From assembly GCA_963773975.1 (NCBI GenBank), contig CAVZDJ010000036.1, forward strand, positions 3,263 to 67,262: a stretch of 64,000 bases of DNA. Direction: 5' to 3'. Of the stretch, positions 1 through 64,000 are shown piece by piece. The notes under the pieces were generated by a model. The model made no database searches. It was given only the letters and a program-made list of their open reading frames with translations, and had not been told where the DNA came from. How positions within the stretch are numbered: the first letter of the stretch is position 1; every line of letters starts with the position of its first letter. The DNA comes from an uncultured delta proteobacterium. Lineage in GTDB: Bacteria > Desulfobacterota > Binatia > Binatales > Binataceae. Both the position numbers and the translations under genes were made by a program.

Positions 1-506
1 TACCTGAATGCCGCGGCCGGACCGGCCTGCCATGCGCCTCGTCCCGCCGATTCTGAAGTTGCTGTGGGAAAAACAAAATATGGTCCCATCGCCCATCTGA
101 AATCGATCCCTTCCGTCATCGATCGCGGCATCACAAATAGATCTACGAGTTGCAAGTCGCCGAATTCGGTGCGAGTTGAAGCGCCCTTGTTTCGAGCTAT
201 TGTCACCAGAGAAAACGTGGGTCTCGCGATCTGCGCAAGAGGCAGAAGTCCGTGTGGGAGAATCGCTAGGATGAACCTGCCCTGCAGCGTGTTGGGCTGA
301 GCGTTCGTGCCGTACTGAGATGGAGTAAAAAACTCCTGAATCTGCGCCTGAGTCAGAGTGGCAGTGGGGTCGTTAACCTCCTCGCTTAGGCTCTCAGCCA
401 AGGTCGTGCTCGGTGTTGTAGTCTGCTGCGCCAAGCACTCAGCACCAAAGCTCCAAACCAGCAGAGCAAGAGTCAGCACAAGAGATCGCGTACTCACCCT
501 GATCAA
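1..506 (-). CDS. Secreted outer-membrane-type protein whose 3' end lies beyond the window; weak resemblance to the MetA-pathway/transporter beta-barrel family
   Basis: Manual minus-strand translation is uninterrupted from TTG 506 (GTG 497 is an alternative start) to the window edge. It is absent from the ORF track because no stop falls in the window. The N-terminus MIRVSTRSLVLTLALLVWSFGAECLAQQ looks like a signal peptide, and a GGAG-rich stretch lies upstream. The family call rests only on overall character (…EFGDLQLVDLF…, …WAMGPYFVFP…). Confidence 0.5.
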   Translation of the reverse strand, partial: MIRVSTRSLVLTLALLVWSFGAECLAQQTTTPSTTLAESLSEEVNDPTATLTQAQIQEFFTPSQYGTNAQPNTLQGRFILAILPHGLLPLAQIARPTFSLVTIARNKGASTRTEFGDLQLVDLFVMPRSMTEGIDFRWAMGPYFVFPTATSESAGRGAWQAGPAAAFR

Positions 507-820
507 CCTTCGCTCTCCACCAACAGAGCCAAAGCCTCAGGACGCGTAATCACGACCCGATCGCAGACTTTGACATTACTGAGGTGCTCGGGATTGGAAA
601 CCATTATCCGGCCACGCATCTGGATGTTAGCGTTTGGCGCGAGGAATGAATTGCGTCGACGTTGAACCGTCGAAAGGCACAAGCAGGTCACCGATGAGAA
701 TCCTAGTGGCGATCGCCGTATGCATGGCACTAAGCTCACCTATGCAAGGCTTGCGATTGCGGGTGATCAACCGCAACCGGGGTCAGCCGCAGATTCCCGG
801 GTTTCGTCTGCCACAGGAGA

Positions 821-1147
821 CTACTTCACTTCGTCAGCGTGCTGACGGGCTCTTGCAGCTATCGCGCCGCCAATTGCACCGATCGCGGCACCACCTGCAC
901 CGCCGCGCAGCAACCCGCCTTTTGGCGCTTCGCCTGTTGGAGGTGGACTCGCAGTGAGGCGCGCCGCCGGATCGAACATTCGGGTTTTCGGTCTTGGTGG
1001 GAAGGTGGAAGCCATATCGCCGTCGTGATAATGACTGAGCAGCTGGTGGCGCGTTCGGTTGCTATCGTCGCTACAATATATTGACTCAGCGGGCTGAACG
1101 GGCGATCGAACAATCTTCTGATGGTCCGCATAAGCGCTTTTCGTCAC
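821..1147 (-). CDS. Hypothetical protein with a glycine-zipper segment
   Basis: Track ORF. The C-terminal GGLLRGGAGGAAIGAIGGAIAA is a glycine-zipper-like motif similar to that of the divergent neighbour at 1165-1671. The rest of the protein is unrecognised. Confidence 0.4.
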   Translation of the reverse strand: MTKSAYADHQKIVRSPVQPAESIYCSDDSNRTRHQLLSHYHDGDMASTFPPRPKTRMFDPAARLTASPPPTGEAPKGGLLRGGAGGAAIGAIGGAIAARARQHADEVK

Positions 1148-1164
1148 GCTTGGAGAAAAAAGAA

Positions 1165-1671
1165 ATGAAAATCTCGCCGAAGCTCAGTTTTCCCGTGCGT
1201 TTATCCTTCAGCCTCTCAGTTTTCCTAGTCTTCTGCGCTCCAATAGCAAACGCGCAAACTGACATGTTTATCTACCCGGGGAAGGGACAGGACCAAGCAC
1301 AACAGGATAAAGATCGCTATGAATGCCATTCCTGGGCGGTCCAACAAACGGGATTCGACCCGAGTAAGCCGCAGAGCGCAAACCCCCAACCCTCTCAGCA
1401 ACGTCAGACTTCTTCCGCTCCAATCCTACAAGGAGCAGGTCGAGGAGCCGCACTCGGAGCAGTTGGCGGAGCGATTACGGGTAACGCCGGCAAGGGCGCT
1501 GCTGCCGGAGCAGCAATGGGAGGCATGGTAGGCGGTTTTCGCCGTCGCGACGAGAGAATCCGGCAAGCAGACGTTAGAGCTGATGCGGAGTCGGCGTCTA
1601 ATCCCGGAAGACCGGCATACATGCGCGCGATGTCGGCGTGTCTGCAGGGACGCGGCTATACTGTCAATTGA
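1165..1671 (+). CDS. Secreted glycine-zipper family protein
   Basis: The internal ATG at 1165 gives MKISPKLSFPVRLSFSLSVFLVFCAPIANAQ, a signal peptide. A Gly/Ala zipper follows: GAGRGAALGAVGGAITGNAGKGAAAGAAMGGMVGG. The longer track start at 1081 is probably upstream read-through. Confidence 0.65.
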   Translation: MKISPKLSFPVRLSFSLSVFLVFCAPIANAQTDMFIYPGKGQDQAQQDKDRYECHSWAVQQTGFDPSKPQSANPQPSQQRQTSSAPILQGAGRGAALGAVGGAITGNAGKGAAAGAAMGGMVGGFRRRDERIRQADVRADAESASNPGRPAYMRAMSACLQGRGYTVN

Positions 1672-2860
1672 GGTTGCTGAAAGGTCTAGTAAGGGCATCT
1701 GTCGTCCGCAAAAACTCAACGACCCTCATGCAGCGCGAGCCAGGAGGCTGTACTCGTGGTGAAGTCCATTCAGGACCGGGTGCGCCACAACTCGGCTTGA
1801 TCGGTCGAAACGATGTCTCCGGCGTTGCAAAATGCACGCGGAAATTTAGCGGCGGATCGGGCAGGCCCGGCCCCAAAGAAGAGTGTGGTCGGCCGCGATT
1901 GTAATGCCGGAGCCAAGAGCGCAGGGTTTTTCGCAGATGCTCCTCGGTCAAGGGGATCATCCAATCCAGACACTCACGCCGGAGCGTCCCGATTAGCCTT
2001 TCGCAGAGCGAATTCGCCTTGGGGGTGCGCACGGGTGTTTCGATGACTTCGAGGCCCAGGTGCGCTAGCGAAGCATCGAGTCCGGTGGAGAAGATCGCAT
2101 CGCGGTCGTGGACGATAAAACGGTACGTGTGGTCTGAAGGGATGGCTTCACGGAGCTGTTGGAGGGTCCAGGCCGCGGTCGGATGGGCAGTCACGTTGAT
2201 GTGAACAATTCGGCGTGAAGCATGTTCCATCACCACGAGCACGTAAAGAATCCGAAAAGTGGCGGTCGCTACGACGCAGAAGTCACAGGCGATGATGGCG
2301 TCGGCGTGATTCTTGAGAAAGGTTGACCAACGCTGATCGCGGCGAGGGTTGCCGGCTGGTGCGGCCGGCAACTTTGGCAGATACTTCCGGATCGTGCGCG
2401 GCGACACGCGCAGGCCGAGTTTCAGCAACAACTCGTTTGCAATTCGCTCCTCGCCCCACGAGGGGTTCTCACGAGCCATCCTGCGGATCAGATGTTGGAG
2501 CTCCGGCGGAATCCGCGGCCGGCCAGATTGGCATTTCCGACGCCAGAAAAGCTGGAAGCCTTTGCGGTGCCAACCGATGAAGGTCTTGGGCGTCACGACC
2601 GTCAATGCGCTTCGCCAATTGAACCAACGGCTGAGCCATACGAGGGTCAAGCGGGTTGGATGGGAAGTTCGTCGGGGCTTGACTCTGCGTTCCTGGTAGA
2701 ACGCGAGCTGTTTGCGTAGGAAGAGATTCTCGGCCGCGAGCGAGCTTTTGGATCGTAAAGTGAGAATCAAAAAGCGGAGCAAATCGGCAAAGAGGTTCAG
2801 CCAAAGCAGGCAGGATCTCATCATGGACGGATGTCTTTGTTTTCGATCTCCTCCCTTCAA
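1664..2860 (-). CDS. DDE transposase with an integrase core (rve) domain and an N-terminal HTH
   Basis: 398-aa ORF. Diagnostic stretches are …WGEERIANELLLKLGLRVSPRTIRKYL… (HTH) and …CDFCVV…HDRDAIF…TPKANSLCERLIGTLRRECLD…HYNRGRPHSSL (rve). The ORF runs about 35 nt past the left inverted repeat. Confidence 0.85.
   Translation of the reverse strand: MKGGDRKQRHPSMMRSCLLWLNLFADLLRFLILTLRSKSSLAAENLFLRKQLAFYQERRVKPRRTSHPTRLTLVWLSRWFNWRSALTVVTPKTFIGWHRKGFQLFWRRKCQSGRPRIPPELQHLIRRMARENPSWGEERIANELLLKLGLRVSPRTIRKYLPKLPAAPAGNPRRDQRWSTFLKNHADAIIACDFCVVATATFRILYVLVVMEHASRRIVHINVTAHPTAAWTLQQLREAIPSDHTYRFIVHDRDAIFSTGLDASLAHLGLEVIETPVRTPKANSLCERLIGTLRRECLDWMIPLTEEHLRKTLRSWLRHYNRGRPHSSLGPGLPDPPLNFRVHFATPETSFRPIKPSCGAPGPEWTSPRVQPPGSRCMRVVEFLRTTDALTRPFSNLN
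1699..1716. repeat. Left terminal inverted repeat of the IS481-like element
   Basis: Pairs with 2898-2915 at 16 of 18 positions. Confidence 0.65.
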
Positions 2861-2897
2861 ATGGGTGGCAATTTAGCGCACTCCCAGCCAAGCCGGT

Positions 2898-2915
2898 AAT
2901 TTTTGCGGAGGACAG
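2898..2915. repeat. Right terminal inverted repeat of the IS481-like element
   Basis: AATTTTTGCGGAGGACAG is the reverse complement of the left repeat with two mismatches. Confidence 0.65.
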
Positions 2916-3290
2916 TCGGTCCACTGGTGGCGACGGCTGTGGTCGCGGCGATCGGTAATGCGCGGCAATTCACCAACGGCCGCGAGCTCAGCGCCTGGCT
3001 GGGGCTGGTGCCGCGCGAGCACTCCAGCGGCAAGCGCACGGTGTTACTCGGCATCAGCAAGCGCGGCAATCGTTACCTGCGCACGCTGCTCATCCACGGC
3101 GCACGCGCTGCCACTCGCGTGGTCGAGCGCAAACGCGACGCGCGTAGCATCTGGCTGAGTCGGCTTAAGCTGAGAGGCGGAACCAACCTGGCGACGGTGC
3201 CCTCGCCAACAAGAACGCACGAGTGATGTGGGCACTGCTGGCGCGCGGCGACTCCTATCGTGTGCGAACAGACACAGCGGCCGCGGCCTG
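2916..3290 (+). pseudogene. IS110-family transposase, C-terminal fragment, 5'-truncated by the IS481-like element and frameshifted
   Basis: GPLVATAVVAAIGNARQFTNGRELSAWLGLVPREHSSGKRTVLLGISKRGNRYLRTLLIHGARA is the classic Transposase_20 region and begins directly at the IS boundary. The expected tail, ALANKNARVMWALLARGDSYR, continues in another frame after about 3195. Confidence 0.75.
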
Positions 3291-3809
3291 ACGGGAGAAA
3301 ATCAAAAACTGGAGTACTTGCCAAAGGTTGCGAAGGTGGTCTTGCAATGTTGATGGCGAACCGGTCAGGACCGAAGTCTTCCGAACCTGTGAATTTCCAA
3401 GGCCCTTTGAGGCCGGCAAAACGGTAAGGCCATGAAGACGCGCGGAAATCCATCAGGGCCCGGGGCAAGCACAATGCCCCATTTACAGAGGCCGGATATA
3501 CGGATGCAACCGGAATCACGTCATCACGCTCAACATCCCTTTGCATAGGGGCTGGGTCCATATACGGAAATTCCAGGCTAGTTCCCAACCCCCTCAAGTG
3601 CTAGCCAATCGTCTGACTTTTCGTAAACCAAAGTCACCGCGCAATTCGGGCAATCTGGTACTGTCGCCTTGAGCGCACCGCCCAAAATTCGCCAACATGA
3701 AAGTACTGGTCGTAGGGATGACTGGTGGTACTGCTCGTGTTGACGGAAGAACTTATGACGAAAGCGATGCATTATCGTGGCCTTGAAAAACCGCTGAAAG
3801 CTGATAAGT

Positions 3810-4880
3810 GTGCGATGCGGGTTATTCATAACGGGAGAACGAGATTCCCATATGTGCCTAGATCTGCCGGTCGCTATAAGTAGCGACGAAGAGATGATGA
3901 GGAAACGCCACACCAGATTCACTAGACCCAGCTATGTTGATCCGTTGGGTCCAGCATTCGATTTAGAATGCAGTCTCATCCACTCGAGATTTGTTACCTT
4001 CACGGGGCGGCTTCCTCCACTGCTAGCGATTCGGGCCCTGGACATGCGGACATACCTTGGGAAGAGTGCACGACCAAGGCGCGTGAAACCCATACCGGAC
4101 TGTATACGCGCAATCACAGTGCTTCCGTATGTGCTGCGCAGCCACTTTCCGGTGGAATTGGATCGCATTCGGACGCTGGCCTATGCTCTGACGCTTGGGG
4201 GCCTGTACGCAATGGCGGAGGACAAATTAATCGATTCGCAAGTGGATCCGGAGCTGGGCCTGGCCCTTCTCGTGCCGACTTTGCATTGCGAATTTGTAAG
4301 AACGCTTCATCAGATTTTTCCGCCGACTTCCGATTTCTGGCCGTACCACGACAGGTTCTTCCGCGAGTACCAAATGGCGGAACTTACGCATCGAAAGGGA
4401 GTCGGCCGCCGACCGATCCAACCGCGCAAATACTACAGCATCATCAAAGCCAAATCGGCCCCCATTAAACTGGCTGTCTGCGGCATGGCGATCCTTGCCA
4501 GCCGCCGGGAGCGGCTTGCTCCCCTATTAAAAAGTTTCGATGCCTGGATCATCGGATACCAGCTCTATGATGACGTTGTTGATTGGCAGGAGGATTATTT
4601 CGCTCGCAGGCACTCGCTGATCGGGGCGAGGATCAGGCAGTTGGTTCGCGGGAACAACAAGCGATATCGATTACCGGAACTTACAAAGATCGTCCATTCT
4701 TCGGATGTAATCGAGTCGGCGTTGGAGGAAAGCACACGGTGGTTTATGCGGGCTGAGAAATCGGCCGAGGGAAACCGATGCGATGACTGGATCAGGTTCT
4801 TGCGAGATTTCGCCTCGATAACAACCGCTGCGGTTCAGGACTTGGTGACTCTCAAAGTAAGAATCTTGTTCGGGCACTGA
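3810..4880 (+). CDS. Isoprenoid (polyprenyl) synthase-fold protein, ComQ-like; start codon uncertain
   Basis: Three motifs align with trans-prenyl synthases. They are LYAMAEDKLIDSQVD (degenerate first Asp-rich motif, nt about 4218-4247), YYSIIKAKSAPIKLAVCGMAIL (compare the KTA region) and GYQLYDDVVDWQED (FQxxDDxxD-type second motif, nt 4569-4583). The gene lies 23 nt upstream of the putative precursor gene. Alternative starts are at 3852 and 3894. Confidence 0.6.
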   Translation: MRCGLFITGERDSHMCLDLPVAISSDEEMMRKRHTRFTRPSYVDPLGPAFDLECSLIHSRFVTFTGRLPPLLAIRALDMRTYLGKSARPRRVKPIPDCIRAITVLPYVLRSHFPVELDRIRTLAYALTLGGLYAMAEDKLIDSQVDPELGLALLVPTLHCEFVRTLHQIFPPTSDFWPYHDRFFREYQMAELTHRKGVGRRPIQPRKYYSIIKAKSAPIKLAVCGMAILASRRERLAPLLKSFDAWIIGYQLYDDVVDWQEDYFARRHSLIGARIRQLVRGNNKRYRLPELTKIVHSSDVIESALEESTRWFMRAEKSAEGNRCDDWIRFLRDFASITTAAVQDLVTLKVRILFGH

Positions 4881-4903
4881 GGAAAGGCGAGAGGAGGATT
4901 ATT

Positions 4904-5284
4904 ATGGCTACGAAGAAATCTTCCCAGGCGCGGAAGAAAAAGGCAGGCAAGAAGAAGCCTGTGGCGACCGTCGGGAATCTGGTAAATGACGCTATAAGGG
5001 ATCCAGATATCCGATCGGCGCTCTATAAAAATCCGCGAGTCGTTGCGAAACAGTACGGCTTGACGAGTGCGGAAGGGAAAGCAATGGAGGTCCTTAAGCG
5101 ATCCCTTCTATCCAGCCTGGATCGCAATCAGGTTAAGCAGCTGGAAGCGATCATTCGGTTGCCTGTCGCAGGATGGGGCGGTTGCAACCCATCGCAAGCC
5201 CCACCGTGTGGCCCGTCGACGACTTGCAACCCCACATGCTTACCGGCTTGTCTTCCCAATCCGTGCGCCCCGAGGACCCTCTAA
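4904..5284 (+). CDS. Putative RiPP precursor peptide: long leader, GG motif, and a 33-aa core with six Cys
   Basis: 126 aa with a GGAGG-containing stretch (gagaggagga) upstream. The leader contains …AIRDPDIRSALYKNPRVVAKQYGLT…, which is NHLP/Nif11-like in flavour. …PVAGWGG is followed by CNPSQAPPCGPSTTCNPTCLPACLPNPCAPRTL (nt 5183-5281). Confidence 0.6.
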   Translation: MATKKSSQARKKKAGKKKPVATVGNLVNDAIRDPDIRSALYKNPRVVAKQYGLTSAEGKAMEVLKRSLLSSLDRNQVKQLEAIIRLPVAGWGGCNPSQAPPCGPSTTCNPTCLPACLPNPCAPRTL

Positions 5285-5307
5285 TTTGGCTCGGCGGAGG
5301 TGTCGAT

Positions 5308-6234
5308 TTGAGTAAGTCAAAGGTAGTAGCAGGAACACGCTGTCGTTCTAACGCTGTCCAGAGCGATCCATCGTTCAAGGGCCTTAGTTTCCTTTGGCTG
5401 GAAATCACCCCTGGATGCAACCTGCATTGCCGGCATTGCTATACTGAGTCATCGCCTGCTCTTAGGAATCCGAGGATTGTCGATTGGGAGAAGGTACTGA
5501 CGGACGCATACCGCGCTGGTTGCAGACAGGTGCAATTCATCGGAGGAGAGCCGACGTACAACACTCCACTCCTTCAGTACATATCGACGGCCCGGAAACT
5601 TGGCTATACGTTCGTAGAAGTATACACAAACCTCACTCTTATCTCGGAGACCCTAGCTGATCAGTTGCGTAAGTATAGGGTGCAGCTTGCCACTTCATTC
5701 TATAGCCCCCGCAGGGAAGCCCATGAAGCGGTGACAGGAGTCAGGGGAAGCTTCGACAAGACGGTGAGCGGAATCCGGTGCGTGCTGCGAAAGAAGATTC
5801 CTTTGCGGGTTGGCGTCATTTCCCTGGAAACGAATAAGAATGAAGCCAGAGACTGCATCGAGTTCCTCGTTCGAATAGGCGTTGACAGAAATAACATCAG
5901 AATCGACCATACAAGGCCGGTGGGCAGAGGTGAAAATCTCGTAAAGCTCCAGAGCCTGGAAGAAACGTTATGTGGTCACTGTTGGGAGGGAAAATTGGCG
6001 GTCTCCTGGGATGGTACTTGTTATCCATGCGTTTTCTCAAGGGAGGTTACGGTTGGCACAGTTACTGCCAGCAACCTGGGCGAAGTTCTTCGCTCGGAGC
6101 GGCTGGAGCAATTTAGAAAACGCATATTCAATTACTCATCTCGTTTTGCCGTGAGAACGGGTGGGCAGGATCTGTTGGGCAGCCTTTTGGCGCTTTTTTC
6201 CGGCAACTCTGGCCACGAGAGCGGGCCGTCCTAA
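5308..6234 (+). CDS. Radical SAM enzyme with a C-terminal SPASM-type Cys cluster; peptide-modifying maturase candidate
   Basis: GCNLHCRHCY provides the CxxxCxxC motif, followed by GGEPT. The C-terminal CGHCWEGKLAVSWDGTCYPCVFS matches SPASM spacing. I prefer the TTG at 5308, which has GGAGG 7 nt upstream, over the track start at 5173, which overlaps the precursor. Confidence 0.85.
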   Translation: MSKSKVVAGTRCRSNAVQSDPSFKGLSFLWLEITPGCNLHCRHCYTESSPALRNPRIVDWEKVLTDAYRAGCRQVQFIGGEPTYNTPLLQYISTARKLGYTFVEVYTNLTLISETLADQLRKYRVQLATSFYSPRREAHEAVTGVRGSFDKTVSGIRCVLRKKIPLRVGVISLETNKNEARDCIEFLVRIGVDRNNIRIDHTRPVGRGENLVKLQSLEETLCGHCWEGKLAVSWDGTCYPCVFSREVTVGTVTASNLGEVLRSERLEQFRKRIFNYSSRFAVRTGGQDLLGSLLALFSGNSGHESGPS

Positions 6235-6981
6235 CCAGCCATTCAGCGGTACCTTCCGCTAGCGGAGAGTACGGGAGTCAGACCCGCTAGCCTCTTGCGA
6301 GAACTTGGGTTTAAGCAAGACGACTAGCAGACATGCTACCTTACCCTCCGGCCCACAAAGCTGCACCCTGAGGCAATCGATTCGGTACATTACTGAAAAC
6401 GTACACCGCGCTCCGAGTGAGCAATCGGGTAAGCGAGACCGGCGCGCCCGATCACAATCAACTTGGTAAACCTTCTTTTCAAAGATCAGGTTGTTCGTCG
6501 AATCTGTCACGGTTGTCCAACACCAAGGATGGAGTCGCGACCCGGATTCAACAGCCAAATACGCCCTCGTTGCGACATTTGAAATTCTCGGGCAGGAGAT
6601 ACCGATTTACGAATCGCTCCGCACCGCAGTTATCGAGTTGCAGCAGATTGAGGCAGGAGTAGAGGTCGAGGCGCAGGTGTGAGTTCGGCAATTGGCCCTA
6701 GCCATCCGCCACGCAGCCGCATCGACAGGCGGTCTGCGGTCCGAAAACGTTGACTTTCCCAGCCGTCCCCAATCGCGGCCCCGCGAGCGTCGTGGTGACC
6801 ATCGACCAGCCGCAGGTCGAGCATAGGGTCCGAATCAAAGACTTTGAAAACTGGCTCGACTCGGCAGGGAAGAGTCCCGCCGAGGTGGCGTTGAAAAGCC
6901 GTCTCCTGGATATTCTCGAACGCTAGACATCAGCGCGCCTTAGGGTTCCCTATGGAATGGTAAAATCGTCTTCTTGTCTTC

Positions 6982-8265
6982 TTAGAAGAAGACAAAGGCT
7001 CGGACCACGACGTTCTTGCGGCAGGGAGCGTCGTCGGGCGCGGTTGGGTCGATGCAGGCAGTGTGGAAAGACCAGCGCGAGACGGAACCGTCGGTGACAG
7101 AGTCGTAGCACTTGAGCATCGAGACCTCGGTCGGCTTCTGCTGGGGAAACCAGTACCACTCGTGGTCGGGGCGGTAGGTGAAGCGGGTGGTCTCGCCGAC
7201 GCGGTCGTCGTAGACGCGGTAGTTGGTGATGTACGGCTGGTCGGCGAAAGAGGGCCAGGCGCAGAGCACGAAGGGGTTCTGGCGCACCGTCTCCATCGGC
7301 TTGGCGAGGTTGATCGACACGAACCGCCGCGACATCTTCGCGTCGGCCTGCTCCTCCGTATAGTGCTGCTCGCGCCCGAAGTTCCGCAGGTTCTTGGTGA
7401 GCAGCTCGCGGCAGCGCACGCGGCCGCTGTTGTCGTTCAGGTCGTTGTGCACGATGTAGGCGTAGTTGGCGTTCACGCCCGGATTCTTGTTGTCCTGATC
7501 CTCTGTGCGGTCGCCCTTGTAGTCCTTGTCAAACACGTCGTGGTTGTACACGAGCGCATCCGTCGCGTCCGGGAAAAACTCCAAGAGGAGCTTCTCCATC
7601 TCCGGGTAGAACACGCGCTCCACCTCCGCCGCGTCGTAAAAGTTCCCGCACTTGGACTCGCAGTGCGCCAGCGCAACGCCAAGCTTGTCCATGCACTCGG
7701 GGCTGCTGGGCGAGAGACCTGGGTAGTACTCCTCCATTCGTCGCGCGTCGCGCAACAGCTGCGGAAAATAGAGGCATCGGCGCCCGATGTCCTGCTCTTC
7801 CTTGCGCAACGCCTTTGCCTCGGCCTCGCGCGCAGGGTCCCGCCAGAGCGCGTTGGACGAGACGATGGAGTAGGACGGTTGCTCGTACACGGTGTAGCGC
7901 AGCGGAACCGCTACGCCGCCTTCAGGGGCTTCGATGTTGTTGGCCCGAATATATTCCAGGCACTCTGAGTAGCTACGAAACCCGACGCCCCACTTGGTCT
8001 CGGATCGGGCCGGGGGGAGCGTTGTCGAGCAGGTCGCTAACCGCCTGTCCTTGCCCCTCGGCAAGCTGGTGGAGCGCCGCCTCCGTCGCTGCAGCAGTTC
8101 CCGCATCCCCGTCTCGATCGAACGACATGTAGGATAAACCGCCGTTCGCAGCGATGGGTGGCGGCTGCCCTTCCGTGAGTTGGAGGGGAGGCACATAGAC
8201 TGACGAAACACTCTCCGTAACCCCCGCAACGTGATTCTCGATGGAATTGAGCCGGTCCACAGCAT
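6982..8265 (-). CDS. CmcJ/NvfI-family oxygenase-like protein; the N-terminal third is probably in another frame
   Basis: The C-terminal two thirds (…YPEMEKLLLEFFPDATDALVYNHDVF…YAYIVHNDLN…RFTYRPDHEWYWFPQQKPTEVSMLKCYDS…VVVRAFVFF) resemble the CmcJ/AsaB/NvfI family. Upstream of about 7990 the more protein-like reading is the overlapping ORF 7973-8260 (MDRLNSIENHVAGVTESVS…), which suggests a frameshift. Confidence 0.6.
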   Translation of the reverse strand: MLWTGSIPSRITLRGLRRVFRQSMCLPSNSRKGSRHPSLRTAVYPTCRSIETGMRELLQRRRRRSTSLPRGKDRRLATCSTTLPPARSETKWGVGFRSYSECLEYIRANNIEAPEGGVAVPLRYTVYEQPSYSIVSSNALWRDPAREAEAKALRKEEQDIGRRCLYFPQLLRDARRMEEYYPGLSPSSPECMDKLGVALAHCESKCGNFYDAAEVERVFYPEMEKLLLEFFPDATDALVYNHDVFDKDYKGDRTEDQDNKNPGVNANYAYIVHNDLNDNSGRVRCRELLTKNLRNFGREQHYTEEQADAKMSRRFVSINLAKPMETVRQNPFVLCAWPSFADQPYITNYRVYDDRVGETTRFTYRPDHEWYWFPQQKPTEVSMLKCYDSVTDGSVSRWSFHTACIDPTAPDDAPCRKNVVVRAFVFF

Positions 8266-9096
8266 GCTCCCTAGTTAAGAATACCCAATCGTGGCAGACA
8301 GGGCTGGTACTTTTTTAGCGTTTATCTCTATCACTTCACGTTCTACTCAGCCGCCGCGCCCGCCGCAAGACAGCAGCGGGCCGGGCGAGTGGGGAAACTC
8401 TTCGAAGTCCGCCGGGGAGAGATCTCCCTGCTAAGCTGCCTTCTTGAACGTGCCTGCGCCTTTAGGCTCCGCGGCGACTGACGCGCGTCCCTGCGACCGA
8501 GCCACTTCGTCAGCCTCGTTTGCCACGTACCGAAGCATAACCGAAAGGACGACCAACACCGCGGTTCCGATGACCCAGGTAACGAGGGAATAATCATGTT
8601 TCTCCTTTTACCGGGAATCTATACGAGCAAGGAGGATGCCGCAGGCGACTATGCAGTTTTCATAAGGCTTTTCTTCAGCATTGCTTCGCGCACTTTGCAC
8701 CTTCACTAGCAAGATGCAAATGAGAAGACGAACCCCGCTATAAGGCCCGTTGCGACGCTCAGGGTGGTCGTGCTGTCGGCGCCGAGCCCAAGGCGAAAAG
8801 TGCGCCGGCGAGCGCAAATTGTATGTGCCCTGTCGCGGGCCATCGGCTGAGAATTGTGTTCGAGAGCTACGCGAACCGTTGTGATCGCTTGGCGACAATA
8901 CCCGTGCAATGCCGCGAACGTAGCTGTACAGCGAGACCCAGAGCTGGTGCTCGTGAGATCCCGGCGACATCATCCCTCTTTCAGCCGGAGGCGATAAAAA
9001 GCTGCAAGAATCCACCCTCTCGCCCCACACTCTTCCACTTCTTGCGACTACTTGACGCTTTCGGATGGCTTACTGACGGTTTACAAAGTCTCCTGG

Positions 9097-9129
9097 CAGT
9101 TCGAATTCACCTCGCTCAGCCAACGAGTC
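9097..9129 (+). repeat. tRNA-3'-end-like dispersed repeat, copy 1
   Basis: The sequence is CAGTTCGAATTCACCTCGCTCAGCCAACGAGTC. It matches the copy at 14990-15021 (minus strand) with only one substitution and one 1-nt indel. Confidence 0.75.
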
Positions 9130-9300
9130 TCAGGTTGTAGCCGTTCTCCGGGAAACCCGCCAGAAAGCGCCAATGTGGCGGCGAAGTGACCATTTCATCG
9201 AACCGGAGAAGGCCTCCAGGTCGCGTTTACATCTAGTCGGGTCGACCTTCTCTCTGTTGCGCGGGTTGTCCACGTCTGACAAAGGGCGCGCGAACTGACG

Positions 9301-10527
9301 TCAGACGCGCTCGATAATCGTCGCGACTCCCATCCCACCGCCGATACACATCGTGATCAGCGCGGCGGATTTGTTCTGGCGTTCGAGTTCGTCGAGCACC
9401 GTGCCGATCAGCATTCCGCCGGTTGCGCCCAGCGGATGACCGAGGGCGATCGCGCCGCCGTTAACGTTGACCGTCTCAGGATCCATCTCGCAGTCGCGCA
9501 TCACCTTGAGCGGCACGGCGGCGAACGCCTCGTTGATTTCGACGAGGTCGATATCCTTGATTGTCATGCCGGCCTTTTTGAGCACGCGGCGGGTCGCGGG
9601 CACCGGTGCAGTGAGCATGATGATTGGTTCGTCGCCGGCGGTCGCCGTCGCGACGACGCGGGCGCGCGGCTTGAGTCCGTGCGCCTTGGCGTAATCGGGC
9701 GAGGCGAGCAGCAACGCGCTCGCACCATCGACGATGCCCGACGAATTGCCGGCGTGATGCACGTGCGGAATCGACTTGACATTGGTGTAGCGCGACATCG
9801 CCTTCTGGTCGAAACTCAGGGTGTCGCCTCTCTGCACGTACTTGCCGATTTGCTCGAACGAGGGTGACAGCTTGCCGAGCCCTTCGAGCGTGGTTGTGCG
9901 CGGATGCTCGTCATGATCGAGGAGGACGCGGTTGGCCGCGTCGCGCACGGGAATCAGGCTCTTCTTGAGCCGACCTTCGGCATGGGCGCGAGCATAGCGG
10001 CGCTGGCTTTCCAACGCGAAGCGGTCGCAATCCTCGCGCGAGAAGCCTTCGATCGCCGCGATCAGATCGGCCGAGATGCCCTGCGGGACTAGAGGATGGA
10101 GTTGGCGCAGATGGGGATTGTGGCCGTCGATACCGCCGCGATCGGCGTCCATCGGCACCCGCGACATTGATTCGACGCCGCCGGCAACTACCAGATTCTG
10201 CTCGCCCGCCTTTACGCCCATCGCGGCAAAATTCACTGCCTGCTGGCCTGAGCCGCAGAAGCGATTGATGGTGACTCCGGTCGAATCGTTGGGCCATTCG
10301 GCGGCCAGCACCGACATTCGCGCGATACACATCGCTTGGTCGCCGTAAGCGGTGACGCAGCCCACGACGACGTCATCGACTTCGCGCGTGTCGATGTGGT
10401 TGCGCTCCTTGATCGCGTTCAGCGTTTGCGCCATCAGCTCCTGCGGATGCAATCCAGCGAGCGCGCCGTCTTTCTTGCCGCGTCCGCGGGACGTACGCAC
10501 CGCGTCGATAATCCATGCTTCGCCCAT
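9301..10527 (-). CDS. Acetyl-CoA acetyltransferase (thiolase)
   Basis: Motifs are [11 protein letters not shown] (active-site Cys), [12 protein letters not shown] and [15 protein letters not shown]. The start is chosen at the second ATG, which has AAGGAG 6 nt upstream. The track start at 10578 is longer. Confidence 0.9.
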
Positions 10528-10810
10528 CGCCATCTCCTTACGGCTCTTAATATCATGAACTGGGGCGCCTATGTACAAACCGGATCGCGCCGGGCGGACA
10601 AATTCGAGACTGTCGTCGACACGCAGTCGGCCGCAACGACAGCACGTTCAATGCGCGGGACGGAGTTGCTTTACGCGCTCACCTCGCTACAGCGTTGATC
10701 GAGCGGCTGCTCCAAGTCACGCTTGGCGGCTAGGAGCCAGACTGCGATAATGCGGCCGAGGAAAACGAGGGGGGTAGCGGCACGTTCGGCTGGCAACGCG
10801 AGTTTAGAAA

Positions 10811-10854
10811 CCGGTACCGTCAGTTCGAATTCACTTCCTCTCCGCCATCGAGTC
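10811..10854 (+). repeat. tRNA-3'-end-like dispersed repeat, copy 2
   Basis: The sequence is CCGGTACCGTCAGTTCGAATTCACTTCCTCTCCGCCATCGAGTC. It matches copy 5 (31145-31187, minus strand) at 39 of 44 positions. It lies in the divergent intergenic region between the thiolase and the FAD oxidase. Confidence 0.8.
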
Positions 10855-10977
10855 TTCTCCCTTTGCAATTCCTTTGCAATTCGTCGAGAGATGATCGAAG
10901 ATACGCGTGAGAGAGCGGGTCCGCACGCGCATTGTGATGTCCGCAGTCGCGTGAAGAATTCTAAAAACGCGGATCCA

Positions 10978-12861
10978 ATGAACAGAAGAGCATTCCTGAA
11001 AGCAATCGGATCGGCGGCGCTGCTGCCGATGTTGCCGCGCCGCCTCCTCGCTGATGCCGCTCCGGCCGCTAGCGGATTCCGTCGTCGCCGCCCGTCCGAT
11101 GCCGCGTGGCCATCGCAGGCCGACTGGAAGCGCCTGAACGATGCGGTCGGCGGAAATTTGATTCGCGTCGACTCTCCCATCTCCGTCCTCAGCACCGATC
11201 CCGATGGCGCCGCAGCGAAAGAGCTCGCGGCGAATTTGAAAAATCCCTACTACATCGGCGAGCAGCCCGGGCTCACGCAAAGTTCCGGATGGCTCGATGC
11301 GTGGGCGAGCAAGCCGAGCGTCTATGCGGTCGCGGCGCGCAATGCCAATGACATCGCGGCGGCAGTTAACTTTGCGCGCGACAATGACTTGCGCCTGGTG
11401 GTCAAGGGCGGCGGTCATAGCTATCAGGGCACCTCCAATGCGCCCGATTCGCTTCTCATCTGGACGCGCCACATGAACGATATCGCGATGCATGACGCGT
11501 TCGTTCCGAGCGGATGCGAGCACACGATGCAGCCGCAGCCGGTGGTTACGTTCGGCACCGGCATCATTGGAATGCAGGCTTACGACGCGGTTACAACCAA
11601 AGCGGGAAAATACATCCAGGGCGGCGGATGCCTGACCGTCGGCCTCGCGGGTCTGATCCAGGGCGGCGGCTTTGGAAGCTACTCCAAGCGCTATGGCACC
11701 GCCGCGGGCAGCTTGCTCGAAGCCGAAGTCGTCACCGCCGACGGCCAAATTCGAATCGCGAATGCGTGCACCAATCCCGATCTGTTCTGGGCTTTGAAAG
11801 GCGGCGGAGGTGGCACCTTCGGTGTCGTGAGCAGGATGACGGTGCGCGCGCACGAGCTGCCCGAGTTTTTCGGCGCGGCAAACATCACGATCAAAGCGTC
11901 CTCCGATGATGCGTACCGCGGCCTCATCCGCGACATCGTCGCCTTCTATCGCGATCATCTCTTCAACGAGCATTGGGGTGAGCAAGTCCATGTGAGGCCC
12001 GACAACACGCTCGAGGTCAAAATGGATTCGGCGGGCTTGAGTACCGAGCAAGCAAGGCAAGTCTGGCAGCCGTTTCTGGATTCGGTGAAGCATTCGTCAC
12101 AATGCTCGATCAAAGGCATCACGTCCATCGGGAGCATACCGGCGCGGCACTGGTGGGACCCGCAGTGGTGGAAGGAGCACTGGCCGGAGATCGCGTTTCC
12201 ACGCGACGGCGCGATGCACGCGATCATCGACGACGTCCTGCTGCATGTGATGCATCAGCCTGTTTTCACATTCGACCCGCGGCCCGGTGCGAGTCCCAAC
12301 AACGCGTGGTGGGTCGGAAACACCGGCGAGGCATCGATCTTCTGGTGGGCATATCAGTCGCTATGGCTGCCCGAATCGCTACTCGAGACTAGCTCGCAGC
12401 AGCGCCTAGCCGATGCGCTATTCGCAGCGTCCCGCTATGCGGGAATCGAACTCCACTTCAACAAGGGTCTTGCCGGAGCACCTCCCGATGCGATCGCGGC
12501 CGCGAAGGACACCGCCACGAATCCATCGGTGCTGTCAGCATTTGCGCTGGCGATCGTTGCCGATGGGCAAGGGCCGTCGTATCCCGGCATCGCTGGCCAT
12601 GAGCCATCGGTCGAGGCTGGGCGCAAAGCCGCCGCGCGCATCGATCAGTGCATGAGTGAGCTTCGCGCGGTCGCGCCTAACGGCGGAGCCTACGTGAGCG
12701 AGAGCAATTACTTCGAGAAGAACTTCCAGCAAGCATACTGGGGCAGCAACTATCCGCACCTCCTCGAGATCAAGAAGAAATACGATCCTTCAGGACTGTT
12801 CATCGTTCACAATGGAGTAGGGTCTGAGGAGTGGAGCGCCGACGGCTTCACTAAGCTCTGA
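10978..12861 (+). CDS. TAT-exported FAD-binding oxidoreductase (PCMH-type FAD domain plus a berberine-bridge-like C-terminus)
   Basis: The ATG at 10978 gives MNRRAFLKAIGSAALLPMLP, a twin-arginine signal. The FAD domain shows RLVVKGGGHSYQG. The C-terminal YWGSNYPHLLEIKKKYDPSGLF is BBE-like. Confidence 0.85.
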   Translation: MNRRAFLKAIGSAALLPMLPRRLLADAAPAASGFRRRRPSDAAWPSQADWKRLNDAVGGNLIRVDSPISVLSTDPDGAAAKELAANLKNPYYIGEQPGLTQSSGWLDAWASKPSVYAVAARNANDIAAAVNFARDNDLRLVVKGGGHSYQGTSNAPDSLLIWTRHMNDIAMHDAFVPSGCEHTMQPQPVVTFGTGIIGMQAYDAVTTKAGKYIQGGGCLTVGLAGLIQGGGFGSYSKRYGTAAGSLLEAEVVTADGQIRIANACTNPDLFWALKGGGGGTFGVVSRMTVRAHELPEFFGAANITIKASSDDAYRGLIRDIVAFYRDHLFNEHWGEQVHVRPDNTLEVKMDSAGLSTEQARQVWQPFLDSVKHSSQCSIKGITSIGSIPARHWWDPQWWKEHWPEIAFPRDGAMHAIIDDVLLHVMHQPVFTFDPRPGASPNNAWWVGNTGEASIFWWAYQSLWLPESLLETSSQQRLADALFAASRYAGIELHFNKGLAGAPPDAIAAAKDTATNPSVLSAFALAIVADGQGPSYPGIAGHEPSVEAGRKAAARIDQCMSELRAVAPNGGAYVSESNYFEKNFQQAYWGSNYPHLLEIKKKYDPSGLFIVHNGVGSEEWSADGFTKL

Positions 12862-13579
12862 TTCGCTCTGCTAGCTCTCGGAGTACTTCCTATTGCTCGG
12901 CAATTCGCCCGACGGAGAGGCAGAGGTCGGTGATAGACGCCTTACGCAGAATACATTTGCGCCATCTATGATGAATGCTTCAAATGGCGCCGATCACGCG
13001 ACGCGCCATACCGAGCGCTTCCGACCAGAATCCACTTCCCGAGTGCATCATCTCGACGATGTCGCGGAGGCGCTCCATCACCAATATGCTAGGGTTTAGC
13101 TTTTGACTCAGGACGTCTACCAACAATGATCCAGGCTTACTGCGAGGACATGGAACAGGTACTGTTCTTTCTGCGAAGAGCTGCTCGACCAGACGCGGAA
13201 GTGTGGCTCAACCGCTGATCCCAAAGATGTCGTTTTGCCTTCTCGACGTCCTTCATTATTCCCTCGTAAACGCTTCCGAAGGTCTTGGTATAGGTAGTCC
13301 CCATATAGTTTGTACGTGAGACCTTATCGTGCGCCGGCAGCACGCGAGCGATACACGCGCTTTATGCGACGATTGCCGGATGATACCTCACATCTGAGGC
13401 TCGTTGGCGGAACGAATTGGGATCGAACTATCAGTGGACTCCACAAATCTGTCAGTAGGCCGTCCGAAAGGCGCCAAATAGCTCCAATAAACAAGGATGG
13501 ACAAATGGTCGACATCCTTACGGAGGAAAACGCGACAGACTCCAGAAGTAACCGAGGAGCCAGCAGACTAAGGTCGTTG

Positions 13580-14581
13580 TCATTTGCGCTGCTTGGCGTG
13601 GGCCAAGGCCTCGAGATTCGCTACCCGGATAGGTGCACCATCAGCGAAAGCGACTATTGCCTCCAGCGTATCGGTATAGAAGGCCCTCAGCGTTTCGTAA
13701 GTGACATAGCCAAGGTGCGGGGTGATGGTGACGTTATCCATGGTGCGGAAGGGATGATCGGCGGGAGGCGGCTCGACATCGAAGACGTCGATCCCGGCGC
13801 CGGCGATGCGCCCGGATCGAAGAGCCGCGATCAGATCAGCCTCCACGACGATCGGTCCGCGCGAAGTATTGATCAAGTAGGCCTCCGGCCTCATCAGAGC
13901 GAGTTCTCGCGCCGTGATCAGGCCGCGAGTCCGATCGCTGAGTTGGACGTGGATCGAGAGAACGTCGGAGAGGCGGAACAGGTCGTCCTTCTCCACACGC
14001 CGCGCCCCGACCGCCGTCGCAATCTGGTCGGTCAGGTTCTGACTCCAGGCGATCACCGGCATTTCGAAAGCGCGGGCGTATGCCGCCATCCGCTTGCCGA
14101 TGCGTCCTAGCCCTAAGAGCCCAAGCGTGCGTCCAGCCAGGATCGTTCCCATTGTGCTCTGCCATCCGCCAGCGCGCATCCGCCGACTCTCGAGGTTAAA
14201 ATGGCGAACCACGGCGATCATAAGTCCCCAGGTCAGCTCCGGGGTCGCATTGAAGACGCCTGCGTAGATGGGGTTGGCGAAGTTGGAATGCGCAACGATC
14301 ACTCCGTGCTCCGTCGCCGCCGCCATGTCCAGATTCGGCAAGGACATCCCGATGATGGTGACGAGCTTGAGATTGGGCAAGCACTGGAACAGGCTGCGCG
14401 GCAAACTCATCCGCTCGCGGACTGTGCAGAGAATGTCGAAGGGCTGCAGCAACGTTGCCGCCTCGTCCTCCGACAGATGCTGATCAAAGGAGGTGATTTC
14501 CGCCTTACCCTTAAGCACGGACCAGTCGGCCGATTGAAGAGCGATTTTCGCGTAATCGTCGAGGATGGCGATCTTGAGCAT
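13580..14581 (-). CDS. D-isomer-specific 2-hydroxyacid dehydrogenase, NAD-binding
   Basis: The protein starts MLKIAILDDY…. The NAD-binding site is GRTLGLLGLGRIGKRMA (GxGxxG). The family C-terminus …TPHLGYVT… is present. The start is taken at 14581. Confidence 0.85.
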   Translation of the reverse strand: MLKIAILDDYAKIALQSADWSVLKGKAEITSFDQHLSEDEAATLLQPFDILCTVRERMSLPRSLFQCLPNLKLVTIIGMSLPNLDMAAATEHGVIVAHSNFANPIYAGVFNATPELTWGLMIAVVRHFNLESRRMRAGGWQSTMGTILAGRTLGLLGLGRIGKRMAAYARAFEMPVIAWSQNLTDQIATAVGARRVEKDDLFRLSDVLSIHVQLSDRTRGLITARELALMRPEAYLINTSRGPIVVEADLIAALRSGRIAGAGIDVFDVEPPPADHPFRTMDNVTITPHLGYVTYETLRAFYTDTLEAIVAFADGAPIRVANLEALAHAKQRK

Positions 14582-14989
14582 TGGCGTGGTCCTTATGATC
14601 GGTTTGTCATCTTCCTTCTTAGACCTCTGCTCTGACAGTTCCAAACGAACGAGAGGCCGGCACGTCGAGCGTTTCATTCGGCGCGAAATCGAGCTAGCAC
14701 GGTTAGCGATCTTGCGCCCGGCCGAATTCTCTCTCCTCGCTCGTATCGCTCGTACTACTTTCGCTGGCGGGTCAGCAGCGCGATCGATTCAAACAGCAGC
14801 GCAGGGGGGCGGGTTCGCTTCGGCGACTTAGAGCTGGATTTGCGGTGTCGCCATGAAATCAGGCTATCGCCAAGAGATCGAAATCACCAATGAACTGGTT
14901 TGGATTGAGTTTGAGAATGGACATCGCGTCGGAGTTCATTGCCGATTGCAGGAGGGAATTTCCGGTACCTCAACATCTCCGACAGGCAG

Positions 14990-15021
14990 GACTCGTTGGC
15001 GAGCCAGGTGAATTCGAACTG
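14990..15021 (-). repeat. tRNA-3'-end-like dispersed repeat, copy 3a (inverted partner of 15071-15113)
   Basis: The reverse complement reads CAGTTCGAATTCACCTGGCTCGCCAACGAGTC. A CCGGTACC motif lies nearby at 14962-14969. Confidence 0.75.
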
Positions 15022-15070
15022 TAGGGCGACTTCGCCAGGGTCAGCAGGTCGCCTCAAAGCGTCAATTAGT

Positions 15071-15113
15071 CGGTACCGACGGTTCGAATCGATTCCCCTT
15101 CGCCACCCTGTCC
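15071..15113 (+). repeat. tRNA-3'-end-like dispersed repeat, copy 3b
   Basis: The sequence is CGGTACCGACGGTTCGAATCGATTCCCCTTCGCCACCCTGTC. It shares the CGGTACCG…GTTCGAAT…TTC…CCAC…GTC architecture with copies 2 and 5. Confidence 0.65.
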
Positions 15114-15232
15114 TCGATTCTCACTATTCTCTTGCCAAGTGTACAGATAGCGCCCACTTGGTCCGAACAACAACCAAGTCAGAATCGCGGCCCGACAAGG
15201 TTTTGAGAGGCGACAGCGGTCCGGAACGTATC

Positions 15233-18200
15233 TCAACCGCTGTTATCTTTCACGATGCGGTATATCTGCTGCCCGTACCTCTCCACGGTCGTCATTCCAA
15301 TACCGGAAATGCCGAGTAGCTCGCGGGCTGTTCCTGGGCGTCTGCTGGCCATGGCTTTCAGTGCCCGGTCACTGAAGATGCGAAACGCCGGAACTCTGCG
15401 TCGTCGGGCCTCGGCCATTCGCCACTCACGCAGGGCCGCTTCGATACGGGAATCCGATCCAGCGTGTTGGGCCGATGACACGGGCTTTTGCCGGACTACC
15501 TTTTCCGATCGCTCCGAACGCTTCCGTTTCTCTGGCGTGGCGGCTCTCTTCTTGTTCTTGCCGGTTGCCGAGGCCGGCGCCAGATCTTTTATGATGAAAC
15601 CGATGGGAGTCTGTTCGTCGACCGAGTGAGCCGCGGGTGTGAGACTCACCTTGCGATACGGGATCTGCTTGCCATCTTTCTCGAACACGGCATCCGAAAG
15701 GCGCACCAGTCCGGCCCGCGCCATTGCGCCCAGGACTTCTTCGAAGGCGTCACGGCTCATCACACCGTTCGGACACAACTCGCCGTGAAGCTTGCCCGTT
15801 GATTTCGTATCGCCCGCGCGGAGGGCCGCGATTACACGGAACAGCGCAGTGCGTTCCGCCTCCGTGGCGGTCCGGAACCGTTGGGCGACACACTGCGCAG
15901 GAGCGCAAAAATCGCAGATCCCGCACGCCGTCTGTCCATCTGCAAGATCGCCAAAGTGGCGCACTAGCGTGGACATGCGGCACTGGTTGCTCTCGGCGTA
16001 CCGGATCACCAAGTCGATCTGCGCCCGCTTCTGCTTCCCGTGAGCGATGTACGACTTCCGCCACTGGGGCTGGCCGCAGCTGACGTTTTCGGCAAAGTCC
16101 ATCACGGCGCCCCCGTGGATCCATAGTTTTTCGAGAGCTTTGTCGAAGATGTCAGGTTTCATCCGCAGTCGCTTCTGCAGGGCTGTCTTCTCTTGAGGCT
16201 CAGAGCGGAGCTGGGCAAGAATCCCGTCCAATACCGCGACATCTGGGTAATCGCGTTCGAAGAAGAAATCGTGCGTGTAGCGATCGGCGTAGGAGTGCAT
16301 TAAGATTGCACGGCTTGGTCTTCCATCGCGCCCTGCTCGTCCGATCTCTTGGTAGTACGCCTCCAGGCTTCCCGGCAAGGCCGTATGGATAATGGTGCGG
16401 AGATCCGGCTTATCGATTCCCATGCCAAACGCAATCGTCGCGACCATGACTTCAATTCTGCCGACGAGGAATTCTTCCTGGACCCGCTCGCGATACTCGG
16501 CCTCGAGCCCAGCGTGATACGCCGCCGTGGCAAAGTGCCCGGCAAGTTCCGCAGCCAACGTATCCGCCTGCTTTCGAGTCGGCGTGTAGATGATGCCTGG
16601 CCTGCGGCCGGCATCGAGCAGTAATTCGCAGGCGAGCTCAGCTCGTCGGGACGGTGCAATCTCGAGCACCTCAATTGCGAGATTGGCGCGTCGAAACCCG
16701 TGAATGAAACGAGCCGGTTGGGCAAGTCCTAACTGTGCGCAGATATCGTCCTGAACGAGCGGGGTAGCTGTCGCGGTGAGTGCAATTACAACCGCCGGTC
16801 GCAACGATGGCAGATATTGACCGAGCATCCGGTAATCCGGCCGAAAGTCATGCCCCCACTGCGAGATGCAGTGGGCTTCATCGATAGCAATTAGTGACGG
16901 CTTGCGTTTCCCGAGCATCTCAGGGAAACCCGCCACGCGGAGTCGTTCCGGCGCGATGAACAGGAATTGTAGTTTGCCGTTGAGGTAATCCATGCAGGCC
17001 TGGCGGGAGGCTCCGCGGTTGCGGCCAGAATGAATACGGTCTACCGCGAATCCCCGCTCTTTGAGCTTGGCCACCTGATCTTCCATCAACGCGATGAGCG
17101 GACTGATCACGAGCGTTGTCCCTCCACGCGCGATCCCAGGCAACTGGTAGCACAGAGACTTGCCGGATCCAGTCGGCATAACCAGCAAGGCATCTTTGCC
17201 CTCAACCGCTGCCCGACAGACCGCTTCCTGGTTTGGACGAAACGAGGAAAATCCGAAGGCGTTCTGCAAGAGGCTCGGCAGCGAATCGCTCGTGAGTGGC
17301 GCTGCCGTATTGGCCGGTTCTGGCTGAATTTGGAGCCGTTGCGGATCTCCGACCGCGGCGGCCCCTACAGCCTTTGCAGCCGTAGCCGGTTTCCCGACTT
17401 TGCCCACGACCTGCCGCACGTAATTTTCGATGCCCTCAAGGAAAGGCTCCAGCGGCTCAGCCCCGCGCTGGATCCGCTTGAGGTGTGCTTCCCACTGGCC
17501 AGTCATGGCGGGACTCTTGACCTCGATATGCACAACTTCGATGAGCCGGATGCCCTTGTCGGTTGCCTCCAGGCTTTTTCCATTGCGCACGATGTAGCCG
17601 CGCTTGAGCAGCACCTCGATGATGGCCGCACGCGTCGCCGGAGTGCCGAGACCAGTCTCCTTCATGGCCTCCGAGAGTTCCTTCTCTTCAAGTGTCTTAC
17701 CAGCGGTCTCCATAGCCGTGAGTAGCGTCGCTTCCGTGAAGCGCTTGGGAGGCCGCGTGCTTTTCTTCACGGCGTTAATTTCGACCACTGTTTGAAGTTG
17801 GCCCTTTTGAAGATCCGGGGGTAAAGTCTCCGGGCGCCGCTGATCCTCCCTCCCGTCGTCGTCTTTTGTCGTGCTCTTCTCGGCCGAGCGCTCCAGCACT
17901 TTCCATCCGGCCTGTTCCACCGTGGTTCCTGAGGTGTGATAGCGGTCAACAATATCGCTGTTGGCGATGCTGGTGATCACGGTTGTAACCGACCAGATAT
18001 AATCATCGTGCCACGCACCAAGCAGGCGGCGGCAAATCAGATCGTAGATTTTGCGCTCGTCAGCGGATAAGGCGACCTTGTCGGGCGAGGTGGCGGTAGG
18101 AATGATCGCGTGATGATCGGTGACCTTTGCATCATCGATGAATCGTCGCCCCAGCGGGCGCTCGCCGGTACGCGGAGCCAAGTGCTCTCGATACGGTGCC

Positions 18201-19273
18201 TCGATCGCCTTCACAACTCCTGGTAACGTCTGACTCACATCTTGCGACAGGTACCGGCTGTCCGTGCGCGGGTAGCTGACGAGCTTGTGGCGTTCATACA
18301 GCGCCTGTGCGAGATCTAGTGTTTGTTGCGCACTGAATCCGAAAAGGCGGTTCGCATGCCGCTGTAACTCCGTGAGGTCGTACAACGGTAGCGGAGCCAT
18401 CCGCTGCGTTTCGGATTTGATCGATTCGACTGAGGCGCTACCGCTGTGCGCACGCTCGACGATGCGTTTTGCTTCTTCGCCATCGCTTGGCAGTCGCATA
18501 GCCTGTTGCAGCGACTCCTGTCCCGGTCCATCTTCCTGTCGCTTGCGAAACCAAGTGCCCGCATAGCTGTTATCTGTCCTGCTTTCGATCGGACAAAAGC
18601 TGGCCACAATTTCCAGATAATCCTCAGATACGAATTTCCGGATGGCGAGTTCCCGTTCGACTAGCATAGCTAGCGTCGGAGTCTGCACGCGCCCCACGGA
18701 GAGCTCCTCGCTATAGGCAAGGGAGTATGCACGCGACAGGTTCATCCCTACTAGCCAGTCGGCCCGGCTGCGTCCCCGTGCGGCAGCGGCCAGTGAATCG
18801 TAATCGCTACCGGGTCTCAGCCGCTCGAAACCCTTGCGGATAGCCTCGGGTGTAAGCGAGGAGATCCACAGCCGACTGACGGGTTTTTGGCATCGTGCGG
18901 CTTCATAGATGTAACGAAAGATCAACTCGCCCTCTCGGCCGGCGTCGGTGGCGCACACCAGGCGCGAAATTCGCGGCGAATCCAGGATCTTCTGTACGAC
19001 TTCGAACTGCTCTCTCGTCTTTTCGTACGAAACGAGTGGCCACTGCTTTGGCAGCATGGGCAGCATGTCACGCCGCCAAAAGCGCCATTCGGGGTTCATC
19101 TCGTGCGGCTGTGCGAGTGCAATCAGGTGGCCGAGGGCCCAGGTCACCACGTAGCCGTTGCCGTGCAGATATCCTTCACCTTTTTTTGCGGCGCCGACAA
19201 CACGCGCGATGTCGCGCGCGACTGAAGGCTTTTCGGCAAGTACCGCGATCGTGTCGGATTCTGGAAGCGCCAT
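15233..19273 (-). CDS. Fusion protein: type IA DNA topoisomerase (Topo III-like) N-terminal half plus a RecQ-family helicase with HRDC as the C-terminal half
   Basis: Topoisomerase part: TOPRIM [14 protein letters not shown] and [13 protein letters not shown], and the active-site region [12 protein letters not shown]. Helicase part: [55 protein letters not shown], the Zn cluster [12 protein letters not shown]…CGICDFC, and a C-terminal HRDC-like [17 protein letters not shown]…ISGIG. The start is taken at ATG 19273 (GGGAG 8 nt upstream), giving 1346 aa. The track start at 19669 adds 132 implausible residues. Confidence 0.9.
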   Translation of the reverse strand: [1346 protein letters not shown]

Positions 19274-19831
19274 CTTGAAACTCCCAGTTTTGCGATGCGG
19301 CAACTTCGGATGCAGCGCTGCAGGCTGGACGTTTGGCAAATACGTCAATGCCGAGCCGAACTTCGGAGTCGGGCGCCGGCTATAGTCGACCTCAAGTCCT
19401 GACAGACCATCACCTCCGACGACGTCGCGCCTCGGTTCCTTTGCGCTCTCGCCACTGCTATCGCGGTTAGGTGAAACCCGCAAGGTGGTGGGTTGCTCGA
19501 AACAAACCTGTACCCACAACCCACCGCCCCAGAGTGTTGACAACCGCAGACCAAGTCCGCCCGGTCCCACTTGAAGTGCACAGTTCCCAGCCGCTGGACC
19601 GAATGCGATGCACTGGTGGTGATTATGACGTCTCTCTGTCACTGCTGCGATTGCCAGTGGTTGCGCCACATCATAGCCGCGATCACGCCATGCCAGCGAA
19701 CTTGACGGCGAGCAACCCCATATGAGAATTCACTCGATCGAGCGTGGGCGAACGCGCCGCGGTGGAGTTCGAACGCCTCGACCTTCAGAGCTATGATGCG
19801 TCAGTCGACCCAGGCCAGAAATTCAGCGGCT

Positions 19832-20011
19832 TCACCGCGGCAGGACAGGCTCCAATCTTATCTTGCCTAAGGTCGAGCCAATACGGACGATTGCGGAGCA
19901 ATGTAGAGCGAACGACCCCTTGTAGGTCAATTTCGGCTCGGGCTCGCTGAGCCGAAGCTTCGGAAACCGGCGCAGCATCTCGCCGATCGCGATTGCTCCC
20001 TCGAGCCGCGC
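19832..20011 (-). pseudogene. Cytochrome P450 C-terminal remnant
   Basis: …ARLEGAIAIGEMLRRFPKLRLSEPEPKLTYKGSFAL matches the region just after the heme-ligand loop of P450s. No upstream P450 sequence or intact Cys-ligand motif is present. Confidence 0.45.
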
Positions 20012-20591
20012 GCCCTTTGGCGGCGATGGTGAACGAGGGGGGCGGTAGCCGTCAATCCATGAAATAACGAGCGATTGATCCATTTGATCGATCATCCTCA
20101 ACACCCGCCACAGCCGAGCAGTTTAGTCTCAAAATTCGTTCTTGGGGCCTGGACTTTTCAGCTCATCTGGACTTTTCGACTTTTGAGTACACTCCCAGTC
20201 CCGCTGTGGCGCGATGACGCTGCTGCTACATTGGCGTAGATTCGCGTCAGCTCCTTTCTTAGTCCCGGTGCCAACAGGTCCACGAAGATGCGGGAACGAG
20301 ATTGGGCTGGATACGGTTCTCGAAACCCTGAAACTCTATCGAAGCCGGAAACGACCCAATGTCGATGATCTGATGAAATTCGCTCGCGTCTGCGGCGTGG
20401 AAAGAGTGATGCGCCCCTATGTGGAAGCCGTGTTGTGACAAAGTCGGACAACAAAAACGTTGGCGCCTCAGTGCGGTAACGACCTCGTTCCGCTCGCCAT
20501 GGCGTTGTGACTCGATCCGGTGATGTGGGCTCGTGACGCTCCCGATTTTGGGGATGGCTCCTTGCGTCGAAAGTGGGTTTAATTAGCCGAA

Positions 20592-23500
20592 ATGGCAAAA
20601 ATGAATGCCGGGGGAGCAGCCGCAGCCGGGGGGTTCAGCGTTCAGGACCAAGTTGGCGCTGCGATTGCAGTGGAAATTTTGGCGGAGACTCAGAGTTCCG
20701 GGCGCTGGGACTTGCCGGCTAATACCGCCCTGCGCGAGCTTTGGTGTGAGACTCAGACTTCCGTTGATGACATCATCGTCCGGACTTCGGAAGACGGACA
20801 TTTATTCATTCAGGTAAAAAAGGGTCTCAAGCTGTCTAAGCAGAGCGGGTCACGCTTTGCGTCCGCATTGGACCAATGCGTTCGGCTCTTCATCGATAGT
20901 GAGTACGGGGGGGCCGATCTCAAACGCCGACTGAATCCTGATAAAGACAGGGTCGTCATCGTCACCGACGAAGACGCTTCCGCGTCCGTCAGAAAGCAGC
21001 TTCCTGATGCCCTGAAAAGATTGCGCGAGTCGCCGGCGGGAAATTTGGGGTTGGCTGCTAAAAGCAAAGCTGAGAAAGATGCGCTGGATACAGTAAGTCA
21101 GCTAGTTGACGGCGCGTGGAAGAAGCTCACCGGCAAAGTACCGTCGGACAAAGAACTCCGGAGTCTCCTCGGCCTGCTTCGCGTTGTGTGGCTCGACAGA
21201 GCCGGGTCCGAAACCGAGGCCAAGAGTTTGTTGGCCAGCACGGTTCTGACAGACCCAAGCCGCGCCGGCGACGCCTGGAATGCTCTGCTGAAAAGATGCC
21301 GGGAGTTGACCGAGACTCGCTCCGGTAGTGATGCATCCGGGCTGCAGAAAGTTCTTCTCGACACGGGACTGCCCCTGAAAGCGGTCCCGAGTTTCCGCGG
21401 AGACATCGGGCAGCTTCAAGATTTGACCGGTGAGAATCTGAGACTCCTGGAGCGTCATGCTTCGATCCGGATTGGCACAGATTTGCTGCCGGTTGCGCGG
21501 CGTGTGGTTGGAGAGCTTCGGCGCGTTGCGGAAGGGCAGTCGGTCCTTGTGGTGGGGGAGCCTGGCGGCGGCAAGTCTGGAGCAATTCATGACCTCGTCC
21601 ATCGGCTTCGCAAGGAGAATCGTGATGTGGTTCTCCTGGCAGCGGATCGCGTTGGCAGCCCCAGCCTACAGAGCCTTCGGACGGAACTGAGCCTCCAACA
21701 CGAGTTGGTTGATGTTCTGAAGAATTGGCCGGGGCCGCAACCGGGCTTTGTTGTCGTCGATGCGCTCGATGCCGCACGAAACGCGAGAGCATCTTGTGCA
21801 TTGCGCGAGCTGATCGAGCTTACGTTGCACGAGACGGGCCGCTGGCGAGTAGTGGCTTCGATCAGGAGCTTCGATTTGCAGTACGGGACGGAGTATCAGC
21901 GGCTCTTTCCGGCAACGGCGGTGGTGGAGGTCGAGGAGCAATTTCGTGCGGCGAAGTTCCATCGAACCAGCCACGTTAACGTACTGCCTTTCAGCGACAC
22001 AGAACTGCAGGAGATCGGAAAGCAATCGCCGGCGCTTGCTAATTTGATCGATTCAGCTCCGCCGGCCTTACGGAAGCTTCTGGCCGTTCCCTTCAATCTT
22101 GAACTTGCCGCCGAGCTGCTCACTGACGGACTGTCTGTCAAAGACCTGACCGGTATCTCCTCTCAGCTCGAGCTGCTCGACGGCTACTGGCATCAGCGGG
22201 TGATTTTGAACCGCGGTGTCAATGACGGCCAGGGCGACGGGCGTCAGGACGTGCTTCGACGTTCATGTCAGGAAATGGTAAGGACCCGCTCTCTTCGAGT
22301 GGGCCGAAGCACGATCGGGGACGCGACCAACAGTCAAGCGTTGAACGAAGTGTTGAGCGCTGGCGTGCTCAACGATGATCCAAGGCGCTTTACTTTGTCG
22401 TTCTCTCACCACACGCTTTTCGATTACGCGACCGCCCGGCTGGTTCTGACTTCTTCGGCTTCCGGCCTGGCCAGTCAGCTCGCTGGCGACGCCGAGCTTG
22501 CGTTGATTATCCGTCCCAGTCTCGGCTTCCACTTCCATCGCATCTGGGGTTTAGACTCCGCGCGAGAGGAGTTTTGGAAGACGGTCTTCGCCATCCTTCG
22601 GGAAGAGAAAGTTCCGGAGATTGGCAAGCTGATAGGGCCGTCTGTAGCCGCCGATCAGACGGATGCGATTGCGGAACTTGCGCTCCTCTGTAACGCGCTG
22701 GCCGAGTCCGACGAGAACGCCCGCCGGTCGGCTGAGGAGGCCCTTAATCATTTGGTCGGCGCGTTGGCGAACGCGCCATCCAGTCCGCAGGAGCTTGCGG
22801 GGCCCGAGGCTGGTCCTTGGTGCTACCTCGCAGAGCGAGTCAGCGAGAAGCTCACCGATCGCTCGGCGTACGCACTGGCTTCGCTGTTTTCCCTGCTGAA
22901 CGAACAAAGCGGTTCCTTTATGGCGGAGCAAAGAGTCGCAGCAGGCAAGGCAGCGCGCCGCCTTTTTGAGTTCGCCTGGAGCCTGTCACGTTACGACCGT
23001 TGGCTGATAATTCGGAGTATTCAGTCGGTCTGCCGAACTTTCGCGAGTGACGCGGATTCGTCGCGTGGACTTTTGCGGCGACTGATCGAGCCGGAACGGC
23101 TGAGCCAGCATGGTTTTGAGGAGCTACCTTGGCTAGCGCGAGAAGTCACCGGTCTTGTTCCGGCCGATCCGAATCTCGTTGAAGAAATTTATCAGTCCGC
23201 TTTCACCCATCCACTACCGGAGGAGGAAAAAACCGAATTCCTTCCAAGCCGCATACTGGGTCTAGTGTCTAATAAGCGGCAGGACTTCGAACACGGGTTG
23301 TGGCAATTGGCGGAATGCTTTCCGACTTTCCTCGACCCGGCCCCGCTTCAAGCAATTCGCGCGTTGATCTCGGCACTGGAGAAGTACGTCGAGCAGCACC
23401 ATCCAACGTTTTCTGGTGAGGTCGTTGAACGAACGTTCGCGTTCGATGGGGTCACGGCGCGAATTTGGCCCGACCTAAGCCATTCCTGGGACATCGGAAC

Positions 23501-25547
23501 CCTGTACGTTCAGGACAACCCAGTCCGAATGCTTGATGCCCTCACTAGCCACTTGAGCAAGCTGGCCGCAAACGAAGAAAAGATGTCAGAACTGGCGCAT
23601 ATAGTCGACATTATTGCTCGCGAAAACAGGATGGCCGTGGTTTGGCGTCGTCTTTTGGGTTCAGCCGTGCAGTTCACCGATACGTTGGGCGTGCTAGTCA
23701 AACCGCTCCTTTGGGCCACGCCGATCATAACAGAATCCGATACTACGAGGGCTGCGGGAGAACTTCTAAAGGTTATCTTTGCGAAGCTGTCGGCTGAGGA
23801 TCGAGAGCGAATTGAGCAAGTAATCCTGGCTATTCCGGCAGAGGCTCCGCCGAAGCAGAAGGAAGCCTCGGAATATTGGCGTAACAGGTTGTTGGGCTGC
23901 CTAGAAGCCGCGGCATTGGTTACAAGCGAGGCAAAGGAAACTCTCAAAGGCCTGGGGGTCGCTGGCACACTTCCGGCAAACGAGCCGCTTGTCCGGATTG
24001 GGCCGGGAGAAGTTGGGGCTTTTTCGGAATCGGATTTTCTACGGATGAAAGGAGTGTCAGTTGACGATGAGGCGAACCGGAAGATCCTGAGCTTAGAGGA
24101 ACCGGTTAAGGCATTTGCTCAACGCTACGCCAATAGTGTGCCCGAGCTTGCTGAAAGCGAGACCGTCCTTTCTGCTCTTAAGGCGTTGCGATCAGGGCTC
24201 GATGAGGCAGAGGGTGCTGATCCAAAACAGCGTGATTACGTATGGGGCGTCCTCGCTCGGGCCTGCGCCTGCATCGCGAGCCAAAAGGGGCTTTCATCTG
24301 CATTGGGTGCGTTTGTCCGTGAAACGCTTTTGAAAGCGGCCGAATGTGTTGAGCCCGAGTACGTGCCTGAACAGGAGGAGCAATTCCAGCGCGGCCCCGC
24401 GTGGGGGAGTGCAGCTCGCATCGAAGCCGCAGCTGGGTTGATGACGCTGGCGCGGGATACTGGTTTCGCGGACGCTGACGTTCTCGGCTGCATCGAGCGG
24501 CTCGAAGAAGAGCCTGTATCCTCTGTGCGTTACCAAATCGCATGCCGGCTGGCATTCCTCAATCAGACGACGCCCGAACTGATGTGGAAGCTTCTGGAGC
24601 GGGAGTGCAGCGAAGAGAAGAACTGGGGGGTACTTCAAGGCACGCTCAGTACACTGCGCAGCATTGCGGGGCCAAACGCCGACCGCGTTGCCAGCCTGAC
24701 AAAGGAGGTCCTTGCACGCATTCAAGAAGGTCCGCGTGGTGGGCGACCTGTTGAGGAACTTTGCCTCTCCATACTCACAGGGTTGTACATTTGGCAGGAG
24801 AACACCAGTTGTCGCGAGATAATCGAGGGAATTATTGCCCAGCCGACGAAGTTCCCCGACCAGATCTCCATTATTCTGCTGAACTTGCGGGAAGCACTGA
24901 GTTACGGACCATCGCAGCCCGAAGATCCAAAAGCTGAAGCTGTTCGACGACGAAGCATCGAGTTGGTAGTGCGTATTCTGGAAACGGCTCGCTCAGGGAT
25001 TCATCAATTCGAAAGTGACCACGTCGGAAGGCCTGAACAATCATGGTCGGAAGACGAAAAAAAGACCGCACAGGCCCTCGGCAAGGTCATGAACGTGGTC
25101 GCGGAACAGGTCTTCTTCGCATCGGGAGCCCTTGCGCTTCGGCTGCCATCCAATGCTCAACGACCGGGCCTTACACAAGAACAGAGAGCGCGGTTCTTCA
25201 AGGAAACAAGTCAGCTTATCGACCAGCTCACCCTGCTCGGCTTTTCGAGCACCGTGCACCACGTGCTGCAAACGCTTGAGTCGTTTGTGGAGTTCGACGC
25301 GGCGGGAGTTTTTCTTAACATCGGTCGAACTCTAAAAACTGCCGCGCCGTATGGTTATCAGTTCGAGCAACTTGCGGCCGATGTCTTCGTGCGGCTCGTC
25401 GAGCTTTATCTCGCCGACCATCGGGAAATATTCGAACAGCGAGCCGACTGTCGCAACGCGCTCATTGAAACGCTCGACATCTTCGTGAAAGTGGGTTGGC
25501 CCAACGCCCGTCGTCTGACCTACCGGCTCGAGGAACTTTTCCGTTGA
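20592..25547 (+). CDS. Large multidomain protein: Cap4/DUF4297-like PD-(D/E)xK nuclease N-terminus, P-loop NTPase, and about 1100 aa of helical (HEAT/ARM/TPR-like) repeats; NLR/Avs-like defence candidate
   Basis: The N-terminus reads GGFSVQDQVGAAIAVEIL … WCETQTSVDDIIVRTSEDGHLFIQVKKG, an E..DD..QxK pattern (nt about 20748-20819). Walker A is VLVVGEPGGGKSG (nt about 21555-21578). Walker B is GFVVVDALDAARN (nt about 21747-21770), followed by RWRVVASIRSFD. The remainder is leucine-rich and helical. Total length is 1651 aa. Confidence 0.85.
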   Translation: MAKMNAGGAAAAGGFSVQDQVGAAIAVEILAETQSSGRWDLPANTALRELWCETQTSVDDIIVRTSEDGHLFIQVKKGLKLSKQSGSRFASALDQCVRLFIDSEYGGADLKRRLNPDKDRVVIVTDEDASASVRKQLPDALKRLRESPAGNLGLAAKSKAEKDALDTVSQLVDGAWKKLTGKVPSDKELRSLLGLLRVVWLDRAGSETEAKSLLASTVLTDPSRAGDAWNALLKRCRELTETRSGSDASGLQKVLLDTGLPLKAVPSFRGDIGQLQDLTGENLRLLERHASIRIGTDLLPVARRVVGELRRVAEGQSVLVVGEPGGGKSGAIHDLVHRLRKENRDVVLLAADRVGSPSLQSLRTELSLQHELVDVLKNWPGPQPGFVVVDALDAARNARASCALRELIELTLHETGRWRVVASIRSFDLQYGTEYQRLFPATAVVEVEEQFRAAKFHRTSHVNVLPFSDTELQEIGKQSPALANLIDSAPPALRKLLAVPFNLELAAELLTDGLSVKDLTGISSQLELLDGYWHQRVILNRGVNDGQGDGRQDVLRRSCQEMVRTRSLRVGRSTIGDATNSQALNEVLSAGVLNDDPRRFTLSFSHHTLFDYATARLVLTSSASGLASQLAGDAELALIIRPSLGFHFHRIWGLDSAREEFWKTVFAILREEKVPEIGKLIGPSVAADQTDAIAELALLCNALAESDENARRSAEEALNHLVGALANAPSSPQELAGPEAGPWCYLAERVSEKLTDRSAYALASLFSLLNEQSGSFMAEQRVAAGKAARRLFEFAWSLSRYDRWLIIRSIQSVCRTFASDADSSRGLLRRLIEPERLSQHGFEELPWLAREVTGLVPADPNLVEEIYQSAFTHPLPEEEKTEFLPSRILGLVSNKRQDFEHGLWQLAECFPTFLDPAPLQAIRALISALEKYVEQHHPTFSGEVVERTFAFDGVTARIWPDLSHSWDIGTLYVQDNPVRMLDALTSHLSKLAANEEKMSELAHIVDIIARENRMAVVWRRLLGSAVQFTDTLGVLVKPLLWATPIITESDTTRAAGELLKVIFAKLSAEDRERIEQVILAIPAEAPPKQKEASEYWRNRLLGCLEAAALVTSEAKETLKGLGVAGTLPANEPLVRIGPGEVGAFSESDFLRMKGVSVDDEANRKILSLEEPVKAFAQRYANSVPELAESETVLSALKALRSGLDEAEGADPKQRDYVWGVLARACACIASQKGLSSALGAFVRETLLKAAECVEPEYVPEQEEQFQRGPAWGSAARIEAAAGLMTLARDTGFADADVLGCIERLEEEPVSSVRYQIACRLAFLNQTTPELMWKLLERECSEEKNWGVLQGTLSTLRSIAGPNADRVASLTKEVLARIQEGPRGGRPVEELCLSILTGLYIWQENTSCREIIEGIIAQPTKFPDQISIILLNLREALSYGPSQPEDPKAEAVRRRSIELVVRILETARSGIHQFESDHVGRPEQSWSEDEKKTAQALGKVMNVVAEQVFFASGALALRLPSNAQRPGLTQEQRARFFKETSQLIDQLTLLGFSSTVHHVLQTLESFVEFDAAGVFLNIGRTLKTAAPYGYQFEQLAADVFVRLVELYLADHREIFEQRADCRNALIETLDIFVKVGWPNARRLTYRLEELFR

Positions 25548-25783
25548 GTCGGGTCAACAATGCTACCGACTTTCTGACGAAGCTGAAGGAGCTACGGGAT
25601 CGATATGATACCGTGCACCGGCCTCAGGTCGAGCGTGTACGGAAGCGCTATGCAGACAATCCAGGTCTCACGGAACCTGCTTGGCCGCGGCGGGGTCAGC
25701 GCAGTCGCGGTCGAGTTCCATGGCCGCCGCTACGTGCTGGTGCCTCAGACCTGAGACTGAGTGGCGGAGAGAAGGGGATTTGA
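25544..25783 (+). CDS. Small ORF translationally coupled to the 1651-aa gene; the 3' end is ambiguous
   Basis: A TTG at 25544 overlaps the TGA stop of the upstream gene in a TTGA junction. The product begins SRVNNATDFLTKLKELRDRYDTVHRPQVERVRKRYADNPGLT. The track frame then becomes Arg/Pro-rich and runs into the repeat copy. An alternative frame gives a more natural end, …LLGRGGVSAVAVEFHGRRYVLVPQT, with a stop at about 25752. A frameshift is therefore possible. Confidence 0.3.
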   Translation: MSRVNNATDFLTKLKELRDRYDTVHRPQVERVRKRYADNPGLTEPAWPRRGQRSRGRVPWPPLRAGASDLRLSGGEKGI

Positions 25784-25796
25784 ACTCCCGAGACCC
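25755..25796 (-). repeat. tRNA-3'-end-like dispersed repeat, copy 4 (tRNA-Ser-like variant)
   Basis: The reverse complement reads GGGTCTCGGGAGTTCAAATCCCCTTCTCTCCGCCACTCAGTC. This gives a T-loop TTCAAAT, a 3' T-stem CCCCT, an acceptor strand TCTCTCC, discriminator G and CCA. No 5' tRNA half is present upstream. It aligns with copy 5 at about 30 of 42 positions. Confidence 0.75.
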
Positions 25797-26015
25797 TTCA
25801 GCATTCGATAGGCCCTGCTTGTCCCGATCGTTGGCGGAAAAATTCAGCCTGCTAGAGCTTTTGCATGTAACGAATAAGGTGTCATCACTCCATCAGCTTA
25901 GAATGGTTTCTTCTCCAATGTCCGGCCTTCTGGCGTTATATTAGTTCCAGAAAGTCTCGCGCAGGAAGTCGTCGTTAACGTCTATGTAAGTATGGTGACC
26001 GAGCTCGGCCTTATA

Positions 26016-26048
26016 CCCTAGCCGCTGCTACTACGGGTAGCGGCGGCT
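26016..26048. other. Strong isolated hairpin (14-bp stem, 5-nt loop) in a low-GC non-coding stretch
   Basis: CTAGCCGCTGCTAC-tacgg-GTAGCGGCGGCTAG forms the stem with one G-U pair. No U-tract lies on either side, so its function is unknown. Confidence 0.5.
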
Positions 26049-26456
26049 AGCGAACCGGCGACACGCCCCGTGTGGGGCTCGCCGGGAAGCAGCTTGCCGT
26101 CGCCAGAATTGCGGCGCCCGCCGCCGCCCCGCGAGCGAGCGTGCTGCACGATGCTGAACGAACCGGGTTGTGCGAACGTTCATTAGCAACCGTTTTATGC
26201 TGTTCATTTCTTTTCCCCTGAAGACCTTTGCACTCACGCTCGCGCCGCGTTCACTCTTTTCGAGTGTCTTCATCGCGCAAACGTGCTCGTCGCGCCGAGC
26301 AGTCGGTGCGACCGCTTCATCAAACTCCTCCGCTCGCGGCCTTGCTGCTATGCTTCCCCTATCCGATTCAAATCCAGGGCAAATAATTGAGCCCTGCCGT
26401 ATGCGATGGAAGGTATCGCCTATGGGTCCGTGAACAGGAGGAAGACTGCTATTAAG

Positions 26457-26918
26457 ATGCGCAAACGATTCGCATGGACGCTCGCCCTAGCCATCGGATT
26501 TACGCTCGCGCCGTGTATCGCTCGCTCGCAACCTACGGCTCAGCCGGACGAAATCCGCATCGTCGTGAACGGCGTGCGCAATCAGAAGGGCTCGGTGATT
26601 TGCTCGCTATGGTCGAGCGCGAATTCTGCGGAATTTACCACCGTCGGCACGGAGTTCCGCAAAATTTCGGTGCCGATAGAAGGCAGCAAGGGCGTGTGCG
26701 AGTTCAAGGGGCTGCCGGCCGGCCCCTACGCCGCTACCGTGTTTCATGACGAAAACGGCAACGGCAAATTCGACCGCAGGTTCGGTTACCCGCTCGAGGG
26801 TTACGGATTCACCAACAACGTATATCCGACGCTCAGGGCGCCGTCATTCGATCAGTGCGAGGTTCAGTACGCGGGCAAGGGCGTGCTCGCACTTTCGATC
26901 AACATGATCTATCGGTAG
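26457..26918 (+). CDS. DUF2141-family secreted protein
   Basis: MRKRFAWTLALAIGFTLAPCIARSQP is a signal peptide. …VFHDENGNGKFDRRFGYPLEGYGFTNN… is the DUF2141 hallmark. The start at 26457 has AGGAGG upstream. Confidence 0.8.
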   Translation: MRKRFAWTLALAIGFTLAPCIARSQPTAQPDEIRIVVNGVRNQKGSVICSLWSSANSAEFTTVGTEFRKISVPIEGSKGVCEFKGLPAGPYAATVFHDENGNGKFDRRFGYPLEGYGFTNNVYPTLRAPSFDQCEVQYAGKGVLALSINMIYR

Positions 26919-27150
26919 TTGAGCAAGGGATCAGCGCACTGCGCGAGTTTCCGCGCCGTACCGGTGTCGCCGGCTGGATGCCGCGTCATCCGTATCCCGT
27001 GGCGCGGACGCAGTGTGACCAGCGGATGGAGTTCTACCGGATGCCCGGACACCAGGCGCAGCCGATAGCGCTGAGCCATCGTCGCCACGACCAGTTGCGC
27101 CTCGGTCATCGCGAAAGCGTTGCCGATACAGCACAGCGCATGCGTATTTC
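26909..27150 (-). pseudogene. Cytochrome P450 C-terminal remnant (a second, unrelated copy)
   Basis: …CIGNAFAMTEAQLVVATMAQRYRLRLVSGHPVELHPLVTLRPRHGIRMT is a P450 Cys-ligand loop plus L-helix and C-terminus. The upstream part is broken across frames. Confidence 0.55.
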
Positions 27151-27524
27151 GCCTACGCTGCGTTGGCCCGATCTAAAGCTAGTCCTTAAAGTCGCGCGGT
27201 GGTCGCTGGACGGACTCACGACCGGGCAGGCGGCTGCGAAGCTGGCAGGTGGAGTTCCGCCGGCAGGCGCTGCACCCGGTAGCGAAGAAGAACATCGCAT
27301 CCGCATCGACGAAGAAGGTCGCGTCCGCGAAAGCGAATGTATTCGTCGTGGTTTGCCGTACTCGGAATTGTATTGGCCGCGGCGCATCCTGACAACGAGG
27401 GTAGATATGTTCACTGGTTGAGTATCAACAACACGGCGCGCTGACCTAAAACTCGAAAGGCGAGCCACGGGGGATTTTGTGCCAGCTGGCTAACTAGAGA
27501 AGTTGGGATGGGAGGGACCCGGGA

Positions 27525-27572
27525 ATGGCAAAGCGGAGATACACGGCGGAGGAGATCGTGACGGTGCTGCGG
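27525..27572 (+). pseudogene. Possible IS3-family OrfA N-terminal remnant
   Basis: MAKRRYTAEEIVTVLR resembles the conserved start of IS3-family Transposase_8 proteins. Similarity is lost after about 16 codons. Confidence 0.3.
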
Positions 27573-27690
27573 CCGCTGATCAACCGCTTAACTTTGCGGC
27601 ACCCCTTCTGTGCCGACGCGCTGCTCGTATTCCGACGTCCCGCCCAGCTTGCACCACTCAGATCTAGTGACAAATCGGCTGGTGGGCGGT

Positions 27691-28755
27691 TCAGCCTTTG
27701 CCGATCACATACTTAGCAAAATCGGCGATCACCTTCGGCGCTCCTGTGCGGGTGCCGCCATGCACCGCGATCTGCTTTACGCCCATGCGGCGCAGCGCTT
27801 TTACCCTCTTCGCTAGTTCCTCGGGGGTTCCGGTTAGGGTTGTCTCTTTGAGGATCTTCTCATTGACCAACGGGGCGTGCTCTTGTTTGAACTCATGCAC
27901 GTAGCCTGAATAGAGATCGAGATGGCGCGTTTCGATCGGAGCATCTGGAGTGCGATATGCGTCGCGGAACCTCATCATGTCGTCGCGTATGTCAGCGGGG
28001 AGATCATTCGGATCCTTCACCGACAGGGCAAAGATGTTGCACTCGGAGGTGACGTAGGAGCCGACTGCTTGCTGCATCTCGGCGAGGTTTTCGCCCGGCT
28101 TCGCCACATGGAAAGCGGTCAGCACGCATATGTACAGATCCTGGAAGCGCTTGCCTGCGCGCTCGGCACCGCGCCGGACGTGACTCAGGGCGTACTCCAA
28201 TAGGCTATCCCCAACGGCGCCGAACAGGATCACGCCGTCGCCTATTTCCCCTGCCAGCTCCAGCGTCCTGGGTCCACTTGCGGCGACATAGATAGGCACC
28301 TTTTTCTTGAGGTTGATCCATCCGCCGGTCGGATTGAGGAAGCGAATCATCCGTCGCCGGCCGTCCTCCTCGTAAGGTACCGTCTGCCCGCCGAGCAATC
28401 CCCGACAGATCTCCACATGTTCGCGCAGCTCCGAGAGTTTAGCCGCCGGCATTCCCAGCGTTCGTCGCGCCGTATTGCCGGTGCCGATACCCATGATCGC
28501 CCTTCCCGGAGCGAGCAGGTTCAGAGTCGCGAAATTGTTGGCGGTCACCGGCGCGATTCGCGAGAGCGGGTTGGTCACGTTGGTGCCAAGTTTGATCCTG
28601 TTGGTCTTGGTCGCGCACAGCGCCAGGCACTGAAACACGTCTGCGCAGATCATCTGCGTGTCGTACAGCCAGGCGTGGGTGAAACCCTTTCTCTCGGCCA
28701 GCACGACGTCCTTGTAAATGTCCGTCGCGGAAAGAAACGCGAAGCCGTAGTCCAT
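27691..28755 (-). CDS. LLM-class (luciferase-like) flavin/F420-dependent oxidoreductase
   Basis: MDYGFAFLSATDIYKDVVLAERKGFTHAWLYDTQ… and …MGIGTGNTARRTLGM… are typical of the class. The start at 28755 has GGGAGG upstream. The track start at 28926 is longer. Confidence 0.85.
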   Translation of the reverse strand: MDYGFAFLSATDIYKDVVLAERKGFTHAWLYDTQMICADVFQCLALCATKTNRIKLGTNVTNPLSRIAPVTANNFATLNLLAPGRAIMGIGTGNTARRTLGMPAAKLSELREHVEICRGLLGGQTVPYEEDGRRRMIRFLNPTGGWINLKKKVPIYVAASGPRTLELAGEIGDGVILFGAVGDSLLEYALSHVRRGAERAGKRFQDLYICVLTAFHVAKPGENLAEMQQAVGSYVTSECNIFALSVKDPNDLPADIRDDMMRFRDAYRTPDAPIETRHLDLYSGYVHEFKQEHAPLVNEKILKETTLTGTPEELAKRVKALRRMGVKQIAVHGGTRTGAPKVIADFAKYVIGKG

Positions 28756-29194
28756 CTCTGCCTCCCTGCCGGGTGCTCTGTTCCGGAGGATCCATTTTGG
28801 GCCCCAACTCTCACTGGCGTTTAGTACAGAACAACCTGCTTTCGCAAATGGCCCAGCCTGAATCGTGAACATAGCTGGCTGGAGATAGCCAGCTACACGA
28901 CCGCGGGCATCGACGCAGACTTTCACCGACGTGCCGCGCGCGCGTAGAGCACCTGGTGATCAATCCGCGGTTCCGCGATTGGGCGAGGCGCGGATTGCTA
29001 TGATCGCGTGATCGAAGGATCGGCCCTCGGTATGAAGTGCGCCCTTGCGGAAGGAATTGCGGTAAGTCCCTCTATATCTTAGATTGCTTTACTCGCGTAG
29101 ATAGGAGGCTTGCAGGCCTCTTTGATCAGCATGGCTTCGATTTCGACCGAGAAATAGCTGACTAGCGTGATTTTGGGTGAGGACCCGCTTAGAT

Positions 29195-31096
29195 TCAAGG
29201 AATGAAATTCTTGAGAGCGTTAATCGGGTTCGGAATCGATGGAATTGCCGATCCCGCCGACGGTTTGCCGACCAACGATCCCACCGCGTTCACTCCGCGG
29301 CGGACTATGTTGCCGGGCGTGTTGATCGTACCCATCGCCAGGCGCTCCGCCAATGTCGGCACGTCCGGCAGCACGATCACCGCGGGCAGTTTCCCGGTCA
29401 CGTAAACCGGGATCGCAACCTGCAGCCCGAGCGTGAGCCGGATGTCGGAGTTCATGCTGATGTTGTTGTCCATGTCGAACCAGCCGTCGCCGGTGATCGC
29501 GTAATCTGGTGACTGCACAAACAGGTCATGCGTCGTGAACCGCGGCCCCACCTGCTGAAAGCTCATGCGGGCTGATTGCAGCTCGGTGTCGGGATCGACC
29601 AACAACCCATGATGACTCGACATGAATGCCACGGTCATGATCTGGCTGACTCCCGGCGCCTTGCCGACTGCGTTGAGCGCGTCGGCCACTATATTGACCC
29701 CCGCCAGCTTGCCGTTCGCGATTGACACTCGTCCGCTGCCGCGCAACGTCTGCCTGATTCTAAGCCAGCTCGCGAAGCTGCCCGTCGCCACAACGTTGCC
29801 GGTAAGGAGGCCGTGCACGGCGCTGGCCGTGCCGACATTTTGCGAGCGCAGCGCTTGTTCCAGGTTCAGATTCTGCATGGCGAGCGTGACGTTGAATGTC
29901 GGCGTGGCGCCGAAAACCGCATCTGCATCGGCCCGTAGCGAGCCGCCGAACACGCCAACGTTGAGCGGACGCGCCGACGCGCGGCCGTTCAAGTATGCCG
30001 CTGTCAGATCGAGATTGTTGTACGAAACATTTTCGAGCGACTCGTCCGACGATTGGATCGCCGCGCTGATTCGCGGCGAAGTTATCTCGCCATCCGCAGT
30101 GCCTTTGACCACGAGCACGTTGACAACGTCGCTCGGCGGGCGGCCCGCGAATATCTGCGCGAGCTTCACCGAGTCGGCCTTCAGCGTATAGCTTGCCTTC
30201 AGCGGACTTAACGATTCGACGCGTCAATCGAGATTCGCGTGCGCCGAACCGAACGTGAAACTGGTCGGCTCGACAACTTCGATCCCGTCGGTGAGACGAA
30301 TCCTGCCGCTTAGCTCGCTGATTCCGCCCTGCACCGACGGCCCCAACTTCATCGCAACCTGTTTCAGCGTCACGGTTCCATCCATTGCCGGCGGATTGCT
30401 ACCCAGTTTGACCGTGCCGTGAACTTCACTCATGCCCGCGACGTCGTATCCGGCCGCCGCATTTATCATCGGGCTCAGCTTGGCAAGGTTGAAGCTGTTC
30501 GAATCGATTTGCACGCTCAGGGGTTGCGCGCCACCACCCGAAAACCGGCTAGCCGTCAACTCGAGATCGGACAGCTTCAGGCTCACTCTCGCTATCTCGA
30601 GCTGATCACCCCAGATGCCGTTCGCATTCACCGTCATCGCGGTCCCGGCCGGCTTGTTGAAAATTGCCGAGTAAGCGACCCGGTTCGCGGTCAGATCGGT
30701 GTTGAGCACAATCGCGAGCTTGCCGAACGAGCCGCGTGCCGTCCCGCTCACAGACGCGGCGTCGGGAATCGAAAGCCCCGGCGGTAGCTTCGATCCCACG
30801 TCAGCAAGCGGCCGGAGACGGTCGAGCACGATCGAATCGAGCTTCAAGTTCAGATCGACGGGTATCGCCGATGCGTCCAGCACGCCTTGATTGAGCAGCG
30901 GACCGAGCTTGCCCGACGCCTCGATGTTCTGCTCATCGCCCGGAAAAGCAAACTTGGTCTCGACGTCGAACACCGACGCTGCGTTGAAGTCTGTTGCGCC
31001 GAAATCCAGGTGATGGGCGCGAATTGGCGCCGCCTTTTCGCTGAGATCGTTGAAGTAGATCTCGCCGTCCTCGATGCTGAGTGCCTTTATTGACAA
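29195..31096 (-). pseudogene. AsmA-family protein, 5'-truncated and interrupted by an in-frame TGA
   Basis: Track ORFs 30224-31096 and 29195-30169 are in the same frame, separated by a TGA at 30224-30226 (…SAHANLD*RVESLSPLKASYTLKADSVKLAQIF…). The repetitive beta-rich sequence ends in the AsmA_2-like …DIRLTLGLQVAIPVYVTGKLPAVIVLPD…. The N-terminal membrane anchor and the first 130 or so residues are absent. The truncation point abuts repeat copy 5. Confidence 0.7.
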
Positions 31097-31144
31097 TTCG
31101 GCGAGCGGATTTCGAGCGATTCTCCGAGAAGTACAAAAACTGAT

Positions 31145-31187
31145 GGACTGGATGGTGGAGGGAAGTGGATTCGAACTGTCGGTACCG
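31145..31187 (-). repeat. tRNA-3'-end-like dispersed repeat, copy 5
   Basis: The reverse complement reads CCGGTACCGACAGTTCGAATCCACTTCCCTCCACCATCCAGTC. The GTTCGAATCCACTTCCCTCCACCA part looks like a tRNA 3' end, but the 5' T-stem strand (GACAG) cannot pair with CCACT and no 5' half exists. Confidence 0.8.
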
Positions 31188-31295
31188 GTCTTGGAACACT
31201 CCGACGTCAGGCTTCAGTAGAATTTCACAACATCCTGGCGAGCGCCCGGCGAGCGTGCGTAGCAAACGGATGTTACAACTTTTTGTTCGCAACGG

Positions 31296-31625
31296 CTACG
31301 CAGCCGCCCAGTCGGGATGAATTCCTAGGCGGGACAAAATAGTCATGACCCGCGGAGGCTCGCCGAGATCGCTCCATTCTATGCCGTGAACCGGAAGCAC
31401 GCCTAGATTAGTCGGATAGCGCTCCAGCACTTCATCCGAAAAACTAGCCGTTGGGGTGCGCTCGTACAGTCTTTCGATGCCGCCTGGTTCCCGCGCGGTG
31501 CCCAGCAGATCGTAAATCTTCGAGAACGAAACGAACAGGTCGGGCAATGCCACCAGTGTCAGGCTTATCAGCGTGGAGACCCGCGCCACCATTACGAAGG
31601 TGTTCCACATACAACCGGCACGCAA
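31296..31625 (-). pseudogene. Sugar-phosphate nucleotidyltransferase (mannose-1-phosphate guanylyltransferase-like), C-terminal fragment
   Basis: …MWNTFVMVARVSTLISL… (compare WNSGMFVF) and …GVLPVHGIEWSDLGEPPRV… support the call. The upstream catalytic portion is not recoverable in any single frame. Confidence 0.4.
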
Positions 31626-31865
31626 TAGTTCGCCCGCGACGTCGCAGAGCGGCCGCTCGGCATGTCTGCGAGCACTCCGGCGTCTCCCGCTTTAGCTTGG
31701 CGCCACTGCTATCCGTCCTTATTAGCTCGATAAAAACCTCTCGAGCGCGAGGCACCTCGGCTTTCAGCGGGATCAGAATGTTGCGCGGTAACGCCTCCGG
31801 CTACGATCTCCCGCTAGAACTACGCTTCGCCTGAGCGCGCGAGATTGCCAAGTGCGAGCACCATG

Positions 31866-32391
31866 TCAGCCTGATGAGTCACCCGACTTCGCACTCGGCC
31901 TGCGGCGGAAGCAGCCGACAATGTGGTCGTTCACGAGGCCGACGGACTGCATGAACGCGTAGCAGATCTTTGGGCCCACGAAGCGGAAGCCGCGTCTGAT
32001 CAGGTCCTTGCTGAGAGCGCGCGACCGAGGCGTCTCCGCCGGCAGGTCCCGGAGAGAGCGCGGCGCGTTCACAATCGGGTGGCCGTCGACAAATCTCCAG
32101 AGGTAGCGGTCGAAGGTCCCGAACTCGCGCTGCACTGCGAGGAAAGGCGCGCGCGTTCTGGATAACGGCCTCGATCTTCGCGCGGTTGCGAACGATGCCG
32201 GGGTCGGCGATGAGACGCCGTACATCTCGGGCCGTGAAGTGTGCGATGGCCGTTGGATCGAAGCGAGCAAAGACCCGGCGATAGTTCTCGCGCTTGGCCA
32301 AGATCGTCGACCAGCTAGCGGAGACGCCGTGCTCGCCGCTCAAATACGAGTCCCCGAGGACAGTCTCTTTGGCTCTCCTGCGGCATGCCAC
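31866..32391 (-). pseudogene. tag: DNA-3-methyladenine glycosylase I (Tag), frameshifted
   Basis: The N-terminal part is in the frame of ORF 31879-32391 (…WSTILAKRENYRRVFARFDPTAIAHFTARDVRRLIADPGIVRNRAKIEAVIQNARAF). The C-terminal part is in the frame of ORF 31866-32270 (…FDRYLWRFVDGHPIVN…LSKDLIRRGFRFVGPKICYAFMQSVGLVNDHIVGCF). The junction is at about 32140-32150. Confidence 0.65.
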
Positions 32392-32572
32392 TTCGTGATC
32401 GGACCGGACCGCGGGCCGCGGATTCGATCAGCTGCGAATCAGGCTGCCAGCCGTTCGTAACGATGGTGAAGGCCACCGACCTCCTCGATGGCGATCACCT
32501 TGGCCCGATTCTCCGATTGGACGGGGCGAGGGTCGGGACAATCCTTCCGCAAGGAAAGATGGGTCCGCGACA

Positions 32573-33707
32573 TTGCTTAAGCAATTCGGATGGGGCCGCG
32601 CGCAGCTCTCTATGCTGCAGGGGTCGCTCGCGATCTCGGCGGGAATTTCAGCACCGCTGGTTGGCTGGCTACTCGACAAGGTCGAGGCGCGAATCGTGAT
32701 GGTGGTTGGCGCGGTGCTCGCGGGCGCCGCCTATCTTCTCGCGAGCCAGGTGCATTCGTTCACTCCGATGCTCGGCGCCTATCTGCTTTTGGGCGTCGGA
32801 ATTGGCGCAGCCACGCTGCTGCAGGCCGCACTGGTGGTGTCGAACTGGTTCGGTGCGAATCGGGGACTGGCGTTGGGCTTGACGAGTTCGGGCATTTCGC
32901 TGGGCGGCGCGGGGATGACTTTGGTGGCCAACGCCGCGATCGCACGCTACGGATGGCGCGGTGGCTACATAGCGCTCGCGATCCCGATGGTCGTGGTCGC
33001 CATTCCGATCATCGTCCTGATGGTCCGAAGCCGGCCGCCGCAGGTCGGCGGGCGAACCACTATGCCCGGTGCGGCGCCAGCGCTCGACGTGCCGGGGTTT
33101 GAGCTGGCAGAGGCGGCGCACACGCGATCATTTTGGATGATTTGCGCCGCTCAATTTTTGTTCGCATACGTATCGGCCAGTGTCGCACTGCATCTCATCA
33201 CTTACCTGATCGGAATCGGCTACACGGCTGGATTCGCCGCGAAGATGATGAGCCTTGTGCTGATGATCGCGGGGCTGGGCAAGCTGCTGATGGGAGTCTT
33301 AGCGGACCGCGTCAGCGCGGCGCGCGCTTGCGTTCAACTTCCTCGCGGCGGCTGTGGGAATCATCCTGATGTTCGGCGCCGCGCGCGCCGTCCTGCTGGT
33401 TCCATTTGTGATCATCTTCGGGCTCACGATCGGCGCGCCGCTGGTGCTGCTGCCGATGCTGATAGCGGAGTCGCTCGGGCTGAAGCGCTTTGGCTCGATC
33501 GCGGGAATGAGCGGAGTGTGCCAGACGATCGGCGCCGCGCTCGGTCCGATCGGTACGGGCCGTATCTACGACCTGATGGGTTCGTATAGCTACGCGTTGG
33601 ATTTGTTCGTGATCGCGTGCATTCTGGGCGCGCTCGCGACGCTAGGCTGCCTTTCGCTGGAGTCCGAGCAATCGCGCCTGATGCCGGTTGCGGTAACCGC
33701 GGCTTAG
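32573..33707 (+). pseudogene. MFS transporter, frameshifted and lacking its first helix
   Basis: ORF 32573-33589 carries typical MFS helices up to …LGKLLMGVLADRVSA. The continuation (…FNFLAAAVGIILMFGAARAVLLVPFVIIFGLTIGAPLVLLPMLIAESLG…) is in the frame of ORF 33354-33707. The shift is at about 33320-33330, inside a GC-repeat. Confidence 0.7.
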
Positions 33708-34156
33708 CCGCTCACCACTCGGCCACGGCGGCCTCCTTGCGCGTGCAAACTGTCCCAACTGTTTATTGAAAAGAAAAATCCTGGCTCGATTCAATTGACG
33801 GGCGCTGGCTAAGTTTTGACCGAACTCATGCCGAGGGCTAGGTATTTGCCATGTGCTCAGTGGTTCGCGCTTGCTTTGTAAGAAGTGAGGGTTGCTAGCG
33901 TTCCGCTTGCAAAACAGGTAATCGGTGAACGGAACGTGACCGCGCCCTGCTCTGACGTCAAACCCGTGATTTTCCGGAGTACCATACCAATGGGGTGTCC
34001 ACGCGGCGCGGTGGGCGTTGGCACGCCCCGACCGTATTCAGCAGCCGCGGAGCGAGCTTCGCGTAGGCCACTTCTCCCCGCTCGTCCAGTCGCAGACATA
34101 TCTGGTTACCAAAGCTGCACTGGTGGGCCTACGCAATAACTTTTGGGAGGAGACCT

Positions 34157-35812
34157 GTGAAGATGTCCACGCAATTTCGGCAAATCCGTCGACCAAGAGG
34201 AGGGCGGGGTTCGGGGCCGTCGAATGCGAGTGCGTTCGCGGGAGCATTGTTTGTTGCCATTGCCCTTGGCGCTGCGCCGGCTGCTGCTGCGACGACGGCG
34301 TGTGCGAATTTGACGACGCTGTCTATCGCGAACACCACGGTCACGAGCGCCACTCTCGTGGCCGCCTCCGGAGGGACGCCGGCATATTGTGACGTCCTCG
34401 CTACCTACGCGCCTGAGACCGATATGGAGATCCAACTACCCGTCAGTTGGAGGGGGCGGTATCTGCACCTTGGCGGTGCCGGCTTTGACGGCACCATAGC
34501 GACCACTGCGCCAGCCTCGTTCAACGTCAACTTGATCGCAGATCAATTTGTCGTCGCGGGCTCCAACGGCGGTCATCGTGCAATACAATACCCAGGGGTG
34601 TCGTTCGCCAGCGACCCAACGCTCGTATTGGGCTATGCGCACACCGCGATGAGCCAGACCGATACGGTTGCCTATGCGCTCATGAATGCATACTACGGTC
34701 ATGGTCCCCGATACCGATATTTCGACGGATGCTCCAATGGCGGGAAGAACGCGTCGATCGCCGCTTCGCTCCTCGGCAACGATTATGACGGGGTTATCGG
34801 CGGGGACGGCGTGTACGGGCATGCCGACGACCACACCGGCGGTTCTGATATGCCGGGCTTGACCGCAGCGTGGGCACGGGCGACTCAGGTCGGCACCGCA
34901 GATTTGAATCCGGCGACGTTGGGTCCAAAGTTGACGGCGCTATACAATGCTGAGGTAGCGCAGTGTGACGCCCTGGACGGCCTTACCGACGGCATCATAT
35001 CAAATCCTTCGGCTTGTCATTTCAACCCTGCTTCGCTTCAGTGTCCGAGCGGAACCAACAACAATTCGTGCCTGACGCCGACGGAAGTCCAAGCCGTTCG
35101 AACAGTGATGAGAAACCTGGTCCTCAACGGAAGGGTCATCGGAGCGCCTTACGGTCTCGGAAACCTAGCGGTCGCTAACAGCACGTTGGGTCTGCCGGGC
35201 GCCTTCGGAGGGGGCGCTTTTGGCCTCGGACAAGGCTTTCTTGCTCTGGCTTACGGGAATCCAAGCTACAGTCTTCTCTCGAGCTGGAACCTCAAACAAG
35301 ATTTCGGCTTCATCGTGAACCAGTTTGATAACGTCGACGACATGGTCGGTCCCCTCGGAGGATCGACAGGTATCGCCCACTTCGTCGAAAAAGGCGGAAA
35401 GCTCATAATTTGGAACGGCGGTGAAGACACACTCATACCCGCGGCCGACTCGGTTCGCTTCGTCGCCCATTTGTTCTTCGATCTCGAAGTCTCTTTCCCT
35501 TTCGACCAAAGCACGAACAATGTGCGCTATTATTCACTGCCGGGTGTAGGGCATTGTGGTGGCGGTCCGGGAGCCGATTCGATTGATCTACTGACGCCGT
35601 TGACTGAATGGGTCGAGCATAATATTGCGCCCGATACTCTGACGGCGTCAAAAGTCGTAGACAATGCGGTGACGTTCACGCGACCAATGTGTGTTTATCC
35701 GCAGTATCCTGTGTACAATGGGGTGGGCGACACCAATAATGCGGCGAGTTTCCACTGCGAAACGCCCATCGGGATGCCAAACCCGTGGTGGTTCAGCGCA
35801 CTTATCCCCTAG
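34157..35812 (+). CDS. Tannase/feruloyl-esterase-family alpha/beta hydrolase, secreted
   Basis: There is a signal-like N-terminus. …YFDGCSNGGKNA… is the GxSxG-type nucleophile elbow of the family. …AQCDALDGLTDGIISNPSACHFNPASLQC… is the conserved disulfide lid. ATG 34163 is an alternative start. Confidence 0.85.
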   Translation: MKMSTQFRQIRRPRGGRGSGPSNASAFAGALFVAIALGAAPAAAATTACANLTTLSIANTTVTSATLVAASGGTPAYCDVLATYAPETDMEIQLPVSWRGRYLHLGGAGFDGTIATTAPASFNVNLIADQFVVAGSNGGHRAIQYPGVSFASDPTLVLGYAHTAMSQTDTVAYALMNAYYGHGPRYRYFDGCSNGGKNASIAASLLGNDYDGVIGGDGVYGHADDHTGGSDMPGLTAAWARATQVGTADLNPATLGPKLTALYNAEVAQCDALDGLTDGIISNPSACHFNPASLQCPSGTNNNSCLTPTEVQAVRTVMRNLVLNGRVIGAPYGLGNLAVANSTLGLPGAFGGGAFGLGQGFLALAYGNPSYSLLSSWNLKQDFGFIVNQFDNVDDMVGPLGGSTGIAHFVEKGGKLIIWNGGEDTLIPAADSVRFVAHLFFDLEVSFPFDQSTNNVRYYSLPGVGHCGGGPGADSIDLLTPLTEWVEHNIAPDTLTASKVVDNAVTFTRPMCVYPQYPVYNGVGDTNNAASFHCETPIGMPNPWWFSALIP

Positions 35813-35997
35813 GCCGTCGGGAAAAGCCGCAAGACCGTGCAGAAGCGGAACCCGGGGCGCTCAGCATGATGAGTTAATCGCTCGAATTCAAATAGATGGC
35901 TCGCATTCTTTGATCGGGTCCATTAGTTTCCTCTTGTCAGCGCTTGGCCTCGCGCAGGCGCGCCGCAGTTTGAACGGCGCATGGTCCCCCGCTCAGG

Positions 35998-38900
35998 CTA
36001 GTTGCTCAACTCGTCGAGCAGCGCCTTGGCGTCCTTGAGGTCGGCGGTGTCGAAGCCCTCGGTGAACCAGCCGTAGATTTCGGCCAGCATCGTGTGCGCT
36101 TCGTCGCGGCGGCCCTGTTTCGCCAGCAGACGGGCGAGACGTGTAGTGGCACCCAGCTCGAAAGATTTTGCGCTTTGGCTTTGCGCGATCCGAATCGCGG
36201 TGCGAAAGCTTTGCTCAGCCTCCACGTCGCTGCCCTGGATGCGCGTCAACTCCCCCTTTAGTGAATAGAGCTGTGCCTCTTGGAAGCGTTCTCCACGGTT
36301 TTCTACAAGCGCGAGCGCCTCCGCCAATACCTTAGCACCCTTTTCCCTTTGGCCACTTCTTAGGCGCGCCTCCAACAATTCGGCAAGAAACTGTGTCATG
36401 TACCCAATTGCGCCCGCGGCCTTCCAACCAGCGATGCCCTCAAGCATTCCGGCGATTCCCGCTTCCTCCTTGCCCAGCCTCACCAAGGCATAGCCGCGAC
36501 CGATTGTTACTGCCGCCGACCAAGATGGAAAGCCCCGCTCACGCGAGAGCGCTATCACGTCCGCAAGCTTCAGCCCCGCCTGCGCTTCGCCACGCCAAGT
36601 GTGGACCCAGCTAGCGAATCCCGAGGCATATATGAGGCTGGTAGGATGAGCTACCTCCCTAGCCAGGGTCAGTGCCTCACTGATCTTCTCAAGGGCCTGA
36701 TCCGGATAGCCTGATTCCCATAAGACCCAAGAGGCAATGGAGCGGGCTGACACCCCGGCTTCCATTCCGATCCCGGAGAGGAAACGACGCTGCTGTTGGG
36801 AATTGTAGAGCGCGATACTTGCTCAAGGTGCGCGCGGGCTGGAACAAGCTCACCGAGAAAATACAAAGCTGTTCCCAATCCGTAGTGGGCTTCCAGAATG
36901 AGGCCCGGATCGCCGGTGCTGTCTGCCAATCGCACAAGCTGTTCTCCCAGCTCACGGCTCGTCTGTAATTCTCCATGCAACATGTAGAAGTAACGGAGCC
37001 CCGCCAGTACCGGGAAAAGCTGTGGGGTTTCCCCAATCTGGCGACATAGCGCTAGCGCCCGCTGGTAAGCCGCTCCAGTTTCCGGTGCCCCAAAGCCTTT
37101 GATAGCGAGCAACGAAGGGCCCATCGTTACCTGCAGCGCGAGTTCTTGTTGAGCGCGCTCCGGTACATCCGGCAACGTCGCCAGCAGGTCCACTCCTCTG
37201 GAGAGATGGCTGACTGCCTCCAGATGCGCGGAACGGCGACTCGCCAGCTGCCCTGCCTGCAGCCAGTATGGGACGGCATGCGCGACGAGGCCGGCTTCGG
37301 TGTAGTGACGAGCCAGCAGTTCCGGCTGAGTCTCTTTTATCTCCGGAAATCGCTCCGCCAGCGTTTGCGCGATGTGCTTGTGATATTGCTGGCGGGTGCT
37401 TCTGAGTAATGACTGGTAGGCCGCATCCTGAATTAACGCGTGTCGAAAGATGTATCGCGCCTGCGGCAACAGCCCACGCTGATGGAGGATTTCGGATTCG
37501 ACCAGCTTCTTGAGCGCCTCCTGGAGAGCTGTCGCATCCAACGACGCGACCGCCTGCAGCAACTCATAGGAGAACTCCCGCCCAAGAGCAGCCGCGAGTT
37601 GCGCGACTTCCTTGGCGGCACCCAACCTGTCGAGGCGGGCCATCAACGAGTCGTTTAGCGACGACGGAATCGTCAGCGCGTTCCGCGGGCTCGTTAGTTC
37701 GTAGTGCCCGTCGTGCTCCCGCAGCAGTCCCGATTCCATGACCGCTCTGGTCAACTCCTCGACGAACAGTGGTACGCCGTCGGTTTTGCTTAAGACCTCC
37801 TGCATCACCTGGACGGGCAATCCCTTTCCGCCCGTCATCCGCTGCACCATCGTCTCCACCTCTCGTTGTCCAAGGTGAGCGAGCATCAGGTGGGCGATAT
37901 GCGAGCGCGGTGGCCAGGGAGGCCGAAAGTCCGGACGAAAAGTAAACACGGCGAGCAGTCGCGTAGCGGGCACCTGATCGAGCAGGAGTGGATAGCATTC
38001 CAGACTGGAGGGATCGGCCCAGTGCAAATCCTCCCAGACGTAGTACACGGGCGCCTTTTCCGCCTCTTCGATGGTCCACGCCACCAAGGCTGCTCGCGTT
38101 TTCTCCTTCTGCTTCTGCGGACTCAGGTTGGGTGGAGCGGAATTGACGGGAAGCGGCAACGAGAGCAACGAGGCCATCAGCGGGAGCGTATCAGGCTCGG
38201 TGAAGTGGTAGCTTGCAAGCATCCGGGCGAGTTTGTCCAGCTTCGATTCTGCGGGCTCTTCGCGCTGAAACCCCAACAGCCGCTGCAAGTGATCGATGAT
38301 CGGATAGAAGGCGCTGTTCCGATGATAAGGAGAGCAGCGAAATTCAATCCGTGTCGCACCCTCCGTCAGCGCTTCTTGCCCGAGCGTTTGCACCAGCCTG
38401 GACTTGCCGATTCCCGGCTCCCCACTGAGTAGCACCACCTGGCCTTTACCTTGCCTGGCGTCTTGCCATCGCTCGCGCAGCATGCCCAATTCGTGCTCGC
38501 GCCCGACCAGCGGCGTCAGCCCGGTCTTGACAGCGACTTCGAAGCGGCTCTGCGCCTCGCTCTCCCACACGACCCGATACAAAAACGATGGGCTGGAGAT
38601 GCCTTTGAGCGTTCGCTGCCCCAGGTCCTCGCATTCGAACAGGCCGGCCACCAGGCGGTAGGTCGCAGGGCTGATGACCACACTGTCGGGCATCGCCTGC
38701 TCCTGCAGCCGGGCCGCGAAATTGGGCGTCTCCCCTACTATCGCGTGGTGTTCCGGATAGTCTCCGCTGCCCATCTCGCCTGCGACCACCAGCCCGGTGT
38801 GGATACCGACACGGACGTGGATCGGATGGGGCAATTGCGCGCCCCGTAGTTTCTCGACGATGGCTAGGCCAGCCCGCGCCGCGCGGGCGGCATCATCTTC

Positions 38901-39338
38901 GTGCGCGGCCGGATAGCCGAAGTACGCCAGTAATCCATCGCCGAGATATTGGGCAACGTAGCCATCGAAGGAGGTGATCGCGCGGACGCAGACCTCCTGG
39001 TACGAGCGCATCAGCTCGCGCAGTTCCTCGGGGTCTAGTTGCTCCGAGAGCGGAATTGAGCCGACCACGTCACAGAACATCACCGTCAGCTGGCGCCGCT
39101 CGCCCTCGGGCACTTCGCGTGGTTTGTCGTGTTCGACCACGACGGGTGCGGCTGCGGGCTCGGCTGACCGTGGAGCGGCCGTTGATTGGGAGAGATTGGC
39201 GCCGCAATCGCCGCAAAATTTCTGGCCGGCAGGATTCTCGACACCGCACCTCGCACAGCGGTTGCCAAGCGGCGACCCGCAGTCACCGCAGAACCGTTTG
39301 CTGTCTGGATTCTCAGAGCCGCAGCTGGTGCAACGCAT
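35998..39338 (-). CDS. Double zinc-ribbon plus class III adenylate/guanylate cyclase plus AAA/STAND ATPase plus TPR protein; one frameshift near 36820
   Basis: The N-terminus MRCTSCGSENPDSKRFCGDCGSPLGNRCARCGVENPAGQKFCGDCG forms two zinc ribbons. The cyclase domain reads RRQLTVMFCDVVGS…YLGDGLLAYFGYP…GIHTGLVVAGEMG…GETPNFAARL. The P-loop is VVLLSGEPGIGKSRLV. The TPR-like C-terminus continues in ORF 35998-36765, with …HLEQ / ASIALYNSQQQRRFLSGIGMEAGV… at the junction. Confidence 0.85.
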
Positions 39339-39682
39339 CGGCTTACCCGGAAAAACAAGCGACTGGCCCCTCTTGTATCACCCGACGCTGGGAAGGGGCA
39401 GCGCTGCGAAAAGACGATTCGAGCGCGGCACGAAGATGGATTTGACCATCTACGATGATCGCGAATCGCATCAAGCCTACTTGGGAGGTAGAGCGGGGCC
39501 GCGCGGCGTGAGGGCCGGCCTGAAAAAAACCTAGCGATGGCCCCGGTTCTAATTATCGACGGTCCGTATCGCAGCCTACGGTACACGGCGGACTGCGGCG
39601 CGTTGCGCATTGGTCGTTATCAAACTAGGCTTCGGGGCGTGTTTTCGCCGGCAAGCTAACGTCGCGCCGGAGTGGTATAGTT

Positions 39683-40381
39683 ATGGTCTGGAAAGTGACC
39701 CCGGACTGGCAACCTGGCCGGGTAGGGACCGCGAGCGGCGGGAAGGGGATGAAGTGCTCCGAGACTGGAGCGCTGGGATTTTGCAAGCCAACGGACGTAG
39801 CTCAGGAGAAAATTTGCGCCGACTTGGCCCACGATTTGGGCTTGAAAGTGCCGGAAGTGCGCCTCGATCAAGCAGATGGATTTACGAAGACCGTTGCGGT
39901 ATCCATAGCCTTCGGGAAAGTGAGTTTGGATTGCCGTCATGCGGCCGCAAATCCAGCGATCCTGAAGTCCAACGAATTTCAAACTGCCCTGCGTGATGCT
40001 TCTAGCCTCCTCGCATTCCATGCATGGGTAGGCACGGGCGACTTGAAGGACGACCATCTGCTTTACGCTGAAGATGAGCAGGGCCAATACAGTATCGCCG
40101 CGATTGATTTTGCTTCCGCGTTACCATGGCGGCGCGGCGACGCGGTGCCGCCAGTATCCGCGCCAAGCGGACCTCCAATTCTCACCGCAGCCCCGGACAA
40201 GACAACGCTTGCGGCCGCTGTTCAACGAATCGAGGACTTTACAGACGAAGCACTCACGCGCATTGTTGACGCGGTGCCGGTTGATGTATTGCCCGCCGAG
40301 GAAAAGCACCGCATTCTCGACGGCCTCAAAGTTCGTCGCACACAGGTCCGTCCAGCGATGAAAGGGAAGGGATGGATATGA
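39683..40381 (+). CDS. HipA-like / PI3-4-kinase-fold small kinase
   Basis: …GFCKPTDVAQEKICADLAHDLGLKVPEVRL… is a nucleotide-binding N-lobe-like region. …LLAFHAWVGTGDLKDDHLLY…YSIAAIDFASAL corresponds to the catalytic loop (compare FDxxIxNxDRHxxNxL) and an IDF/DFG-like motif. Length is 232 aa. Confidence 0.55.
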   Translation: MVWKVTPDWQPGRVGTASGGKGMKCSETGALGFCKPTDVAQEKICADLAHDLGLKVPEVRLDQADGFTKTVAVSIAFGKVSLDCRHAAANPAILKSNEFQTALRDASSLLAFHAWVGTGDLKDDHLLYAEDEQGQYSIAAIDFASALPWRRGDAVPPVSAPSGPPILTAAPDKTTLAAAVQRIEDFTDEALTRIVDAVPVDVLPAEEKHRILDGLKVRRTQVRPAMKGKGWI

Positions 40382-40902
40382 GTCAGGTTCAAGGACTTCG
40401 CGTCGAGTTTCAAACAAACCTACAGAAACCGACGCCCCCAATACCTCTGGGCGTAGTCGTCCATGTCACATTGGGCAAAAATCGCAACCTTGTCGCGCTC
40501 TTAGGGAAGCAGCCCAAACCAGACCGGAAACCTCCAGAATGGCAGGGTGTAACAGGATTAGGATTGCAACTCGTGACAAACTGGATTGACGCATTCTGCA
40601 AAGACCTCGCGGAGAAGTCGCCGAATGCCGAAGATGGCCCTCTCGCCCACCTTTGCTCGCGCTGGTATTCAAATCTTTATGCCACCGCACCCACCAAAAT
40701 TACGCCGAAGAAGGGCGAATCACTGAATGACATTATCCTGAGGTTCTATAAGGAACATATGGGCGAGGCTTTCCCCAAAGAGGCGATCCCACCTCGTCAA
40801 TTGCCACGACCACGAAGCAAGGCGGCAGCACGAAAAAAAACGCCCCACGCGACGTACGACTATCAATCTGTTGAGCGGATGGCAGCCAGCGCCGCAGGTT
40901 GA
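40372..40902 (+). CDS. Hypothetical protein translationally coupled to the HipA-like kinase
   Basis: The ATG at 40378 overlaps the kinase TGA in an ATGA junction, and ATG 40372 is also in frame. The product is 174-176 aa with a basic C-terminus (PRPRSKAAARKKTPH). I could recognise no family. Confidence 0.55.
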   Translation: MDMSQVQGLRVEFQTNLQKPTPPIPLGVVVHVTLGKNRNLVALLGKQPKPDRKPPEWQGVTGLGLQLVTNWIDAFCKDLAEKSPNAEDGPLAHLCSRWYSNLYATAPTKITPKKGESLNDIILRFYKEHMGEAFPKEAIPPRQLPRPRSKAAARKKTPHATYDYQSVERMAASAAG

Positions 40903-41131
40903 GCGACCTACGATTCGGAAGGTCCTCCGCCTCCGGTGAGGTAAGGTTGCGGGCTGGCTTCGGCCAGCCCGCATTTCGTATCAGCAACACAGAATCAGAG
41001 CACCGCCCGCTGCCGAGCGGTCTTGACCGAACCGTCTCATTTCGCGAGTGTAGGTGCCATTCTTCGCCCCACGGCGGATCGCAGGTACGCGGCGCTGATC
41101 GTCTGGCTTTAGGCAGCTTGGCATTGGGCAC

Positions 41132-41640
41132 GTGTTGGCTTCCCTTCATCTCGTCGGTGTTGTCTCAGATACTCATGGTTTGATTCGGCCCGAGGCACTA
41201 GATGCTCTCCGGGACTCGGAGGCTCGTCGTTCACTGTGGCGACATCGGTGGCCCAGCGGTCCTGGAAGCGCTGGAAACCCTTGCACCTGTCCGCGCGATC
41301 CGCGGCAATAACGACAAGGGCGCTTGGGCTTCCAGCCTTCCGACATACGACGTCGTCGAGGTCGGCACCCACGCGATCTATGTCCTTCACAACCTCTTGG
41401 AGTCTCGACCTCGATCCGGAGGCCGCTGGCTTCACGGCCGTCCTCTCCGGTCACTCTCACAAGCCTGTGATCGAGAAACGCGGCAAGATTCTCTTTGTTA
41501 ATCCGGGCAGCGCTGGTCCGCGGCGGTTCAGGCTGCCGGTGACAGTTGCCACGCTTGCCCTGCGGTCCGGTCGTTGCGAAGCCAAAATTGTTGAGCTCGC
41601 ATTATGTCAGCAGAGCCGCAAACCGGGACGTTCCAACTGA
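41132..41640 (+). pseudogene. YfcE/MJ0936-type metallophosphoesterase with two frameshifts
   Basis: Three frames together give a complete family sequence. The first frame reads LHLVGVVSDTHGLIRPEALDALRDSE. The second reads LVVHCGDIGGPAVLEALETLAPVRAIRGNNDKG…IYVLHN. The third reads LDLDPEAAGFTAVLSGHSHKPVIEKRGKILFVNPGSAGPRRF. The shifts are at about 41221 (an extra G in a GG run) and about 41395. Confidence 0.7.
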
Positions 41641-41743
41641 TCAACTGCGATGTGCGAGGAACACGACGGGTGGGGCATGATCAAACCATAACACACCCCG
41701 TATAGTTACGCCGCCGTTGGCATCAGTCACGGCGCAGATCTAA

Positions 41744-41965
41744 ACAGAACGACGGCACCAGCCGCGACACTTCGGCAAATTTCACTTCGGTAGAATCGAA
41801 ATTGATGGCGTTACCTATGAACGTGACGTCGTCATTGACCGCGGCAGGATTCGCAAGCGCAAGAAGAAGCCCTCGAAAAGATTCCGCGAGGAGTTCGGAC
41901 ATACCCCGGTCTCGGTCGAGGAGAGATACCCTGGAAGTGCCTGGCCTAACTTCACTTTGACTTAA
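41744..41965 (+). pseudogene. Mth938/DUF498-like protein fragment with no start codon and an aberrant C-terminus
   Basis: Manual translation gives …FGKFHFGRIEIDGVTYERDVVIDRGRIRKRKKKPSKRFREEFGHTPVSVEE…. This matches the N-terminal half of the family, after which similarity is lost. The open frame is 73 codons with no ATG, GTG or TTG near the 5' end. Confidence 0.4.
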
Positions 41966-42161
41966 GCGCGCGTCGGTGGGACTGTTTGGCTTGCGGGGGT
42001 ACAGCACACGGTCCTCGGCGGTTCCTCCTTTTTGGGGCGGGGCGGTGACGAAGCCGCATCGCCGCTCCGCCCACTTTTCAGATACCAACCACCAATTCAG
42101 TCCCGGTCAGCGATGGCCGGGGCTTTTTGCTGCCCCGCAATCGGCACACCGCGGAGCGGGT

Positions 42162-42914
42162 ATGATCGCCTCGATGGCTAGGAACCTTGCGACCTTCGAC
42201 GTCGGCAACCGCGCCGGCGAAAAGCTGACCCCCGAGACCCATGAACTGTTCTGCAACACGCTGCGCGTCACCGGCCGCATCTCCATCTCCGCCTCACGCT
42301 GCTGCATCGCCCTCAGCACCGCCAGAGCCTGGTTGCGCCGCGGCGCGCGCGAAGAGACCGGCATCTATCGCAGCTTCCTGGACGATGTCGAAAAAGCGCG
42401 AGCGGAATTCCTGTTGCTGGCTTCGCGCCGGCTGAGCCAATTGGCGGTCGGCGGCGTCGTGCAGTTACCTGCGTACGACAAGAAAACCGGTGCGCCGCTG
42501 CGTGACCATCGCGAGGACTGCCCGGCCATTCCCGGCGTCCCATGCGGCTGCGAACTGATCGTGACCGAGCGCGTGCTCTTGCCGAATGCGAACGCTCTCA
42601 TGTTTCAACTCGACCGCTCAGACCCGCAACCGAATGGCGACCCGGCGCCAGACCTACCCGAGCACCCAACGCTGACCGCCGCGGAAGCGCTCACCAGGGC
42701 GACGGTCCACTTCGACCTGCTCACCGAGGCAGTAACAATTCTGACGCAACTCGGGGTCCCCCTACCGCAGGTAATCCGCGAGCAGCCGGCCATCGAAACC
42801 ACGGCCACGGCCGCGCCAGCCGAATCCGAGCCCGCGAAAGTGGGGTCCGCAGAACGGACACCACTCGAGCCCGCAACCGCGACTAAGCCGAAGTCCGACC
42901 CCGAACCGTTCTAA
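42162..42914 (+). CDS. Phage-like HTH protein; the N-terminus resembles terminase small-subunit / HTH DNA-binding modules
   Basis: The ATG at 42162 has GGAGCGGG upstream. …GNRAGEKLTPETHELFCNTLRVTGRISISASRCCIALSTARAWLRRGAREETGIYRSFLDDVEKARAEF… resembles phage small-terminase/HTH N-termini. The C-terminus is acidic and Pro-rich. The function is uncertain. Confidence 0.4.
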   Translation: MIASMARNLATFDVGNRAGEKLTPETHELFCNTLRVTGRISISASRCCIALSTARAWLRRGAREETGIYRSFLDDVEKARAEFLLLASRRLSQLAVGGVVQLPAYDKKTGAPLRDHREDCPAIPGVPCGCELIVTERVLLPNANALMFQLDRSDPQPNGDPAPDLPEHPTLTAAEALTRATVHFDLLTEAVTILTQLGVPLPQVIREQPAIETTATAAPAESEPAKVGSAERTPLEPATATKPKSDPEPF

Positions 42915-42941
42915 CTCGCGTTTCCTTGCATTGTTTTGAAA

Positions 42942-43404
42942 TTAGCCGCGATCGCACGCGATAGCAGCGGCGAAGAGTAGAGCAGAGACGCACGCACATA
43001 TCGCGGCGGCGCGATTCCATTTGGCGGACTTTTTTCAGGGCAGCGAGTATCGCTAGGGGATTCTCGGAGAGACCAGGCCAATCATCGCTGAGTTGTGGCG
43101 TTTTGCGCGCCGCTGAGGCGAACCAGAAGCAAGCCGCAGCAAGAGAGAAAATAGCGGTTCCAGTGTTGAGGGCGACCTCGATCACGCAGTCTGTCCCTGT
43201 TTCCCATTTGTCCACGATTCCGCTCAGCACCGCAACAGAACCGCACCGCACCGCGCACAGCGCTACCCACGCGCGAACGCTGGACCATCCGCGCAAGGTC
43301 TGGACCGACCCGGAAATCCGAGCGCTCATATCGGTCCGCAGACCCCAAAAACCCCTGTAAAACCGTCGCAATTTCACCGCGAATCTAACCGCGCGACAGT
43401 CCAA
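42942..43404 (-). CDS. Small multi-TM membrane protein; frameshift at an A6 homopolymer
   Basis: The track ORF 42883-43404 has TM-like segments (WVALCAVRCGSVAVLSGIV, GTAIFSLAAACFWFASAA). After LKK (T6/A6 run at 43030-43035) it turns Arg-rich. Removing one A gives LKKSAKWNRAAAICACVSALLFAAAIACDRG, a further TM helix, with a stop at 42942-42944. Confidence 0.45.
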
Positions 43405-44015
43405 GTTGAGTCAAAGTCATCGAATAGTTCAATAGTTATACGGGTTTTTCAGCGCGCATCGAATGCTTAGTTCGCTGTACGGTCCCGCGCATCCAAGCCG
43501 CTAACCGCGCAGATTAGCCTACGCGGCGTGTGGTTTCGCGTCGATCCGGTTCACGGCGGTAGAGCTTTGCGGCCTGAAACCTCGCGCGCGTAGGCAGGCA
43601 CGAAACGGGCAGCCGCCAGGCGCCGTCCAAGTTAAAAAGTCTAGTCAAAGTCAAAAGTCAAACCAACGTGCAGAGAGACCCCTATACAGAGCACTAAGAG
43701 ATCACCCCTTACAGACAGAGAACTGAGACACTCTTATATATATTTTGAACTAATTGACTAAATGACTTATCTTATAGGGAAAGCCTTTATCTGTGCGGCT
43801 TTTTCGCTAGTCAATTTGCAAGTCAAAAATCCCGCCTTTCGCGAATAGTTTGACTTTTCGGCCGCCGCGTTTTCGCGATTCACTAAAAAAGCCGGTTCGC
43901 CTGGCTCTGAGACCGGGAAAGGGAATGGCCCGGCCATAATTTTTGACTTGGACTCTGGCGGGGTGTCGCGCTGCTCCGCGCGTCTCCGCACAGCCCCTTT
44001 CGCGAAGAGTTATGC
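43399..44015. repeat. Iteron-like cluster, a candidate origin or arm-site region of the integrative element
   Basis: At least 9 copies of AGTCAA/TTGACT occur in about 550 bp. They include the tandem TAGTCAAAGTCAAAAGTCAAA (43641-43661). GTCCAAGTT occurs at 43399 and 43624. CCTTTCGCGAA[T/G]AGTT occurs at 43834 and 43996. There is an AT-rich stretch, TATATATATTTTGAAC, at about 43736. The region has lower GC than its surroundings. Confidence 0.55.
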
Positions 44016-44225
44016 ACAGCCTCCTGAATGGTTTTTTGCGCTGCTAGGGCCGCGCGAACCTGTGGAATCCCTATTGACAAGGGGGTAGCGCAGCCCGTCC
44101 CAGGCCGATATAAACGTCGCCCGCTCCAGCTTCGGGTGGGACTCTCGACCCGACCCGAAAAATAAATCGGTAAAAATTTTTGAATTTCCAAGCGCGGCAC
44201 ACCAAAACGAAAGTAGCATTTAGAA

Positions 44226-44429
44226 ATGGACGACTCGACACGATTTAAAGCAGATGAAGACGACCCGCTGCTGACCTTTCGGCAGGTCGTGAAGATGCTC
44301 CATAGTTCGCATCGGCGCCTGAAAAAAGCGCACGCGGCTGGTCAGTTCGAAGCGATTTTAATCGGCAAGCGCTGGGCGATACCTAGACGCGAAGCGTTGC
44401 GGTTGCTCTCCGAGAAGGTCGCGAAGTAG
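44226..44429 (+). CDS. Excisionase/AlpA-like HTH DNA-binding protein
   Basis: 67 aa. …LLTFRQVVKMLHSSHRRLKKAHAAGQFEAILIGKRWAIPRREALRLL is the MerR/excisionase-type HTH pattern. Confidence 0.7.
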   Translation: MDDSTRFKADEDDPLLTFRQVVKMLHSSHRRLKKAHAAGQFEAILIGKRWAIPRREALRLLSEKVAK

Positions 44430-44434
44430 TTCCG

Positions 44435-47127
44435 GTGGACGTCGCGATCGAAGCCAGACCCAAGGTCGAATTCGCGCTCGACTATGCGCGCCTGGGCTGT
44501 CGGGTCTTCCCCTGCCACTGGATTTACCCTGATGGCAAATGCTCGTGTCGCAAATCGGACTGCGGGAGCCCCGGCAAGCATCCGATTGAAACCGGCTGGC
44601 AGGCATCGGCCACCACGGATGAGGAAACGATTATCCGATGGTGGACGCGCAAACCGCAGGCGAACATCGGCATCGCCACTGGCAAAGGCTCCAACCTTAC
44701 GGTTCTCGACGTTGACGTGCCCAAGCCGAACAAGCCTTCGACAGAGGACGGGCGCGACACTTTGCATGAGATGCAGGCGAAGCACGGCGCGATACCAGAG
44801 ACCCCAATAGTCATCGCGGGCAGTGGCGGCCCTCACTACTATTTTCAGTATCAGCCGGAAATTAGGAACGAAGTGAGATTCGCGCCGGGGCTCGATACTC
44901 GGAACGAGGGCGGATTTGTACTTGGCGTCGGATCAAAGAACGAGTACGGCGAATACTACTGGGATGCGTCGGCCCGGCTCGGTGACCTGCAGCCCACGAA
45001 AGTGCCGGCCTGGTTAGTCGAGCAAATTGTCACGACGACTCGCTCGAACAACGGAGCCGGGGTCAAGCTGCCCGACCAAATCCATGAGGGCGAGGGCCGC
45101 AACACCGAACTGTACCGCGTAGGAAGATCTCTCAAAAGCAGGAACATGCCGGAGTCGGCGATTCGCGCAGGGATGCTCGCGGCTAATCAATCAGTCTGCA
45201 AGCCGCCGATGGAATCGAGCGAGATCGAAAAGTTGATCAATAACGTCATCAGGCAGCCGGACAGCGCGGCGTTCAAGGCCGCGGCCGAGCAAGAGCTGAA
45301 TACAGGTGACCAGCGTCAGGCCGGTCCATATCTGGCGTCGCCGCGGGGTCTGTTCATAGATCAAGGACGGGCGGGGCTCATTAAACTCGCGAACTTCTGG
45401 AGCTGTATCACGCAGCATCTCAAGCGCGATGACGGCCTCGAGGCGGCGCACGAATACGAAGTCGAGTGCCATCGCGGCGACGAACTGGCTACTATTTCTG
45501 TCCCGGTTAATAAGTTCGGACAGATGGCTTGGGTGCCTGAGAAACTGCCGCCGCGATTTATTCTTTGTGCGGGCTCGAGGGTCAAAGACCAAGTTCGGGA
45601 AGCAACACAGCAATTCAGCGATTTCAACATCCCCGAGTCAGTCATTTACACCGCGCCAGGTTGGCGCAAATTCGGCGAGCAGGACGGCTATGTCCACGGC
45701 GGTGGAGTGATAGGTGTTCCCGGCAACTTCCGTATCGAGCTTCCCTCAGACCTTGCACCATTCGTCCTACCTGACGCGCCGAGCGGCGAAGAACTAATCG
45801 GGACGGTGCGCGCCGCATTAGAGTTGCTCCGCTTTGGACCGCCGCAACTCGCGGGCCCGCTGTTCTGCGTGCCCTGGCGGGCCGTGGTCAAGCCGGCGGA
45901 TTTCGTGGTCTGGGTATACGGTGAGACGGGAGGGTTCAAAACCGCGCGGGCGGCTCTGGCTATGCAGCATGTCGGCGCGGGCTTCACGTCCAAGCGGGTA
46001 TACGTTTCGTTACACGCGGACAGCGTCGCCGCCATGCGCGAAAAAATATTCCTCATGAAGGACGCGCCCTGCTTGTGTGACGACTATCGCCCAGGTCTGA
46101 CCGGTCTGGAGCGTTCCACACAGCAACAAAATTTAGACCTGATAATGCGCGCCACTGGTAATATTGCCGGTCGCTCAACCTTGGGTACTGATCGACGGCT
46201 AATCTCCGGGCGACCTCCGCGCTGTTTGCCAATACTCACCGCTGAAGATCTACCCTATGGCGAGTCCACCAAGGGCCGCGGCCTTCTCCTTCAAGTACAT
46301 CACGGTGACTTCCTCAAGGAGACGCTGAGTAGGCATCAGAGTGCCGCCGCGAAAGGCATGTTCGCGGCCGCGACGGCTGGTTTCTCGCTTCGCTCGCGCC
46401 CAAGCTGAAATCGGTGCTTGAACAATGGGAAATTAAATTCGTCGAGCTGCGCAATAGAGCCGAAGAGGGGCACGCGCGCACGCCCGGTATCGTGGCCGAT
46501 CTTTATCTGGGCGCTGAACTCTTCGTCGAGTTCGCGATCGAAGTGCACGCCATTTCACCGGGCGATGGTGCGGTTGCGTTGAACACCATCTGGAATGGGC
46601 TGCTCGAGGCATCCGCGGAGCAGGCAGCGTTGCTGAATTCGGACAAGCCGGAGGTCAGATTCATTGAATTGCTACAGAGCAGCATCAGCTCGGGGCACAG
46701 CCATTTAGCCGATCGTAACGGCGGCGAGCCGAGCAAACCGGCCTCATGGGGTTGGCGATTCTACCCCTTAGTCAAGCCGGAAGACGTGGAACGTGGCGGC
46801 GACGATGTGGCAGACGCACAAAAAAGACTGTGGCGTTGTGGGGGCGACCGCATCGGTTGGGTCGATCTCGAGAAAGGAGAGATTTATCTCGATCCGATCG
46901 CCTCGCATAAGGCGGCCGCCGCGATGGTCGGCGACGGCGACGCGTTCACCGCGAGCGTGACTATGCTCGCGAAGCGCATGGATGATGCCGGGCTTCTTAT
47001 ACGGACCGAAAAAAAAGCCGGCTTAAAACGCAAGAGTCTTAGATGGCGCGAGAGGCTGCAAGGCGTTCAGCGCGATGTGCTCGTCGTGAAAGTCGCGACG
47101 TTGCAGCCGGAAATTGAAGACGAATGA
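44435..47127 (+). CDS. Bifunctional primase-polymerase plus PriCT-like plus helicase-like replication protein; one frameshift near 46383
   Basis: The Prim-Pol N-terminus reads ALDYARLGCRVFPCHW…GSPGKHPIETGWQASATTDEETIIRWW…ANIGIATGKGSNLTVLDVD. A PriCT-like segment reads GEGRNTELYRVGRSLKSRNMPESAI. The reading continues from …AAKGMFAAATAGF into the frame of ORF 46414-47127 (LASLAPKLKSVLEQWEIKFVELRN…), consistent with a 1-nt deletion in TTC(C)TC. Confidence 0.8.
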
Positions 47128-47420
47128 TGCTTCCTGACGACATCGCGAATATCCCGGCAAACATCCCGCGCGAGCGAATTCCGGCGCTGATTGCCCTGTT
47201 GGCGGCGCGCCTGCTCGAGCCTCAGCTCGAACCGGAAGCCGTCGACGATCATGATGATCGTCTGCTGACCGCTGCGGAAGCGAGCGCGATCTTGCGGCGC
47301 TCGACGAAATGGCTCAGCCGAAATCGCGCGCGGCTGAACTTCGCACGGCGATTGGGGCCGAGGTCTTGGACGTACAGCGAGAAGGGTTTGCGCCGATGGT
47401 TGACTCGGCAAAAGTCGTAA
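47124..47420 (+). CDS. Small HTH DNA-binding protein
   Basis: Its start overlaps the upstream stop in an ATGA junction. …LLTAAEASAILRRSTKWLSRNRARLNFARRLGPRSWTYSEKGLRRWL resembles excisionase-type HTH proteins. Confidence 0.5.
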   Translation: MMLPDDIANIPANIPRERIPALIALLAARLLEPQLEPEAVDDHDDRLLTAAEASAILRRSTKWLSRNRARLNFARRLGPRSWTYSEKGLRRWLTRQKS

Positions 47421-47488
47421 AGGGGTGGGCATGATCGCGAGCGCAGATATGTTTCCGAAACTACCGGCGAAAGAGAAGCATGAACCGC

Positions 47489-47647
47489 CTAAGCTTCGGC
47501 CCTCTGCTCTGCTTGCTTCGTCTTCAGACGCTTGGCCTTGCGTCGCTTCATCACCCGATAATGAGGTTGCGGATGCGTCTTTTCGTGATACTCGTCGCAC
47601 GGGCGGCAGAAAAAGAACAGAATCGTTTGAGCGAAGGGATGGCCCAT
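47489..47647 (-). CDS. Possible small basic Cys/His protein (52 aa)
   Basis: Manual translation gives MGHPFAQTILFFFCRPCDEYHEKTHPQPHYRVMKRRKAKRLKTKQAEQRAEA. It is below the track length cutoff and has only a weak SD, so it is speculative. Confidence 0.3.
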   Translation of the reverse strand: MGHPFAQTILFFFCRPCDEYHEKTHPQPHYRVMKRRKAKRLKTKQAEQRAEA

Positions 47648-47737
47648 GCCGCCAGTTTCCGCAACTGGCAGGTAGTCGTCAAGCGCACTACGATGACGCC
47701 CTGAGGGGAAATCATCTTACCCTGAGGGGGCGCATCC

Positions 47738-48472
47738 GTGACAGACCACCAAATTCTGCTCGTTACGCTAATTGCCACGATCATCGGAATCATCGGAACT
47801 TTCTATTTGACCCATCGCGGCAACCAACATTTCGCGGAACAAAATCGCATTATGCTCAATCAAGGGGGTGGTCGCGTGCCTGAACAATACAGACCACCCA
47901 AATGGCCGATGCTCACAATGGTGGGCTTAGTTGTCCTCGTTTGGATTGTGGCTGGCTACGACATTTATCTGAGACGCACAGCCGCTGGCAATCTTGGATC
48001 CCTTTTTATGCAGTGGTTGGGCGCGAACGAAAATAAGCTTCCGGGAGGACCTTGTACAGCGGTCATTGACAGCTCGCAATTACTACAATGGAGCGACAAG
48101 TATCGATTAAGTGTCGCATGTGGCATCGTCGATCCAACCGAAGATGCATTGGAGGATACGAGGATTTCAATCAGCCATCCTTTCATAATTACCGGGGTAG
48201 CGATAACGGTTACTACTAACTACAGCAAAGAGATGGCCGACGGCGTGACGACAATAGTGAATACAGCGATAAAGGGTATGCCACCTCCGCCAAAGGGAGC
48301 AGGAATCGTGGTGCAATGGTACAGGTGGTATCGAGTCATATTACTTCCGGTTGGGTTTGATATGGCGGCCATTCACCAATTATCGGATGTCACGAAATAT
48401 GGCGGCGTGGTGCTTCCCCAAAGCCCTGCGGCGCCGATGATGATGGTCGCGATTAGTGGTAAGGCTCCATGA
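47738..48472 (+). CDS. Membrane protein of unknown function (element cargo)
   Basis: GTG start. There are two N-terminal TM helices (ILLVTLIATIIGIIGTFYL and MLTMVGLVVLVWIVAGYDIYL). GC content is lower than in flanking genes. No family was recognised. Confidence 0.5.
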   Translation: MTDHQILLVTLIATIIGIIGTFYLTHRGNQHFAEQNRIMLNQGGGRVPEQYRPPKWPMLTMVGLVVLVWIVAGYDIYLRRTAAGNLGSLFMQWLGANENKLPGGPCTAVIDSSQLLQWSDKYRLSVACGIVDPTEDALEDTRISISHPFIITGVAITVTTNYSKEMADGVTTIVNTAIKGMPPPPKGAGIVVQWYRWYRVILLPVGFDMAAIHQLSDVTKYGGVVLPQSPAAPMMMVAISGKAP

Positions 48473-48617
48473 CGGAACAAAATCGAATAGCTGAACCGGC
48501 TCGCTGGCGTCGTCTTCAGTCCACTGAAAGCGACCGCCAGTATCGCTTGTGGACAAGCGAATCGACTGTGTGACGCCATGACGCCATTATGACATCATGT
48601 CGATTGAGGTGATCGAT

Positions 48618-48785
48618 ATGAAAAAGCAGCGGACAGAGAGAGCGAAACCGGATCAAGCGAGGGCGACGGTGCGGATGGACCGCGACGTGTGGGCCGCCGC
48701 GCGCCACGCCGCGCTCGACCGAGGCGTCTCCTTCGGGAAGCTCGTCGAGGATGCGCTGCGGGCGTACCTGGGGGTGAAGTCATGA
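48618..48785 (+). CDS. Ribbon-helix-helix (CopG-like) protein
   Basis: The ATG at 48618 is preceded by GAGGTGAT. …ATVRMDRDVWAAARHAALDRGVSFGKLVEDALRAYL is an RHH pattern. The stop overlaps the integrase start in an ATGA junction. Confidence 0.65.
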   Translation: MKKQRTERAKPDQARATVRMDRDVWAAARHAALDRGVSFGKLVEDALRAYLGVKS

Positions 48786-49942
48786 AGAAGCAAAATCGCG
48801 GAATGGGTTTTCTGTTTCAACCGACCTATCACGACAAACGCACCGGCGAAAAGAAGACGAGCGCGGTTTGGTGGATCAGCTTTTCCACGCACGGCAAGCG
48901 CCACAAGGAGTCGAGTGAATCGACCAATCGCGCCGATGCCGTGCGGTTACTCAAGAAGCGCATCGCCGATGTTGGACAGGGCAAACCGGTCGGCTCGATG
49001 ATCGAAAAAACCACGCTCGATGATCTAATCGGTATGGTGGAGGCCCACTACAAAGCGAACGCGCTCAAGAGCGGAAAGAGGATTCCGATCGCTGCGCGGC
49101 ATTTGCGCGAATACTTCGGCGGCGATTGCAAGGCGCGAGAGATCACGTCGGACAGGATCACGTCCTACGCTGCGCATCGCCAGGAGCAAAAAGCCGCGAG
49201 GGCGACAATCAACGTTGAGCAGGCGTTCTTGAGCCGCGGGTTTCGGCTCGCCACCAAGGCCGGCAAAGTTGGTGCGCGGCCCGAGATGTCTAGGCTGAAG
49301 CTCGACAACGCGAGGCAGGGTTTTTTTGAGGCCGCGCAGTTCGAGGCGGTCGTGCGTCATCTGCCTGAGCACCTGCGACCGGTCGTGCAGGTCGCGTATT
49401 TGACGGGATGGCGACGGTCCGAAATTCTAAGCCGCAGGTGGAAGCACGTCGATTTAGAACTGGGATGGCTCCGCTTGGAGCCGGGCGAAACGAAGAATGG
49501 GGCGGGCCGAAGCTTCCCCTTCCACAACTTCCCCGAGCTGCGCGAGGTGCTGATGGTACAGCGCGCGCGTGTGAGCGAGATTGAAAAAGCGAGCGGGCAA
49601 ATTGTCCCTTGGGTCTTCATCAACCCCAACGGCATGCCGCTCGTGGACTTCAGAAACGCTTGGCGGACAGCGTGCCGCGCGGCCGGCTGCCCTGGGAAGT
49701 TGCTGCACGACTTCAGGAGAACCGCAATCAGAAATTTTGAACGGCGCGGCGTGTCGCGCTCGGCCGGGATGGCGCTGTCGGGACATTTGACCGCATCCAT
49801 CTACAGCCGTTACAGCATAACGGACAGCAAGGTGCTCGAAGAGGCGGTCGAAAAATTAACGTCTCAAATGTCCACATCGTTGAGTCAAAGTCGTGTCCAA
49901 GTCACAGCACTTCCGGTGAAGCGCGCGCGAAGAAACCCTTGA
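48782..49942 (+). CDS. Tyrosine recombinase / phage integrase
   Basis: The N-terminus is MKKQNRGMGFLFQPTYHDKRTGEKKTSAVWWISF…. The catalytic region reads …AYLTGWRRSEIL…LLHDFRRTAIRNFERRGVSRSAGMALSGHLTASIYSRYSI, giving the R…HxxR…Y pattern. The start is taken at 48782. Confidence 0.9.
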   Translation: MKKQNRGMGFLFQPTYHDKRTGEKKTSAVWWISFSTHGKRHKESSESTNRADAVRLLKKRIADVGQGKPVGSMIEKTTLDDLIGMVEAHYKANALKSGKRIPIAARHLREYFGGDCKAREITSDRITSYAAHRQEQKAARATINVEQAFLSRGFRLATKAGKVGARPEMSRLKLDNARQGFFEAAQFEAVVRHLPEHLRPVVQVAYLTGWRRSEILSRRWKHVDLELGWLRLEPGETKNGAGRSFPFHNFPELREVLMVQRARVSEIEKASGQIVPWVFINPNGMPLVDFRNAWRTACRAAGCPGKLLHDFRRTAIRNFERRGVSRSAGMALSGHLTASIYSRYSITDSKVLEEAVEKLTSQMSTSLSQSRVQVTALPVKRARRNP

Positions 49943-50046
49943 AATACGAGCTAAAAATAGACACTGTGCGTGCGACGCTGCGGGTTCTCGATTCGCTGAC
50001 GCGGGGCCGCGCGGCAAATGCGCGAGCGGCCTGGGGAGATGCGGTT

Positions 50047-50811
50047 ATGGCGGCGCCTGAGATGTTCAACCTTGACGGCCGCGTCGCGGTGGTCACCGGC
50101 GGCAACGGCGGAATCGGCCGCGGGATCGCGCTGGGGCTGGCGGAGGCCGGCGCGGCGGTCGCGGTGCTCGCGCGCAACCAGGACAAGAACGAGGCGGTGC
50201 TCGGCGAGCTGCGCGCGCTAAGCTCCGCGTCGATCGCGCTTAGGCTCGACGTGACCGAGCGCGACGCGCTCGCCCCCGCGATGGCGGAGGTCGAGCGCAA
50301 GCTCGGCCCGGTCGATATCCTGGTCAACAACGCGGGTATCGCGCTTCCCGGCGGCGTGCTCAAGGTTGATGCCGCGACCTGGGACCGCGTAATCGAAACC
50401 AACCTCAACTCGGGCTTCCTGCTCTCGCAGATCGCGGCGCGCTCGATGGCGCCGCGCAAGCGCGGCAAGATCATCAATATCGCCAGCGAGTACTCGCGCT
50501 TCGGCAATCCGATCGCGCCGTCGTACGCCGCCTGCAAGGGCGGGCTCATCCAACTGACCAAATCGATGGCGGTCGAGCTGGCGGCGCATAACATCCAGGT
50601 CAACGCGATCGTGCCCGGATGGATCGAGAGCGAGATGACTGCGCCGATCAAAGGGCGCCCGTTCTACGACGACATCATCAAGCGCACGCCGGCCGGCCGT
50701 TTCGGGACGCCCAAGGAATGCGCGGGCGCGGCGGTCTTTCTCGCCTCGCACGCTTCCGATTTCGTAACCGGCGCGACCATCTTCGTCGACGGCGGCTACG
50801 CGATTCGCTGA
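50047..50811 (+). CDS. SDR-family oxidoreductase
   Basis: Motifs are MFNLDGRVAVVTGGNGGIGRGIA (TGxxxGxG), NNAG and YAACKGG (YxxxK). The start at 50047 has GGGGAG upstream. Confidence 0.9.
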   Translation: MAAPEMFNLDGRVAVVTGGNGGIGRGIALGLAEAGAAVAVLARNQDKNEAVLGELRALSSASIALRLDVTERDALAPAMAEVERKLGPVDILVNNAGIALPGGVLKVDAATWDRVIETNLNSGFLLSQIAARSMAPRKRGKIINIASEYSRFGNPIAPSYAACKGGLIQLTKSMAVELAAHNIQVNAIVPGWIESEMTAPIKGRPFYDDIIKRTPAGRFGTPKECAGAAVFLASHASDFVTGATIFVDGGYAIR

Positions 50812-50813
50812 CC

Positions 50814-51919
50814 ATGACGACGATCTATCGTGCCGAGGTGATCGGGTCGATGCTGCGGCCCGCATGGCTCAAGCAGGCGCGGACCGATTTTGCCGCCGAT
50901 CGCATCTCGACCGCCCAGTTCAAGCGAGTCGAGGACCGCGCGGTTGACGAAGCGATCGCGCTGCAGGAGCGATGCGGCGTCGACGTCGTGACCGACGGCG
51001 AGATGCGCCGCTCGGGCTTCGTCGCGCCGCTGACCGATTACGTCGAAGGTTTCGAGGCGGTCGCGTTCGACACGCGGCGATGGCAGGGCGGCGGCGGCAC
51101 GAGCGGCGAAACCAGTCTGACGGTGCCGCTCACCGTGACCGGCAAGCTCCGCCGGCGGCGCTCGCTGGCGGCCGAGGAATTCATCTACGCGCGCGCCCGC
51201 GCGACGCGCCCGCTCAAGGCGACGCTGCCGAGTCCGCTGATGCTCGCGATGCGCTGGTCGCCGGAACATTCGGCGGCGGCTTATCCCGATCCGTTCGCGC
51301 TGTTCGCCGACGCCGTCGATATCCTGCGCGCCGAAGTCGCGCGAACTGGCGAGCCTGGGATGCGAATATATCCAGGTCGACGCGCCGGAACTCGCCACGC
51401 TGGTCGACCCGTCAACGCGCGAGCGCGTCTTCGAGGCGCATGGAATCTCGACCGCGCGGATGCTCGGCGAGGGCGTCGAGATGCTCAACGCGCTCGCGGA
51501 TACGTCCGGCGTCACCTTCGGGTTGCATCTGTGCCGCGGCAACAACGCCGGCCATTGGCTGAGCACGGGCGGTTACGAGGCGATCTCGAAGGAGGTCTTC
51601 GCGCGCGCCACGCGCTACGACATTTTCCTGCTCGAATACGACAGTCCGCGCGCAGGCTCGTTCGAGCCGCTCGCCGACCTCCCGCGACGACAAGCGCGTG
51701 GTGCTGGGGCTGGTGTCGACCAAGAGCGACGCGCTCGAGACGCCCGATACGCTGATCGCGCGCATCGAAGAAGCGGCGCGCCATTTTCCGCGCGAGCGGA
51801 TGGCGCTCTCCACGCAGTGTGGTTTCGCCTCGGTGCTCGCGGGCAATCCGATCGCCGAGGCGACCCAGGAAAAAAAGTTGCGGCTGGTCGCCAACGTCGC
51901 GCATCGGGTGTGGAGCTAA
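50814..51919 (+). pseudogene. Cobalamin-independent methionine synthase (MetE C-terminal domain)-like protein, two frameshifts
   Basis: The first frame reads MTTIYRAEVIGSMLRPAWLKQAR…DILRAEV. The second frame reads RELASLGCEYIQVDAPELATLVDP…FGLHLCRGNNAGHW…LLEYDSPRAGSFEPLADLP (part of ORF 51460-51975). The third frame, ORF 51698-51919, reads VVLGLVSTKSDALETPDTLIARIEEAARHFPRERMALSTQCGFAS. The shifts are at about 51340 and about 51690. Confidence 0.75.
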
Positions 51920-51991
51920 CCCTCTGCGCCTTTAACCGCTGGCGCGCAAGCAGGTATCATCCCGCATCATGTTGAGATCGCGGACAACATT

Positions 51992-53641
51992 ATGAAGCGC
52001 ACGCAACAAATCGACGGACGAAGCGGCAACCGCCGCGGCGCCAAAGCGCCGCGCGCCGTCGCCGACGGCGGCGCCGGCAGCGGGCGGGTCGAGCTTCCGT
52101 CGCTCAAGCCGCTGCGCGTGCTCGTTGCCGGCGAAGTGATCCTCGACCGCTACATCATGGGCGACGTCGCGCGCGTCTCGCCCGAGGCGCCGATCCCGAT
52201 CCTGCAGGTCAACCGGATCGAGGAGCGCCCCGGCAACGCGGGCTTCGTGATGGCGAATCTGCGCGCGCTGGGCGCGCGAGTGAGCGCGCTCAGCGTGGTC
52301 GGCGCCGATCGCAACGGCGAATTGCTGCGCGAGATGTTCGGCGACCTCGGAATCGACACGCGCTCGGTGCTGGTCGACCCCGATCGCCCGACGATCGTCA
52401 AGGAGCGGATGCTGGGGTCGGTGCAATCGGCCAACCGCGCCACCCAGCAACTGCTGCGCGTCGACCAGGAAGCCCCCCACGCGCTCAGCCTGGCCAAGGA
52501 GCGCGCGCTCACGCGCCATCTCGAGCGTGAACTGGCGCGCGTCGACGGCGTGCTTATCTCGGACATCAACAAAGGCCTGCTCACGCCGGGGCTGCTGCGC
52601 GCGCTTATCGACGGCGCGCGCCGCCGCAAGATTCCGGTCATCGTCGATCCGCGGCTGAGCGAGGATTTTTCGATCTATAGCGGTGCGACCGCGCTCACCC
52701 CCAATCGTTACGAGACCGAGTTCGCAACCTCCACGCGTCTGGTCGACCGCGCGGCATGGATGCACGCGGCGGACGAGCTGATGCGCCGGCTCAAGCTCGA
52801 CGCCTGCCTCATCACGCTCGACCGCGACGGGATGTACCTGAGCGAGCGCCGCGGCCCGCATACTTACATCGCGACCACGCCGCGCGCGGTTTACGACGTG
52901 ACGGGCGCGGGCGATGTGGTGCTGGCGGTCTTCGGCCTGTTTGCGATCGCGGGGCTCAGTTTCGCCTCGGCGGCGCGGCTGGCGAACCTGGCCGCGGGGA
53001 TCGAGGTCAGCCGGCTGGGCACCGAGATCATTTCGCGCGAGGACCTCGCGCAGGCACTTAGCCCGGGGCCCGAAAGCGCGCAGCGCAAGATCGTCGCGGT
53101 CGAGGAATTGCGCCCGGCGCTCGAGCGCGATCGCGGCGCAGGCCGGCGCGTGGTGTTCACCAACGGCTGCTTCGATCTGCTGCACGCGGGGCATGTCGAA
53201 ATGCTTTCGTTTGCGCGCGCGCAGGGCGACACGCTGGTGGTGGGAGTCAACAGCGACCGCAGCGTGCGGCTGATCAAGGGCGATGGCCGTCCGATCTATC
53301 CGGCGGTCGAGCGCGCGCTGATTCTGGCCGCGCTCGAGATGGTGGATTATGTGGTGGTGTTCGACGAGACGCGCGCCGAGCGTATCGTCCGCGCCGTGCG
53401 CCCCGACGTGCTGGTGAAGGGCGAGGATTGGCGTGACAAAATTGTCGACGGCCAGATCTTCGTGGAGTCGTACGGCGGGCGAGTCGCGCTCGCGCCGCTG
53501 CTGCCCGGCTACGGCACGACGCTGACGATCGAGCGCCTGCGCGCAACCAAGGCGCGCGGCGCCGGCGCCGAGCTAGCGCTTAAGGGCGCGCAGGCCAAGC
53601 CGCGCGGCAAGGTAGTTGCCCGCGCGCTCAAGCTCCGGTAG
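51992..53641 (+). CDS. hldE: Bifunctional D-beta-D-heptose 7-phosphate kinase / D-beta-D-heptose 1-phosphate adenylyltransferase
   Basis: The N-terminal part is a PfkB-type kinase (VLVAGEVILDRYIMGDVARVSPEAPIPIL…DVTGAGD). The C-terminal part is a cytidylyltransferase (VVFTNGCFDLLHAGHVEMLSFARAQGDTLVVGVNSD). Confidence 0.9.
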   Translation: MKRTQQIDGRSGNRRGAKAPRAVADGGAGSGRVELPSLKPLRVLVAGEVILDRYIMGDVARVSPEAPIPILQVNRIEERPGNAGFVMANLRALGARVSALSVVGADRNGELLREMFGDLGIDTRSVLVDPDRPTIVKERMLGSVQSANRATQQLLRVDQEAPHALSLAKERALTRHLERELARVDGVLISDINKGLLTPGLLRALIDGARRRKIPVIVDPRLSEDFSIYSGATALTPNRYETEFATSTRLVDRAAWMHAADELMRRLKLDACLITLDRDGMYLSERRGPHTYIATTPRAVYDVTGAGDVVLAVFGLFAIAGLSFASAARLANLAAGIEVSRLGTEIISREDLAQALSPGPESAQRKIVAVEELRPALERDRGAGRRVVFTNGCFDLLHAGHVEMLSFARAQGDTLVVGVNSDRSVRLIKGDGRPIYPAVERALILAALEMVDYVVVFDETRAERIVRAVRPDVLVKGEDWRDKIVDGQIFVESYGGRVALAPLLPGYGTTLTIERLRATKARGAGAELALKGAQAKPRGKVVARALKLR

Positions 53642-55345
53642 CCGCATCCACCACGCGATCCCGAGATAGACCCCGCCGAACGCGGGCAGCACCGCGAGCG
53701 CCATCAGGCGCGGCCCGGCATGCCCCATCGCAAGCTTCACCGCCCATCCGGCCGCACTCGCCATTAGCGCGATTCCCCAAAGCCGCGCCACCAGTCCGCG
53801 TCCCAAGCCGGTGTGGCCGATGCGCGAGTTGAGTTTCCATCGCAACAGCGCGAATTCAACCCAGGCGGCGACTCCGGCCGACGCGGTCAAGCCCGCCGCG
53901 CCCCATCGCTGGGCGATTCCCAAAGCGGGCGGCAGTGGAATCGCGCACAGATATCCCAACGTCAGCGTGAGGGTGAAGCGGACGAGCGCGAACTTAAGCG
54001 GCGTGCGCGTATCCTCCAGCGCATAGAAGGCCGAGTTGTACAGCCGGCCCATCGTCGCCGCGAGCATCCCCACCGCCGACCCGGCCAATACCGCCCATAC
54101 GTAGATCGCGTCGCGATGGGTGAAGCTGCCGGACTGAAAGATCAGCGCCGAGACCACGTCGCCGAGAAATAGAAACGCCGCCGCCGAAGGCACGACCAAA
54201 AACGCGATCTGCCGCAGGCCCGCGTCCAGGCGCATCCGCAAAAGCTGCGACACCTCCTCGAAGGTGCCGGCCGCGCGCGACATGCTCGGTAACTCGGCCG
54301 CCGCGACCGACATCCCGAACAGGCTTATCGGCAGCAGGTAGAGGATGCTCGCGTAGCTGAGCGCCGAGACCGCGCCGGTCGGCAGCAGGCTCGCGAGCAG
54401 GTTGTCGACGTAGCCGGAAATCTGGCTCGCGCCGCGTCCGGCGACGACCGGCGTGAGGTTGCGAAAGACCGTGCCCAGGGCCGTGCGCGTGCGCGCGAAA
54501 TCGACGCGGAGGCGGCCGACCAGCCGCAGCGTCTGCGGCGCCTGCACCGCGATCTGCAGAAACGCGCCAACGACCGCGCTCCATGCAAGCTCGACCGCCA
54601 ACACCTCCTGCGAACTGCGTGGTCCGTAGTAAATCAGCGCGGCGATGATCGCGACGTTCCATGCGACCGGCGCCGTGTACGAGGCGAAGAAGCGATGGTG
54701 GCTGTTGAGCACGCCGAGACACCAGGCCGATAACACCAGCAGCCCGGCGCCGGGGAACAGGATACGCACCAGCGCGACCGTCAACTCGCGCTTGGCTCCG
54801 GTGAATCCCGGCGCGATCGCCGCGATCAGCCAGGGCGTCGCCCACACTCCCAGCGCGACCAGGATCGCGACCCCGAGCGCGAGCAGCGCGCCGACGCCCC
54901 ACGCCAGCGTCTCGGCCGTCTCCGCGTCGCCCTCGCTCAAGAGCTTGCTGTAGACCGGAATGAAGGAGGCCGAGAGCACGCCCTCGCCGAAGAGGTTTTG
55001 CAGGATGTTGGGGATGCGGATGCCCGCCTTGAAGGCGTCGGCGGCGTCGGAGTTGCCGAGATAATGCGCGAAGATGCTTTCGCGGACGAGGCCGGCGATA
55101 CGGCTCAGCAGGATACCGGTGGCGACCAGCCATGCCAGGTTGGGGCCCAGACGCGCGGCGAGTAGCCGGCCGGCGGCGGAATCCGCTTTCGCGCCGGCAG
55201 AATCCGCTGGCGCGTCGGCATGCGTTTCGGGATGCGCTGGTGGCGCCGCTGGTTGGTTGTGCGAGCCGGTTACGATTTTGAAGCGCGCTCCTTTGGGCGT
55301 CGCGCTAGAGTATAGCGGCGCGCCGCGGCGGCTTGTAGGCGGCAC
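53573..55345 (-). CDS. murJ: Lipid II flippase MurJ (MviN)
   Basis: …SRIAGLVRESIFAHYLGNSDAADAFKAGIRIPNILQNLFGEGVLSASFIPVYS… is the MurJ N-terminal signature in a polytopic membrane protein. The GTG start at 55345 is uncertain because it gives about 60 extra N-terminal residues. The gene converges on hldE and overlaps it by 69 nt. Confidence 0.9.
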   Translation of the reverse strand: MPPTSRRGAPLYSSATPKGARFKIVTGSHNQPAAPPAHPETHADAPADSAGAKADSAAGRLLAARLGPNLAWLVATGILLSRIAGLVRESIFAHYLGNSDAADAFKAGIRIPNILQNLFGEGVLSASFIPVYSKLLSEGDAETAETLAWGVGALLALGVAILVALGVWATPWLIAAIAPGFTGAKRELTVALVRILFPGAGLLVLSAWCLGVLNSHHRFFASYTAPVAWNVAIIAALIYYGPRSSQEVLAVELAWSAVVGAFLQIAVQAPQTLRLVGRLRVDFARTRTALGTVFRNLTPVVAGRGASQISGYVDNLLASLLPTGAVSALSYASILYLLPISLFGMSVAAAELPSMSRAAGTFEEVSQLLRMRLDAGLRQIAFLVVPSAAAFLFLGDVVSALIFQSGSFTHRDAIYVWAVLAGSAVGMLAATMGRLYNSAFYALEDTRTPLKFALVRFTLTLTLGYLCAIPLPPALGIAQRWGAAGLTASAGVAAWVEFALLRWKLNSRIGHTGLGRGLVARLWGIALMASAAGWAVKLAMGHAGPRLMALAVLPAFGGVYLGIAWWMRLPELERAGNYLAARLGLRALKR

Positions 55346-55767
55346 GCCGCATCAGTTGTGACGCTCGAGCGTTGCTGACTCTTTCCACCTGTTGTCTTGG
55401 GGGAGGGTGTTTGTGCTTGTGCGCGAGACATGGGTAACGGGTGTGTGAGGACATAGGTAACACCCAACCTTTGCAAATCGCGCGCGACGTTCTGGCTCTG
55501 ACCCCCTCCCCCGTGTCTTGGGGATGGTCGGTTGGGGGGTCGAGCGAGGAAGCGGCGGTTGCTTTTTCTCTGCGGCGCTTCCTCGCTCGTATTGTTTGCC
55601 GATCCTCACAAGCGCTTGCTTGTGCCGTGCGGCAGGCGTGTCTAAGCTCGTGAATTCGGCGTGGCCGGCCGCTCGCCAGGGAGGGTAAAGCAACGTTCGC
55701 GGTCAGCAATTCGACACCACCGGACCGTTACGATATCGAACAATGGATCAACATCGAGGCGATCCAG

Positions 55768-56100
55768 TTGCTCGTGCATCACGCGAGCGCCGTGGTTGCC
55801 GCGATCGTGATTTTTGCGTTCGTCGCGCGCCTCGCAATCTGGCTGCTCCCGCACGGGTTCGTCCGCAAGGTCGTGGTGATCATCGACGACGTCGTTTTGA
55901 TTGGGCTGTTGCTGTACTTCGGGTACGAGATGCTGGTCTATCTGTGGAACCGGCGTCCGCCGGTGCAGCGCAACGCCGCGCTCGGAGCCGCTTTCGCCAC
56001 CGTCCAATCTTATCTGCTGGCTTGCTTGCCGGTGCCGATCGCGAAACCGCTTGGCGCGGCCTCGCAGGCGCTCGGGCGGCTTTTCGCCGTCGCGTGGTAA
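55768..56100 (+). CDS. Small membrane protein
   Basis: Hydrophobic helices are present (AVVAAIVIFAFVARLAIWLL and VVIIDDVVLIGLLLYFGYEMLVYLW). The frame stays open and protein-like upstream to about 55654 without a canonical start, so the true start is unclear. Confidence 0.45.
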   Translation: MLVHHASAVVAAIVIFAFVARLAIWLLPHGFVRKVVVIIDDVVLIGLLLYFGYEMLVYLWNRRPPVQRNAALGAAFATVQSYLLACLPVPIAKPLGAASQALGRLFAVAW

Positions 56101-56147
56101 CCGGCGCCTCGCGGGCATAAGCTTGAGTGAGGCCGGAGCGGCCCGCG

Positions 56148-57335
56148 ATGCTTACCGGAAACGACAACCACCACGACGCGGCCGCGTTCTCGCTCTATCT
56201 TCATATTCCGTACTGCCAATCCAAGTGCCCGTATTGCGATTTCAACTCGCACGCCGTTGCGAGCTGGCCCGAGGACGACTACGTTCGCGCGCTCGTCGCC
56301 GAGATCGAGCGCCGCGCCGGCGAGGCACCATGGACGGGACGGCGGCTCAAGACGATCTTCTTCGGCGGCGGCACGCCGTCGCTCTTTCGGCCGGAATCGA
56401 TCGCGGCGGTCCTGGCCGCAGCCGAGCGCCACTTCGGCCTCGAGTGCGACGCCGAGGTCACGCTGGAGGCCAATCCGGGCACGGTCGACGCGGCCAAGCT
56501 CGACGGGATGCGCGCCGCCGGAATCAACCGAATCAGCTTCGGCGCCCAATCGTTCAATGACCAGAGGCTTAAGTTCCTCGGCCGGATCCACGGCGCTGCG
56601 GAAACTCGCGCGGCCACTCGGCTCGCCCATCGCGCGGGCTTCGAGCGCCTCAACCTCGATCTGATCTTCGCGGTCCCCGGGCAGAGTATCGACGAGACGC
56701 TCAACGATATCGCGGAGGCCGCCGCGCTCGGTCCCGACCATATCTCGGCGTACAATCTGACCTTCGAGGAAGGCACCGCGTTCTTCACCGAGATGAAGCG
56801 CGGACGAATCCGGCCGATCGATTCCGACCGACAGGCCGAGTTCTATGCCGCAGTGCGTGAGGAACTGCCGCGGCGCGGCTATAAGATGTACGAGATTTCC
56901 AACTACGCACCGCCCGGCCACGAGGCGCGGCACAATCTGAGCTACTGGCGGCTGGAGAGTTACCTGGGGCTGGGTGCCGGAGCGCATAGTTTCGCGCGCG
57001 AGGAGAATGGCGGCGGCGGGCGGCGATGGTGGAACGAGCGGATGCCCGCGCGCTACGTCGAGCAGGCGCTCAAGGGCGGCCTGGCGGAGGCGGGCGGCGA
57101 GACGGTCGACGCTCGCGGTGCGCGCGGCGAGTTCGTATTTTTGAATCTCCGGCCGCGCGACGGATTTACGCTCGCCGAGTTCGAGACGCGTTTTGGCGCG
57201 AGCTTCGACAGCGTCTTCGGGGCGCGCGCGGCGCGGCTATTCGACGGAGAATTGCTGCTTCGCGACCGGGGGCGGATTTATTTAAGCGACCGCGGACTGG
57301 AGCTGGCCGACTCGGTCTTCGCCGAATTCATTTGA
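56148..57335 (+). CDS. hemW: Radical SAM heme chaperone HemW (coproporphyrinogen III oxidase-like)
   Basis: LYLHIPYCQSKCPYCDFNS provides the CxxxCxxC motif. …IFFGGGTPS…, …ISFGAQSF… and the HemN_C-like tail are present. The start is ATG 56148; the track gives GTG 56127. Confidence 0.85.
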   Translation: MLTGNDNHHDAAAFSLYLHIPYCQSKCPYCDFNSHAVASWPEDDYVRALVAEIERRAGEAPWTGRRLKTIFFGGGTPSLFRPESIAAVLAAAERHFGLECDAEVTLEANPGTVDAAKLDGMRAAGINRISFGAQSFNDQRLKFLGRIHGAAETRAATRLAHRAGFERLNLDLIFAVPGQSIDETLNDIAEAAALGPDHISAYNLTFEEGTAFFTEMKRGRIRPIDSDRQAEFYAAVREELPRRGYKMYEISNYAPPGHEARHNLSYWRLESYLGLGAGAHSFAREENGGGGRRWWNERMPARYVEQALKGGLAEAGGETVDARGARGEFVFLNLRPRDGFTLAEFETRFGASFDSVFGARAARLFDGELLLRDRGRIYLSDRGLELADSVFAEFI

Positions 57336-57477
57336 AGCATTTCCGATTTCTGGCTTCTCCAATCGCATCTCCTCGAATCGAAACCGCAGCGGATTGTGTG
57401 GCTTCGTGAAAGCGTCAGGCTTGCCTCCGCTGGTGCAGGTGCGCTACCTCAGTTTCTATACCTACCTTATTTAGTTT

Positions 57478-58569
57478 TTGCTCTCGTATCCGAGGCCTGG
57501 GTTGGCGTCAAGTAACGATATCGAGAACCAGTTCTCCAGCGCGGTAAAATCCGCGCTTGAGACCTCAGGGCCGGCCGCGCCGCCGCCCGAAGCGCCCACC
57601 TCATCAGTACTGGCGGTCCGCCCGAGGCGCACCCGCGCGTGGGCCGTTGCTCTGTTATGCCTGGCGTGCACTGCGACAGCGGCAGTCGTTGTGCTTACGG
57701 TCCTGCACCTACGACCCATCGGCGTGGCGCCGTCAGCGGTCGAGATAGCTCCGATACGGCCAGGGGGCGGCGCCGATCAACCTGACGCGACGCCTCTCGC
57801 ACCCAAGCCAACTGCCGCGGCCGAATCGGCGCCGGCCGCTGCTTCGACCCTGACGACTACGGCCACGACACCGGCACCGACCGCCGACGCGCCGGCTTCG
57901 ACGGCGAGTGTCAACTGCGAACTGCAACAACCCCTCGCCACGCCGTCGGCTCCTTCGCGCCATGCGCAAGTGTCGCGGCACCTACGCGGGCCTGCGGATG
58001 CGTCGAGGAAAGCCTTCGCCACCGCTCAAACGCGCCATCGAGCCGGAGCGGCCGCGCGAGCTTCTGCCGGTGGTCATCAGCCCGGGTTGTCAGACCGATT
58101 CGCAAAAGCGCCAAGCCCGGTCTCTGAGACGCGGATGGCCGCAACCGCCGCCGTCGCTCCAGCGACTCGAGCGACTGTTGAGAGCGCGAGCGTGCCGGCT
58201 GTTTCGACTGCAACGACGCGCTCCGTCCTGGTTTCATCGCCGGACCAGTCGGTTTACTGGGCGCTGGAGGACTTCGGGGTGATCTTCCGCTCGACCGACC
58301 GAAGGGTCTGGCAGCTACAAGGTACCGGCGTGCGATCCGATTTGTTGGCCGGCGAGGCGCCATCGAACACGGTGTGCTGGGTGGTTGGACGCCATGGCAC
58401 GATCTTACTTACGACCGACGGCAAGCGATGGCAGCGAATCAAATCGCCGACCAACGCCGATATTGTCGGGGTGTCGGCGCTTAGCGCCGACGTCGCCGAC
58501 ATCGTTGCCGCGGACGGTTCACACCTGAGTACTTTCGACCGTGGCAGCTACTGGATGCCGACCATCTGA
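57478..58569 (+). CDS. Membrane-anchored protein with an Ala/Pro/Thr-rich linker and a C-terminal BNR/Ycf48-like beta-propeller fragment
   Basis: The TM helix is WAVALLCLACTATAAVVVLTVL. A low-complexity linker follows. The C-terminus, …VYWALEDFGVIFRSTDRRVWQLQ…CWVVGRHGTILLTTDGKRWQRI…, resembles Ycf48/BNR repeats. Confidence 0.5.
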   Translation: MLSYPRPGLASSNDIENQFSSAVKSALETSGPAAPPPEAPTSSVLAVRPRRTRAWAVALLCLACTATAAVVVLTVLHLRPIGVAPSAVEIAPIRPGGGADQPDATPLAPKPTAAAESAPAAASTLTTTATTPAPTADAPASTASVNCELQQPLATPSAPSRHAQVSRHLRGPADASRKAFATAQTRHRAGAAARASAGGHQPGLSDRFAKAPSPVSETRMAATAAVAPATRATVESASVPAVSTATTRSVLVSSPDQSVYWALEDFGVIFRSTDRRVWQLQGTGVRSDLLAGEAPSNTVCWVVGRHGTILLTTDGKRWQRIKSPTNADIVGVSALSADVADIVAADGSHLSTFDRGSYWMPTI

Positions 58570-58601
58570 GCGGGCGCGGCCTGGAACTCGTAGTTTCGCG
58601 A

Positions 58602-60224
58602 TTAATCGAGCCTGGCGTCGACGATTGCGGCCACGCGCGCGGGGGTGGTGAGACGGATGAACGCGCCCAGGCGCGGGCCGCGCTCCTGGCCCAGGATCAC
58701 GCGATAGAGCAGGGGGAAAATCTTGCCCGGCTTGTCGTAATGCTGGCGCCCAAGTTCGTAGATCGCTTTTTCGATATCTTCGGCGCCGGCCTCGCCGTTT
58801 TGCGCGAGCCACGCGCTGAGCGCGCGCAACTGCTCGCGCTCGCCGTCGCTCGGCGTGTAATGAAACTTGGCCGGCTCGATAAAGTCGCGGTAGAAATTGA
58901 GCGCGCATTCCATCAGCTCGCGCGTCAGCTTCATCGTGTCCGCGTCGCCCTCGATCGCGGGATCGTAGTGCACCAGGTAGCGCCAGATAAGCTCGCGCTC
59001 AGAGCTTCCGAGTGCCGCAACCAGGTTCATCACCAGGCCAAAGCTGAGTGTCGAGTTGAAGCGCCGGGCGCTTTGGCTCTGCAGCACGAACTCCAGCGGC
59101 GAGTTGCGCCGCGCGCGCCGGTCCGCCGCGCCCCATGCGCGCAGCGCGTCGAGGTATTCGTCGGTGTACTGCGGGATCGATTCCAGGAAAAGCTTGCGCG
59201 CGCGCCGCGGATTCAGAATCAGGAAATATTTGAGTACCTCGATCGGCGCGTACCGTCGCCACTGCTCGACCCCGACCCCGCGGCCGATCGATTTCGAGAC
59301 CTTGTGCCCTTCCTCGTCGAGATACATCTCGAAGGCGAAGCCGAGCGGCGGCCGGCCGCCGAGCAGGCGCAGAATCTGGCCCGAGAGCCGCGCCGAATCG
59401 ATCAGGTCCTTGCCGTAAAGTTCGTAGTCGACGCTCAACATGTACCATCGAAGCGCCCAGTCGACCTTCCACTGCACCTTGGCTTTGCCGCCGAGCACGC
59501 TCTGCTCGCCTCGAAAGCCGCATCCGTGCGAGCCGCCGAAACTGCGCTCGCAGGAGAACTCGACGGTGGCGCGTTCGGGATGGTACGCCGTCACCAGGGT
59601 CGAGTTGATTTGCCCGCACGCGGGACAGAGCGGCATCACGGGCGACCATCCGGCGCGATTCTCCTCGCGGAGCGTCGGCGTGACGATACGGATTATCTCG
59701 GCGTGCTTCTCCAGAATAAGTTTCAGCGCGTCATCGAAGCGGCCACTGGCGTACATCTCACTGGAGCGCATCAATTCGTAGCTGACCTCGACCGGCTCGA
59801 GGAATTTCTCCAGCAGCGCGATCATGTGGGCGGCGAAGCTTGGATGGCACTCGCCGAAGGGGTCGGGAATTCGCGACACGGGCTGGCCCAGAAAGGCCGC
59901 GCTCGCCTCGCGGTTGGGGATGCTTTCGGGGACTTTGCGCAGGCCGTCCATGTCGTCGATGAAAACGACGAGCCGGCTTGGGCGGCGGTACGCGGCGCTA
60001 CTAGAGTCAGCCTCCTCGAGGACTTGGCCAAGGACCTGAAAGGCGTGCTGCACATAAGCGGGACGCAGCACCTCGCCCATCGTGCCGAGATGTGGCAGTC
60101 CCGAGGGGCCGAAGCCGCTTTCGAAAATTACCGCGCGCTCAGGCGGGTAACTGCTGACCCGCTCGGCGAGGCGGCGGGCCTCTTCATACGGCCAAAGGTC
60201 CAGTTCCGTTCGCTCAGCCATCAA
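58602..60224 (-). CDS. lysK: Class I lysyl-tRNA synthetase
   Basis: …FESGFGPSGLPHLGTMGEVLR… is a HIGH-like motif, and …GHKVSKSIGRGV… is a KMSKS-like motif. The length of 540 aa and the overall pattern fit the class I LysRS family rather than class II LysS. Confidence 0.85.
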   Translation of the reverse strand: MMAERTELDLWPYEEARRLAERVSSYPPERAVIFESGFGPSGLPHLGTMGEVLRPAYVQHAFQVLGQVLEEADSSSAAYRRPSRLVVFIDDMDGLRKVPESIPNREASAAFLGQPVSRIPDPFGECHPSFAAHMIALLEKFLEPVEVSYELMRSSEMYASGRFDDALKLILEKHAEIIRIVTPTLREENRAGWSPVMPLCPACGQINSTLVTAYHPERATVEFSCERSFGGSHGCGFRGEQSVLGGKAKVQWKVDWALRWYMLSVDYELYGKDLIDSARLSGQILRLLGGRPPLGFAFEMYLDEEGHKVSKSIGRGVGVEQWRRYAPIEVLKYFLILNPRRARKLFLESIPQYTDEYLDALRAWGAADRRARRNSPLEFVLQSQSARRFNSTLSFGLVMNLVAALGSSERELIWRYLVHYDPAIEGDADTMKLTRELMECALNFYRDFIEPAKFHYTPSDGEREQLRALSAWLAQNGEAGAEDIEKAIYELGRQHYDKPGKIFPLLYRVILGQERGPRLGAFIRLTTPARVAAIVDARLD

Positions 60225-60284
60225 CGGTATTGCCTTACCCGCATTGCCTTACCTGTACCGCCCTACGGGGCTCAAGCCTTACGG

Positions 60285-60497
60285 TCATACTCTGCCCTTG
60301 AGCACGCGCGCGAGCGCTTCATGCAGCCACGGATCGATCTGAAGGTCGCGGTTTTTTTCCGAGGCGAGGCGTAGTTTCACGCCACAATTGGCACAAATAA
60401 AGGCGTCTTGGCTAAATCCAGCGCGGTCCTCCACGGCGAGATGCAGGAACCACTCGTTTATCGGACGCCGGCAGATTTCGCAACTTTGCTCGCTCAT
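60285..60497 (-). CDS. Small zinc-ribbon protein
   Basis: 70 aa with CEIC…CANC (two CxxC pairs). It lies directly upstream of the LysRS gene and is co-oriented with it. Confidence 0.5.
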   Translation of the reverse strand: MSEQSCEICRRPINEWFLHLAVEDRAGFSQDAFICANCGVKLRLASEKNRDLQIDPWLHEALARVLKGRV

Positions 60498-60723
60498 TGT
60501 AGGCAGACAGACAGGGCGCCCTATGGTTATATCATTGATAGGGCCGGGCGGGGCGTGTTACAGGAGTTCTCCGATCAGTGGCTGCCCTGCAAAACCTTCG
60601 GCCTGCATACTACCCCTAAACCTGCAAGGTTCGGCGGCATCGGAGCGGCGGACCGACAAAGCTTGGGTTGAGCTGGATCGGCGGAGCCGCCTTGGGGTTT
60701 TAGGGGCGAAGATTTTTCGCTTC

Positions 60724-61740
60724 ATGGAAGAAAATCTGACAAAGCACAAAATCAAGGAATTGCGGGCATTGGTGTCGGAGGGCGACCGGGTCGCCATCCT
60801 GCTGCAAGACGATCCCGACCCTGACGCGATGTCGAGCGCGATTGCGTTGCGGACGCTCCTGGGCCGAAACAAGCTCACCACGCCGATCTTCAGCTTCACT
60901 CCGGTCACGCGGCCGGAGAACAAGACCATGATGCATCTGCTGGAGATCGAGATCGCGCCGGCCGATACCGAGGAACTTGCCGCGTTTGATCGGGTGGCGA
61001 TGGTCGACGTGCAGCCGCCCTACTTCAACGGCCGGCTGCGCCGCGCCGACATCGTGATCGACCATCATCCGGGCTACGCGCCGAACAACGCCGCCTTCCA
61101 GGACGTGCGCCCCGGCTACGGCGCCACCGCCACCATCATGACCGAGTACCTGGTGGCCGCCGACGAGCGGATAAGCGAGCGCCTGGCCACCGCGCTGCTC
61201 TACGGCATCCGCAGCGACACGCTGATGCTCAAGCGGCGGGTGACCGACAGCGACATGCAGGCCTTCACCCATCTTTACCCGCACGCCAATTACAACCTGC
61301 TCCGCCAGATCGATCGGCCCGAACTGCCGACGCGCTTCGCCCGCGTGCTGGCGCGCGTGATGCGCCGTTTCGAGGTTCACGACGGCGTAGCGCTGTTGCA
61401 CCTCGGCCGCGTCGAGCGCGACGACCTGATCGTGCAGATGGCGGACTTCTGCCTGCAGTTCGAGGGCGTGGAGTGGGTAGTGGTATCGGGCAAGCTCGAG
61501 GGCAACCTGGTGATCGCGGTGCGCAATCACGGAACCGGGCGGCGCAACGCGGGCGAGGTCGTGCGCAAGCTGTTCGGCGAGATGGGCAGCGCCGGCGGCC
61601 ATCGCAACATGTCCAAGGCGGTGATCGCACTCAAGGATTGGCGCGCGCGCGAGCATACGCTCCGCGATAGCGCGATCGAAGCCCGCCTGCGCGAGCTGTT
61701 CGAGGCGCAAATCAGCGGCGACAACGACGCCGCCGACTGA
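60724..61740 (+). CDS. DHH/DHHA1-family phosphoesterase (NrnA-like)
   Basis: Motifs are …ILLQDDPDPDAMSSAIAL…, …VIDHHPG… (DHH) and …MGSAGGHRNMSKA (DHHA1 GGGH-like). The start at ATG 60724 avoids the overlap with the divergent zinc-ribbon gene that the track start would create. Confidence 0.85.
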   Translation: MEENLTKHKIKELRALVSEGDRVAILLQDDPDPDAMSSAIALRTLLGRNKLTTPIFSFTPVTRPENKTMMHLLEIEIAPADTEELAAFDRVAMVDVQPPYFNGRLRRADIVIDHHPGYAPNNAAFQDVRPGYGATATIMTEYLVAADERISERLATALLYGIRSDTLMLKRRVTDSDMQAFTHLYPHANYNLLRQIDRPELPTRFARVLARVMRRFEVHDGVALLHLGRVERDDLIVQMADFCLQFEGVEWVVVSGKLEGNLVIAVRNHGTGRRNAGEVVRKLFGEMGSAGGHRNMSKAVIALKDWRAREHTLRDSAIEARLRELFEAQISGDNDAAD

Positions 61741-61824
61741 TTCGTACGATTCAGGCGAAACCGCGCCCCCCTTACTCCGCGTGCCCCGTTTACCGGCCGA
61801 CCCCCACCGTCTATCGTAGAGTGG

Positions 61825-62097
61825 ATGAGTGTGCTGGAGGGGACAGTGGAGGTTAGCAATCGGCTCGGACTCCATCTGCGCGCCGCCACCAAGCTGGCCG
61901 AAACCGCGCGCAGCTTCCAGTCCAAGGTGATGATCGTCGGCAAGGACGGCCAGGCCGACGCGCGCAGCGTAATCAATCTGATGATGCTCGGCGCGGCGAT
62001 CGGCGCGCGGCTCAAAGTGCGCGCCGACGGCCCCGACGCGCGCGCCGCCCTCGAGGCCATCCAGAGCCTGTTCCAGGATCGCTTTGGCGAAGACTGA
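61825..62097 (+). CDS. ptsH: HPr-family phosphocarrier protein
   Basis: …VSNRLGLHLRAATKLAE… has the His15 context, and …DARSVINLMMLGA… has the Ser46 context. Length is 90 aa. Confidence 0.85.
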   Translation: MSVLEGTVEVSNRLGLHLRAATKLAETARSFQSKVMIVGKDGQADARSVINLMMLGAAIGARLKVRADGPDARAALEAIQSLFQDRFGED

Positions 62098-62115
62098 ATC
62101 GTTTCGACTAAGATT

Positions 62116-62144
62116 GACCGCTGAGCGCGCGGCGGTCAGCGGTC
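62116..62144 (+). terminator. Possible hairpin terminator after ptsH
   Basis: GACCGCTGA-(11 nt)-TCAGCGGTC forms a 9-bp stem. No U-tract follows. Confidence 0.3.
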
Positions 62145-62391
62145 CGGCGGTTAATGTCTTATTCGGACGCTGCGCGTCCGGTGAGCGAGCGCCTTGATCG
62201 CGCGTCAGCGGTTGGCTATACCAAGGCATCGTTCTTCGTTCCGAATGAAATACCTTCTTTTATCGAGCGTTGTGCGGCGAGCGCTCGCTTCGCGATCAAG
62301 CAAACATTACGTTGCCGCTGGGCCGGACGAGCGGGCTTCGCACTGACGCGGGACGCTTGCAAAGACCGGCACCCCAAGGAGACATCGCTAA

Positions 62392-63579
62392 ATGCCGCTC
62401 AAGGATTTTCTTTTCACCTCGGAATCGGTTTCCGAAGGCCATCCCGACAAGATGTGCGACCAGGTCTCGGACGCCGTGCTCGACGCACTCATCGCCGAGG
62501 ATCCCAACTCGCGCGTGGCCCTCGAGACGCTGGTCAAGACCGGACTCATCGTGCTGGCCGGCGAGATAACCAGCCGGGCGCATCCGGACTTCGTGCGAAT
62601 CGCGCGCGATACCGCGCTCGAAATCGGCTACAACCATATGGACACCGGCTTCGACGGCAACAACTGCGCCGTGCTGACCGCGATCGAGCCGCAATCGGCC
62701 GATATCTCGCAGGGCGTCACCGAGGGCGAGGGCCTGCACAAGGAGCAGGGCGCCGGTGACCAGGGTCTGATGTTCGGGTTCGCCTGCGACGAGACGCCGG
62801 AGCAGATGCCGCTGCCGATCGCGCTCGCGCATCGGCTGATGGAAAACCTCTCCAAGCTGCGCCATCAGGGCAAGGCGGATTTCCTGTTGCCCGACGGCAA
62901 GAGCCAGGTCAGCGTACGCTACGCGGGCGGCCGCCCGGTCGAGGTCAGCACGGTGGTGGTCTCGGCGCAGCATCGGCGCGACGTCGGCCATGCGACCGTG
63001 CGCGAGGCGGTGATCGAGGAGTTGATCAAGCCGACCATCCCCAGACAGTTCCTGACCAAGGACACGGTCATCCACGTCAACCCGACCGGCAGCTTCGTGA
63101 TCGGCGGCCCGCACGGCGATTGCGGCCTGACGGGGCGCAAGATCATCGTCGACACCTACGGCGGGTACGGACGCCACGGTGGCGGCGCGTTCTCGGGCAA
63201 GGACCCGAGCAAGGTCGATCGCTCGGCCTGCTACATGGCGCGCTACGTGGCCAAGAACGTGGTCGCGGCCGGGCTGGCAACCAAGTGCGAGATCCAGGTG
63301 GCGTATGCGATCGGCGTGGCCGAGCCGGTTTCGATCCTGATCGACACTTTCGACACCGGCGTGGTCCCGGACCAGAAACTGTCCTCGGCGCTGCGCGAGC
63401 TGTTCGACTTCCGGCCCGCGGGGATTATCAAGACGCTCGGCCTGAAGCGGCCGATTTACAAGGCCACCGCCGCCTACGGCCATTTCGGCCGGGTGCCGCA
63501 CAACGGGCTCTTTCCGTGGGAGCAAACCGACATGGTTGACGCGTTGCGCAACGCTTTCGGGCGCGACGGCGGCCGCTAG
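62392..63579 (+). CDS. metK: S-adenosylmethionine synthetase
   Basis: [32 protein letters not shown]…, …[12 protein letters not shown]… and …[25 protein letters not shown]… together make a canonical MetK. Confidence 0.95.
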
Positions 63580-63608
63580 TCAGAAGAGCATCGCGCATGA
63601 CAACCCTG

Positions 63609-63642
63609 GGGCGCGCGGCGCTTTCGCGTACGCGCGCCCTTT
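63609..63642 (+). terminator. Candidate intrinsic terminator or attenuator between metK and ahcY
   Basis: GGGCGCGCG-(13 nt)-CGCGCGCCC forms a 9-bp GC stem followed by TTTG. The U-tract is short. Confidence 0.45.
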
Positions 63643-63644
63643 GA

Positions 63645-64000
<356 letters not shown>

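What the first reader, a model, noticed from the sequence alone, without database searches (positions are those of the whole stretch)
3810..6234. Compact RiPP-like cluster: ComQ/polyprenyl-synthase-like enzyme, Cys6 precursor with a GG motif, and a radical SAM/SPASM maturase
**What the sequence shows**
- Three co-oriented, tightly spaced genes.
- A 356-aa protein with three motifs of the trans-isoprenyl-diphosphate-synthase fold. These are a degenerate first Asp-rich motif (AEDKLIDSQVD), a KSA region in the place of KTA, and YQLYDDVVD.
- A 126-aa peptide whose last 33 residues follow a ...VAGWGG motif. They read CNPSQAPPCGPSTTCNPTCLPACLPNPCAPRTL, with six Cys, 11 Pro and three Asn-Pro pairs.
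- A radical SAM enzyme with CxxxCxxC and a SPASM-like C-terminal Cys cluster.

**What is already known**
- SPASM radical SAM enzymes install thioether or other crosslinks on Cys-rich RiPP cores, as in sactipeptides and ranthipeptides/SCIFF.
- Double-glycine motifs mark leader cleavage sites.
- ComQ is an isoprenyl-synthase-like enzyme encoded immediately upstream of comX, and it prenylates a Trp of the ComX peptide.

**Inference**
- The gene order (synthase-like enzyme, then precursor) mirrors comQ-comX.
- The precursor has a single Trp next to the GG site.
- The locus may therefore encode a peptide that is both prenylated and rSAM-crosslinked. I do not know of a described example of that combination.
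- No protease or exporter gene is adjacent. IS debris lies upstream, so the cluster may be incomplete.
Basis: partly seen in the sequence, partly recalled or inferred. Interest (0 to 1): 0.85.

Follow-up and report, generated by a model that had tools for sequence, protein, structure and literature searches.

The report
Cys-x-Pro peptide, radical SAM, prenyltransferase-like cassette
Three tightly packed genes in a soil Acidobacteria-type genome encode a peptide whose tail is built only of Cys-x-Pro units, a radical SAM enzyme from a large, undescribed family that normally carries such a tail on itself, and a prenyltransferase-like protein; together they look like a new kind of modified-peptide pathway that can be tested directly.

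Summary
**Observation:** real. Three co-oriented genes have 23-nt gaps and GGAGG ribosome sites. They are A (3897-4880), B (4904-5284) and C (5308-6234).
- **A** has a trans-isoprenyl-diphosphate-synthase fold. It keeps the Asp, Gln and Lys positions that ComQ-type peptide prenyltransferases use.
- **B** has a conserved leader that resembles NHLP leaders only weakly. All six Cys of its core sit in C-x-P units.
- **C** is a radical SAM enzyme with a 4-Cys twitch-like auxiliary domain.

**Conservation:** the same triad recurs in unrelated genomic contexts and in two gene orders. No protease or exporter is conserved with it, so the cassette is self-contained.

- In about 80 more distant homologues of C, the C-x-P repeat is fused to the enzyme itself, at the C-terminus or sometimes the N-terminus. 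704 of 713 tail Cys are C-x-P.
- None of 27 fused loci encodes A. All 6 non-redundant split loci encode both A and the leader peptide.
- The Trp is invariant only in the closest clade and is Tyr in sister clades. The GG motif is not conserved.

**Best reading:** a RiPP cassette in which C modifies each C-x-P Cys and A prenylates, or at least docks, the leader-bearing peptide. The chemistry is unproven. I found no curated model and no paper covering it. **Verdict:** new variant of a known kind, interest 0.72.

The parts
3897..4880 (+). Gene A: trans-isoprenyl-diphosphate-synthase-fold protein, a putative peptide prenyltransferase and/or leader-docking partner. The ORF opens at GTG 3810; the likely start is ATG 3897/3900.
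   Evidence: - ORF listing.
- Start inferred from the homologue alignment.
- AF2 model with pLDDT 79.2 and pTM 0.78.
- The Foldseek PDB top 50 all have the trans-IDS fold, led by 5jfq at E=2e-5 and TM 0.61/0.70, and including Ord1 and MoeN5.
- Profile against PDB: 3oyr_A at E=2.1e-7.
- Pfam polyprenyl_synt reaches only E=0.13, below its cutoff.
4221..4235 (+). First Asp-rich motif (FARM) equivalent of A: D138-K-L-I-D142 within AEDKLID.
   Evidence: - D138 and D142 are invariant in 28 family members down to 22% identity.
- The motif aligns in register with the DDVID FARM of 9kp1_B and 5h9d_A.
- In the ComQ homologue StheQ, the FARM D85-E-x-x-D89 binds its Mg2+ through the first and last Asp.
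4560..4595 (+). Gln plus second Asp-rich motif (SARM) of A: Q251-L-Y-D254-D255-V-V-D258-W-Q-E-D262.
   Evidence: - Q251, D254, D255, D258, W259 and D262 are invariant in 28 members.
- The motif aligns with the FQxxDDxxD motif of trans-IDS enzymes.
- The Q-x-x-(N/D) spacing equals StheQ Q212/N215 and Ord1 Q216/D219 (PDB titles).
4893..4897 (+). GGAGG ribosome-binding site of the precursor gene B, 6 nt before its ATG.
   Evidence: Sequence read.
4904..5173 (+). Leader of precursor B (residues 1-90): a Lys-rich N-terminus followed by a conserved helical region that resembles NHLP leaders only weakly.
   Evidence: - Nearly invariant among 7 homologues.
- Still recognisable in sister clades (R37, L40, Y41, P44, A48, G52, A60, L64, K65, L68, Q76 and L80 invariant).
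- NCBIfam NF038399 (Os1348 NHLP clan) gives E=0.0039 and 17.2 bits against a cutoff of 40; TIGR03793 gives E=0.15.
5174..5179 (+). W91-G92, the conserved aromatic-Gly junction and candidate prenyl acceptor.
   Evidence: - W91 and G92 are invariant in the triad clade.
- W aligns with Y in the L008 and L010 precursors, while G92 is invariant in all ten sequences.
5183..5281 (+). Core of precursor B (residues 94-126): six C-x-P units, CNP..CGP..CNP.CLP.CLP..CAP.
   Evidence: - 6 of 6 Cys are C-x-P.
- The columns C94/P96, C102/P104, C108/P110, C116/P118 and C121/P123 are invariant in homologues.
5296..5300 (+). GGAGG ribosome-binding site of the rSAM gene C, 7 nt before TTG 5308.
   Evidence: Sequence read.
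5308..6234 (+). Gene C: radical SAM enzyme with a twitch-like auxiliary-cluster domain (308 aa). It has no RRE domain and no C-x-P tail.
   Evidence: - Pfam Radical_SAM 2.8e-21 and SPASM 3e-8.
- No NCBIfam model reaches its cutoff.
- AF2 model with pLDDT 78.5.
- Foldseek top hits are SkfB, SuiB, anSMEcpe, PqqE and CteB.
- phmmer against PDB: SkfB at 7e-7.
5416..5439 (+). CxxxCxxC radical SAM cluster motif (C37, C41, C44 of C).
   Evidence: 97% conserved in 119 family members.
5971..6030 (+). Auxiliary-cluster Cys of C: C222-x2-C225 ... G236-x-C238-x2-C241 (CGHC...DGTCYPC).
   Evidence: - C222, C225 and C241 are 100% conserved.
- The fourth ligand is either C238 (37% of members) or the column of A231 (63%).
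1664..3226 (.). Upstream IS remnants, which are context and not part of the cassette: an rve transposase at 1664-2860 (minus strand) and an IS110-family fragment at 2903-3226 (plus strand).
   Evidence: Pfam rve_3 8e-15, HTH_32 and Transposase_20 1e-21.

Best explanation
**What it is.** A self-contained three-gene RiPP cassette. It is the 'split' form of a much larger, undescribed family of radical SAM enzymes whose substrate is a run of Cys-x-Pro units.

**Proposed pathway**
1. Precursor B is made of a conserved leader, an aromatic-Gly junction (Trp91-Gly92) and a 33-residue core of six C-x-P units.
2. The twitch-type radical SAM enzyme C acts on the Cys of every C-x-P unit.
   - Only Cys and the Pro at +2 are constrained, and the spacing between units varies.
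   - The chemistry is therefore probably local to each unit.
   - The most likely outcome is an H-atom abstraction at or next to Cys that gives a thioether cross-link.
   - The alternative is an anSME-like oxidation of Cys, whose natural motif is C-x-P-x-R.
3. Protein A has a trans-isoprenyl-diphosphate-synthase fold and retains the metal/diphosphate-binding residues. It binds the leader-bearing peptide and most likely transfers a prenyl group to the junction aromatic residue. This is Trp91 here and Tyr in sister clades.
4. The product would be a lipidated, Cys-modified peptide.

**Shown**
- The gene set and its conservation.
- The folds of A and C.
- The residue conservation in A.
- The C-x-P rule.
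- The link between architecture and A: fused loci lack it and split loci carry it.

**Inferred**
- That C modifies C-x-P.
- Which chemistry C performs.
- That A is catalytically active.
- The acceptor residue.
- How the leader is removed and what the product does.
For: **Cassette**
- A-B-C is syntenic in L001/L013 (Edaphobacter MAG), L002/L003 and L004/L014 (Bryobacteraceae MAG), each with different flanks.
- Two other tail-less rSAM subclades were reached through the rSAM alone (P0059 in L008, P0046 in L010).
  - Each has a homologous leader plus C-x-P precursor upstream.
  - Each has an A homologue convergent downstream, at 35-39% identity and E=5e-60.

**C-x-P as the substrate**
- In 82 homologues whose tails are fused to the enzyme, 704 of 713 tail Cys are C-x-P. 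All Cys in 7 split cores are C-x-P.
- Repeats occur C-terminally, N-terminally (L028, L036) and as discrete small ORFs beside related full-SPASM rSAMs. One of these rSAMs has an RRE-like N-domain (L026).

**rSAM type**
- SkfB, SuiB, anSMEcpe, PqqE and CteB are the top structural neighbours.
- SkfB is the top sequence hit.

**Protein A**
- The fold is established.
- D138, D142, Q251, D254, D255, D258 and D262 are invariant down to 22% identity.
- These positions match the Mg2+/diphosphate ligands of the ComQ homologue StheQ.
- The wider family has 1038 representatives.
  - It includes about 680-aa fusions to squalene-hopene-cyclase-like domains. That is the prenyltransferase-plus-cyclase layout reported for the RiPP enzyme ChrPC (PMC13290415).
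  - It also includes a fusion to a SPASM-type domain in a ranthipeptide-like cluster.

**Association**
- 0 of 27 non-redundant C-terminally fused loci encode A.
- 6 of 6 non-redundant tail-less twitch-type loci that carry a leader-bearing precursor encode A.
Against: - No activity has been measured for any of the three proteins.
- A fails the Pfam polyprenyl_synt cutoff (11.9 bits against 27), and its FARM has Lys in place of the second Asp.
- The Trp is not conserved across all split clades. All characterised trans-IDS-like peptide prenyltransferases are Trp-specific.
- Fused relatives work without A, so A is not needed for the C-x-P chemistry itself. It could be purely a docking protein.
- No protease, exporter or immunity gene is conserved, so the fate of the leader and the biological role are unknown.
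- Four of the six split loci were retrieved through A itself, so the 6-of-6 figure is partly circular. Only L008 and L010 are independent.
- One twitch-type locus, L046, shows no repeat and no A, but only 46 bases follow its rSAM gene. L049 has an incomplete family match.
- A prediction of the A-B complex could not be run.
Confidence: 0.55

Rival explanations
1. A is not an enzyme here. It is a leader-binding scaffold that stands in for the missing RRE domain and presents the free precursor to the rSAM. No prenyl group is added, and the only modification is the rSAM chemistry on C-x-P.
For: - A is present exactly when the substrate is a separate, leader-bearing peptide. It is absent whenever the repeat is tethered to the enzyme.
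- C has no RRE or PqqD-like domain.
- The presumed acceptor Trp is replaced by Tyr in sister clades.
- The FARM is degenerate, D-K-x-x-D.
Against: - The Asp, Gln and Lys positions that bind Mg2+ and diphosphate in ComQ-type and IDS enzymes are invariant down to 22% identity. This includes multi-domain relatives in other gene contexts. A pure scaffold would not be expected to keep them.
- StheQ works with a D-E-x-x-D FARM.
Confidence: 0.2
2. The C-x-P stretch is not a substrate. It is a thiolate-rich metal- or Fe-S-binding appendage, either an extended or degenerate SPASM half or a metallothionein-like tail. B would then be a small metal-binding partner protein rather than a RiPP precursor.
For: - In most relatives the repeat is part of the enzyme and sits where the second half of a SPASM domain would lie.
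- The fused genes stand alone, with no processing genes nearby.
- The composition is very Cys-rich at 16%.
Against: - Unit number (3-18) and spacing (3-8 and more) vary freely, and Pro makes up 22% of the tail. This does not fit a fixed cluster-binding site.
- The repeat can sit at the N-terminus instead (L028, L036).
- It can also lie on separate small ORFs next to rSAMs that already have a complete SPASM domain, and in one case an RRE-like domain.
- In the split clades the repeat hangs on a conserved leader with weak NHLP similarity.
Confidence: 0.12
3. A is an ordinary isoprenoid enzyme, a short-chain diphosphate synthase or terpene synthase that makes a small molecule. It is only a neighbour of an rSAM/peptide pair.
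For: - Its fold and best database hits are chain-elongating trans-IDS enzymes.
- A 'GKSARPRR' stretch resembles the IPP-binding GKxxR motif. This is read directly from the sequence and compared from my own knowledge of IDS motifs.
Against: - A co-occurs strictly with the leader peptide and the tail-less rSAM, in two gene orders and three clades.
- The intergenic gaps are 23 nt.
- The family is tiny, Acidobacteria-restricted and absent from 185,577 of 185,579 species genomes.
- It scores far below the Pfam and NCBIfam cutoffs for real synthases.
- Relatives are fused to SPASM-type or cyclase domains in RiPP-like settings.
Confidence: 0.05

Closest known systems
ComQ/ComX and other trans-IDS-like peptide prenyltransferases (PalQ, StheQ, the P domain of ChrPC)
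   Same: - An all-alpha trans-IDS fold encoded directly next to a small peptide gene, in the order enzyme then peptide.
- The first and last Asp of the FARM are retained.
- A Gln sits one helical turn before the second motif.
- In the window's clade an invariant Trp is flanked by Gly.
- Relatives of A show the prenyltransferase-plus-cyclase fusion layout reported for ChrPC.
   Different: - A keeps a full DDxxD SARM, where ComQ and StheQ have a pseudo-SARM (N-D-x-x-D).
- The second FARM position of A is Lys.
- A has no significant sequence match to any curated ComQ or polyprenyl model.
- The Trp becomes Tyr in sister clades.
- The partner peptide has a 90-residue leader and a Cys-x-Pro core.
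- An rSAM enzyme is an obligate third member. No paper describing that combination was found.
Thioether-forming twitch/SPASM radical SAM RiPP maturases (SkfB, sactipeptide and ranthipeptide/SCIFF enzymes such as CteB and PapB)
   Same: - A radical SAM core plus an auxiliary-cluster domain, with a Cys-rich core peptide encoded alongside.
- SkfB is the best match in both sequence and structure.
   Different: - No equivalog model is met. The best NCBIfam hit, ScmF, scores 64.9 bits against a cutoff of 400.
- There is no RRE.
- Only one auxiliary cluster is predicted.
- The substrate rule is C-x-P with free spacing, not the CX3D, NxxC or SCIFF patterns.
- Most family members carry the substrate on the enzyme itself.
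Anaerobic sulfatase-maturing enzyme (anSME) acting on C/S-x-P/A-x-R
   Same: - An rSAM/SPASM-type enzyme whose recognition element is Cys with Pro at +2.
- anSMEcpe is among the top structural neighbours.
- Some fused tails end in CPPYR.
   Different: - The sulfatase_rSAM model is not among the family's hits for C.
- No sulfatase lies nearby.
- The Arg at +4 is not conserved.
- There are many tandem sites instead of one.
Borosins (OphMA-type enzyme-precursor fusions and their 'split' relatives)
   Same: - One family has both a form with the core peptide fused to the modifying enzyme and a form with a discrete precursor.
- The comparison rests on my own knowledge of borosins.
   Different: - The enzyme class is unrelated: a SAM N-methyltransferase there, a radical SAM enzyme here.
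- Here the split form gains an extra protein (A) and a long leader.
NHLP/Nif11-type leader peptides
   Same: - A long helical leader of about 90 residues precedes a short hypervariable Cys-rich core.
- There are weak matches to the Os1348 NHLP-clan, NHLP and nitrile hydratase alpha models.
   Different: - All scores are far below the cutoffs (17.2 against 40, and 12 against 50.9).
- The Gly-Gly site is not conserved, and no PCAT transporter is present.
- The N-terminus is Lys-rich.

Membership tests
Radical SAM / SPASM-twitch peptide maturases | CxxxCxxC cluster motif and a radical SAM core domain | tested here: met
   - CNLHCRHC is present.
- Pfam Radical_SAM scores E=2.8e-21, 76.8 bits against a cutoff of 29.5.
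- The motif is conserved in 97% of 119 relatives.
Radical SAM / SPASM-twitch peptide maturases | A full SPASM domain: 7-8 Cys including CX2CX5CX3C, binding two auxiliary clusters | tested here: not met
   - Only C222, C225, C238 and C241 follow the core, and no further Cys occurs up to the C-terminus.
- The Pfam SPASM match covers profile positions 3-55 of 67.
- The domain is therefore twitch-like.
Radical SAM / SPASM-twitch peptide maturases | An RRE (PqqD-like) leader-recognition domain, fused or adjacent | tested here: not met
   - Pfam and NCBIfam give no PqqD/RRE hit for A, B or C at E<=1.
- The rSAM core starts about 30 residues from the N-terminus.
- A dedicated RRE-Finder was not available.
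Radical SAM / SPASM-twitch peptide maturases | A cognate Cys-containing peptide encoded next to the enzyme and conserved with it | tested here: met
   The precursor is syntenic in every split locus. In relatives the same repeat is fused or adjacent.
Sactipeptide / ranthipeptide (SCIFF, PapB, AlbA, SkfB) equivalogs | A score above the curated cutoff of the family model | tested here: not met
   - StsB scores 59 bits against 625.
- AlbA scores 50.1 against 850.
- PapB scores 41 against 340.
- The SCIFF maturase model is not among the 25 best hits listed.
Trans-IDS-like peptide prenyltransferases (ComQ, PalQ, StheQ, ChrPC-P) | All-alpha trans-isoprenyl-diphosphate-synthase fold | tested here: met
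   - The AF2 model has pLDDT 79.
- The Foldseek top 50 all have this fold, including the prenyltransferases Ord1 and MoeN5.
- Profile against PDB gives E=2e-7.
Trans-IDS-like peptide prenyltransferases (ComQ, PalQ, StheQ, ChrPC-P) | FARM Asp residues that hold the Mg2+-diphosphate of the prenyl donor (first and last Asp) | tested here: met
   - D138 and D142 are invariant.
- They are in register with DDxxD of 9kp1_B and 5h9d_A.
- The middle position is Lys here and Glu in StheQ.
Trans-IDS-like peptide prenyltransferases (ComQ, PalQ, StheQ, ChrPC-P) | A conserved Gln one helical turn upstream of the (pseudo-)SARM | tested here: met
   Q251-x-x-D254 is invariant. This is the same spacing as StheQ Q212/N215.
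Trans-IDS-like peptide prenyltransferases (ComQ, PalQ, StheQ, ChrPC-P) | A Trp acceptor in the adjacent peptide | tested here: inconclusive
   W91 is invariant in the window's clade. It aligns with Tyr in the L008 and L010 precursors, which have no Trp in the C-terminal part.
Trans-IDS-like peptide prenyltransferases (ComQ, PalQ, StheQ, ChrPC-P) | Sequence-level membership of the ComQ or polyprenyl_synt families | tested here: not met
   - Pfam polyprenyl_synt scores 11.9 bits against a cutoff of 27.
- The only NCBIfam hit is HepT, at 13 bits against 456.
- The InterPro ComQ family IPR033965 could not be searched.
Trans-IDS-like peptide prenyltransferases (ComQ, PalQ, StheQ, ChrPC-P) | Prenyl transfer to the peptide | not testable with these tools
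   This needs co-expression or an in vitro assay followed by mass spectrometry.
NHLP/Nif11 leader RiPP precursors | A score above the cutoff of a leader model | tested here: not met
   - NF038399 scores 17.2 bits against 40.
- TIGR03793 scores 12 bits against 50.9.
NHLP/Nif11 leader RiPP precursors | A conserved Gly-Gly (or Gly-Ala) cleavage site with a C39-peptidase ABC exporter | tested here: not met
   - The residues after Trp are GG, GS, GT or GI.
- No peptidase or ABC transporter is conserved in any of the loci.
Anaerobic sulfatase-maturing enzymes | A match to the sulfatase_rSAM model and a C/S-x-P-x-R target in a sulfatase | tested here: not met
   - The model is not among the hits for C.
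- The targets are tandem C-x-P units with no conserved Arg at +4.
- No sulfatase lies adjacent.

The most novel reading that the evidence does not exclude
**Proposal.** C-x-P-repeat peptides are the substrate of a widespread radical SAM clade that has not been described.

**Distribution.** The clade was seen in Acidobacteriota, Actinomycetota, Proteobacteria, a Synechococcus record and a Nitrosotalea (archaeal) record.

**Four architectures**
- Repeat fused to the C-terminus of the enzyme.
- Repeat fused to the N-terminus of the enzyme.
- A short discrete precursor beside a full-SPASM enzyme.
- A leader-bearing precursor together with a trans-IDS-like protein.

**What the window would then be.** It holds the last and rarest form. 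That form would be the first RiPP pathway to combine radical SAM cross-linking or oxidation of Cys with IDS-type prenylation. It would also widen IDS-type peptide prenylation beyond Trp, to Tyr.
Probability: 0.4. Interest if true: 0.85.

Novelty: new variant of a known kind. Interest (0 to 1): 0.72.

Why it matters
**If the reading holds, it gives three things.**

1. **A new RiPP substrate rule.** The rule is Cys-x-Pro, with only two constrained positions and free spacing. It belongs to a large rSAM family that current mining tools miss, because the enzymes lack an RRE and most have no separate precursor gene.
2. **A natural fused-versus-split series.** Like the borosins, it shows how a self-modifying enzyme becomes a leader-dependent pathway, and which extra protein is recruited at that step.
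3. **A candidate for a peptide that is both prenylated and rSAM-modified.** I found no description of this combination in the searchable literature. It could also extend trans-IDS-like peptide prenyltransferases beyond Trp.

**Practical point.** The cassette is only 2.4 kb and three genes, so heterologous expression followed by mass spectrometry can settle it quickly.

Tried and rejected
**Searches that found nothing**
- **Curated models.** No Pfam or NCBIfam model reaches its cutoff for A, for B, for the fused rSAMs or for the discrete C-x-P peptides.
- **Literature.** No paper was found under any of these term sets:
  - 'CxP' with radical SAM
  - polyprenyl synthetase with NHLP and radical SAM
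  - ComQ with RiPP and radical SAM
  - fused, Cys-rich and Pro-rich rSAM
  - formylglycine with RiPP
- **Unavailable paper.** The ChrPC paper (Hubrich 2024, PMC11484575) is not held. The link between A's relatives and ChrPC therefore rests on domain architecture alone.
- **Plasmids.** A has no homologue in 72,556 plasmids.
- **Species genomes.** Only 2 of 185,579 species genomes carry A.
- **Transcription signals.** The promoter and terminator scans were no better than shuffled sequence.

- The diverse alignment A3 was too divergent for the search for related loci.

**Ideas considered and rejected**
- **The C-x-P tail as the missing second half of the SPASM domain.** Rejected because the repeat can be N-terminal. 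It also occurs beside enzymes with a complete SPASM domain.
- **The downstream 427-aa gene as a conserved tailoring enzyme.** It is a CmcJ/NvfI-family oxidoreductase. It is not conserved in other loci, and it is unrelated to the similar-sized gene in L001.
- **Short contigs around two A-plus-cyclase fusion proteins.** They gave no usable context.

Full report
**1. What is in the sequence**

The three ORFs exist as described.

- **Starts.**
  - Homologue alignment places the start of A at ATG 3897/3900 rather than GTG 3810.
  - The rSAM most plausibly starts at TTG 5308, preceded by GGAGG at 5296-5300 and just after the precursor's stop at 5282-5284.
  - The precursor's ATG at 4904 has GGAGG six bases upstream.
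  - The three genes are therefore separated by 23-nt gaps and do not overlap.
- **Correction 1.** The 33-residue tail has 9 Pro, not 11.
- **Correction 2.** The 'SPASM-like cluster' of the rSAM is only four Cys (CGHC...GTCYPC) with no CX2CX5CX3C. It is a twitch-like or partial SPASM domain.
- **Upstream IS remnants.** They are real: an rve-type transposase and a truncated IS110-family fragment.

**2. The three proteins**

*Protein C.*
- It is a bona fide radical SAM enzyme (Pfam Radical_SAM 2.8e-21, SPASM 3e-8).
- It reaches no curated NCBIfam cutoff.
- Its AF2 model has pLDDT 78.5.
- The model is closest to the RiPP maturases SkfB and SuiB, then anSMEcpe, PqqE, TigE and CteB. SkfB is also the best sequence match in the PDB (7e-7).
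- C has no RRE domain.

*Protein A.*
- Sequence alone links it only marginally to polyprenyl synthases (Pfam E=0.13).
- Profiles of its family hit trans-isoprenyl diphosphate synthases in the PDB. E=0.007 with 12 sequences and 2e-7 with 28.
- The AF2 model (pLDDT 79, pTM 0.78) matches only proteins of the trans-IDS fold in its top 50 Foldseek hits. These include the non-elongating prenyltransferases Ord1 and MoeN5.
- Across 28 family members down to 22% identity, the invariant residues are D138, D142, Q251, D254, D255, D258, W259 and D262, plus a Lys in the KxKSAPxK segment, W177 and a C-terminal Trp.
- D138-K-L-I-D142 aligns in register with the DDVID first Asp-rich motif of solved synthases.
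- In the crystal structure of the ComQ homologue StheQ, the motif D85-E-x-x-D89 binds the single Mg2+ through its first and last Asp. A Gln one turn before the second motif contacts the diphosphate (bioRxiv 10.64898/2026.08.29.745113).
- A has the same arrangement, and it keeps a full DDxxD second motif.

*Protein B.*
- It has weak, sub-threshold similarity to NHLP-clan leaders.
- Its leader is almost invariant among seven homologues.
- Its core varies in sequence and length, but it is built only of C-x-P units.

**3. Conservation of the triad**

- A-B-C occurs in the same order in an Edaphobacter MAG, a Bryobacteraceae MAG and several metagenome contigs. The flanking genes differ each time, and none shares a protease, exporter or other gene.
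- The IS debris in the window is therefore incidental, and the cassette is complete as a conserved unit.
- Only 2 of 185,579 species-level genomes carry A, so this form is rare.
- Two further subclades of tail-less rSAMs were reached only through the rSAM search. Each has a homologous leader plus C-x-P precursor upstream and an A homologue (35-39% identity) on the opposite strand downstream. The association thus survives a change of gene order.

**4.

- The rSAM has more than 300 homologues.
- **C-terminal fusion.** From about 59% identity downwards, nearly all carry a C-terminal extension made of the same C-x-P repeat, 3-18 units long.
- **The C-x-P rule.**
  - In 82 such tails, 704 of 713 Cys are followed by Pro at +2.
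  - The residue between them is small or polar.
  - The spacing between units ranges freely from 3 to 8 or more.
- **N-terminal fusion.** Two members carry the repeat at the N-terminus instead (L028, L036).
- **Discrete peptides.**
  - More distant full-SPASM relatives have discrete small ORFs with C-x-P repeats immediately beside them (L040, L041, L043, L048, L051, L053, L062).
  - L026 has one too, and its N-domain looks like an RRE.
- **Phylogeny.** A neighbour-joining tree places the window's tail-less clade inside the fused family.
- **Distribution.** Fused genes occur in cultured Streptomyces, Amycolatopsis, Paraburkholderia, Rhizobium and Sphingomonas. There they are annotated only as 'radical SAM protein'.
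- **Curation.** No curated model covers any of these proteins.

**5. Fused versus split**

- None of 27 non-redundant C-terminally fused loci encodes an A homologue or a leader peptide.
- All six non-redundant tail-less twitch-type loci that carry the leader peptide also encode A.
- Four of those six were found through A, so only L008 and L010 are independent tests. Both are positive.
- A is therefore tied to the free, leader-bearing form of the substrate, not to the C-x-P chemistry itself.

**6. What A probably does**

- A's family is larger than the triad: 1038 representatives at E<=1e-3.
- Many members are about 680 aa, with an A-like N-domain followed by a squalene-hopene-cyclase/prenyltransferase alpha-alpha-toroid domain.
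  - That is the prenyltransferase-plus-cyclase layout the literature describes for ChrPC.
  - ChrPC is a RiPP enzyme whose trans-IDS-like P domain prenylates Trp and whose C domain cyclises the prenyl group (review PMC13290415).
  - I could not obtain the ChrPC sequence or the original paper, so this link is an inference.
- Another relative is fused to a SPASM-type domain, inside a cluster with a SCIFF/PapB-like rSAM and a SPASM-signal-peptidase fusion.
- Taken with the invariant metal/diphosphate residues, the most likely role is a prenyltransferase that also recognises the leader.
- The candidate acceptor is the aromatic residue of the invariant (W/Y)-G junction. It is Trp in the window's clade and Tyr in the sister clades.
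- That substitution is the main weakness, because all characterised enzymes of this type are Trp-specific.
- The alternative is that A is a catalytically silent docking protein replacing an RRE. The co-occurrence pattern explains that equally well, but the residue conservation explains it less well.

**7. What C probably does**

- Only Cys and Pro(+2) are constrained and the spacing is free, so the reaction is probably confined to each unit.
- Structural neighbours suggest thioether formation (SkfB, CteB) or Cys oxidation (anSME, whose motif is C-x-P-x-R). I cannot discriminate between these.
- I considered whether the repeat is an Fe-S or metal-binding appendage rather than a substrate. I judge this unlikely, for three reasons:
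  - The repeat varies in number and position, at either terminus or on a separate ORF.
  - It occurs beside enzymes with a complete SPASM domain.
  - In the split clades it is attached to a conserved leader with weak NHLP similarity.

**8. Comparison with known systems, and novelty**

- The cassette works like a RiPP pathway and combines two known enzyme superfamilies.
- It fails the membership tests of every named family I could check: sactipeptide, ranthipeptide, anSME, ComQ/polyprenyl_synt and NHLP.
- The C-x-P rule, the fused forms and the rSAM-plus-IDS-like pairing were not found in the curated libraries or the searchable literature.
- RRE-based compendia of RiPP rSAMs would miss it by design.
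- I rate it a new variant of a known kind. It has a substantial chance of defining a new RiPP class.

**9. Limits**

- No experiment was possible.
- The A-B complex could not be modelled.
- Context could be retrieved for only a limited number of loci.
- The acceptor residue, the donor chain length, leader removal and the biological role are all unknown.

Noticed in passing
P0039-P0138; L005 8001-9059; L006 8001-8939; L101 3938-4879: Most homologues of the window's rSAM carry a C-terminal tail of 3-18 Cys-x-Pro units fused to the enzyme. 704 of 713 tail Cys are C-x-P. They occur in Sphingomonas, Streptomyces clavuligerus pSCL4, Amycolatopsis, Paraburkholderia, Rhizobium sullae, a Synechococcus record and a Nitrosotalea record, and are annotated only as 'radical SAM protein'.
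   Followed up: yes
L036 1601-2533; L028 1104-2090: Two family members carry the C-x-P repeat at the N-terminus of the rSAM enzyme instead of the C-terminus, for example MEQL...WCYPDLCNPYNCKPDPECRPHGCRPS... before the CxxxCxxC motif.
   Followed up: partly
L026 4486-4725; L040 1571-1765; L048 5984-6262; L051 1408-1611; L062 1561-1758; L043 529-921; L053 4152-4670: More distant rSAMs with a complete SPASM domain have discrete small ORFs with C-x-P repeats directly beside them. One has a near-perfect tandem CWPRQN repeat (L048). L026's enzyme has an RRE-like N-domain.
   Followed up: partly
L012 146-6802: A different RiPP-like cluster contains four notable genes: a 324-aa protein with weak squalene-cyclase-repeat similarity; a 781-aa fusion of an A-like trans-IDS-fold domain with a pseudo-rSAM/SPASM domain; a SPASM-domain plus signal-peptidase-I fusion; and a SCIFF/PapB-like rSAM maturase.
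   Followed up: partly
P0145, P0147, P0149, P0155, P0165, P0217, P0274: Many relatives of protein A are 650-1100 aa fusions to squalene-hopene-cyclase/prenyltransferase alpha-alpha-toroid domains, in either domain order. This is possibly the ChrPC-type prenyltransferase-cyclase class. Their contigs were too short to show precursors.
   Followed up: partly
window 4904-4975: The precursor starts with a strongly Lys-rich stretch (MATKKSSQARKKKAGKKKP). It is conserved in the closest homologues but absent from the sister-clade precursors. This is unusual for NHLP-type leaders and remains unexplained.
   Followed up: no
window 6982-8265 (-): The gene immediately downstream, on the opposite strand, is a CmcJ/NvfI-family oxidoreductase (135.7 bits against a cutoff of 80). 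It is not conserved next to the triad elsewhere, so it is probably unrelated, but it could be a strain-specific tailoring enzyme.
   Followed up: partly
window 15233-19669 (-): A 1478-aa ORF fuses a type IA topoisomerase (Toprim plus Topoisom_bac) at the N-terminus to a RecQ-type helicase (DEAD, Helicase_C, RecQ_Zn_bind, HRDC) at the C-terminus. From my own knowledge, this is the reverse domain order to reverse gyrase.
   Followed up: no
window 20592-25547 (+): A 1651-aa ORF has no Pfam domain and only a marginal NCBIfam hit (FtsY, E=3e-4).
   Followed up: no
window 44435-46408 (+); 1664-3226: A Prim-Pol primase/polymerase gene, together with the IS remnants near the cassette, suggests that parts of the window are mobile or recently rearranged DNA.
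   Followed up: no
L002 3326-4717 (-) / L003 7220-8611 (-): In one triad locus a second, unrelated 463-aa radical SAM gene lies just downstream on the opposite strand. It has no equivalog match, and it is absent from the window and the other loci.
   Followed up: partly

Follow-up and report, generated by a model that had tools for sequence, protein, structure and literature searches.

The window analysed here is a 64,000-nucleotide stretch of DNA from an uncultured delta proteobacterium. A short repeat with a tRNA-like core is found at seven sites within 22 kb of it, every one of them in an intergenic gap. The neighbouring genes encode a thiolase, an FAD/BBE oxidase, a 2-hydroxyacid dehydrogenase, a TopoIII-RecQ protein and an AsmA-like protein. 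The copies are listed in the order of their position, with E-values from a profile HMM that was built from 20 copies, all taken from other genomes, and contained no window sequence:

c1, 9045-9221 (+): 'type B' distal arm (9045-9096), tRNA-Ser-like segment with a T-loop/acceptor look-alike that ends in GCCA (9097-9122), and a recombinase-proximal (P') arm of about 100 nt (9123-9221) with the first bases ACGAGTC; no recombinase gene on the 3' side, where the thiolase gene stop lies at 9301; E = 5e-10
c2, 10777-10889 (+): flanked by the thiolase start on one side and the FAD/BBE oxidase gene on the other; partial 'type A' arm, CGGTACCG (10812-10819), GTTCGAAT (10823-10830), CTCTCCGCCA, TCGAGTC and a weak P' arm; E = 8.7e-16
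c7, 13395-13480 (-): degenerate relative of c1 (GTTCGATC...TTCCGCCAACGAGCC), located between the FAD oxidase and 2-hydroxyacid dehydrogenase genes; E = 1.4e-3
c3, 14985-15072 (-): type-B arm, tRNA-like segment and ACGAGTC; E = 3.9e-6
c4, 15054-15115 (+): palindrome GTCGGTACCGAC (15069-15080), GGTTCGAAT, CCCCTTCGCCA and CCCTGTC; the TopoIII-RecQ gene stop lies at 15233; E = 2.1e-7
c5, 25752-25799 (-): 3' fragment of a tRNA-Ser(GGA)-type gene (AAGGGTCTCGGGAGTTCAAATCCCCTTCTCTCCGCCA), with CTCAGTC and a small hairpin after the tRNA-like part; 4 of 5 T-stem pairs retained; E = 1.7e-4
c6, 31102-31246 (-): the sole full-length unit in the window, about 145 nt; complete type-A arm, CGGTACCG, T-loop look-alike, CCCTCCACCA, TCCAGTC and a P' arm of about 55 nt; upstream of an AsmA-like gene that is frameshifted or truncated; E = 9.1e-21

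The orientations along the window are mixed (+ + - - + - -). Copies c3 and c4 are the left and right halves of one back-to-back composite that is kept as a unit in other genomes, with counterparts in loci L035, L041, L048 and L050; the match to L035 amounts to 86% over 113 nt, and L041 and L050 can be aligned as well. The full-length copy c6 shares 82-88% identity with loci L043 and L010 over 82-86 nt.

The initial annotation had described this repeat correctly. All six copies that it listed were recovered on their strands by the HMM (E-values from 9e-21 to 1.7e-4), and recounting from the sequences reproduced both the 39 matches in 44 positions between the copies at 10811 (c2) and 31145 (c6) and the single substitution plus one 1-nt indel over 33 nt that separate the copies at 9097 and 14990. 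The profile scan that found the window copies gave no match in 50 dinucleotide-preserving shuffles of the window. In the window itself the pattern CGGTACCGNCRGTTCGAAT occurs three times against 0.13 expected by chance. A seventh site, c7, had been overlooked and is near kin of the copy at 9097, while two weaker candidates proposed at 19724-19785 gave nothing at E<1. The units are also longer than the roughly 43 nt assigned to them, as the extents of c6 and c1 demonstrate. Their absence from the 32-64 kb half of the window was confirmed by the HMM, as was their status as something other than tRNA genes by ARAGORN, which detected none in the window. The intergenic placement holds when judged against the Pfam-supported ORFs of the ORF list, between which each copy lies; some maximal ORFs without a Pfam match overlap copies.

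Sequence comparison indicates that the repeat core is a diverged copy of the last approximately 45 nt of tRNA-Ser. The arrangement CGGTACCG-N4-GTTCGAAT is contained in genuine tRNA-Ser genes, and the tRNA-Ser(GCU) of a related metagenome-assembled genome (MAG) reads ...AACCGGTACCGAGGGTTCGAATCCCTCCCTCTCCGCCA. The motif CCGGTACCG, which had been taken for a non-tRNA flank, turned out to belong to the long variable arm of tRNA-Ser(GCU), of which it forms the 3' strand; genuine tRNA-Ser genes from several phyla contain it, as does a related host's own tRNA-Ser. The flank on the other side, YCNAGTC, had rightly been called foreign to tRNA; it is the start of the element's recombinase-proximal arm and also trails genuine tRNA-Ser genes that bear an element. 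Copy c5 matches the 3' end of a tRNA-Ser(GGA)-type gene, as seen by comparison with the genuine tRNA-Ser(GGA) in L092. Judged by these matches, there is no single common source for all copies, as the isoacceptor behind c5 differs from that of c2, c4 and c6.

Outside the window, the repeat is associated with a recombinase operon. In related soil genomes and metagenomes it is found 170-320 nt past the stop of a convergent gene for a 561-aa large serine recombinase (LSR), which is preceded by a DUF2924 gene. An LSR gene or its remnant converges on the AGTC end of the repeat at this distance in 9 of approximately 25 repeat-bearing genome loci. When the search was started from the LSR side, a tRNA-Ser-like match was detected on the opposite strand, 211-310 nt off, in 13 of 32 metagenome loci, which are those with room after the LSR stop and were sampled independently of the repeat. 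Five of these matches are genuine tRNA-Ser genes according to ARAGORN (L092, L104, L106, L116 and L118), and the same program placed a tRNA-Gln in L109 and a tRNA-Asp in L103 at the same position. Seven further loci in IMG/VR carry a genuine tRNA-Ser downstream of the LSR gene. The LSR protein contains Resolvase and Recombinase domains, and its nearest solved structures in a PDB sequence search are TP901-1 integrase (9.7e-22), the serine integrase 9iu2 (1.6e-14) and SPbeta YokA. The clade is abundant, with no fewer than 572 relatives on contigs from metagenomes and no fewer than 526 on those of IMG/VR. As the 64-kb window contains no LSR, DUF2924 or tRNA gene, the link between repeat and recombinase is made by homology to other genomes and not by adjacency in the window. 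A P' model derived from LSR-linked copies only matched the sequence after c1 (9119-9221, E = 1e-6) and c6 (31158-31102, E = 2.3e-5), and weakly that after c2 (E = 0.015).

Alignment of the related loci revealed a common core, CTCCGCCA, in four site configurations, which were collected across different genomes of related organisms instead of a single pair of strains:

attB (free tRNA): L008
attL (tRNA plus element): L104, L118 and L094
attR (repeat plus native tRNA flank): the single locus L050, with the same flank, aattgctgcacttttt, as L008
P-core-P' (repeat plus element arm, attP-like): L034 and L041

Complete elements, in which the DUF2924 gene is intact and the LSR gene encodes 561 aa, were identified as units of 2.6-3.3 kb bounded by direct repeats:

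L121: sites at 3202-3270 and 5839-5891, enclosing DUF2924 and LSR
L142: sites at 8938-8976 and 11876-11927, enclosing DUF2924 and LSR
L041: tandem units, enclosing DUF2924 and LSR

The distal (P) arm of the element's own site carries sequence that resembles three parts of tRNA-Ser, namely the 3' strand of the variable arm, the T-loop and the 3' strand of the acceptor stem; the core CTCCGCCA follows. The P' arm begins with NN(G/C)AGTC and continues into a small hairpin and a CGAAAT..GCGCG block. By eye, two candidates can be made out for the imperfect dyad symmetry of about 40-50 bp that is expected around the central crossover dinucleotide of a serine integrase site, ACTTCG...CGAGT on the two sides of CTCCGCCAA and another palindrome centred on CGG-TA-CCG.

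These observations suggest that the repeats are probably DNA attachment sites of small DUF2924-LSR elements that insert at the extreme 3' end of tRNA-Ser genes. A crossover in or beside CTCCGCCA would not damage the host tRNA, which would become part of attL (tRNA, P' arm and LSR gene), and would put the look-alike beside the native downstream flank of the tRNA as attR. As the displaced look-alike would never serve as a tRNA, its T-stem pairing would be expected to decay, while GTTCGAAT and CTCCGCCA would be retained, presumably as recombinase contacts. Successive insertions at existing sites could produce tandem arrays with internal P-core-P' junctions. The seven copies in the window are probably orphan junction sites or remnants, i.e. 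relics of tandem island accretion from which the recombinase genes have been lost, and we infer that they part one- or two-gene blocks in a low-GC stretch rich in mobile elements. If the window copies act at all, they would do so as protein-binding DNA recombination sites and not as RNA. By simple tandem accretion all copies should point the same way, and the mixed orientations in the window therefore require later inversions. The model does not account for the back-to-back arrangement conserved in c3/c4 and the counterparts of this composite, nor for P-core-P' junctions that adjoin ordinary metabolic genes after loss of the recombinase.

The mixed orientations, the seven intergenic sites in 22 kb and the composite shared across genomes are also compatible with the idea that the orphan sites are working cassette-exchange sites, at which one or a few DUF2924-LSR genes located elsewhere in the genome would cut out blocks of one or two genes bounded by tRNA-Ser look-alike sites, invert them and insert them again. 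An array of approximately 650-1065 nt cassettes in a Thermoleophilia MAG (L074) agrees with this as well. Such a system, which is considered unlikely, would be the counterpart, driven by a serine recombinase, of integron cassettes or pdif modules. Integron attC sites and gene cassettes proper were rejected, given that there is no conserved pairing, the orientations are mixed and the linked recombinase is a serine recombinase.

An assignment of the repeat to small tRNA-mimicking RNAs, or to 3'-end processing or stability signals for RNase P, RNase Z or the CCA-adding enzyme, might be favoured by the retention of the T-loop consensus GTTCGAAT and an encoded ...GCCA in nearly all copies and by their exclusively intergenic position. 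Folding and covariation, which the initial annotation had put forward as a check, speak against a structured tRNA-like RNA: RNAalifold predicted no conserved pairs in 23 copies. All five T-stem pairs can form in each of 12 genuine tRNA-Ser genes, as opposed to one to four in the window copies, and 35 of 44 family copies form only two or three. No acceptor 5' strand, D arm or anticodon arm was detected at the copies by ARAGORN, which also reported no tRNA gene at the repeat copies of the compared loci, and Rfam including its tRNA model gave no match at the gathering score or at E<=1. The orientation to genes is inconsistent too, with four copies convergent with the downstream gene and three co-directional in the ORF map. 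An RNA function is thus regarded as highly improbable. Independent ordinary scars of tyrosine-integrase islands in different tRNA genes, alike because tRNA 3' ends are alike, are also very unlikely, even though displaced 3' tDNA fragments are the normal mark of tRNA-gene islands (PMC4383910) and c5 does come from another tRNA-Ser isoacceptor. On either side of the tRNA-like part, the copies have sequence in common that does not come from a tRNA (type A or B arms on one, NNAGTC, hairpin and CGAAAT block on the other), identical non-pairing T-stem variants recur across genomes, and the neighbour at fixed spacing is a serine recombinase. No tyrosine-integrase (phage integrase) domain was found in the Pfam-scanned ORFs, which comprise those of the window to approximately 33.6 kb and the repeat-side ORFs of L034, L041, L043, L049, L121 and L142. 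The initial annotation had argued from the shared flanks against att scars; this was premature, as tRNA-Ser and the element arm explain these flanks, and it was right insofar as the copies are not simple scars beside a tRNA gene.

A non-autonomous MITE- or REP-like element derived from a tRNA-Ser 3' end, either self-spreading or moved in trans and serving merely as a landing place for recombinase elements, would account for the numerous dispersed copies (at least eight exact pattern matches on three Mb-scale contigs of one MAG), for inverted back-to-back pairs with the CCA-AGTC ends outward in at least 10 loci, and for the solo copies adjoining ordinary genes in the window. A gene for an rve-family transposase recurs in 12 loci that bear the repeat and likewise in the window; its distance to the copies varies (87-6200 nt), as does its orientation, and no repeat match was found at the transposase ends, which have no termini in common with the repeat. 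No direct target-site duplication surrounds any of the eight inverted composites with one or both termini readable, the two composites without readable termini, including c3/c4, having been left out. The REP/BIME class was rejected, as there is no conserved hairpin within the unit and no Y1/RAYT-type match in the same Pfam-scanned ORFs. Furthermore, the repeat is intact beside the LSR gene in linked loci and not split by insertion, its position can be taken by genuine tRNA-Ser genes, and one core is common to the attB, attL, attR and P-P' set, all of which makes a MITE origin quite unlikely. Among the three explanations initially offered for the repeat, recombination sites of a tRNA-targeting integrase are therefore supported, a tRNA-mimic RNA is contradicted, and the MITE reading is left without target-site duplications or a matching transposase.

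The attachment-site interpretation would explain a puzzling tRNA-like repeat without a new RNA class and would provide a rule for annotation, in that a tRNA-Ser 3' look-alike followed by NNAGTC is expected to mark the boundary of a DUF2924 and serine-recombinase element. A predictable and highly conserved attB could be of interest for integrase-based genome engineering and, if orphan sites are still active, they would offer a route to shuffle small gene blocks in soil bacteria.

The known targets of characterised phage and transposon LSRs are protein-coding or intergenic sites. The recombinase described here resembles TP901-1, Bxb1, phiC31, SPbeta YokA and TnpX in its Resolvase catalytic domain, Recombinase domain and C-terminal extension and in having the att site near the integrase gene; no description of a DUF2924 partner or a tRNA-Ser target for characterised LSRs was found in the searched literature. 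The LSR element phiRv1 of Mycobacterium tuberculosis reportedly integrates into copies of the dispersed repeat REP13E12, an approximately 1.4-kb sequence unrelated to tRNA. Both systems have the serine integrase att site within a multi-copy dispersed repeat, which results in several chromosomal targets, but the repeat analysed here measures 45-145 nt, is derived from tRNA-Ser and bears the element's own arms. The accretion arrays and cis-mobilizable elements (CIMEs) of the ICESt1/ICESt3 family comprise att-flanked modules without their own recombinase; they use the 3' end of fda together with a tyrosine integrase and have all sites in direct orientation. They share with the window the recombinase-less gene blocks bounded by att-type sites, and formation by site-specific accretion with later gene loss is probably shared too, whereas the orientations in the window are mixed and its blocks comprise as little as one gene. 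The closest parallels in layout are found in the tRNA and tmRNA islands collected by Islander, in which a tRNA 3' segment is repeated at the boundary, the integrase gene adjoins the tRNA, and tandem arrays contain one fragment per member, with fragments enduring as relics (PMC4383910). In contrast to these islands, the window copies are orphans with neither tRNA nor integrase, the recombinase of the related elements is an LSR with a DUF2924 partner, and the look-alike lacks T-stem pairing; the crossover would occur in the last approximately 8 nt of the tRNA, so that the element-borne look-alike would not be needed for rebuilding it. Serine-family integrases were stated in 2015 not to be known to target tDNAs (Hudson, Lau & Williams 2015; PMC4383910), and a clade of serine integrases that targets tRNA-Ser, and apparently also tRNA-Gln and tRNA-Asp, would contrast with that statement.

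The six repeat copies proposed in the initial annotation were confirmed in position and strand, and its two similarity counts (39 of 44 positions for the copies at 10811 and 31145; one substitution and one 1-nt indel across 33 nt for those at 9097 and 14990) proved correct on recount. When aligned, all six share an unvarying GTTCGAAT and a CTCC(G/A)CCA block, with an AGTC three bases beyond it. Shuffles give an expectation of 0.13 for the anchored pattern CGGTACCGNCRGTTCGAAT, and the window contains it three times. An HMM built from 20 copies of other genomes, with the window sequence excluded, recovered all six copies (E = 9e-21 to 1.7e-4) and added a seventh (E = 1.4e-3) that is similar to the 9097 copy across approximately 85 nt. 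The same scan gave no match in 50 dinucleotide-preserving window shuffles. Two weak candidates suspected near 19.7 kb went undetected by this model, and the reported lack of copies in the 32-64 kb half was borne out by the repeat searches. The copies are:

9097-9129 (+), copy c1
10811-10854 (+), copy c2
13395-13435 (-), copy c7, the added copy
14990-15021 (-), copy c3
15071-15113 (+), copy c4
25755-25796 (-), copy c5
31145-31187 (-), copy c6

The anchored pattern was scanned in one genome per species, which yielded 76 loci. Approximately 100 chance matches were estimated for this pattern (17.5 specified bases, 596 Gb), and about half of the loci (~35 of 76) were chance matches inside genes and were ignored; viral sequences scanned with the DNA pattern gave one match, by chance. 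Two groups were informative. One comprises genuine tRNA-Ser genes, e.g. of Bdellovibrionales, Clostridiales and Saccharibacteria, in which CGGTACCG forms the 3' strand of the long variable arm; this flank, previously called non-tRNA, is tRNA sequence. The other comprises true repeat relatives in soil MAGs labelled delta proteobacterium, proteobacterium or Binataceae, with up to eight exact matches in one genome. Because the real tRNA-Ser(GCU) of one repeat-bearing MAG reads ...GGTAACCGGTACCGAGGGTTCGAATCCCTCCCTCTCCGCCA, the repeat core is the final ~45 nt of tRNA-Ser in diverged form, starting in the variable-arm loop. For copy c5 the match is to a tRNA-Ser(GGA)-type 3' end.

Iterative nhmmer searches (23-copy alignment) delimited a unit of ~96 nt, in which a 50-nt 'type A' arm precedes the tRNA-like part, and additional conserved blocks follow downstream of the AGTC. 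Other copies have a 'type B' arm in place of type A. This arm contains an inverted second copy, so that two tRNA-like copies stand back to back in a composite, their CCA ends outward and a spacer of ~55 nt between them; the composite is kept as a unit in at least two genomes besides that of the window. Composites were located in the window and in four other loci:

window 14985-15115, composite of c3 and c4
L035 4745-4867, composite
L041 7242-7367, composite with one side facing the recombinase
L048 1848-1967, composite
L050 7112-7231, composite whose other side abuts a native tRNA-Ser flank

The tRNA likeness had raised the possibility of a tRNA-mimic RNA motif, for which a folding check was proposed. 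RNAalifold predicted no conserved base pairs in the 23-copy alignment. Each of the 12 genuine tRNA-Ser genes forms all five T-stem pairs, versus one to four of five in the window copies and mostly two to three in 44 family copies. Rfam at E<=1 returned nothing in eight repeat-rich loci, and the ORF map places four copies convergent and three co-directional with the downstream gene, a mixed orientation. These results contradict the tRNA-mimic idea: the repeat is not an RNA. Two features picked out by eye, an ACTCGT/ACGAGT terminal helix and a CTGTC/GACAG anticodon-like hairpin, were not kept across copies and were dropped. A short ORF on the reverse strand of the unit was also dropped, because the core shows no variation, not even where the wobble positions would fall.

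When ORFs around the repeat copies were clustered, a protein recurred that combines Resolvase (PF00239) and Recombinase (PF07508) domains and is a large serine recombinase (LSR). In nine loci its gene, or a remnant of the gene, lies 170-320 nt from the AGTC end of the repeat and is convergent with it. The linkage was also approached from the recombinase side, with no selection on the repeat, by using the LSR N-terminal domain as query against metagenome contigs. At least 572 relatives were obtained, from which 80 loci were kept; 32 had a near-full LSR gene and at least 400 nt past its stop, and 13 of these 32 have a tRNA-Ser-like match on the opposite strand, confined to a narrow range of 211-310 nt from the LSR stop. 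ARAGORN called genuine tRNA-Ser genes at that place in L092, L104, L106, L116 and L118 (GGA, GCU or CGA anticodons), and the same place is held by tRNA-Gln in L109 and tRNA-Asp in L103. IMG/VR gave at least 526 relatives, and in 7 of 80 kept loci the LSR is followed by a genuine tRNA-Ser. The intact recombinase has 561 aa, and its nearest solved structures are TP901-1 integrase, another serine integrase and SPbeta YokA. It is preceded by a co-oriented DUF2924 gene (PF11149), a pairing found in 79 of the 80 IMG/VR loci. Complete units of 2.6-3.3 kb, with only DUF2924 and LSR inside and flanked by direct tRNA-like copies, are present in L121, L142 and L041, where they are in tandem. The best explanation is that the repeats are attachment (att) sites, orphan ones in the window, of DUF2924-LSR elements that insert at tRNA-Ser 3' ends.

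A sister family and a separate array were also observed. The sister family ends ...CTCCAGCGnnGAGTC without an encoded CCA. It was found in Alphaproteobacteria MAGs (L023, L028, L044, L062, L069) and in metagenome loci L132, L145, L153 and L156; in the metagenome loci it is at the same distance after a serine recombinase gene. The same system thus seems to reach lineages that do not encode the CCA in their tRNA genes. The array, in a Thermoleophilia MAG (L074 1877-4790), is one of very small att-bounded segments: a ~150-nt unit beginning with a well-paired tRNA-Ser 3' fragment is present four times in direct orientation, at spacings of 1065, 1031 and 653 nt, and no tRNA gene was called in this 8-kb locus.

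Four site configurations were lined up around one core (alignment A5; a slash marks the junction):

attB, free tRNA-Ser(GCU) with native flank (L008): ...CTCTCCGCCA / aattgctgcacttttt
attL, the same tRNA with element arm, then LSR (L104, L118, L094): ...CTCTCCGCCA / tacagtc..., / tccagtc..., / acgagtc...
attR, repeat-type look-alike (GACAGTTCGAATCGACCTCG) with native flank (L050): CTCCGCCA / aattgctgcactttttt
attP-like or tandem junction, look-alike with element arm (L034, L041): CTCCGCCA / acgagtc...

The arms swap partners around CTCCGCCA in these related but different genomes, with attR represented by one locus (L050), and we infer from this a crossover in or beside the last eight tRNA bases. 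Such a crossover would leave the host tRNA intact, and the tRNA look-alike of the element would be a binding-arm mimic and not a spare part for tRNA rebuilding, so that its T-stem would be free to decay. The conserved YCNAGTC flank, rightly described in the initial annotation as non-tRNA, would then be the start of the recombinase-proximal arm. Partial copies tend to begin near a CGG-TA-CCG palindrome. A crossover at this palindrome was dropped, and because the L050 attR junction puts the exchange at CTCCGCCA, a simpler reading of the palindrome is that tRNA-derived similarity ends there. The palindrome may represent a second exchange site.

Other mobilisers were weighed against these att sites. 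The recurrent inverted pairs and the high copy number would suit a MITE, but target-site duplications were looked for and none were found at the eight composites with one or both termini readable, and the repeat lies intact beside the LSR and is not split by it. The sole recurrent transposase, of the rve family (HTH_32 + rve/rve_3; window 1664-2860 (-)), recurs in 12 repeat-bearing loci (including L003, L004, L015, L026, L032, L034, L037, L043, L049 and L068). Because its distance and orientation to the repeat vary, it was rejected as the mobiliser and is a marker of mobile-element-rich regions. Independent scars of tyrosine integrases would likewise leave tRNA 3' ends, but this origin is contradicted by the non-tRNA arms common to the copies and by the linkage to a serine recombinase.

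No LSR, DUF2924, tRNA or tmRNA gene and no Rfam match at gathering score was detected in the window, and tblastn with LSR and DUF2924 proteins gave no match, so that no hidden remnant is present. A recombinase-proximal arm model built only from LSR-linked copies elsewhere matched downstream of c1 (to 9221, E = 1e-6), c6 (to 31102, E = 2e-5) and, weakly, c2. These copies thus carry both arms, like internal tandem-array junctions, with the recombinase lost. The seven copies occupy successive intergenic gaps and separate gene blocks:

block 1, thiolase gene
block 2, FAD/BBE oxidase gene
block 3, 2-hydroxyacid dehydrogenase gene
block 4, TopoIII-RecQ fusion gene and 1651-aa ORF
block 5, DUF2141, luciferase-like and AsmA-like genes

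GC content is 54-62% (mostly 57-60%) in 1-50000 versus 63-69% in 50001-64000, which suggests that the first 50 kb, holding all repeat copies, are acquired or mosaic DNA. The repeat-bearing stretch itself is at 57-60% GC and has the rve-family transposase in its vicinity. The most economical reading is a mosaic that would have arisen by repeated site-specific accretion, followed by recombinase gene loss and inversions. Such accretion accounts neither for the mixed copy orientations (+ + - - + - -) nor for the conservation of the back-to-back composite. Orphan sites could possibly still mediate exchange of small gene blocks.

Several genes of this region were recorded in their own right. The fusion gene, between two repeat copies (15233-19669 (-)), is a single 1478-aa ORF that joins Toprim and a type IA topoisomerase (TopoIII-like, PF01131, E = 6e-109) to a RecQ-type helicase (DEAD, Helicase_C, RecQ Zn-binding, HRDC). 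TopoIII and RecQ are normally separate partners, and a natural fusion is unusual. The 1651-aa ORF (20592-25547 (+), ATG start), transcribed divergently from the fusion gene, has no Pfam match at E<=1e-3, and c5 lies 208 nt past its stop. Upstream of the repeat-bearing stretch is a gene for a peptide-maturase-type radical SAM/SPASM-domain protein (5173-6234 (+)). A 149-nt stretch (41769-41917) with 93% identity to L015 1079-1226 can be read as a segment of a small lysine/arginine-rich ORF; Rfam gave no match to it at E<=1, and only four chance-level matches, far under gathering scores, in the surrounding 41400-42200.

With the repeat confirmed and accounted for, the remaining interest lies in the tRNA-targeting DUF2924-LSR clade and in the possible exchange of small gene blocks by orphan sites. 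In 2015 the Islander paper (Hudson, Lau & Williams, PMC4383910) stated that serine-family integrases were not known to target tDNAs. Literature searches turned up no account of the present repeat or of what DUF2924 does, and none of a serine recombinase with tRNA-Ser as its target; earlier reports are possible. The system resembles a genomic island in a tRNA gene in its working, its displaced fragment and its tandem arrays. Its closest functional analogue is phiRv1, whose serine integrase uses the dispersed REP13E12 repeat copies as attB. The orphan sites of the window can be likened to the CIMEs of the ICESt1/ICESt3 family, which are att-bounded modules that lack a recombinase.

Follow-up and report, generated by a model that had tools for sequence, protein, structure and literature searches.

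The window, that is, the whole 64,000-nt stretch of DNA that was analysed, carries an intact open reading frame of 1651 codons exactly where the preliminary description had placed it, on the + strand and with an ATG start, followed by the remnant of a second gene. The motifs quoted in that description lie at the residues given for them, namely GGFSVQ at 13-18, E53, D59-D60, Q74-V75-K76, GEPGGGKS at 322-329, FVVVDALD at 386-393 and RWRVVASIR at 417-425, and the order that it proposed, from effector to NTPase to large helical C-terminus, is correct. The features referred to below are the following:

15233-19273, - strand: Toprim-TopoIA-RecQ-HRDC fusion gene, adjacent to M54A and divergent from it
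20592..25547, + strand: M54A gene (PDC-M54A), intact ORF, ATG start, 1651 aa
20592..21461, + strand: predicted Cap4-type PD-(D/E)xK nuclease domain with helical subdomain, aa 1-290 (AF2 model, Foldseek)
20748-20750, + strand: candidate catalytic E53, end of beta1
20766-20771, + strand: candidate catalytic D59/D60, before beta2
20811-20819, + strand: candidate catalytic Q74-x-K76, on beta3
21462..22691, + strand: predicted STAND NTPase with NBD, helical and winged-helix subdomains, aa ~291-700 (AF2 model, Foldseek)
21555-21578, + strand: Walker A motif GEPGGGKS
21747-21770, + strand: Walker B motif FVVVDALD
aa 419-425, + strand: sensor-1-like strand, motif RVVASIR
22692..25544, + strand: conserved C-terminal region, aa 701-1651, presumed sensor or partner-docking domain
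25544..25678, + strand: 5' stub of M54B, 45 codons, TTG start, 4-nt overlap with the M54A stop codon
25762..25796, - strand: fragment resembling a tRNA 3' half (T-arm, acceptor strand, CCA), 84 nt past the deletion breakpoint

The window gene is intact, and its product, an NLR-like (STAND) protein, belongs to the PDC-M54A family. Its residues 6-1651 match positions 2-1657 of the 1657 positions of the PADLOC profile PDLC04700 (PDC-M54A) with a score of 1635.6 bits, and a second profile, PDLC04702, also matches it (1170 bits); this full-length match overturns the suggestion that the protein belonged to no named family and might be an undescribed variant. PDC-M54 is one of the 145 phage defence candidates (PDCs) of PADLOC, a two-gene system that is predicted only (Payne et al., bioRxiv 10.1101/2024.01.29.577857), such candidates having been proposed because they are located inside restriction-modification (RM) or BREX loci. 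A literature search for PDC-M54 and for the accessions of its cultured members returned no matches and no published domain analysis. The family is already catalogued, and the window gene adds to it not an undescribed system but a half-decayed copy, since only 45 codons of its partner gene M54B are left.

One search returned 275 homologues of M54A at E<=1e-5, so that chance is no explanation for the conserved pattern, and the family is spread over Thermus, Acidobacteriota, Proteobacteria, Actinomycetota, Bacteroidota, Planctomycetota and others. In a cross-phylum alignment of 26 sequences, E53, D59, D60, K76, G325, G327, K328, S329, D390, D393, S423 and R425 are invariant, and the same set of nuclease and NTPase residues is at least 90% conserved in an alignment of 69 sequences. 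The window protein keeps every family-invariant residue across its 1651 codons. Its nearest relatives are 85% and 80% identical to it, and the comparison with the latter (dN/dS 0.23) places the gene under purifying selection. The architecture of the family is fixed, effector swapping on the same sensor having been looked for and none seen.

The N-terminal 290 residues are predicted to adopt a Cap4-type PD-(D/E)xK nuclease fold, as the preliminary description had proposed from its motifs. The AF2 model of this domain (pLDDT 89.9, pTM 0.85) has an alpha-beta-beta-beta-alpha-beta core, and each of the top 20 Foldseek matches to it in the PDB is HamA, LmuA, Avs3 or Cap4, all Cap4-family structures, with a probability of 1.00, E values from 8.5e-6 to 5e-3 and TMq of 0.39-0.48. 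HamA (8zue, E 8.5e-6) and LmuA (9hr5, 1.6e-5) come first, Avs3 (8dgc) follows at 1.8e-4, and Cap4 (6wam/7yib/6vm6) at about 3e-4. To the candidate catalytic residues may be added E32, on helix 1 of the domain, which like Q74 is at least 90% conserved. Neither the N-terminus nor M54B gave anything significant by sequence in Pfam, NCBIfam or the PDB, the DUF4297/Cap4 profile included; the sole profile-level signal is a weak match of PADLOC HamA/DUF1837 over the catalytic region (aa 4-78, E 0.0016).

The P-loop NTPase module noticed in the preliminary description is indeed one, and its modelled fold (pLDDT 94.4, pTM 0.91) is that of a STAND, NACHT-like NTPase reaching from about residue 291 to about residue 700. 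The best Foldseek match is NLRC4 (4kxf, E 3e-9, TMq 0.64), followed by the NACHT domain of NLRP3 (TMq 0.54-0.61) and by Avs4 (8dgf), NLRP9/14 and MalT (8bob); ORC/Cdc6 and RFC rank below these, with TMq of about 0.3-0.35. The module belongs to none of the SRP-like, ABC-like and classical AAA classes. By sequence, no member of the 26-sequence set, nor the window protein, matches Pfam NACHT, NB-ARC or nSTAND above the gathering score. The window protein reaches NPHP3_N (score 17.0, cut-off 24.8) and AAA_16 (score 15.8, cut-off 32.6) below threshold only, and weak sub-threshold matches recur among the 26 members for NPHP3_N (21), nSTAND3 (8) and NACHT (6). His606, in SFSHHTLFDY, is conserved and invariant in the 26-sequence alignment. 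This winged-helix His, the Walker B sequence D-A-L-D-A and the "ASIR" strand with its resemblance to "TSR" are what we take to be NACHT-like traits.

The remainder of the protein had been described as some 1100 residues of Leu-rich helical repeats. A large helical C-terminus is there, but it is about 950 residues long, because the NTPase with its helical and winged-helix subdomains reaches about residue 700; its Leu content is 12%, and self-BLAST finds no internal repeats in it. Weak HEAT or HEAT_2 matches occur in the tails of 4 of the 26 members and TPR matches in none. In full-length proteins the region always starts at about residue 700-735, and searched alone it yields 2077 representatives at 50% clustering (E<=1e-3). 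The region is 37-47% identical across phyla, and the 26-sequence alignment is rich in invariant residues up to the extreme C-terminus, a degree of conservation that is unusually high for a sensor of phage proteins and is easier to reconcile with a ligand or partner that is itself conserved than with a phage target that evolves fast.

In the clade of the window, M54A is translationally coupled to an M54B of about 500 residues, whose gene follows immediately, its start codon overlapping the M54A stop codon. Both nearest relatives retain it. De novo clustering of flanking ORFs identified M54B as the only conserved neighbour family, its identity in the relatives was verified with PADLOC, and the M54A family is mirrored by an M54B family. 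M54B has a PD-(D/E)xK-like motif with invariant E61/D76/E92/K94 (P0121 numbering) and a C-terminal Cys/His domain that resembles a metal cluster, and probably serves either as a further effector or as a co-sensor. Its nuclease-like domain was considered as a duplicate of the Cap4 domain of M54A and rejected (hhalign probability 0.1%). Downstream ORFs of about 500-560 residues at distant loci were likewise considered as divergent M54B genes; they turned out to be HsdS, GajA, a methyltransferase, an Avs3a-like fragment or unmatched.

Against this background, the claim that the window holds a single-gene system gives way: PDC-M54 is a two-gene candidate in PADLOC, the closest relatives carry the overlapping M54B, and the window has its first 45 codons only. 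By tblastn the stub is 93% identical in amino acids to residues 1-45 of the 493-residue B protein of locus L036, and of the M54B HMM only positions 2-41 find a match in the window (E 4e-7). The 80%-identical relative can be aligned as far as a base-level breakpoint, 25678/25679, at M54B codon 45, so the partner has been deleted in the window. M54B was found nowhere else in the window, and the PADLOC two-gene system, which is recognised by an adjacent M54B, is therefore incomplete there. As M54B is lost after codon 45, the locus is an orphaned half-system. Full-length M54A genes with no partner are nevertheless common and interspersed with A+B lineages in the tree, one entire alphaproteobacterial clade being stably solo; since partner-less M54A recurs in this way, the window protein alone may still work, and may thus act as a single-gene system after all.

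The surroundings of the gene are best described as an eroded integrated island. M54A lies in a lower-GC island of about 50 kb with a Prim-Pol and an integrase at its end; apart from this gene, PADLOC recognised no complete defence system in the window, and the earlier reading of the neighbourhood as a defence island is abandoned on that account. The reported tRNA-3'-like repeat is a real sequence, unique in the window and matched in 0 of 100 shuffles, but it is a single fragment, neither a repeat nor a complete tRNA. ARAGORN and Rfam gathering searches found no complete tRNA or Rfam family in the window, no second copy that could form an att repeat is present there, and the only permissive Rfam match at the fragment is a motif that corresponds, in antisense, to a tRNA-Ser 3' end. 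The fragment is probably an att-site or tRNA remnant. The P450 remnant reported near M54A is supported weakly. About 1.3 kb of debris separates M54A from the topoisomerase-helicase gene, and the block shared with the closest relative begins about 25-40 nt upstream of M54A, to which the native upstream sequence is limited. A scan for promoters and terminators gave nothing above shuffled expectation and no promoter-like signal that stood out.

Relatives of M54A were found in defence or mobile-element contexts, in keeping with the preliminary description. At locus L039 (Thermus) and at L040 a type I RM system has the A and B genes between its hsdM and its hsdS, and a solo A gene lies inside a type I RM system at L017. 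The pair stands beside DUF1156/SNF2 genes and a T4SS at L036 and beside SNF2/MTase/Eco57I genes at L041, and GajA lies downstream of A at L022. Locus L042 and the plasmid loci L044 and L045 are flanked by TA modules, integrases and IS elements. M54A homologues were present on 13 plasmids, seven of them conjugative, and in none of 50,697 phage records.

The ORF, its family membership, the two folds, the conserved catalytic and NTPase residues, the truncation of the partner and the genomic contexts are directly established, and a mechanism may be drawn for them by analogy with the solved structures of Avs3, Avs4, Avs7 and NLRC4/NLRP3. Inference begins with the trigger and takes in oligomerisation, nuclease activity, the role of M54B and any effect in defence. 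At rest, M54A would be a closed, self-inhibited monomer holding a nucleotide in its NACHT-like module. Contact of a trigger with the C-terminal helical region of about 950 residues would cause the NTPase to swap its nucleotide and the protein to oligomerise, whereupon the N-terminal Cap4-type PD-(D/E)xK domains would assemble into an active nuclease whose degradation of DNA would abort the infection or the invading element. In the clade of the window, M54A would normally act paired with the translationally coupled M54B. The reading that we favour, with a probability of roughly 0.6, is that the window gene encodes an intact NLR-like M54A, a trigger-activated nuclease orphaned by the deletion of M54B and possibly still acting alone.

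The strongest competitor, which we consider possible though clearly less probable, is that both proteins are needed and that the window M54A is a non-functional relic, intact only because the deletion is recent and now drifting towards a pseudogene. Substitutions in the stub look constrained (pN 0.05, pS 0.20, pN/pS about 0.25, from only 12 differences) and imply a late loss, so that the deletion may be recent and an intact M54A need not mean solo function. The reduction of M54B to 45 codons, its retention in both the 85%- and the 80%-identical relative, the debris on the flanks (the tRNA half and a possible P450 remnant) and the near absence of native upstream sequence all agree with a relic. 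The intact 1651-codon frame with all its family-invariant residues argues against one, as do the effector domain that M54A brings itself and the frequency of solo full-length copies scattered in the tree, among them the one within the type I RM system at L017 and the alphaproteobacterial solo clade.

A tentative extension, to which we give a low probability, would make PDC-M54 a new two-component branch of bacterial NLR immunity. Its STAND protein would not read a variable phage protein; its conserved HEAT-like tail would instead dock M54B, which would either sense the state of DNA or redox conditions or cut as a second nuclease, and the loss of M54B, repeated in scattered clades, would be a switch between a two-gene guarded and a one-gene autonomous mode. 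In this connection, the Cys/His cluster of M54B has been taken as metal-binding or Fe-S-like, and the window as a freshly caught case of M54B loss.

It is rather improbable that the M54 family is not primarily anti-phage and serves instead in mobile-element competition or maintenance (plasmid/ICE exclusion, addiction), or in surveillance of DNA damage or DNA structure through a tail that binds a host or DNA-associated ligand. The 13 plasmid copies, seven on conjugative plasmids, set beside none in the phage records, the T4SS genes adjoining L036 and the frequency of TA modules and integrases near homologues would suit such a reading. The strong conservation of the tail and the fixed architecture also speak for such functions, and HamA and LmuA, among the closest nuclease folds, belong to systems described as sensing DNA states and not phage proteins. 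However, the genes repeatedly sit between the hsdM and hsdS genes of type I RM loci, which is where anti-phage modules such as PrrC classically lie, and the combination of STAND and Cap4 domains is so far known only in the anti-phage Avs proteins.

That M54A would form a new nuclease/NTPase plus topoisomerase-helicase system with the divergent, adjacent fusion gene, which matches the PADLOC profiles "DpdF" (1690 bits) and "PsyrT" and recalls the pairing of Cap4-like nucleases with helicases in Hachiman, is effectively refuted by the lack of co-occurrence: the fusion reported in the preliminary description is real but no meaningful neighbour, since a relative of it occurs within 10 kb in 0 of 35 genome loci (tblastn) and the gene tables of L036 and L039-L045, which add seven further distinct loci, do not contain it either, so that it is missing from 42 of 42 other homologous loci. 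The debris between the two genes and the late start of the block shared with the closest relative also speak against the pairing. Nor does the fusion form part of a Dpd system, as PADLOC matched no Dpd protein among 20 further ORFs of the window.

The family is large, with about 2000 representatives of the C-terminal region at 50% clustering, and it recurs inside type I RM operons. The candidate now has an anatomy: in M54A a predicted Cap4 nuclease is followed by a STAND module of NACHT type and by a tail that is conserved, while the partner combines a Cys/His cluster with a nuclease-like motif of its own. This anatomy designates residues for mutation, namely E53, D59, K76 and K328 of M54A and, in P0121 numbering, E61, D76, E92 and K94 of M54B. 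As close relatives occur in nature both with and without M54B, its role could be tested directly; A+B pairs are present, for example, in Thermus scotoductus (ADW21447/ADW21446) and in Rhizobium rosettiformans p2 (WP_203021132/WP_203021130). The value of the window itself is lower, as it adds one more, partly decayed, member of the family.

Among known systems, Hachiman and Lamassu provide the top two fold matches of the N-terminal domain, HamA and LmuA. In both, however, the nuclease stands apart as its own protein, under the control of a helicase (HamB) in the one and of an SMC-like protein (LmuB) in the other, whereas that of M54A is fused to a STAND NTPase, with no HamB or LmuB adjoining. 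The NACHT NLRs (NLRC4, NLRP3; bNACHT) are the best structural matches of residues 281-700, over NBD, HD1, WHD and HD2. M54A differs from them in reaching Pfam NACHT below threshold only, in 6 of 26 members, in having a predicted nuclease as effector in place of a CARD, PYD or TIR domain, and in having no LRRs.

Avs3 and Avs7 are antiviral STAND proteins with an N-terminal Cap4 nuclease (Gao et al. 2022, PDB 8dgc; Lee et al. 2026, PMC13581612), and M54A resembles them in combining a Cap4-type nuclease, a STAND NTPase and a large alpha-helical C-terminal domain in one polypeptide. Avs3 is among the top folds for its nuclease and Avs4 among those for its NTPase, and by analogy a trigger would be expected to induce oligomerisation and so assemble the Cap4 nuclease. 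In contrast with Avs proteins, M54A has no match to a PADLOC Avs profile at E<=1, these profiles covering Avs1-5, and the signals in its sensor are HEAT-like, not TPR. Its sensor is strongly conserved across phyla, its architecture, unlike that of many Avs families, is fixed, and it usually comes with a conserved second gene, M54B, whereas Avs systems are single-gene. The closest likeness is to PDC-M54 itself: the window differs from it in that its M54B is only a 45-codon stub, and shares with it the end-to-end M54A profile and, in its relatives, the overlapping M54B downstream and the embedding in type I RM systems, which is the very criterion by which PDCs were defined.

The M54A reading frame (20592..25547, + strand, ATG start) encodes a protein of 1651 residues, and both the frame and every motif quoted in the preliminary description were recovered, each motif at the residue quoted:

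GGFSVQ, M54A residues 13-18
E53, D59-D60 and Q74-V-K76, M54A N-terminus
GEPGGGKS, M54A residues 322-329
FVVVDALD, M54A residues 386-393
RWRVVASIR, M54A residues 417-425

A database search (E<=1e-5) returned 275 homologues from many phyla, mostly 1630-1690 residues long. The two closest show 85% and 80% identity, and most of the others 37-47% over 99-100% of the length. In a 26-sequence alignment, E53, D59, D60, K76, G325, G327, K328 and S329 are invariant, as are D390, D393, S423, R425 and H606; these residues are still at least 90% conserved among 69 sequences. Pfam and NCBIfam gave nothing above threshold, the P-loop matches being sub-threshold only. The protein had not been placed in a named family, but it is PADLOC PDC-M54A over its full length: profile PDLC04700 matches it end to end with 1635.6 bits (residues 6-1651, profile positions 2-1657 of 1657). 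PDC systems are 145 phage defence candidates, predicted only, from their embedding in BREX, DISARM or type I RM loci (Payne et al., bioRxiv 10.1101/2024.01.29.577857). A literature search found no mention of PDC-M54 or of the accessions of its cultured members. The window locus adds to this catalogued candidate family a new member that lacks its partner.

Two segments of M54A were modelled with AlphaFold2 from 69-sequence alignments. The model of residues 1-300 (pLDDT 89.9, pTM 0.85) has an alpha-beta-beta-beta-alpha-beta core, with E53 at the end of beta1, D59/D60 before beta2 and Q74/K76 on beta3. Its 20 best PDB structure matches are all Cap4-family nucleases, namely Hachiman HamA, Lamassu LmuA, the Avs3 N-terminal domain and Cap4 itself (probability 1.00, E 8.5e-6 to 5e-3). 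For residues 281-700 (pLDDT 94.4, pTM 0.91), the highest-ranking structures are NLRC4 (TMq 0.64), NLRP3 NACHT (0.54-0.61), NLRP9/14, Avs4 and MalT, while ORC/Cdc6 and clamp loaders rank lower (TMq about 0.3-0.35). We take the D-A-L-D-A Walker B, the V-A-S-I-R strand and the S-F-S-H-H-x-L-F-D-Y winged-helix motif to be NACHT-like. At the level of predicted folds, the structure matches of both segments uphold the earlier assignments to a Cap4-type nuclease and a STAND module, and the proposed order of nuclease, NTPase and C-terminal region is right.

The 'M' of PDC-M54 stands for multi-gene. The locus had been put forward as a candidate single-gene system, but when the ORFs flanking 35 homologous genome loci were clustered, a single neighbour recurred: an ORF of ~470-550 residues directly downstream of M54A on the same strand, which PADLOC names PDC-M54B. 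M54A is followed by an overlapping M54B in L036, the locus of the 80%-identical relative (M54B of 493 residues), in two further loci (L040, L041), in Thermus tengchongensis and on a Rhizobium conjugative plasmid. The M54B family (192 matches) mirrors that of M54A, with adjacent genes exemplified by Poribacteria locus tags 2664/2665 and neighbouring Thermus accessions. Invariant in M54B are the motif E61...D76...E92-x-K94 and a Cys/His cluster (C367, H370, H405, C406, C440, C450, C451, C454, C460, C470). No relative of M54B was found in Pfam or the PDB; kinship of its motif domain with the Cap4 domain of M54A was considered, and no relationship was found.

At the DNA level the window matches L036 between about 20550-20569 and 25678-25683; this span covers M54A plus the first 45 codons of M54B (the latter at 93% amino acid identity), and past its end the two are unrelated. 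The TTG start of this stub overlaps the TGA stop of M54A, and a broad M54B profile matches the window at positions 2-41 only. That truncated match and the end of homology with L036 together indicate that the partner was deleted after codon 45. Relative to L036, the stub carries 12 substitutions (pN 0.05, pS 0.20), a ratio which, in this small sample, equals that of M54A (dN/dS 0.23) and therefore suggests that the deletion came late, measured against the divergence from L036. Another decaying copy of PDC-M54 is that of a Verrucomicrobiae genome (L016), where M54B (13924-15146) is broken into two frames and the M54A match is shorter as well. In the 80%-identical relative, M54A is directly preceded on all three contigs (L036 at 8826-9919, L037 and L038) by a pair of small genes that match no Pfam family (219 and 144 residues, the latter with a hydrophobic stretch). 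The pair occurs neither in the window nor in Thermus, L040 or L041, and may be accessory and specific to its lineage.

M54B is present at 11 of 43 distinct loci (the window and 42 others), and in a neighbour-joining tree of 38 M54A proteins loci with and without it are intermingled. Within the clade of the window gene, four loci have M54B (L036, L041, L039, L040) and three lack it (L042, L043, L017), of which L017 still lies within type I RM, and no M54B remnant was found in L042 or L043; an alphaproteobacterial clade uniformly lacks the partner. From this distribution, M54B has been lost repeatedly while full-length M54A persisted, which argues that M54A can be self-sufficient, as the window copy may be.

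The immediate flanks of M54A hold the following features, the 1.3-kb upstream spacer consisting of debris:

15233-19273, - strand, topoisomerase-helicase fusion, about 1350 residues from the likely start MALPESD
19832-20104, - strand, possible P450 C-terminal remnant
20214-20438, + strand, 74-residue ORF ending ...RKRPNVDDLMKFARVCGVERVMRPYVEAVL, with no detectable relative
25762-25796, minus-strand sense, tRNA 3'-half-like fragment (T-arm, acceptor, CCA; Ser-like acceptor)

The fusion comprises Toprim, topoisomerase IA, a RecQ-like DEAD/Helicase_C/RecQ_Zn module and HRDC, and matches the PADLOC profiles 'DpdF' (1690 bits) and 'PsyrT' (362 bits); no other dpd genes were found among the 20 other window ORFs scanned with PADLOC. 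Such a fusion accompanies M54A at 0 of the 42 other homologous loci, which effectively rules it out as a partner. The P450 remnants noted previously are weakly supported, 21 of 22 weak PDB matches being to P450 L-helix regions (E 0.025-1.3). The tRNA-like fragment occurs only once in the window, 84 nt beyond the M54B breakpoint, and may be the remains of an att site connected with the deletion.

GC content is 54-61% from 1 to ~50 kb of the window (up to 62.5% in one 2-kb window), with an IS transposase, assorted metabolic genes, the topoisomerase-helicase, M54A, a cyclase-AAA_16 protein, Prim-Pol and a tyrosine integrase; beyond, it is 63-69%, with core genes (HldE-like, MurJ, HemN, MetK).

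1664-2860, rve-family IS transposase
5173-6234, + strand, radical SAM/SPASM protein
36669-39338, - strand, second STAND-like protein (889 residues: double zinc ribbon, adenylate/guanylate cyclase domain, AAA_16)
44435-46408, Prim-Pol
48689-49942, tyrosine integrase

The GC rise at about 50 kb comes just after Prim-Pol and the integrase, and the junction itself carries no tRNA gene. Judged by this shift in GC and gene content, the first ~50 kb, M54A included, resembles a single large integrated island. PADLOC detected no other complete defence system in it. The weak pVip (viperin) matches of the radical SAM protein (49.5 bits) probably reflect generic radical-SAM similarity, and the second STAND-like protein, with domain-level PycC matches only (up to 67 bits), is probably a signalling regulator, not Pycsar.

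Elsewhere, the surroundings of M54A homologues are those of defence or of mobile elements. In L039, L040 and L017 the gene separates hsdM from hsdS of type I RM; its neighbours are DUF1156/SNF2 genes and a T4SS in L036, SNF2/MTase/Eco57I in L041, Gabija GajA in L022, and TA modules, integrases and IS elements in L042, L044 and L045. Homologues turned up on 13 plasmids (7 conjugative) and in none of 50,697 phage records. In L042, the solo M54A is bracketed by two identical-looking pairs of an IS66 transposase and a DruA-domain gene (4856-7320 and 17231-19695), with HigB and ParE TA modules inside, which looks like a composite-transposon-like unit bearing a defence gene.

The best-supported reading of M54A, by analogy, is that of an Avs3/Avs7-like receptor. 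The protein would be autoinhibited at rest until a trigger acts via its C-terminal region; the NACHT-like module would then oligomerise in a nucleotide-dependent manner, and the Cap4 domains would come together as a working nuclease. M54B would probably dock on the invariant C-terminus of M54A and serve as a second effector or a co-sensor. The remaining tail of ~950 residues shows weak HEAT matches in 4 of 26 members, TPR in 0 of 26, and no internal repeats by self-BLAST. Used as query in an exhaustive search, it retrieved 2077 representatives at E<=1e-3 (986 at E<=1e-30), among which no effector swapping was seen; in full-length proteins its onset is always at about residue 700-735, and the architecture is therefore fixed. 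Two traits set the M54A family apart from typical Avs sensors, its highly conserved tail and its fixed architecture, and with them a conserved ligand or a trigger based on DNA state is conceivable.
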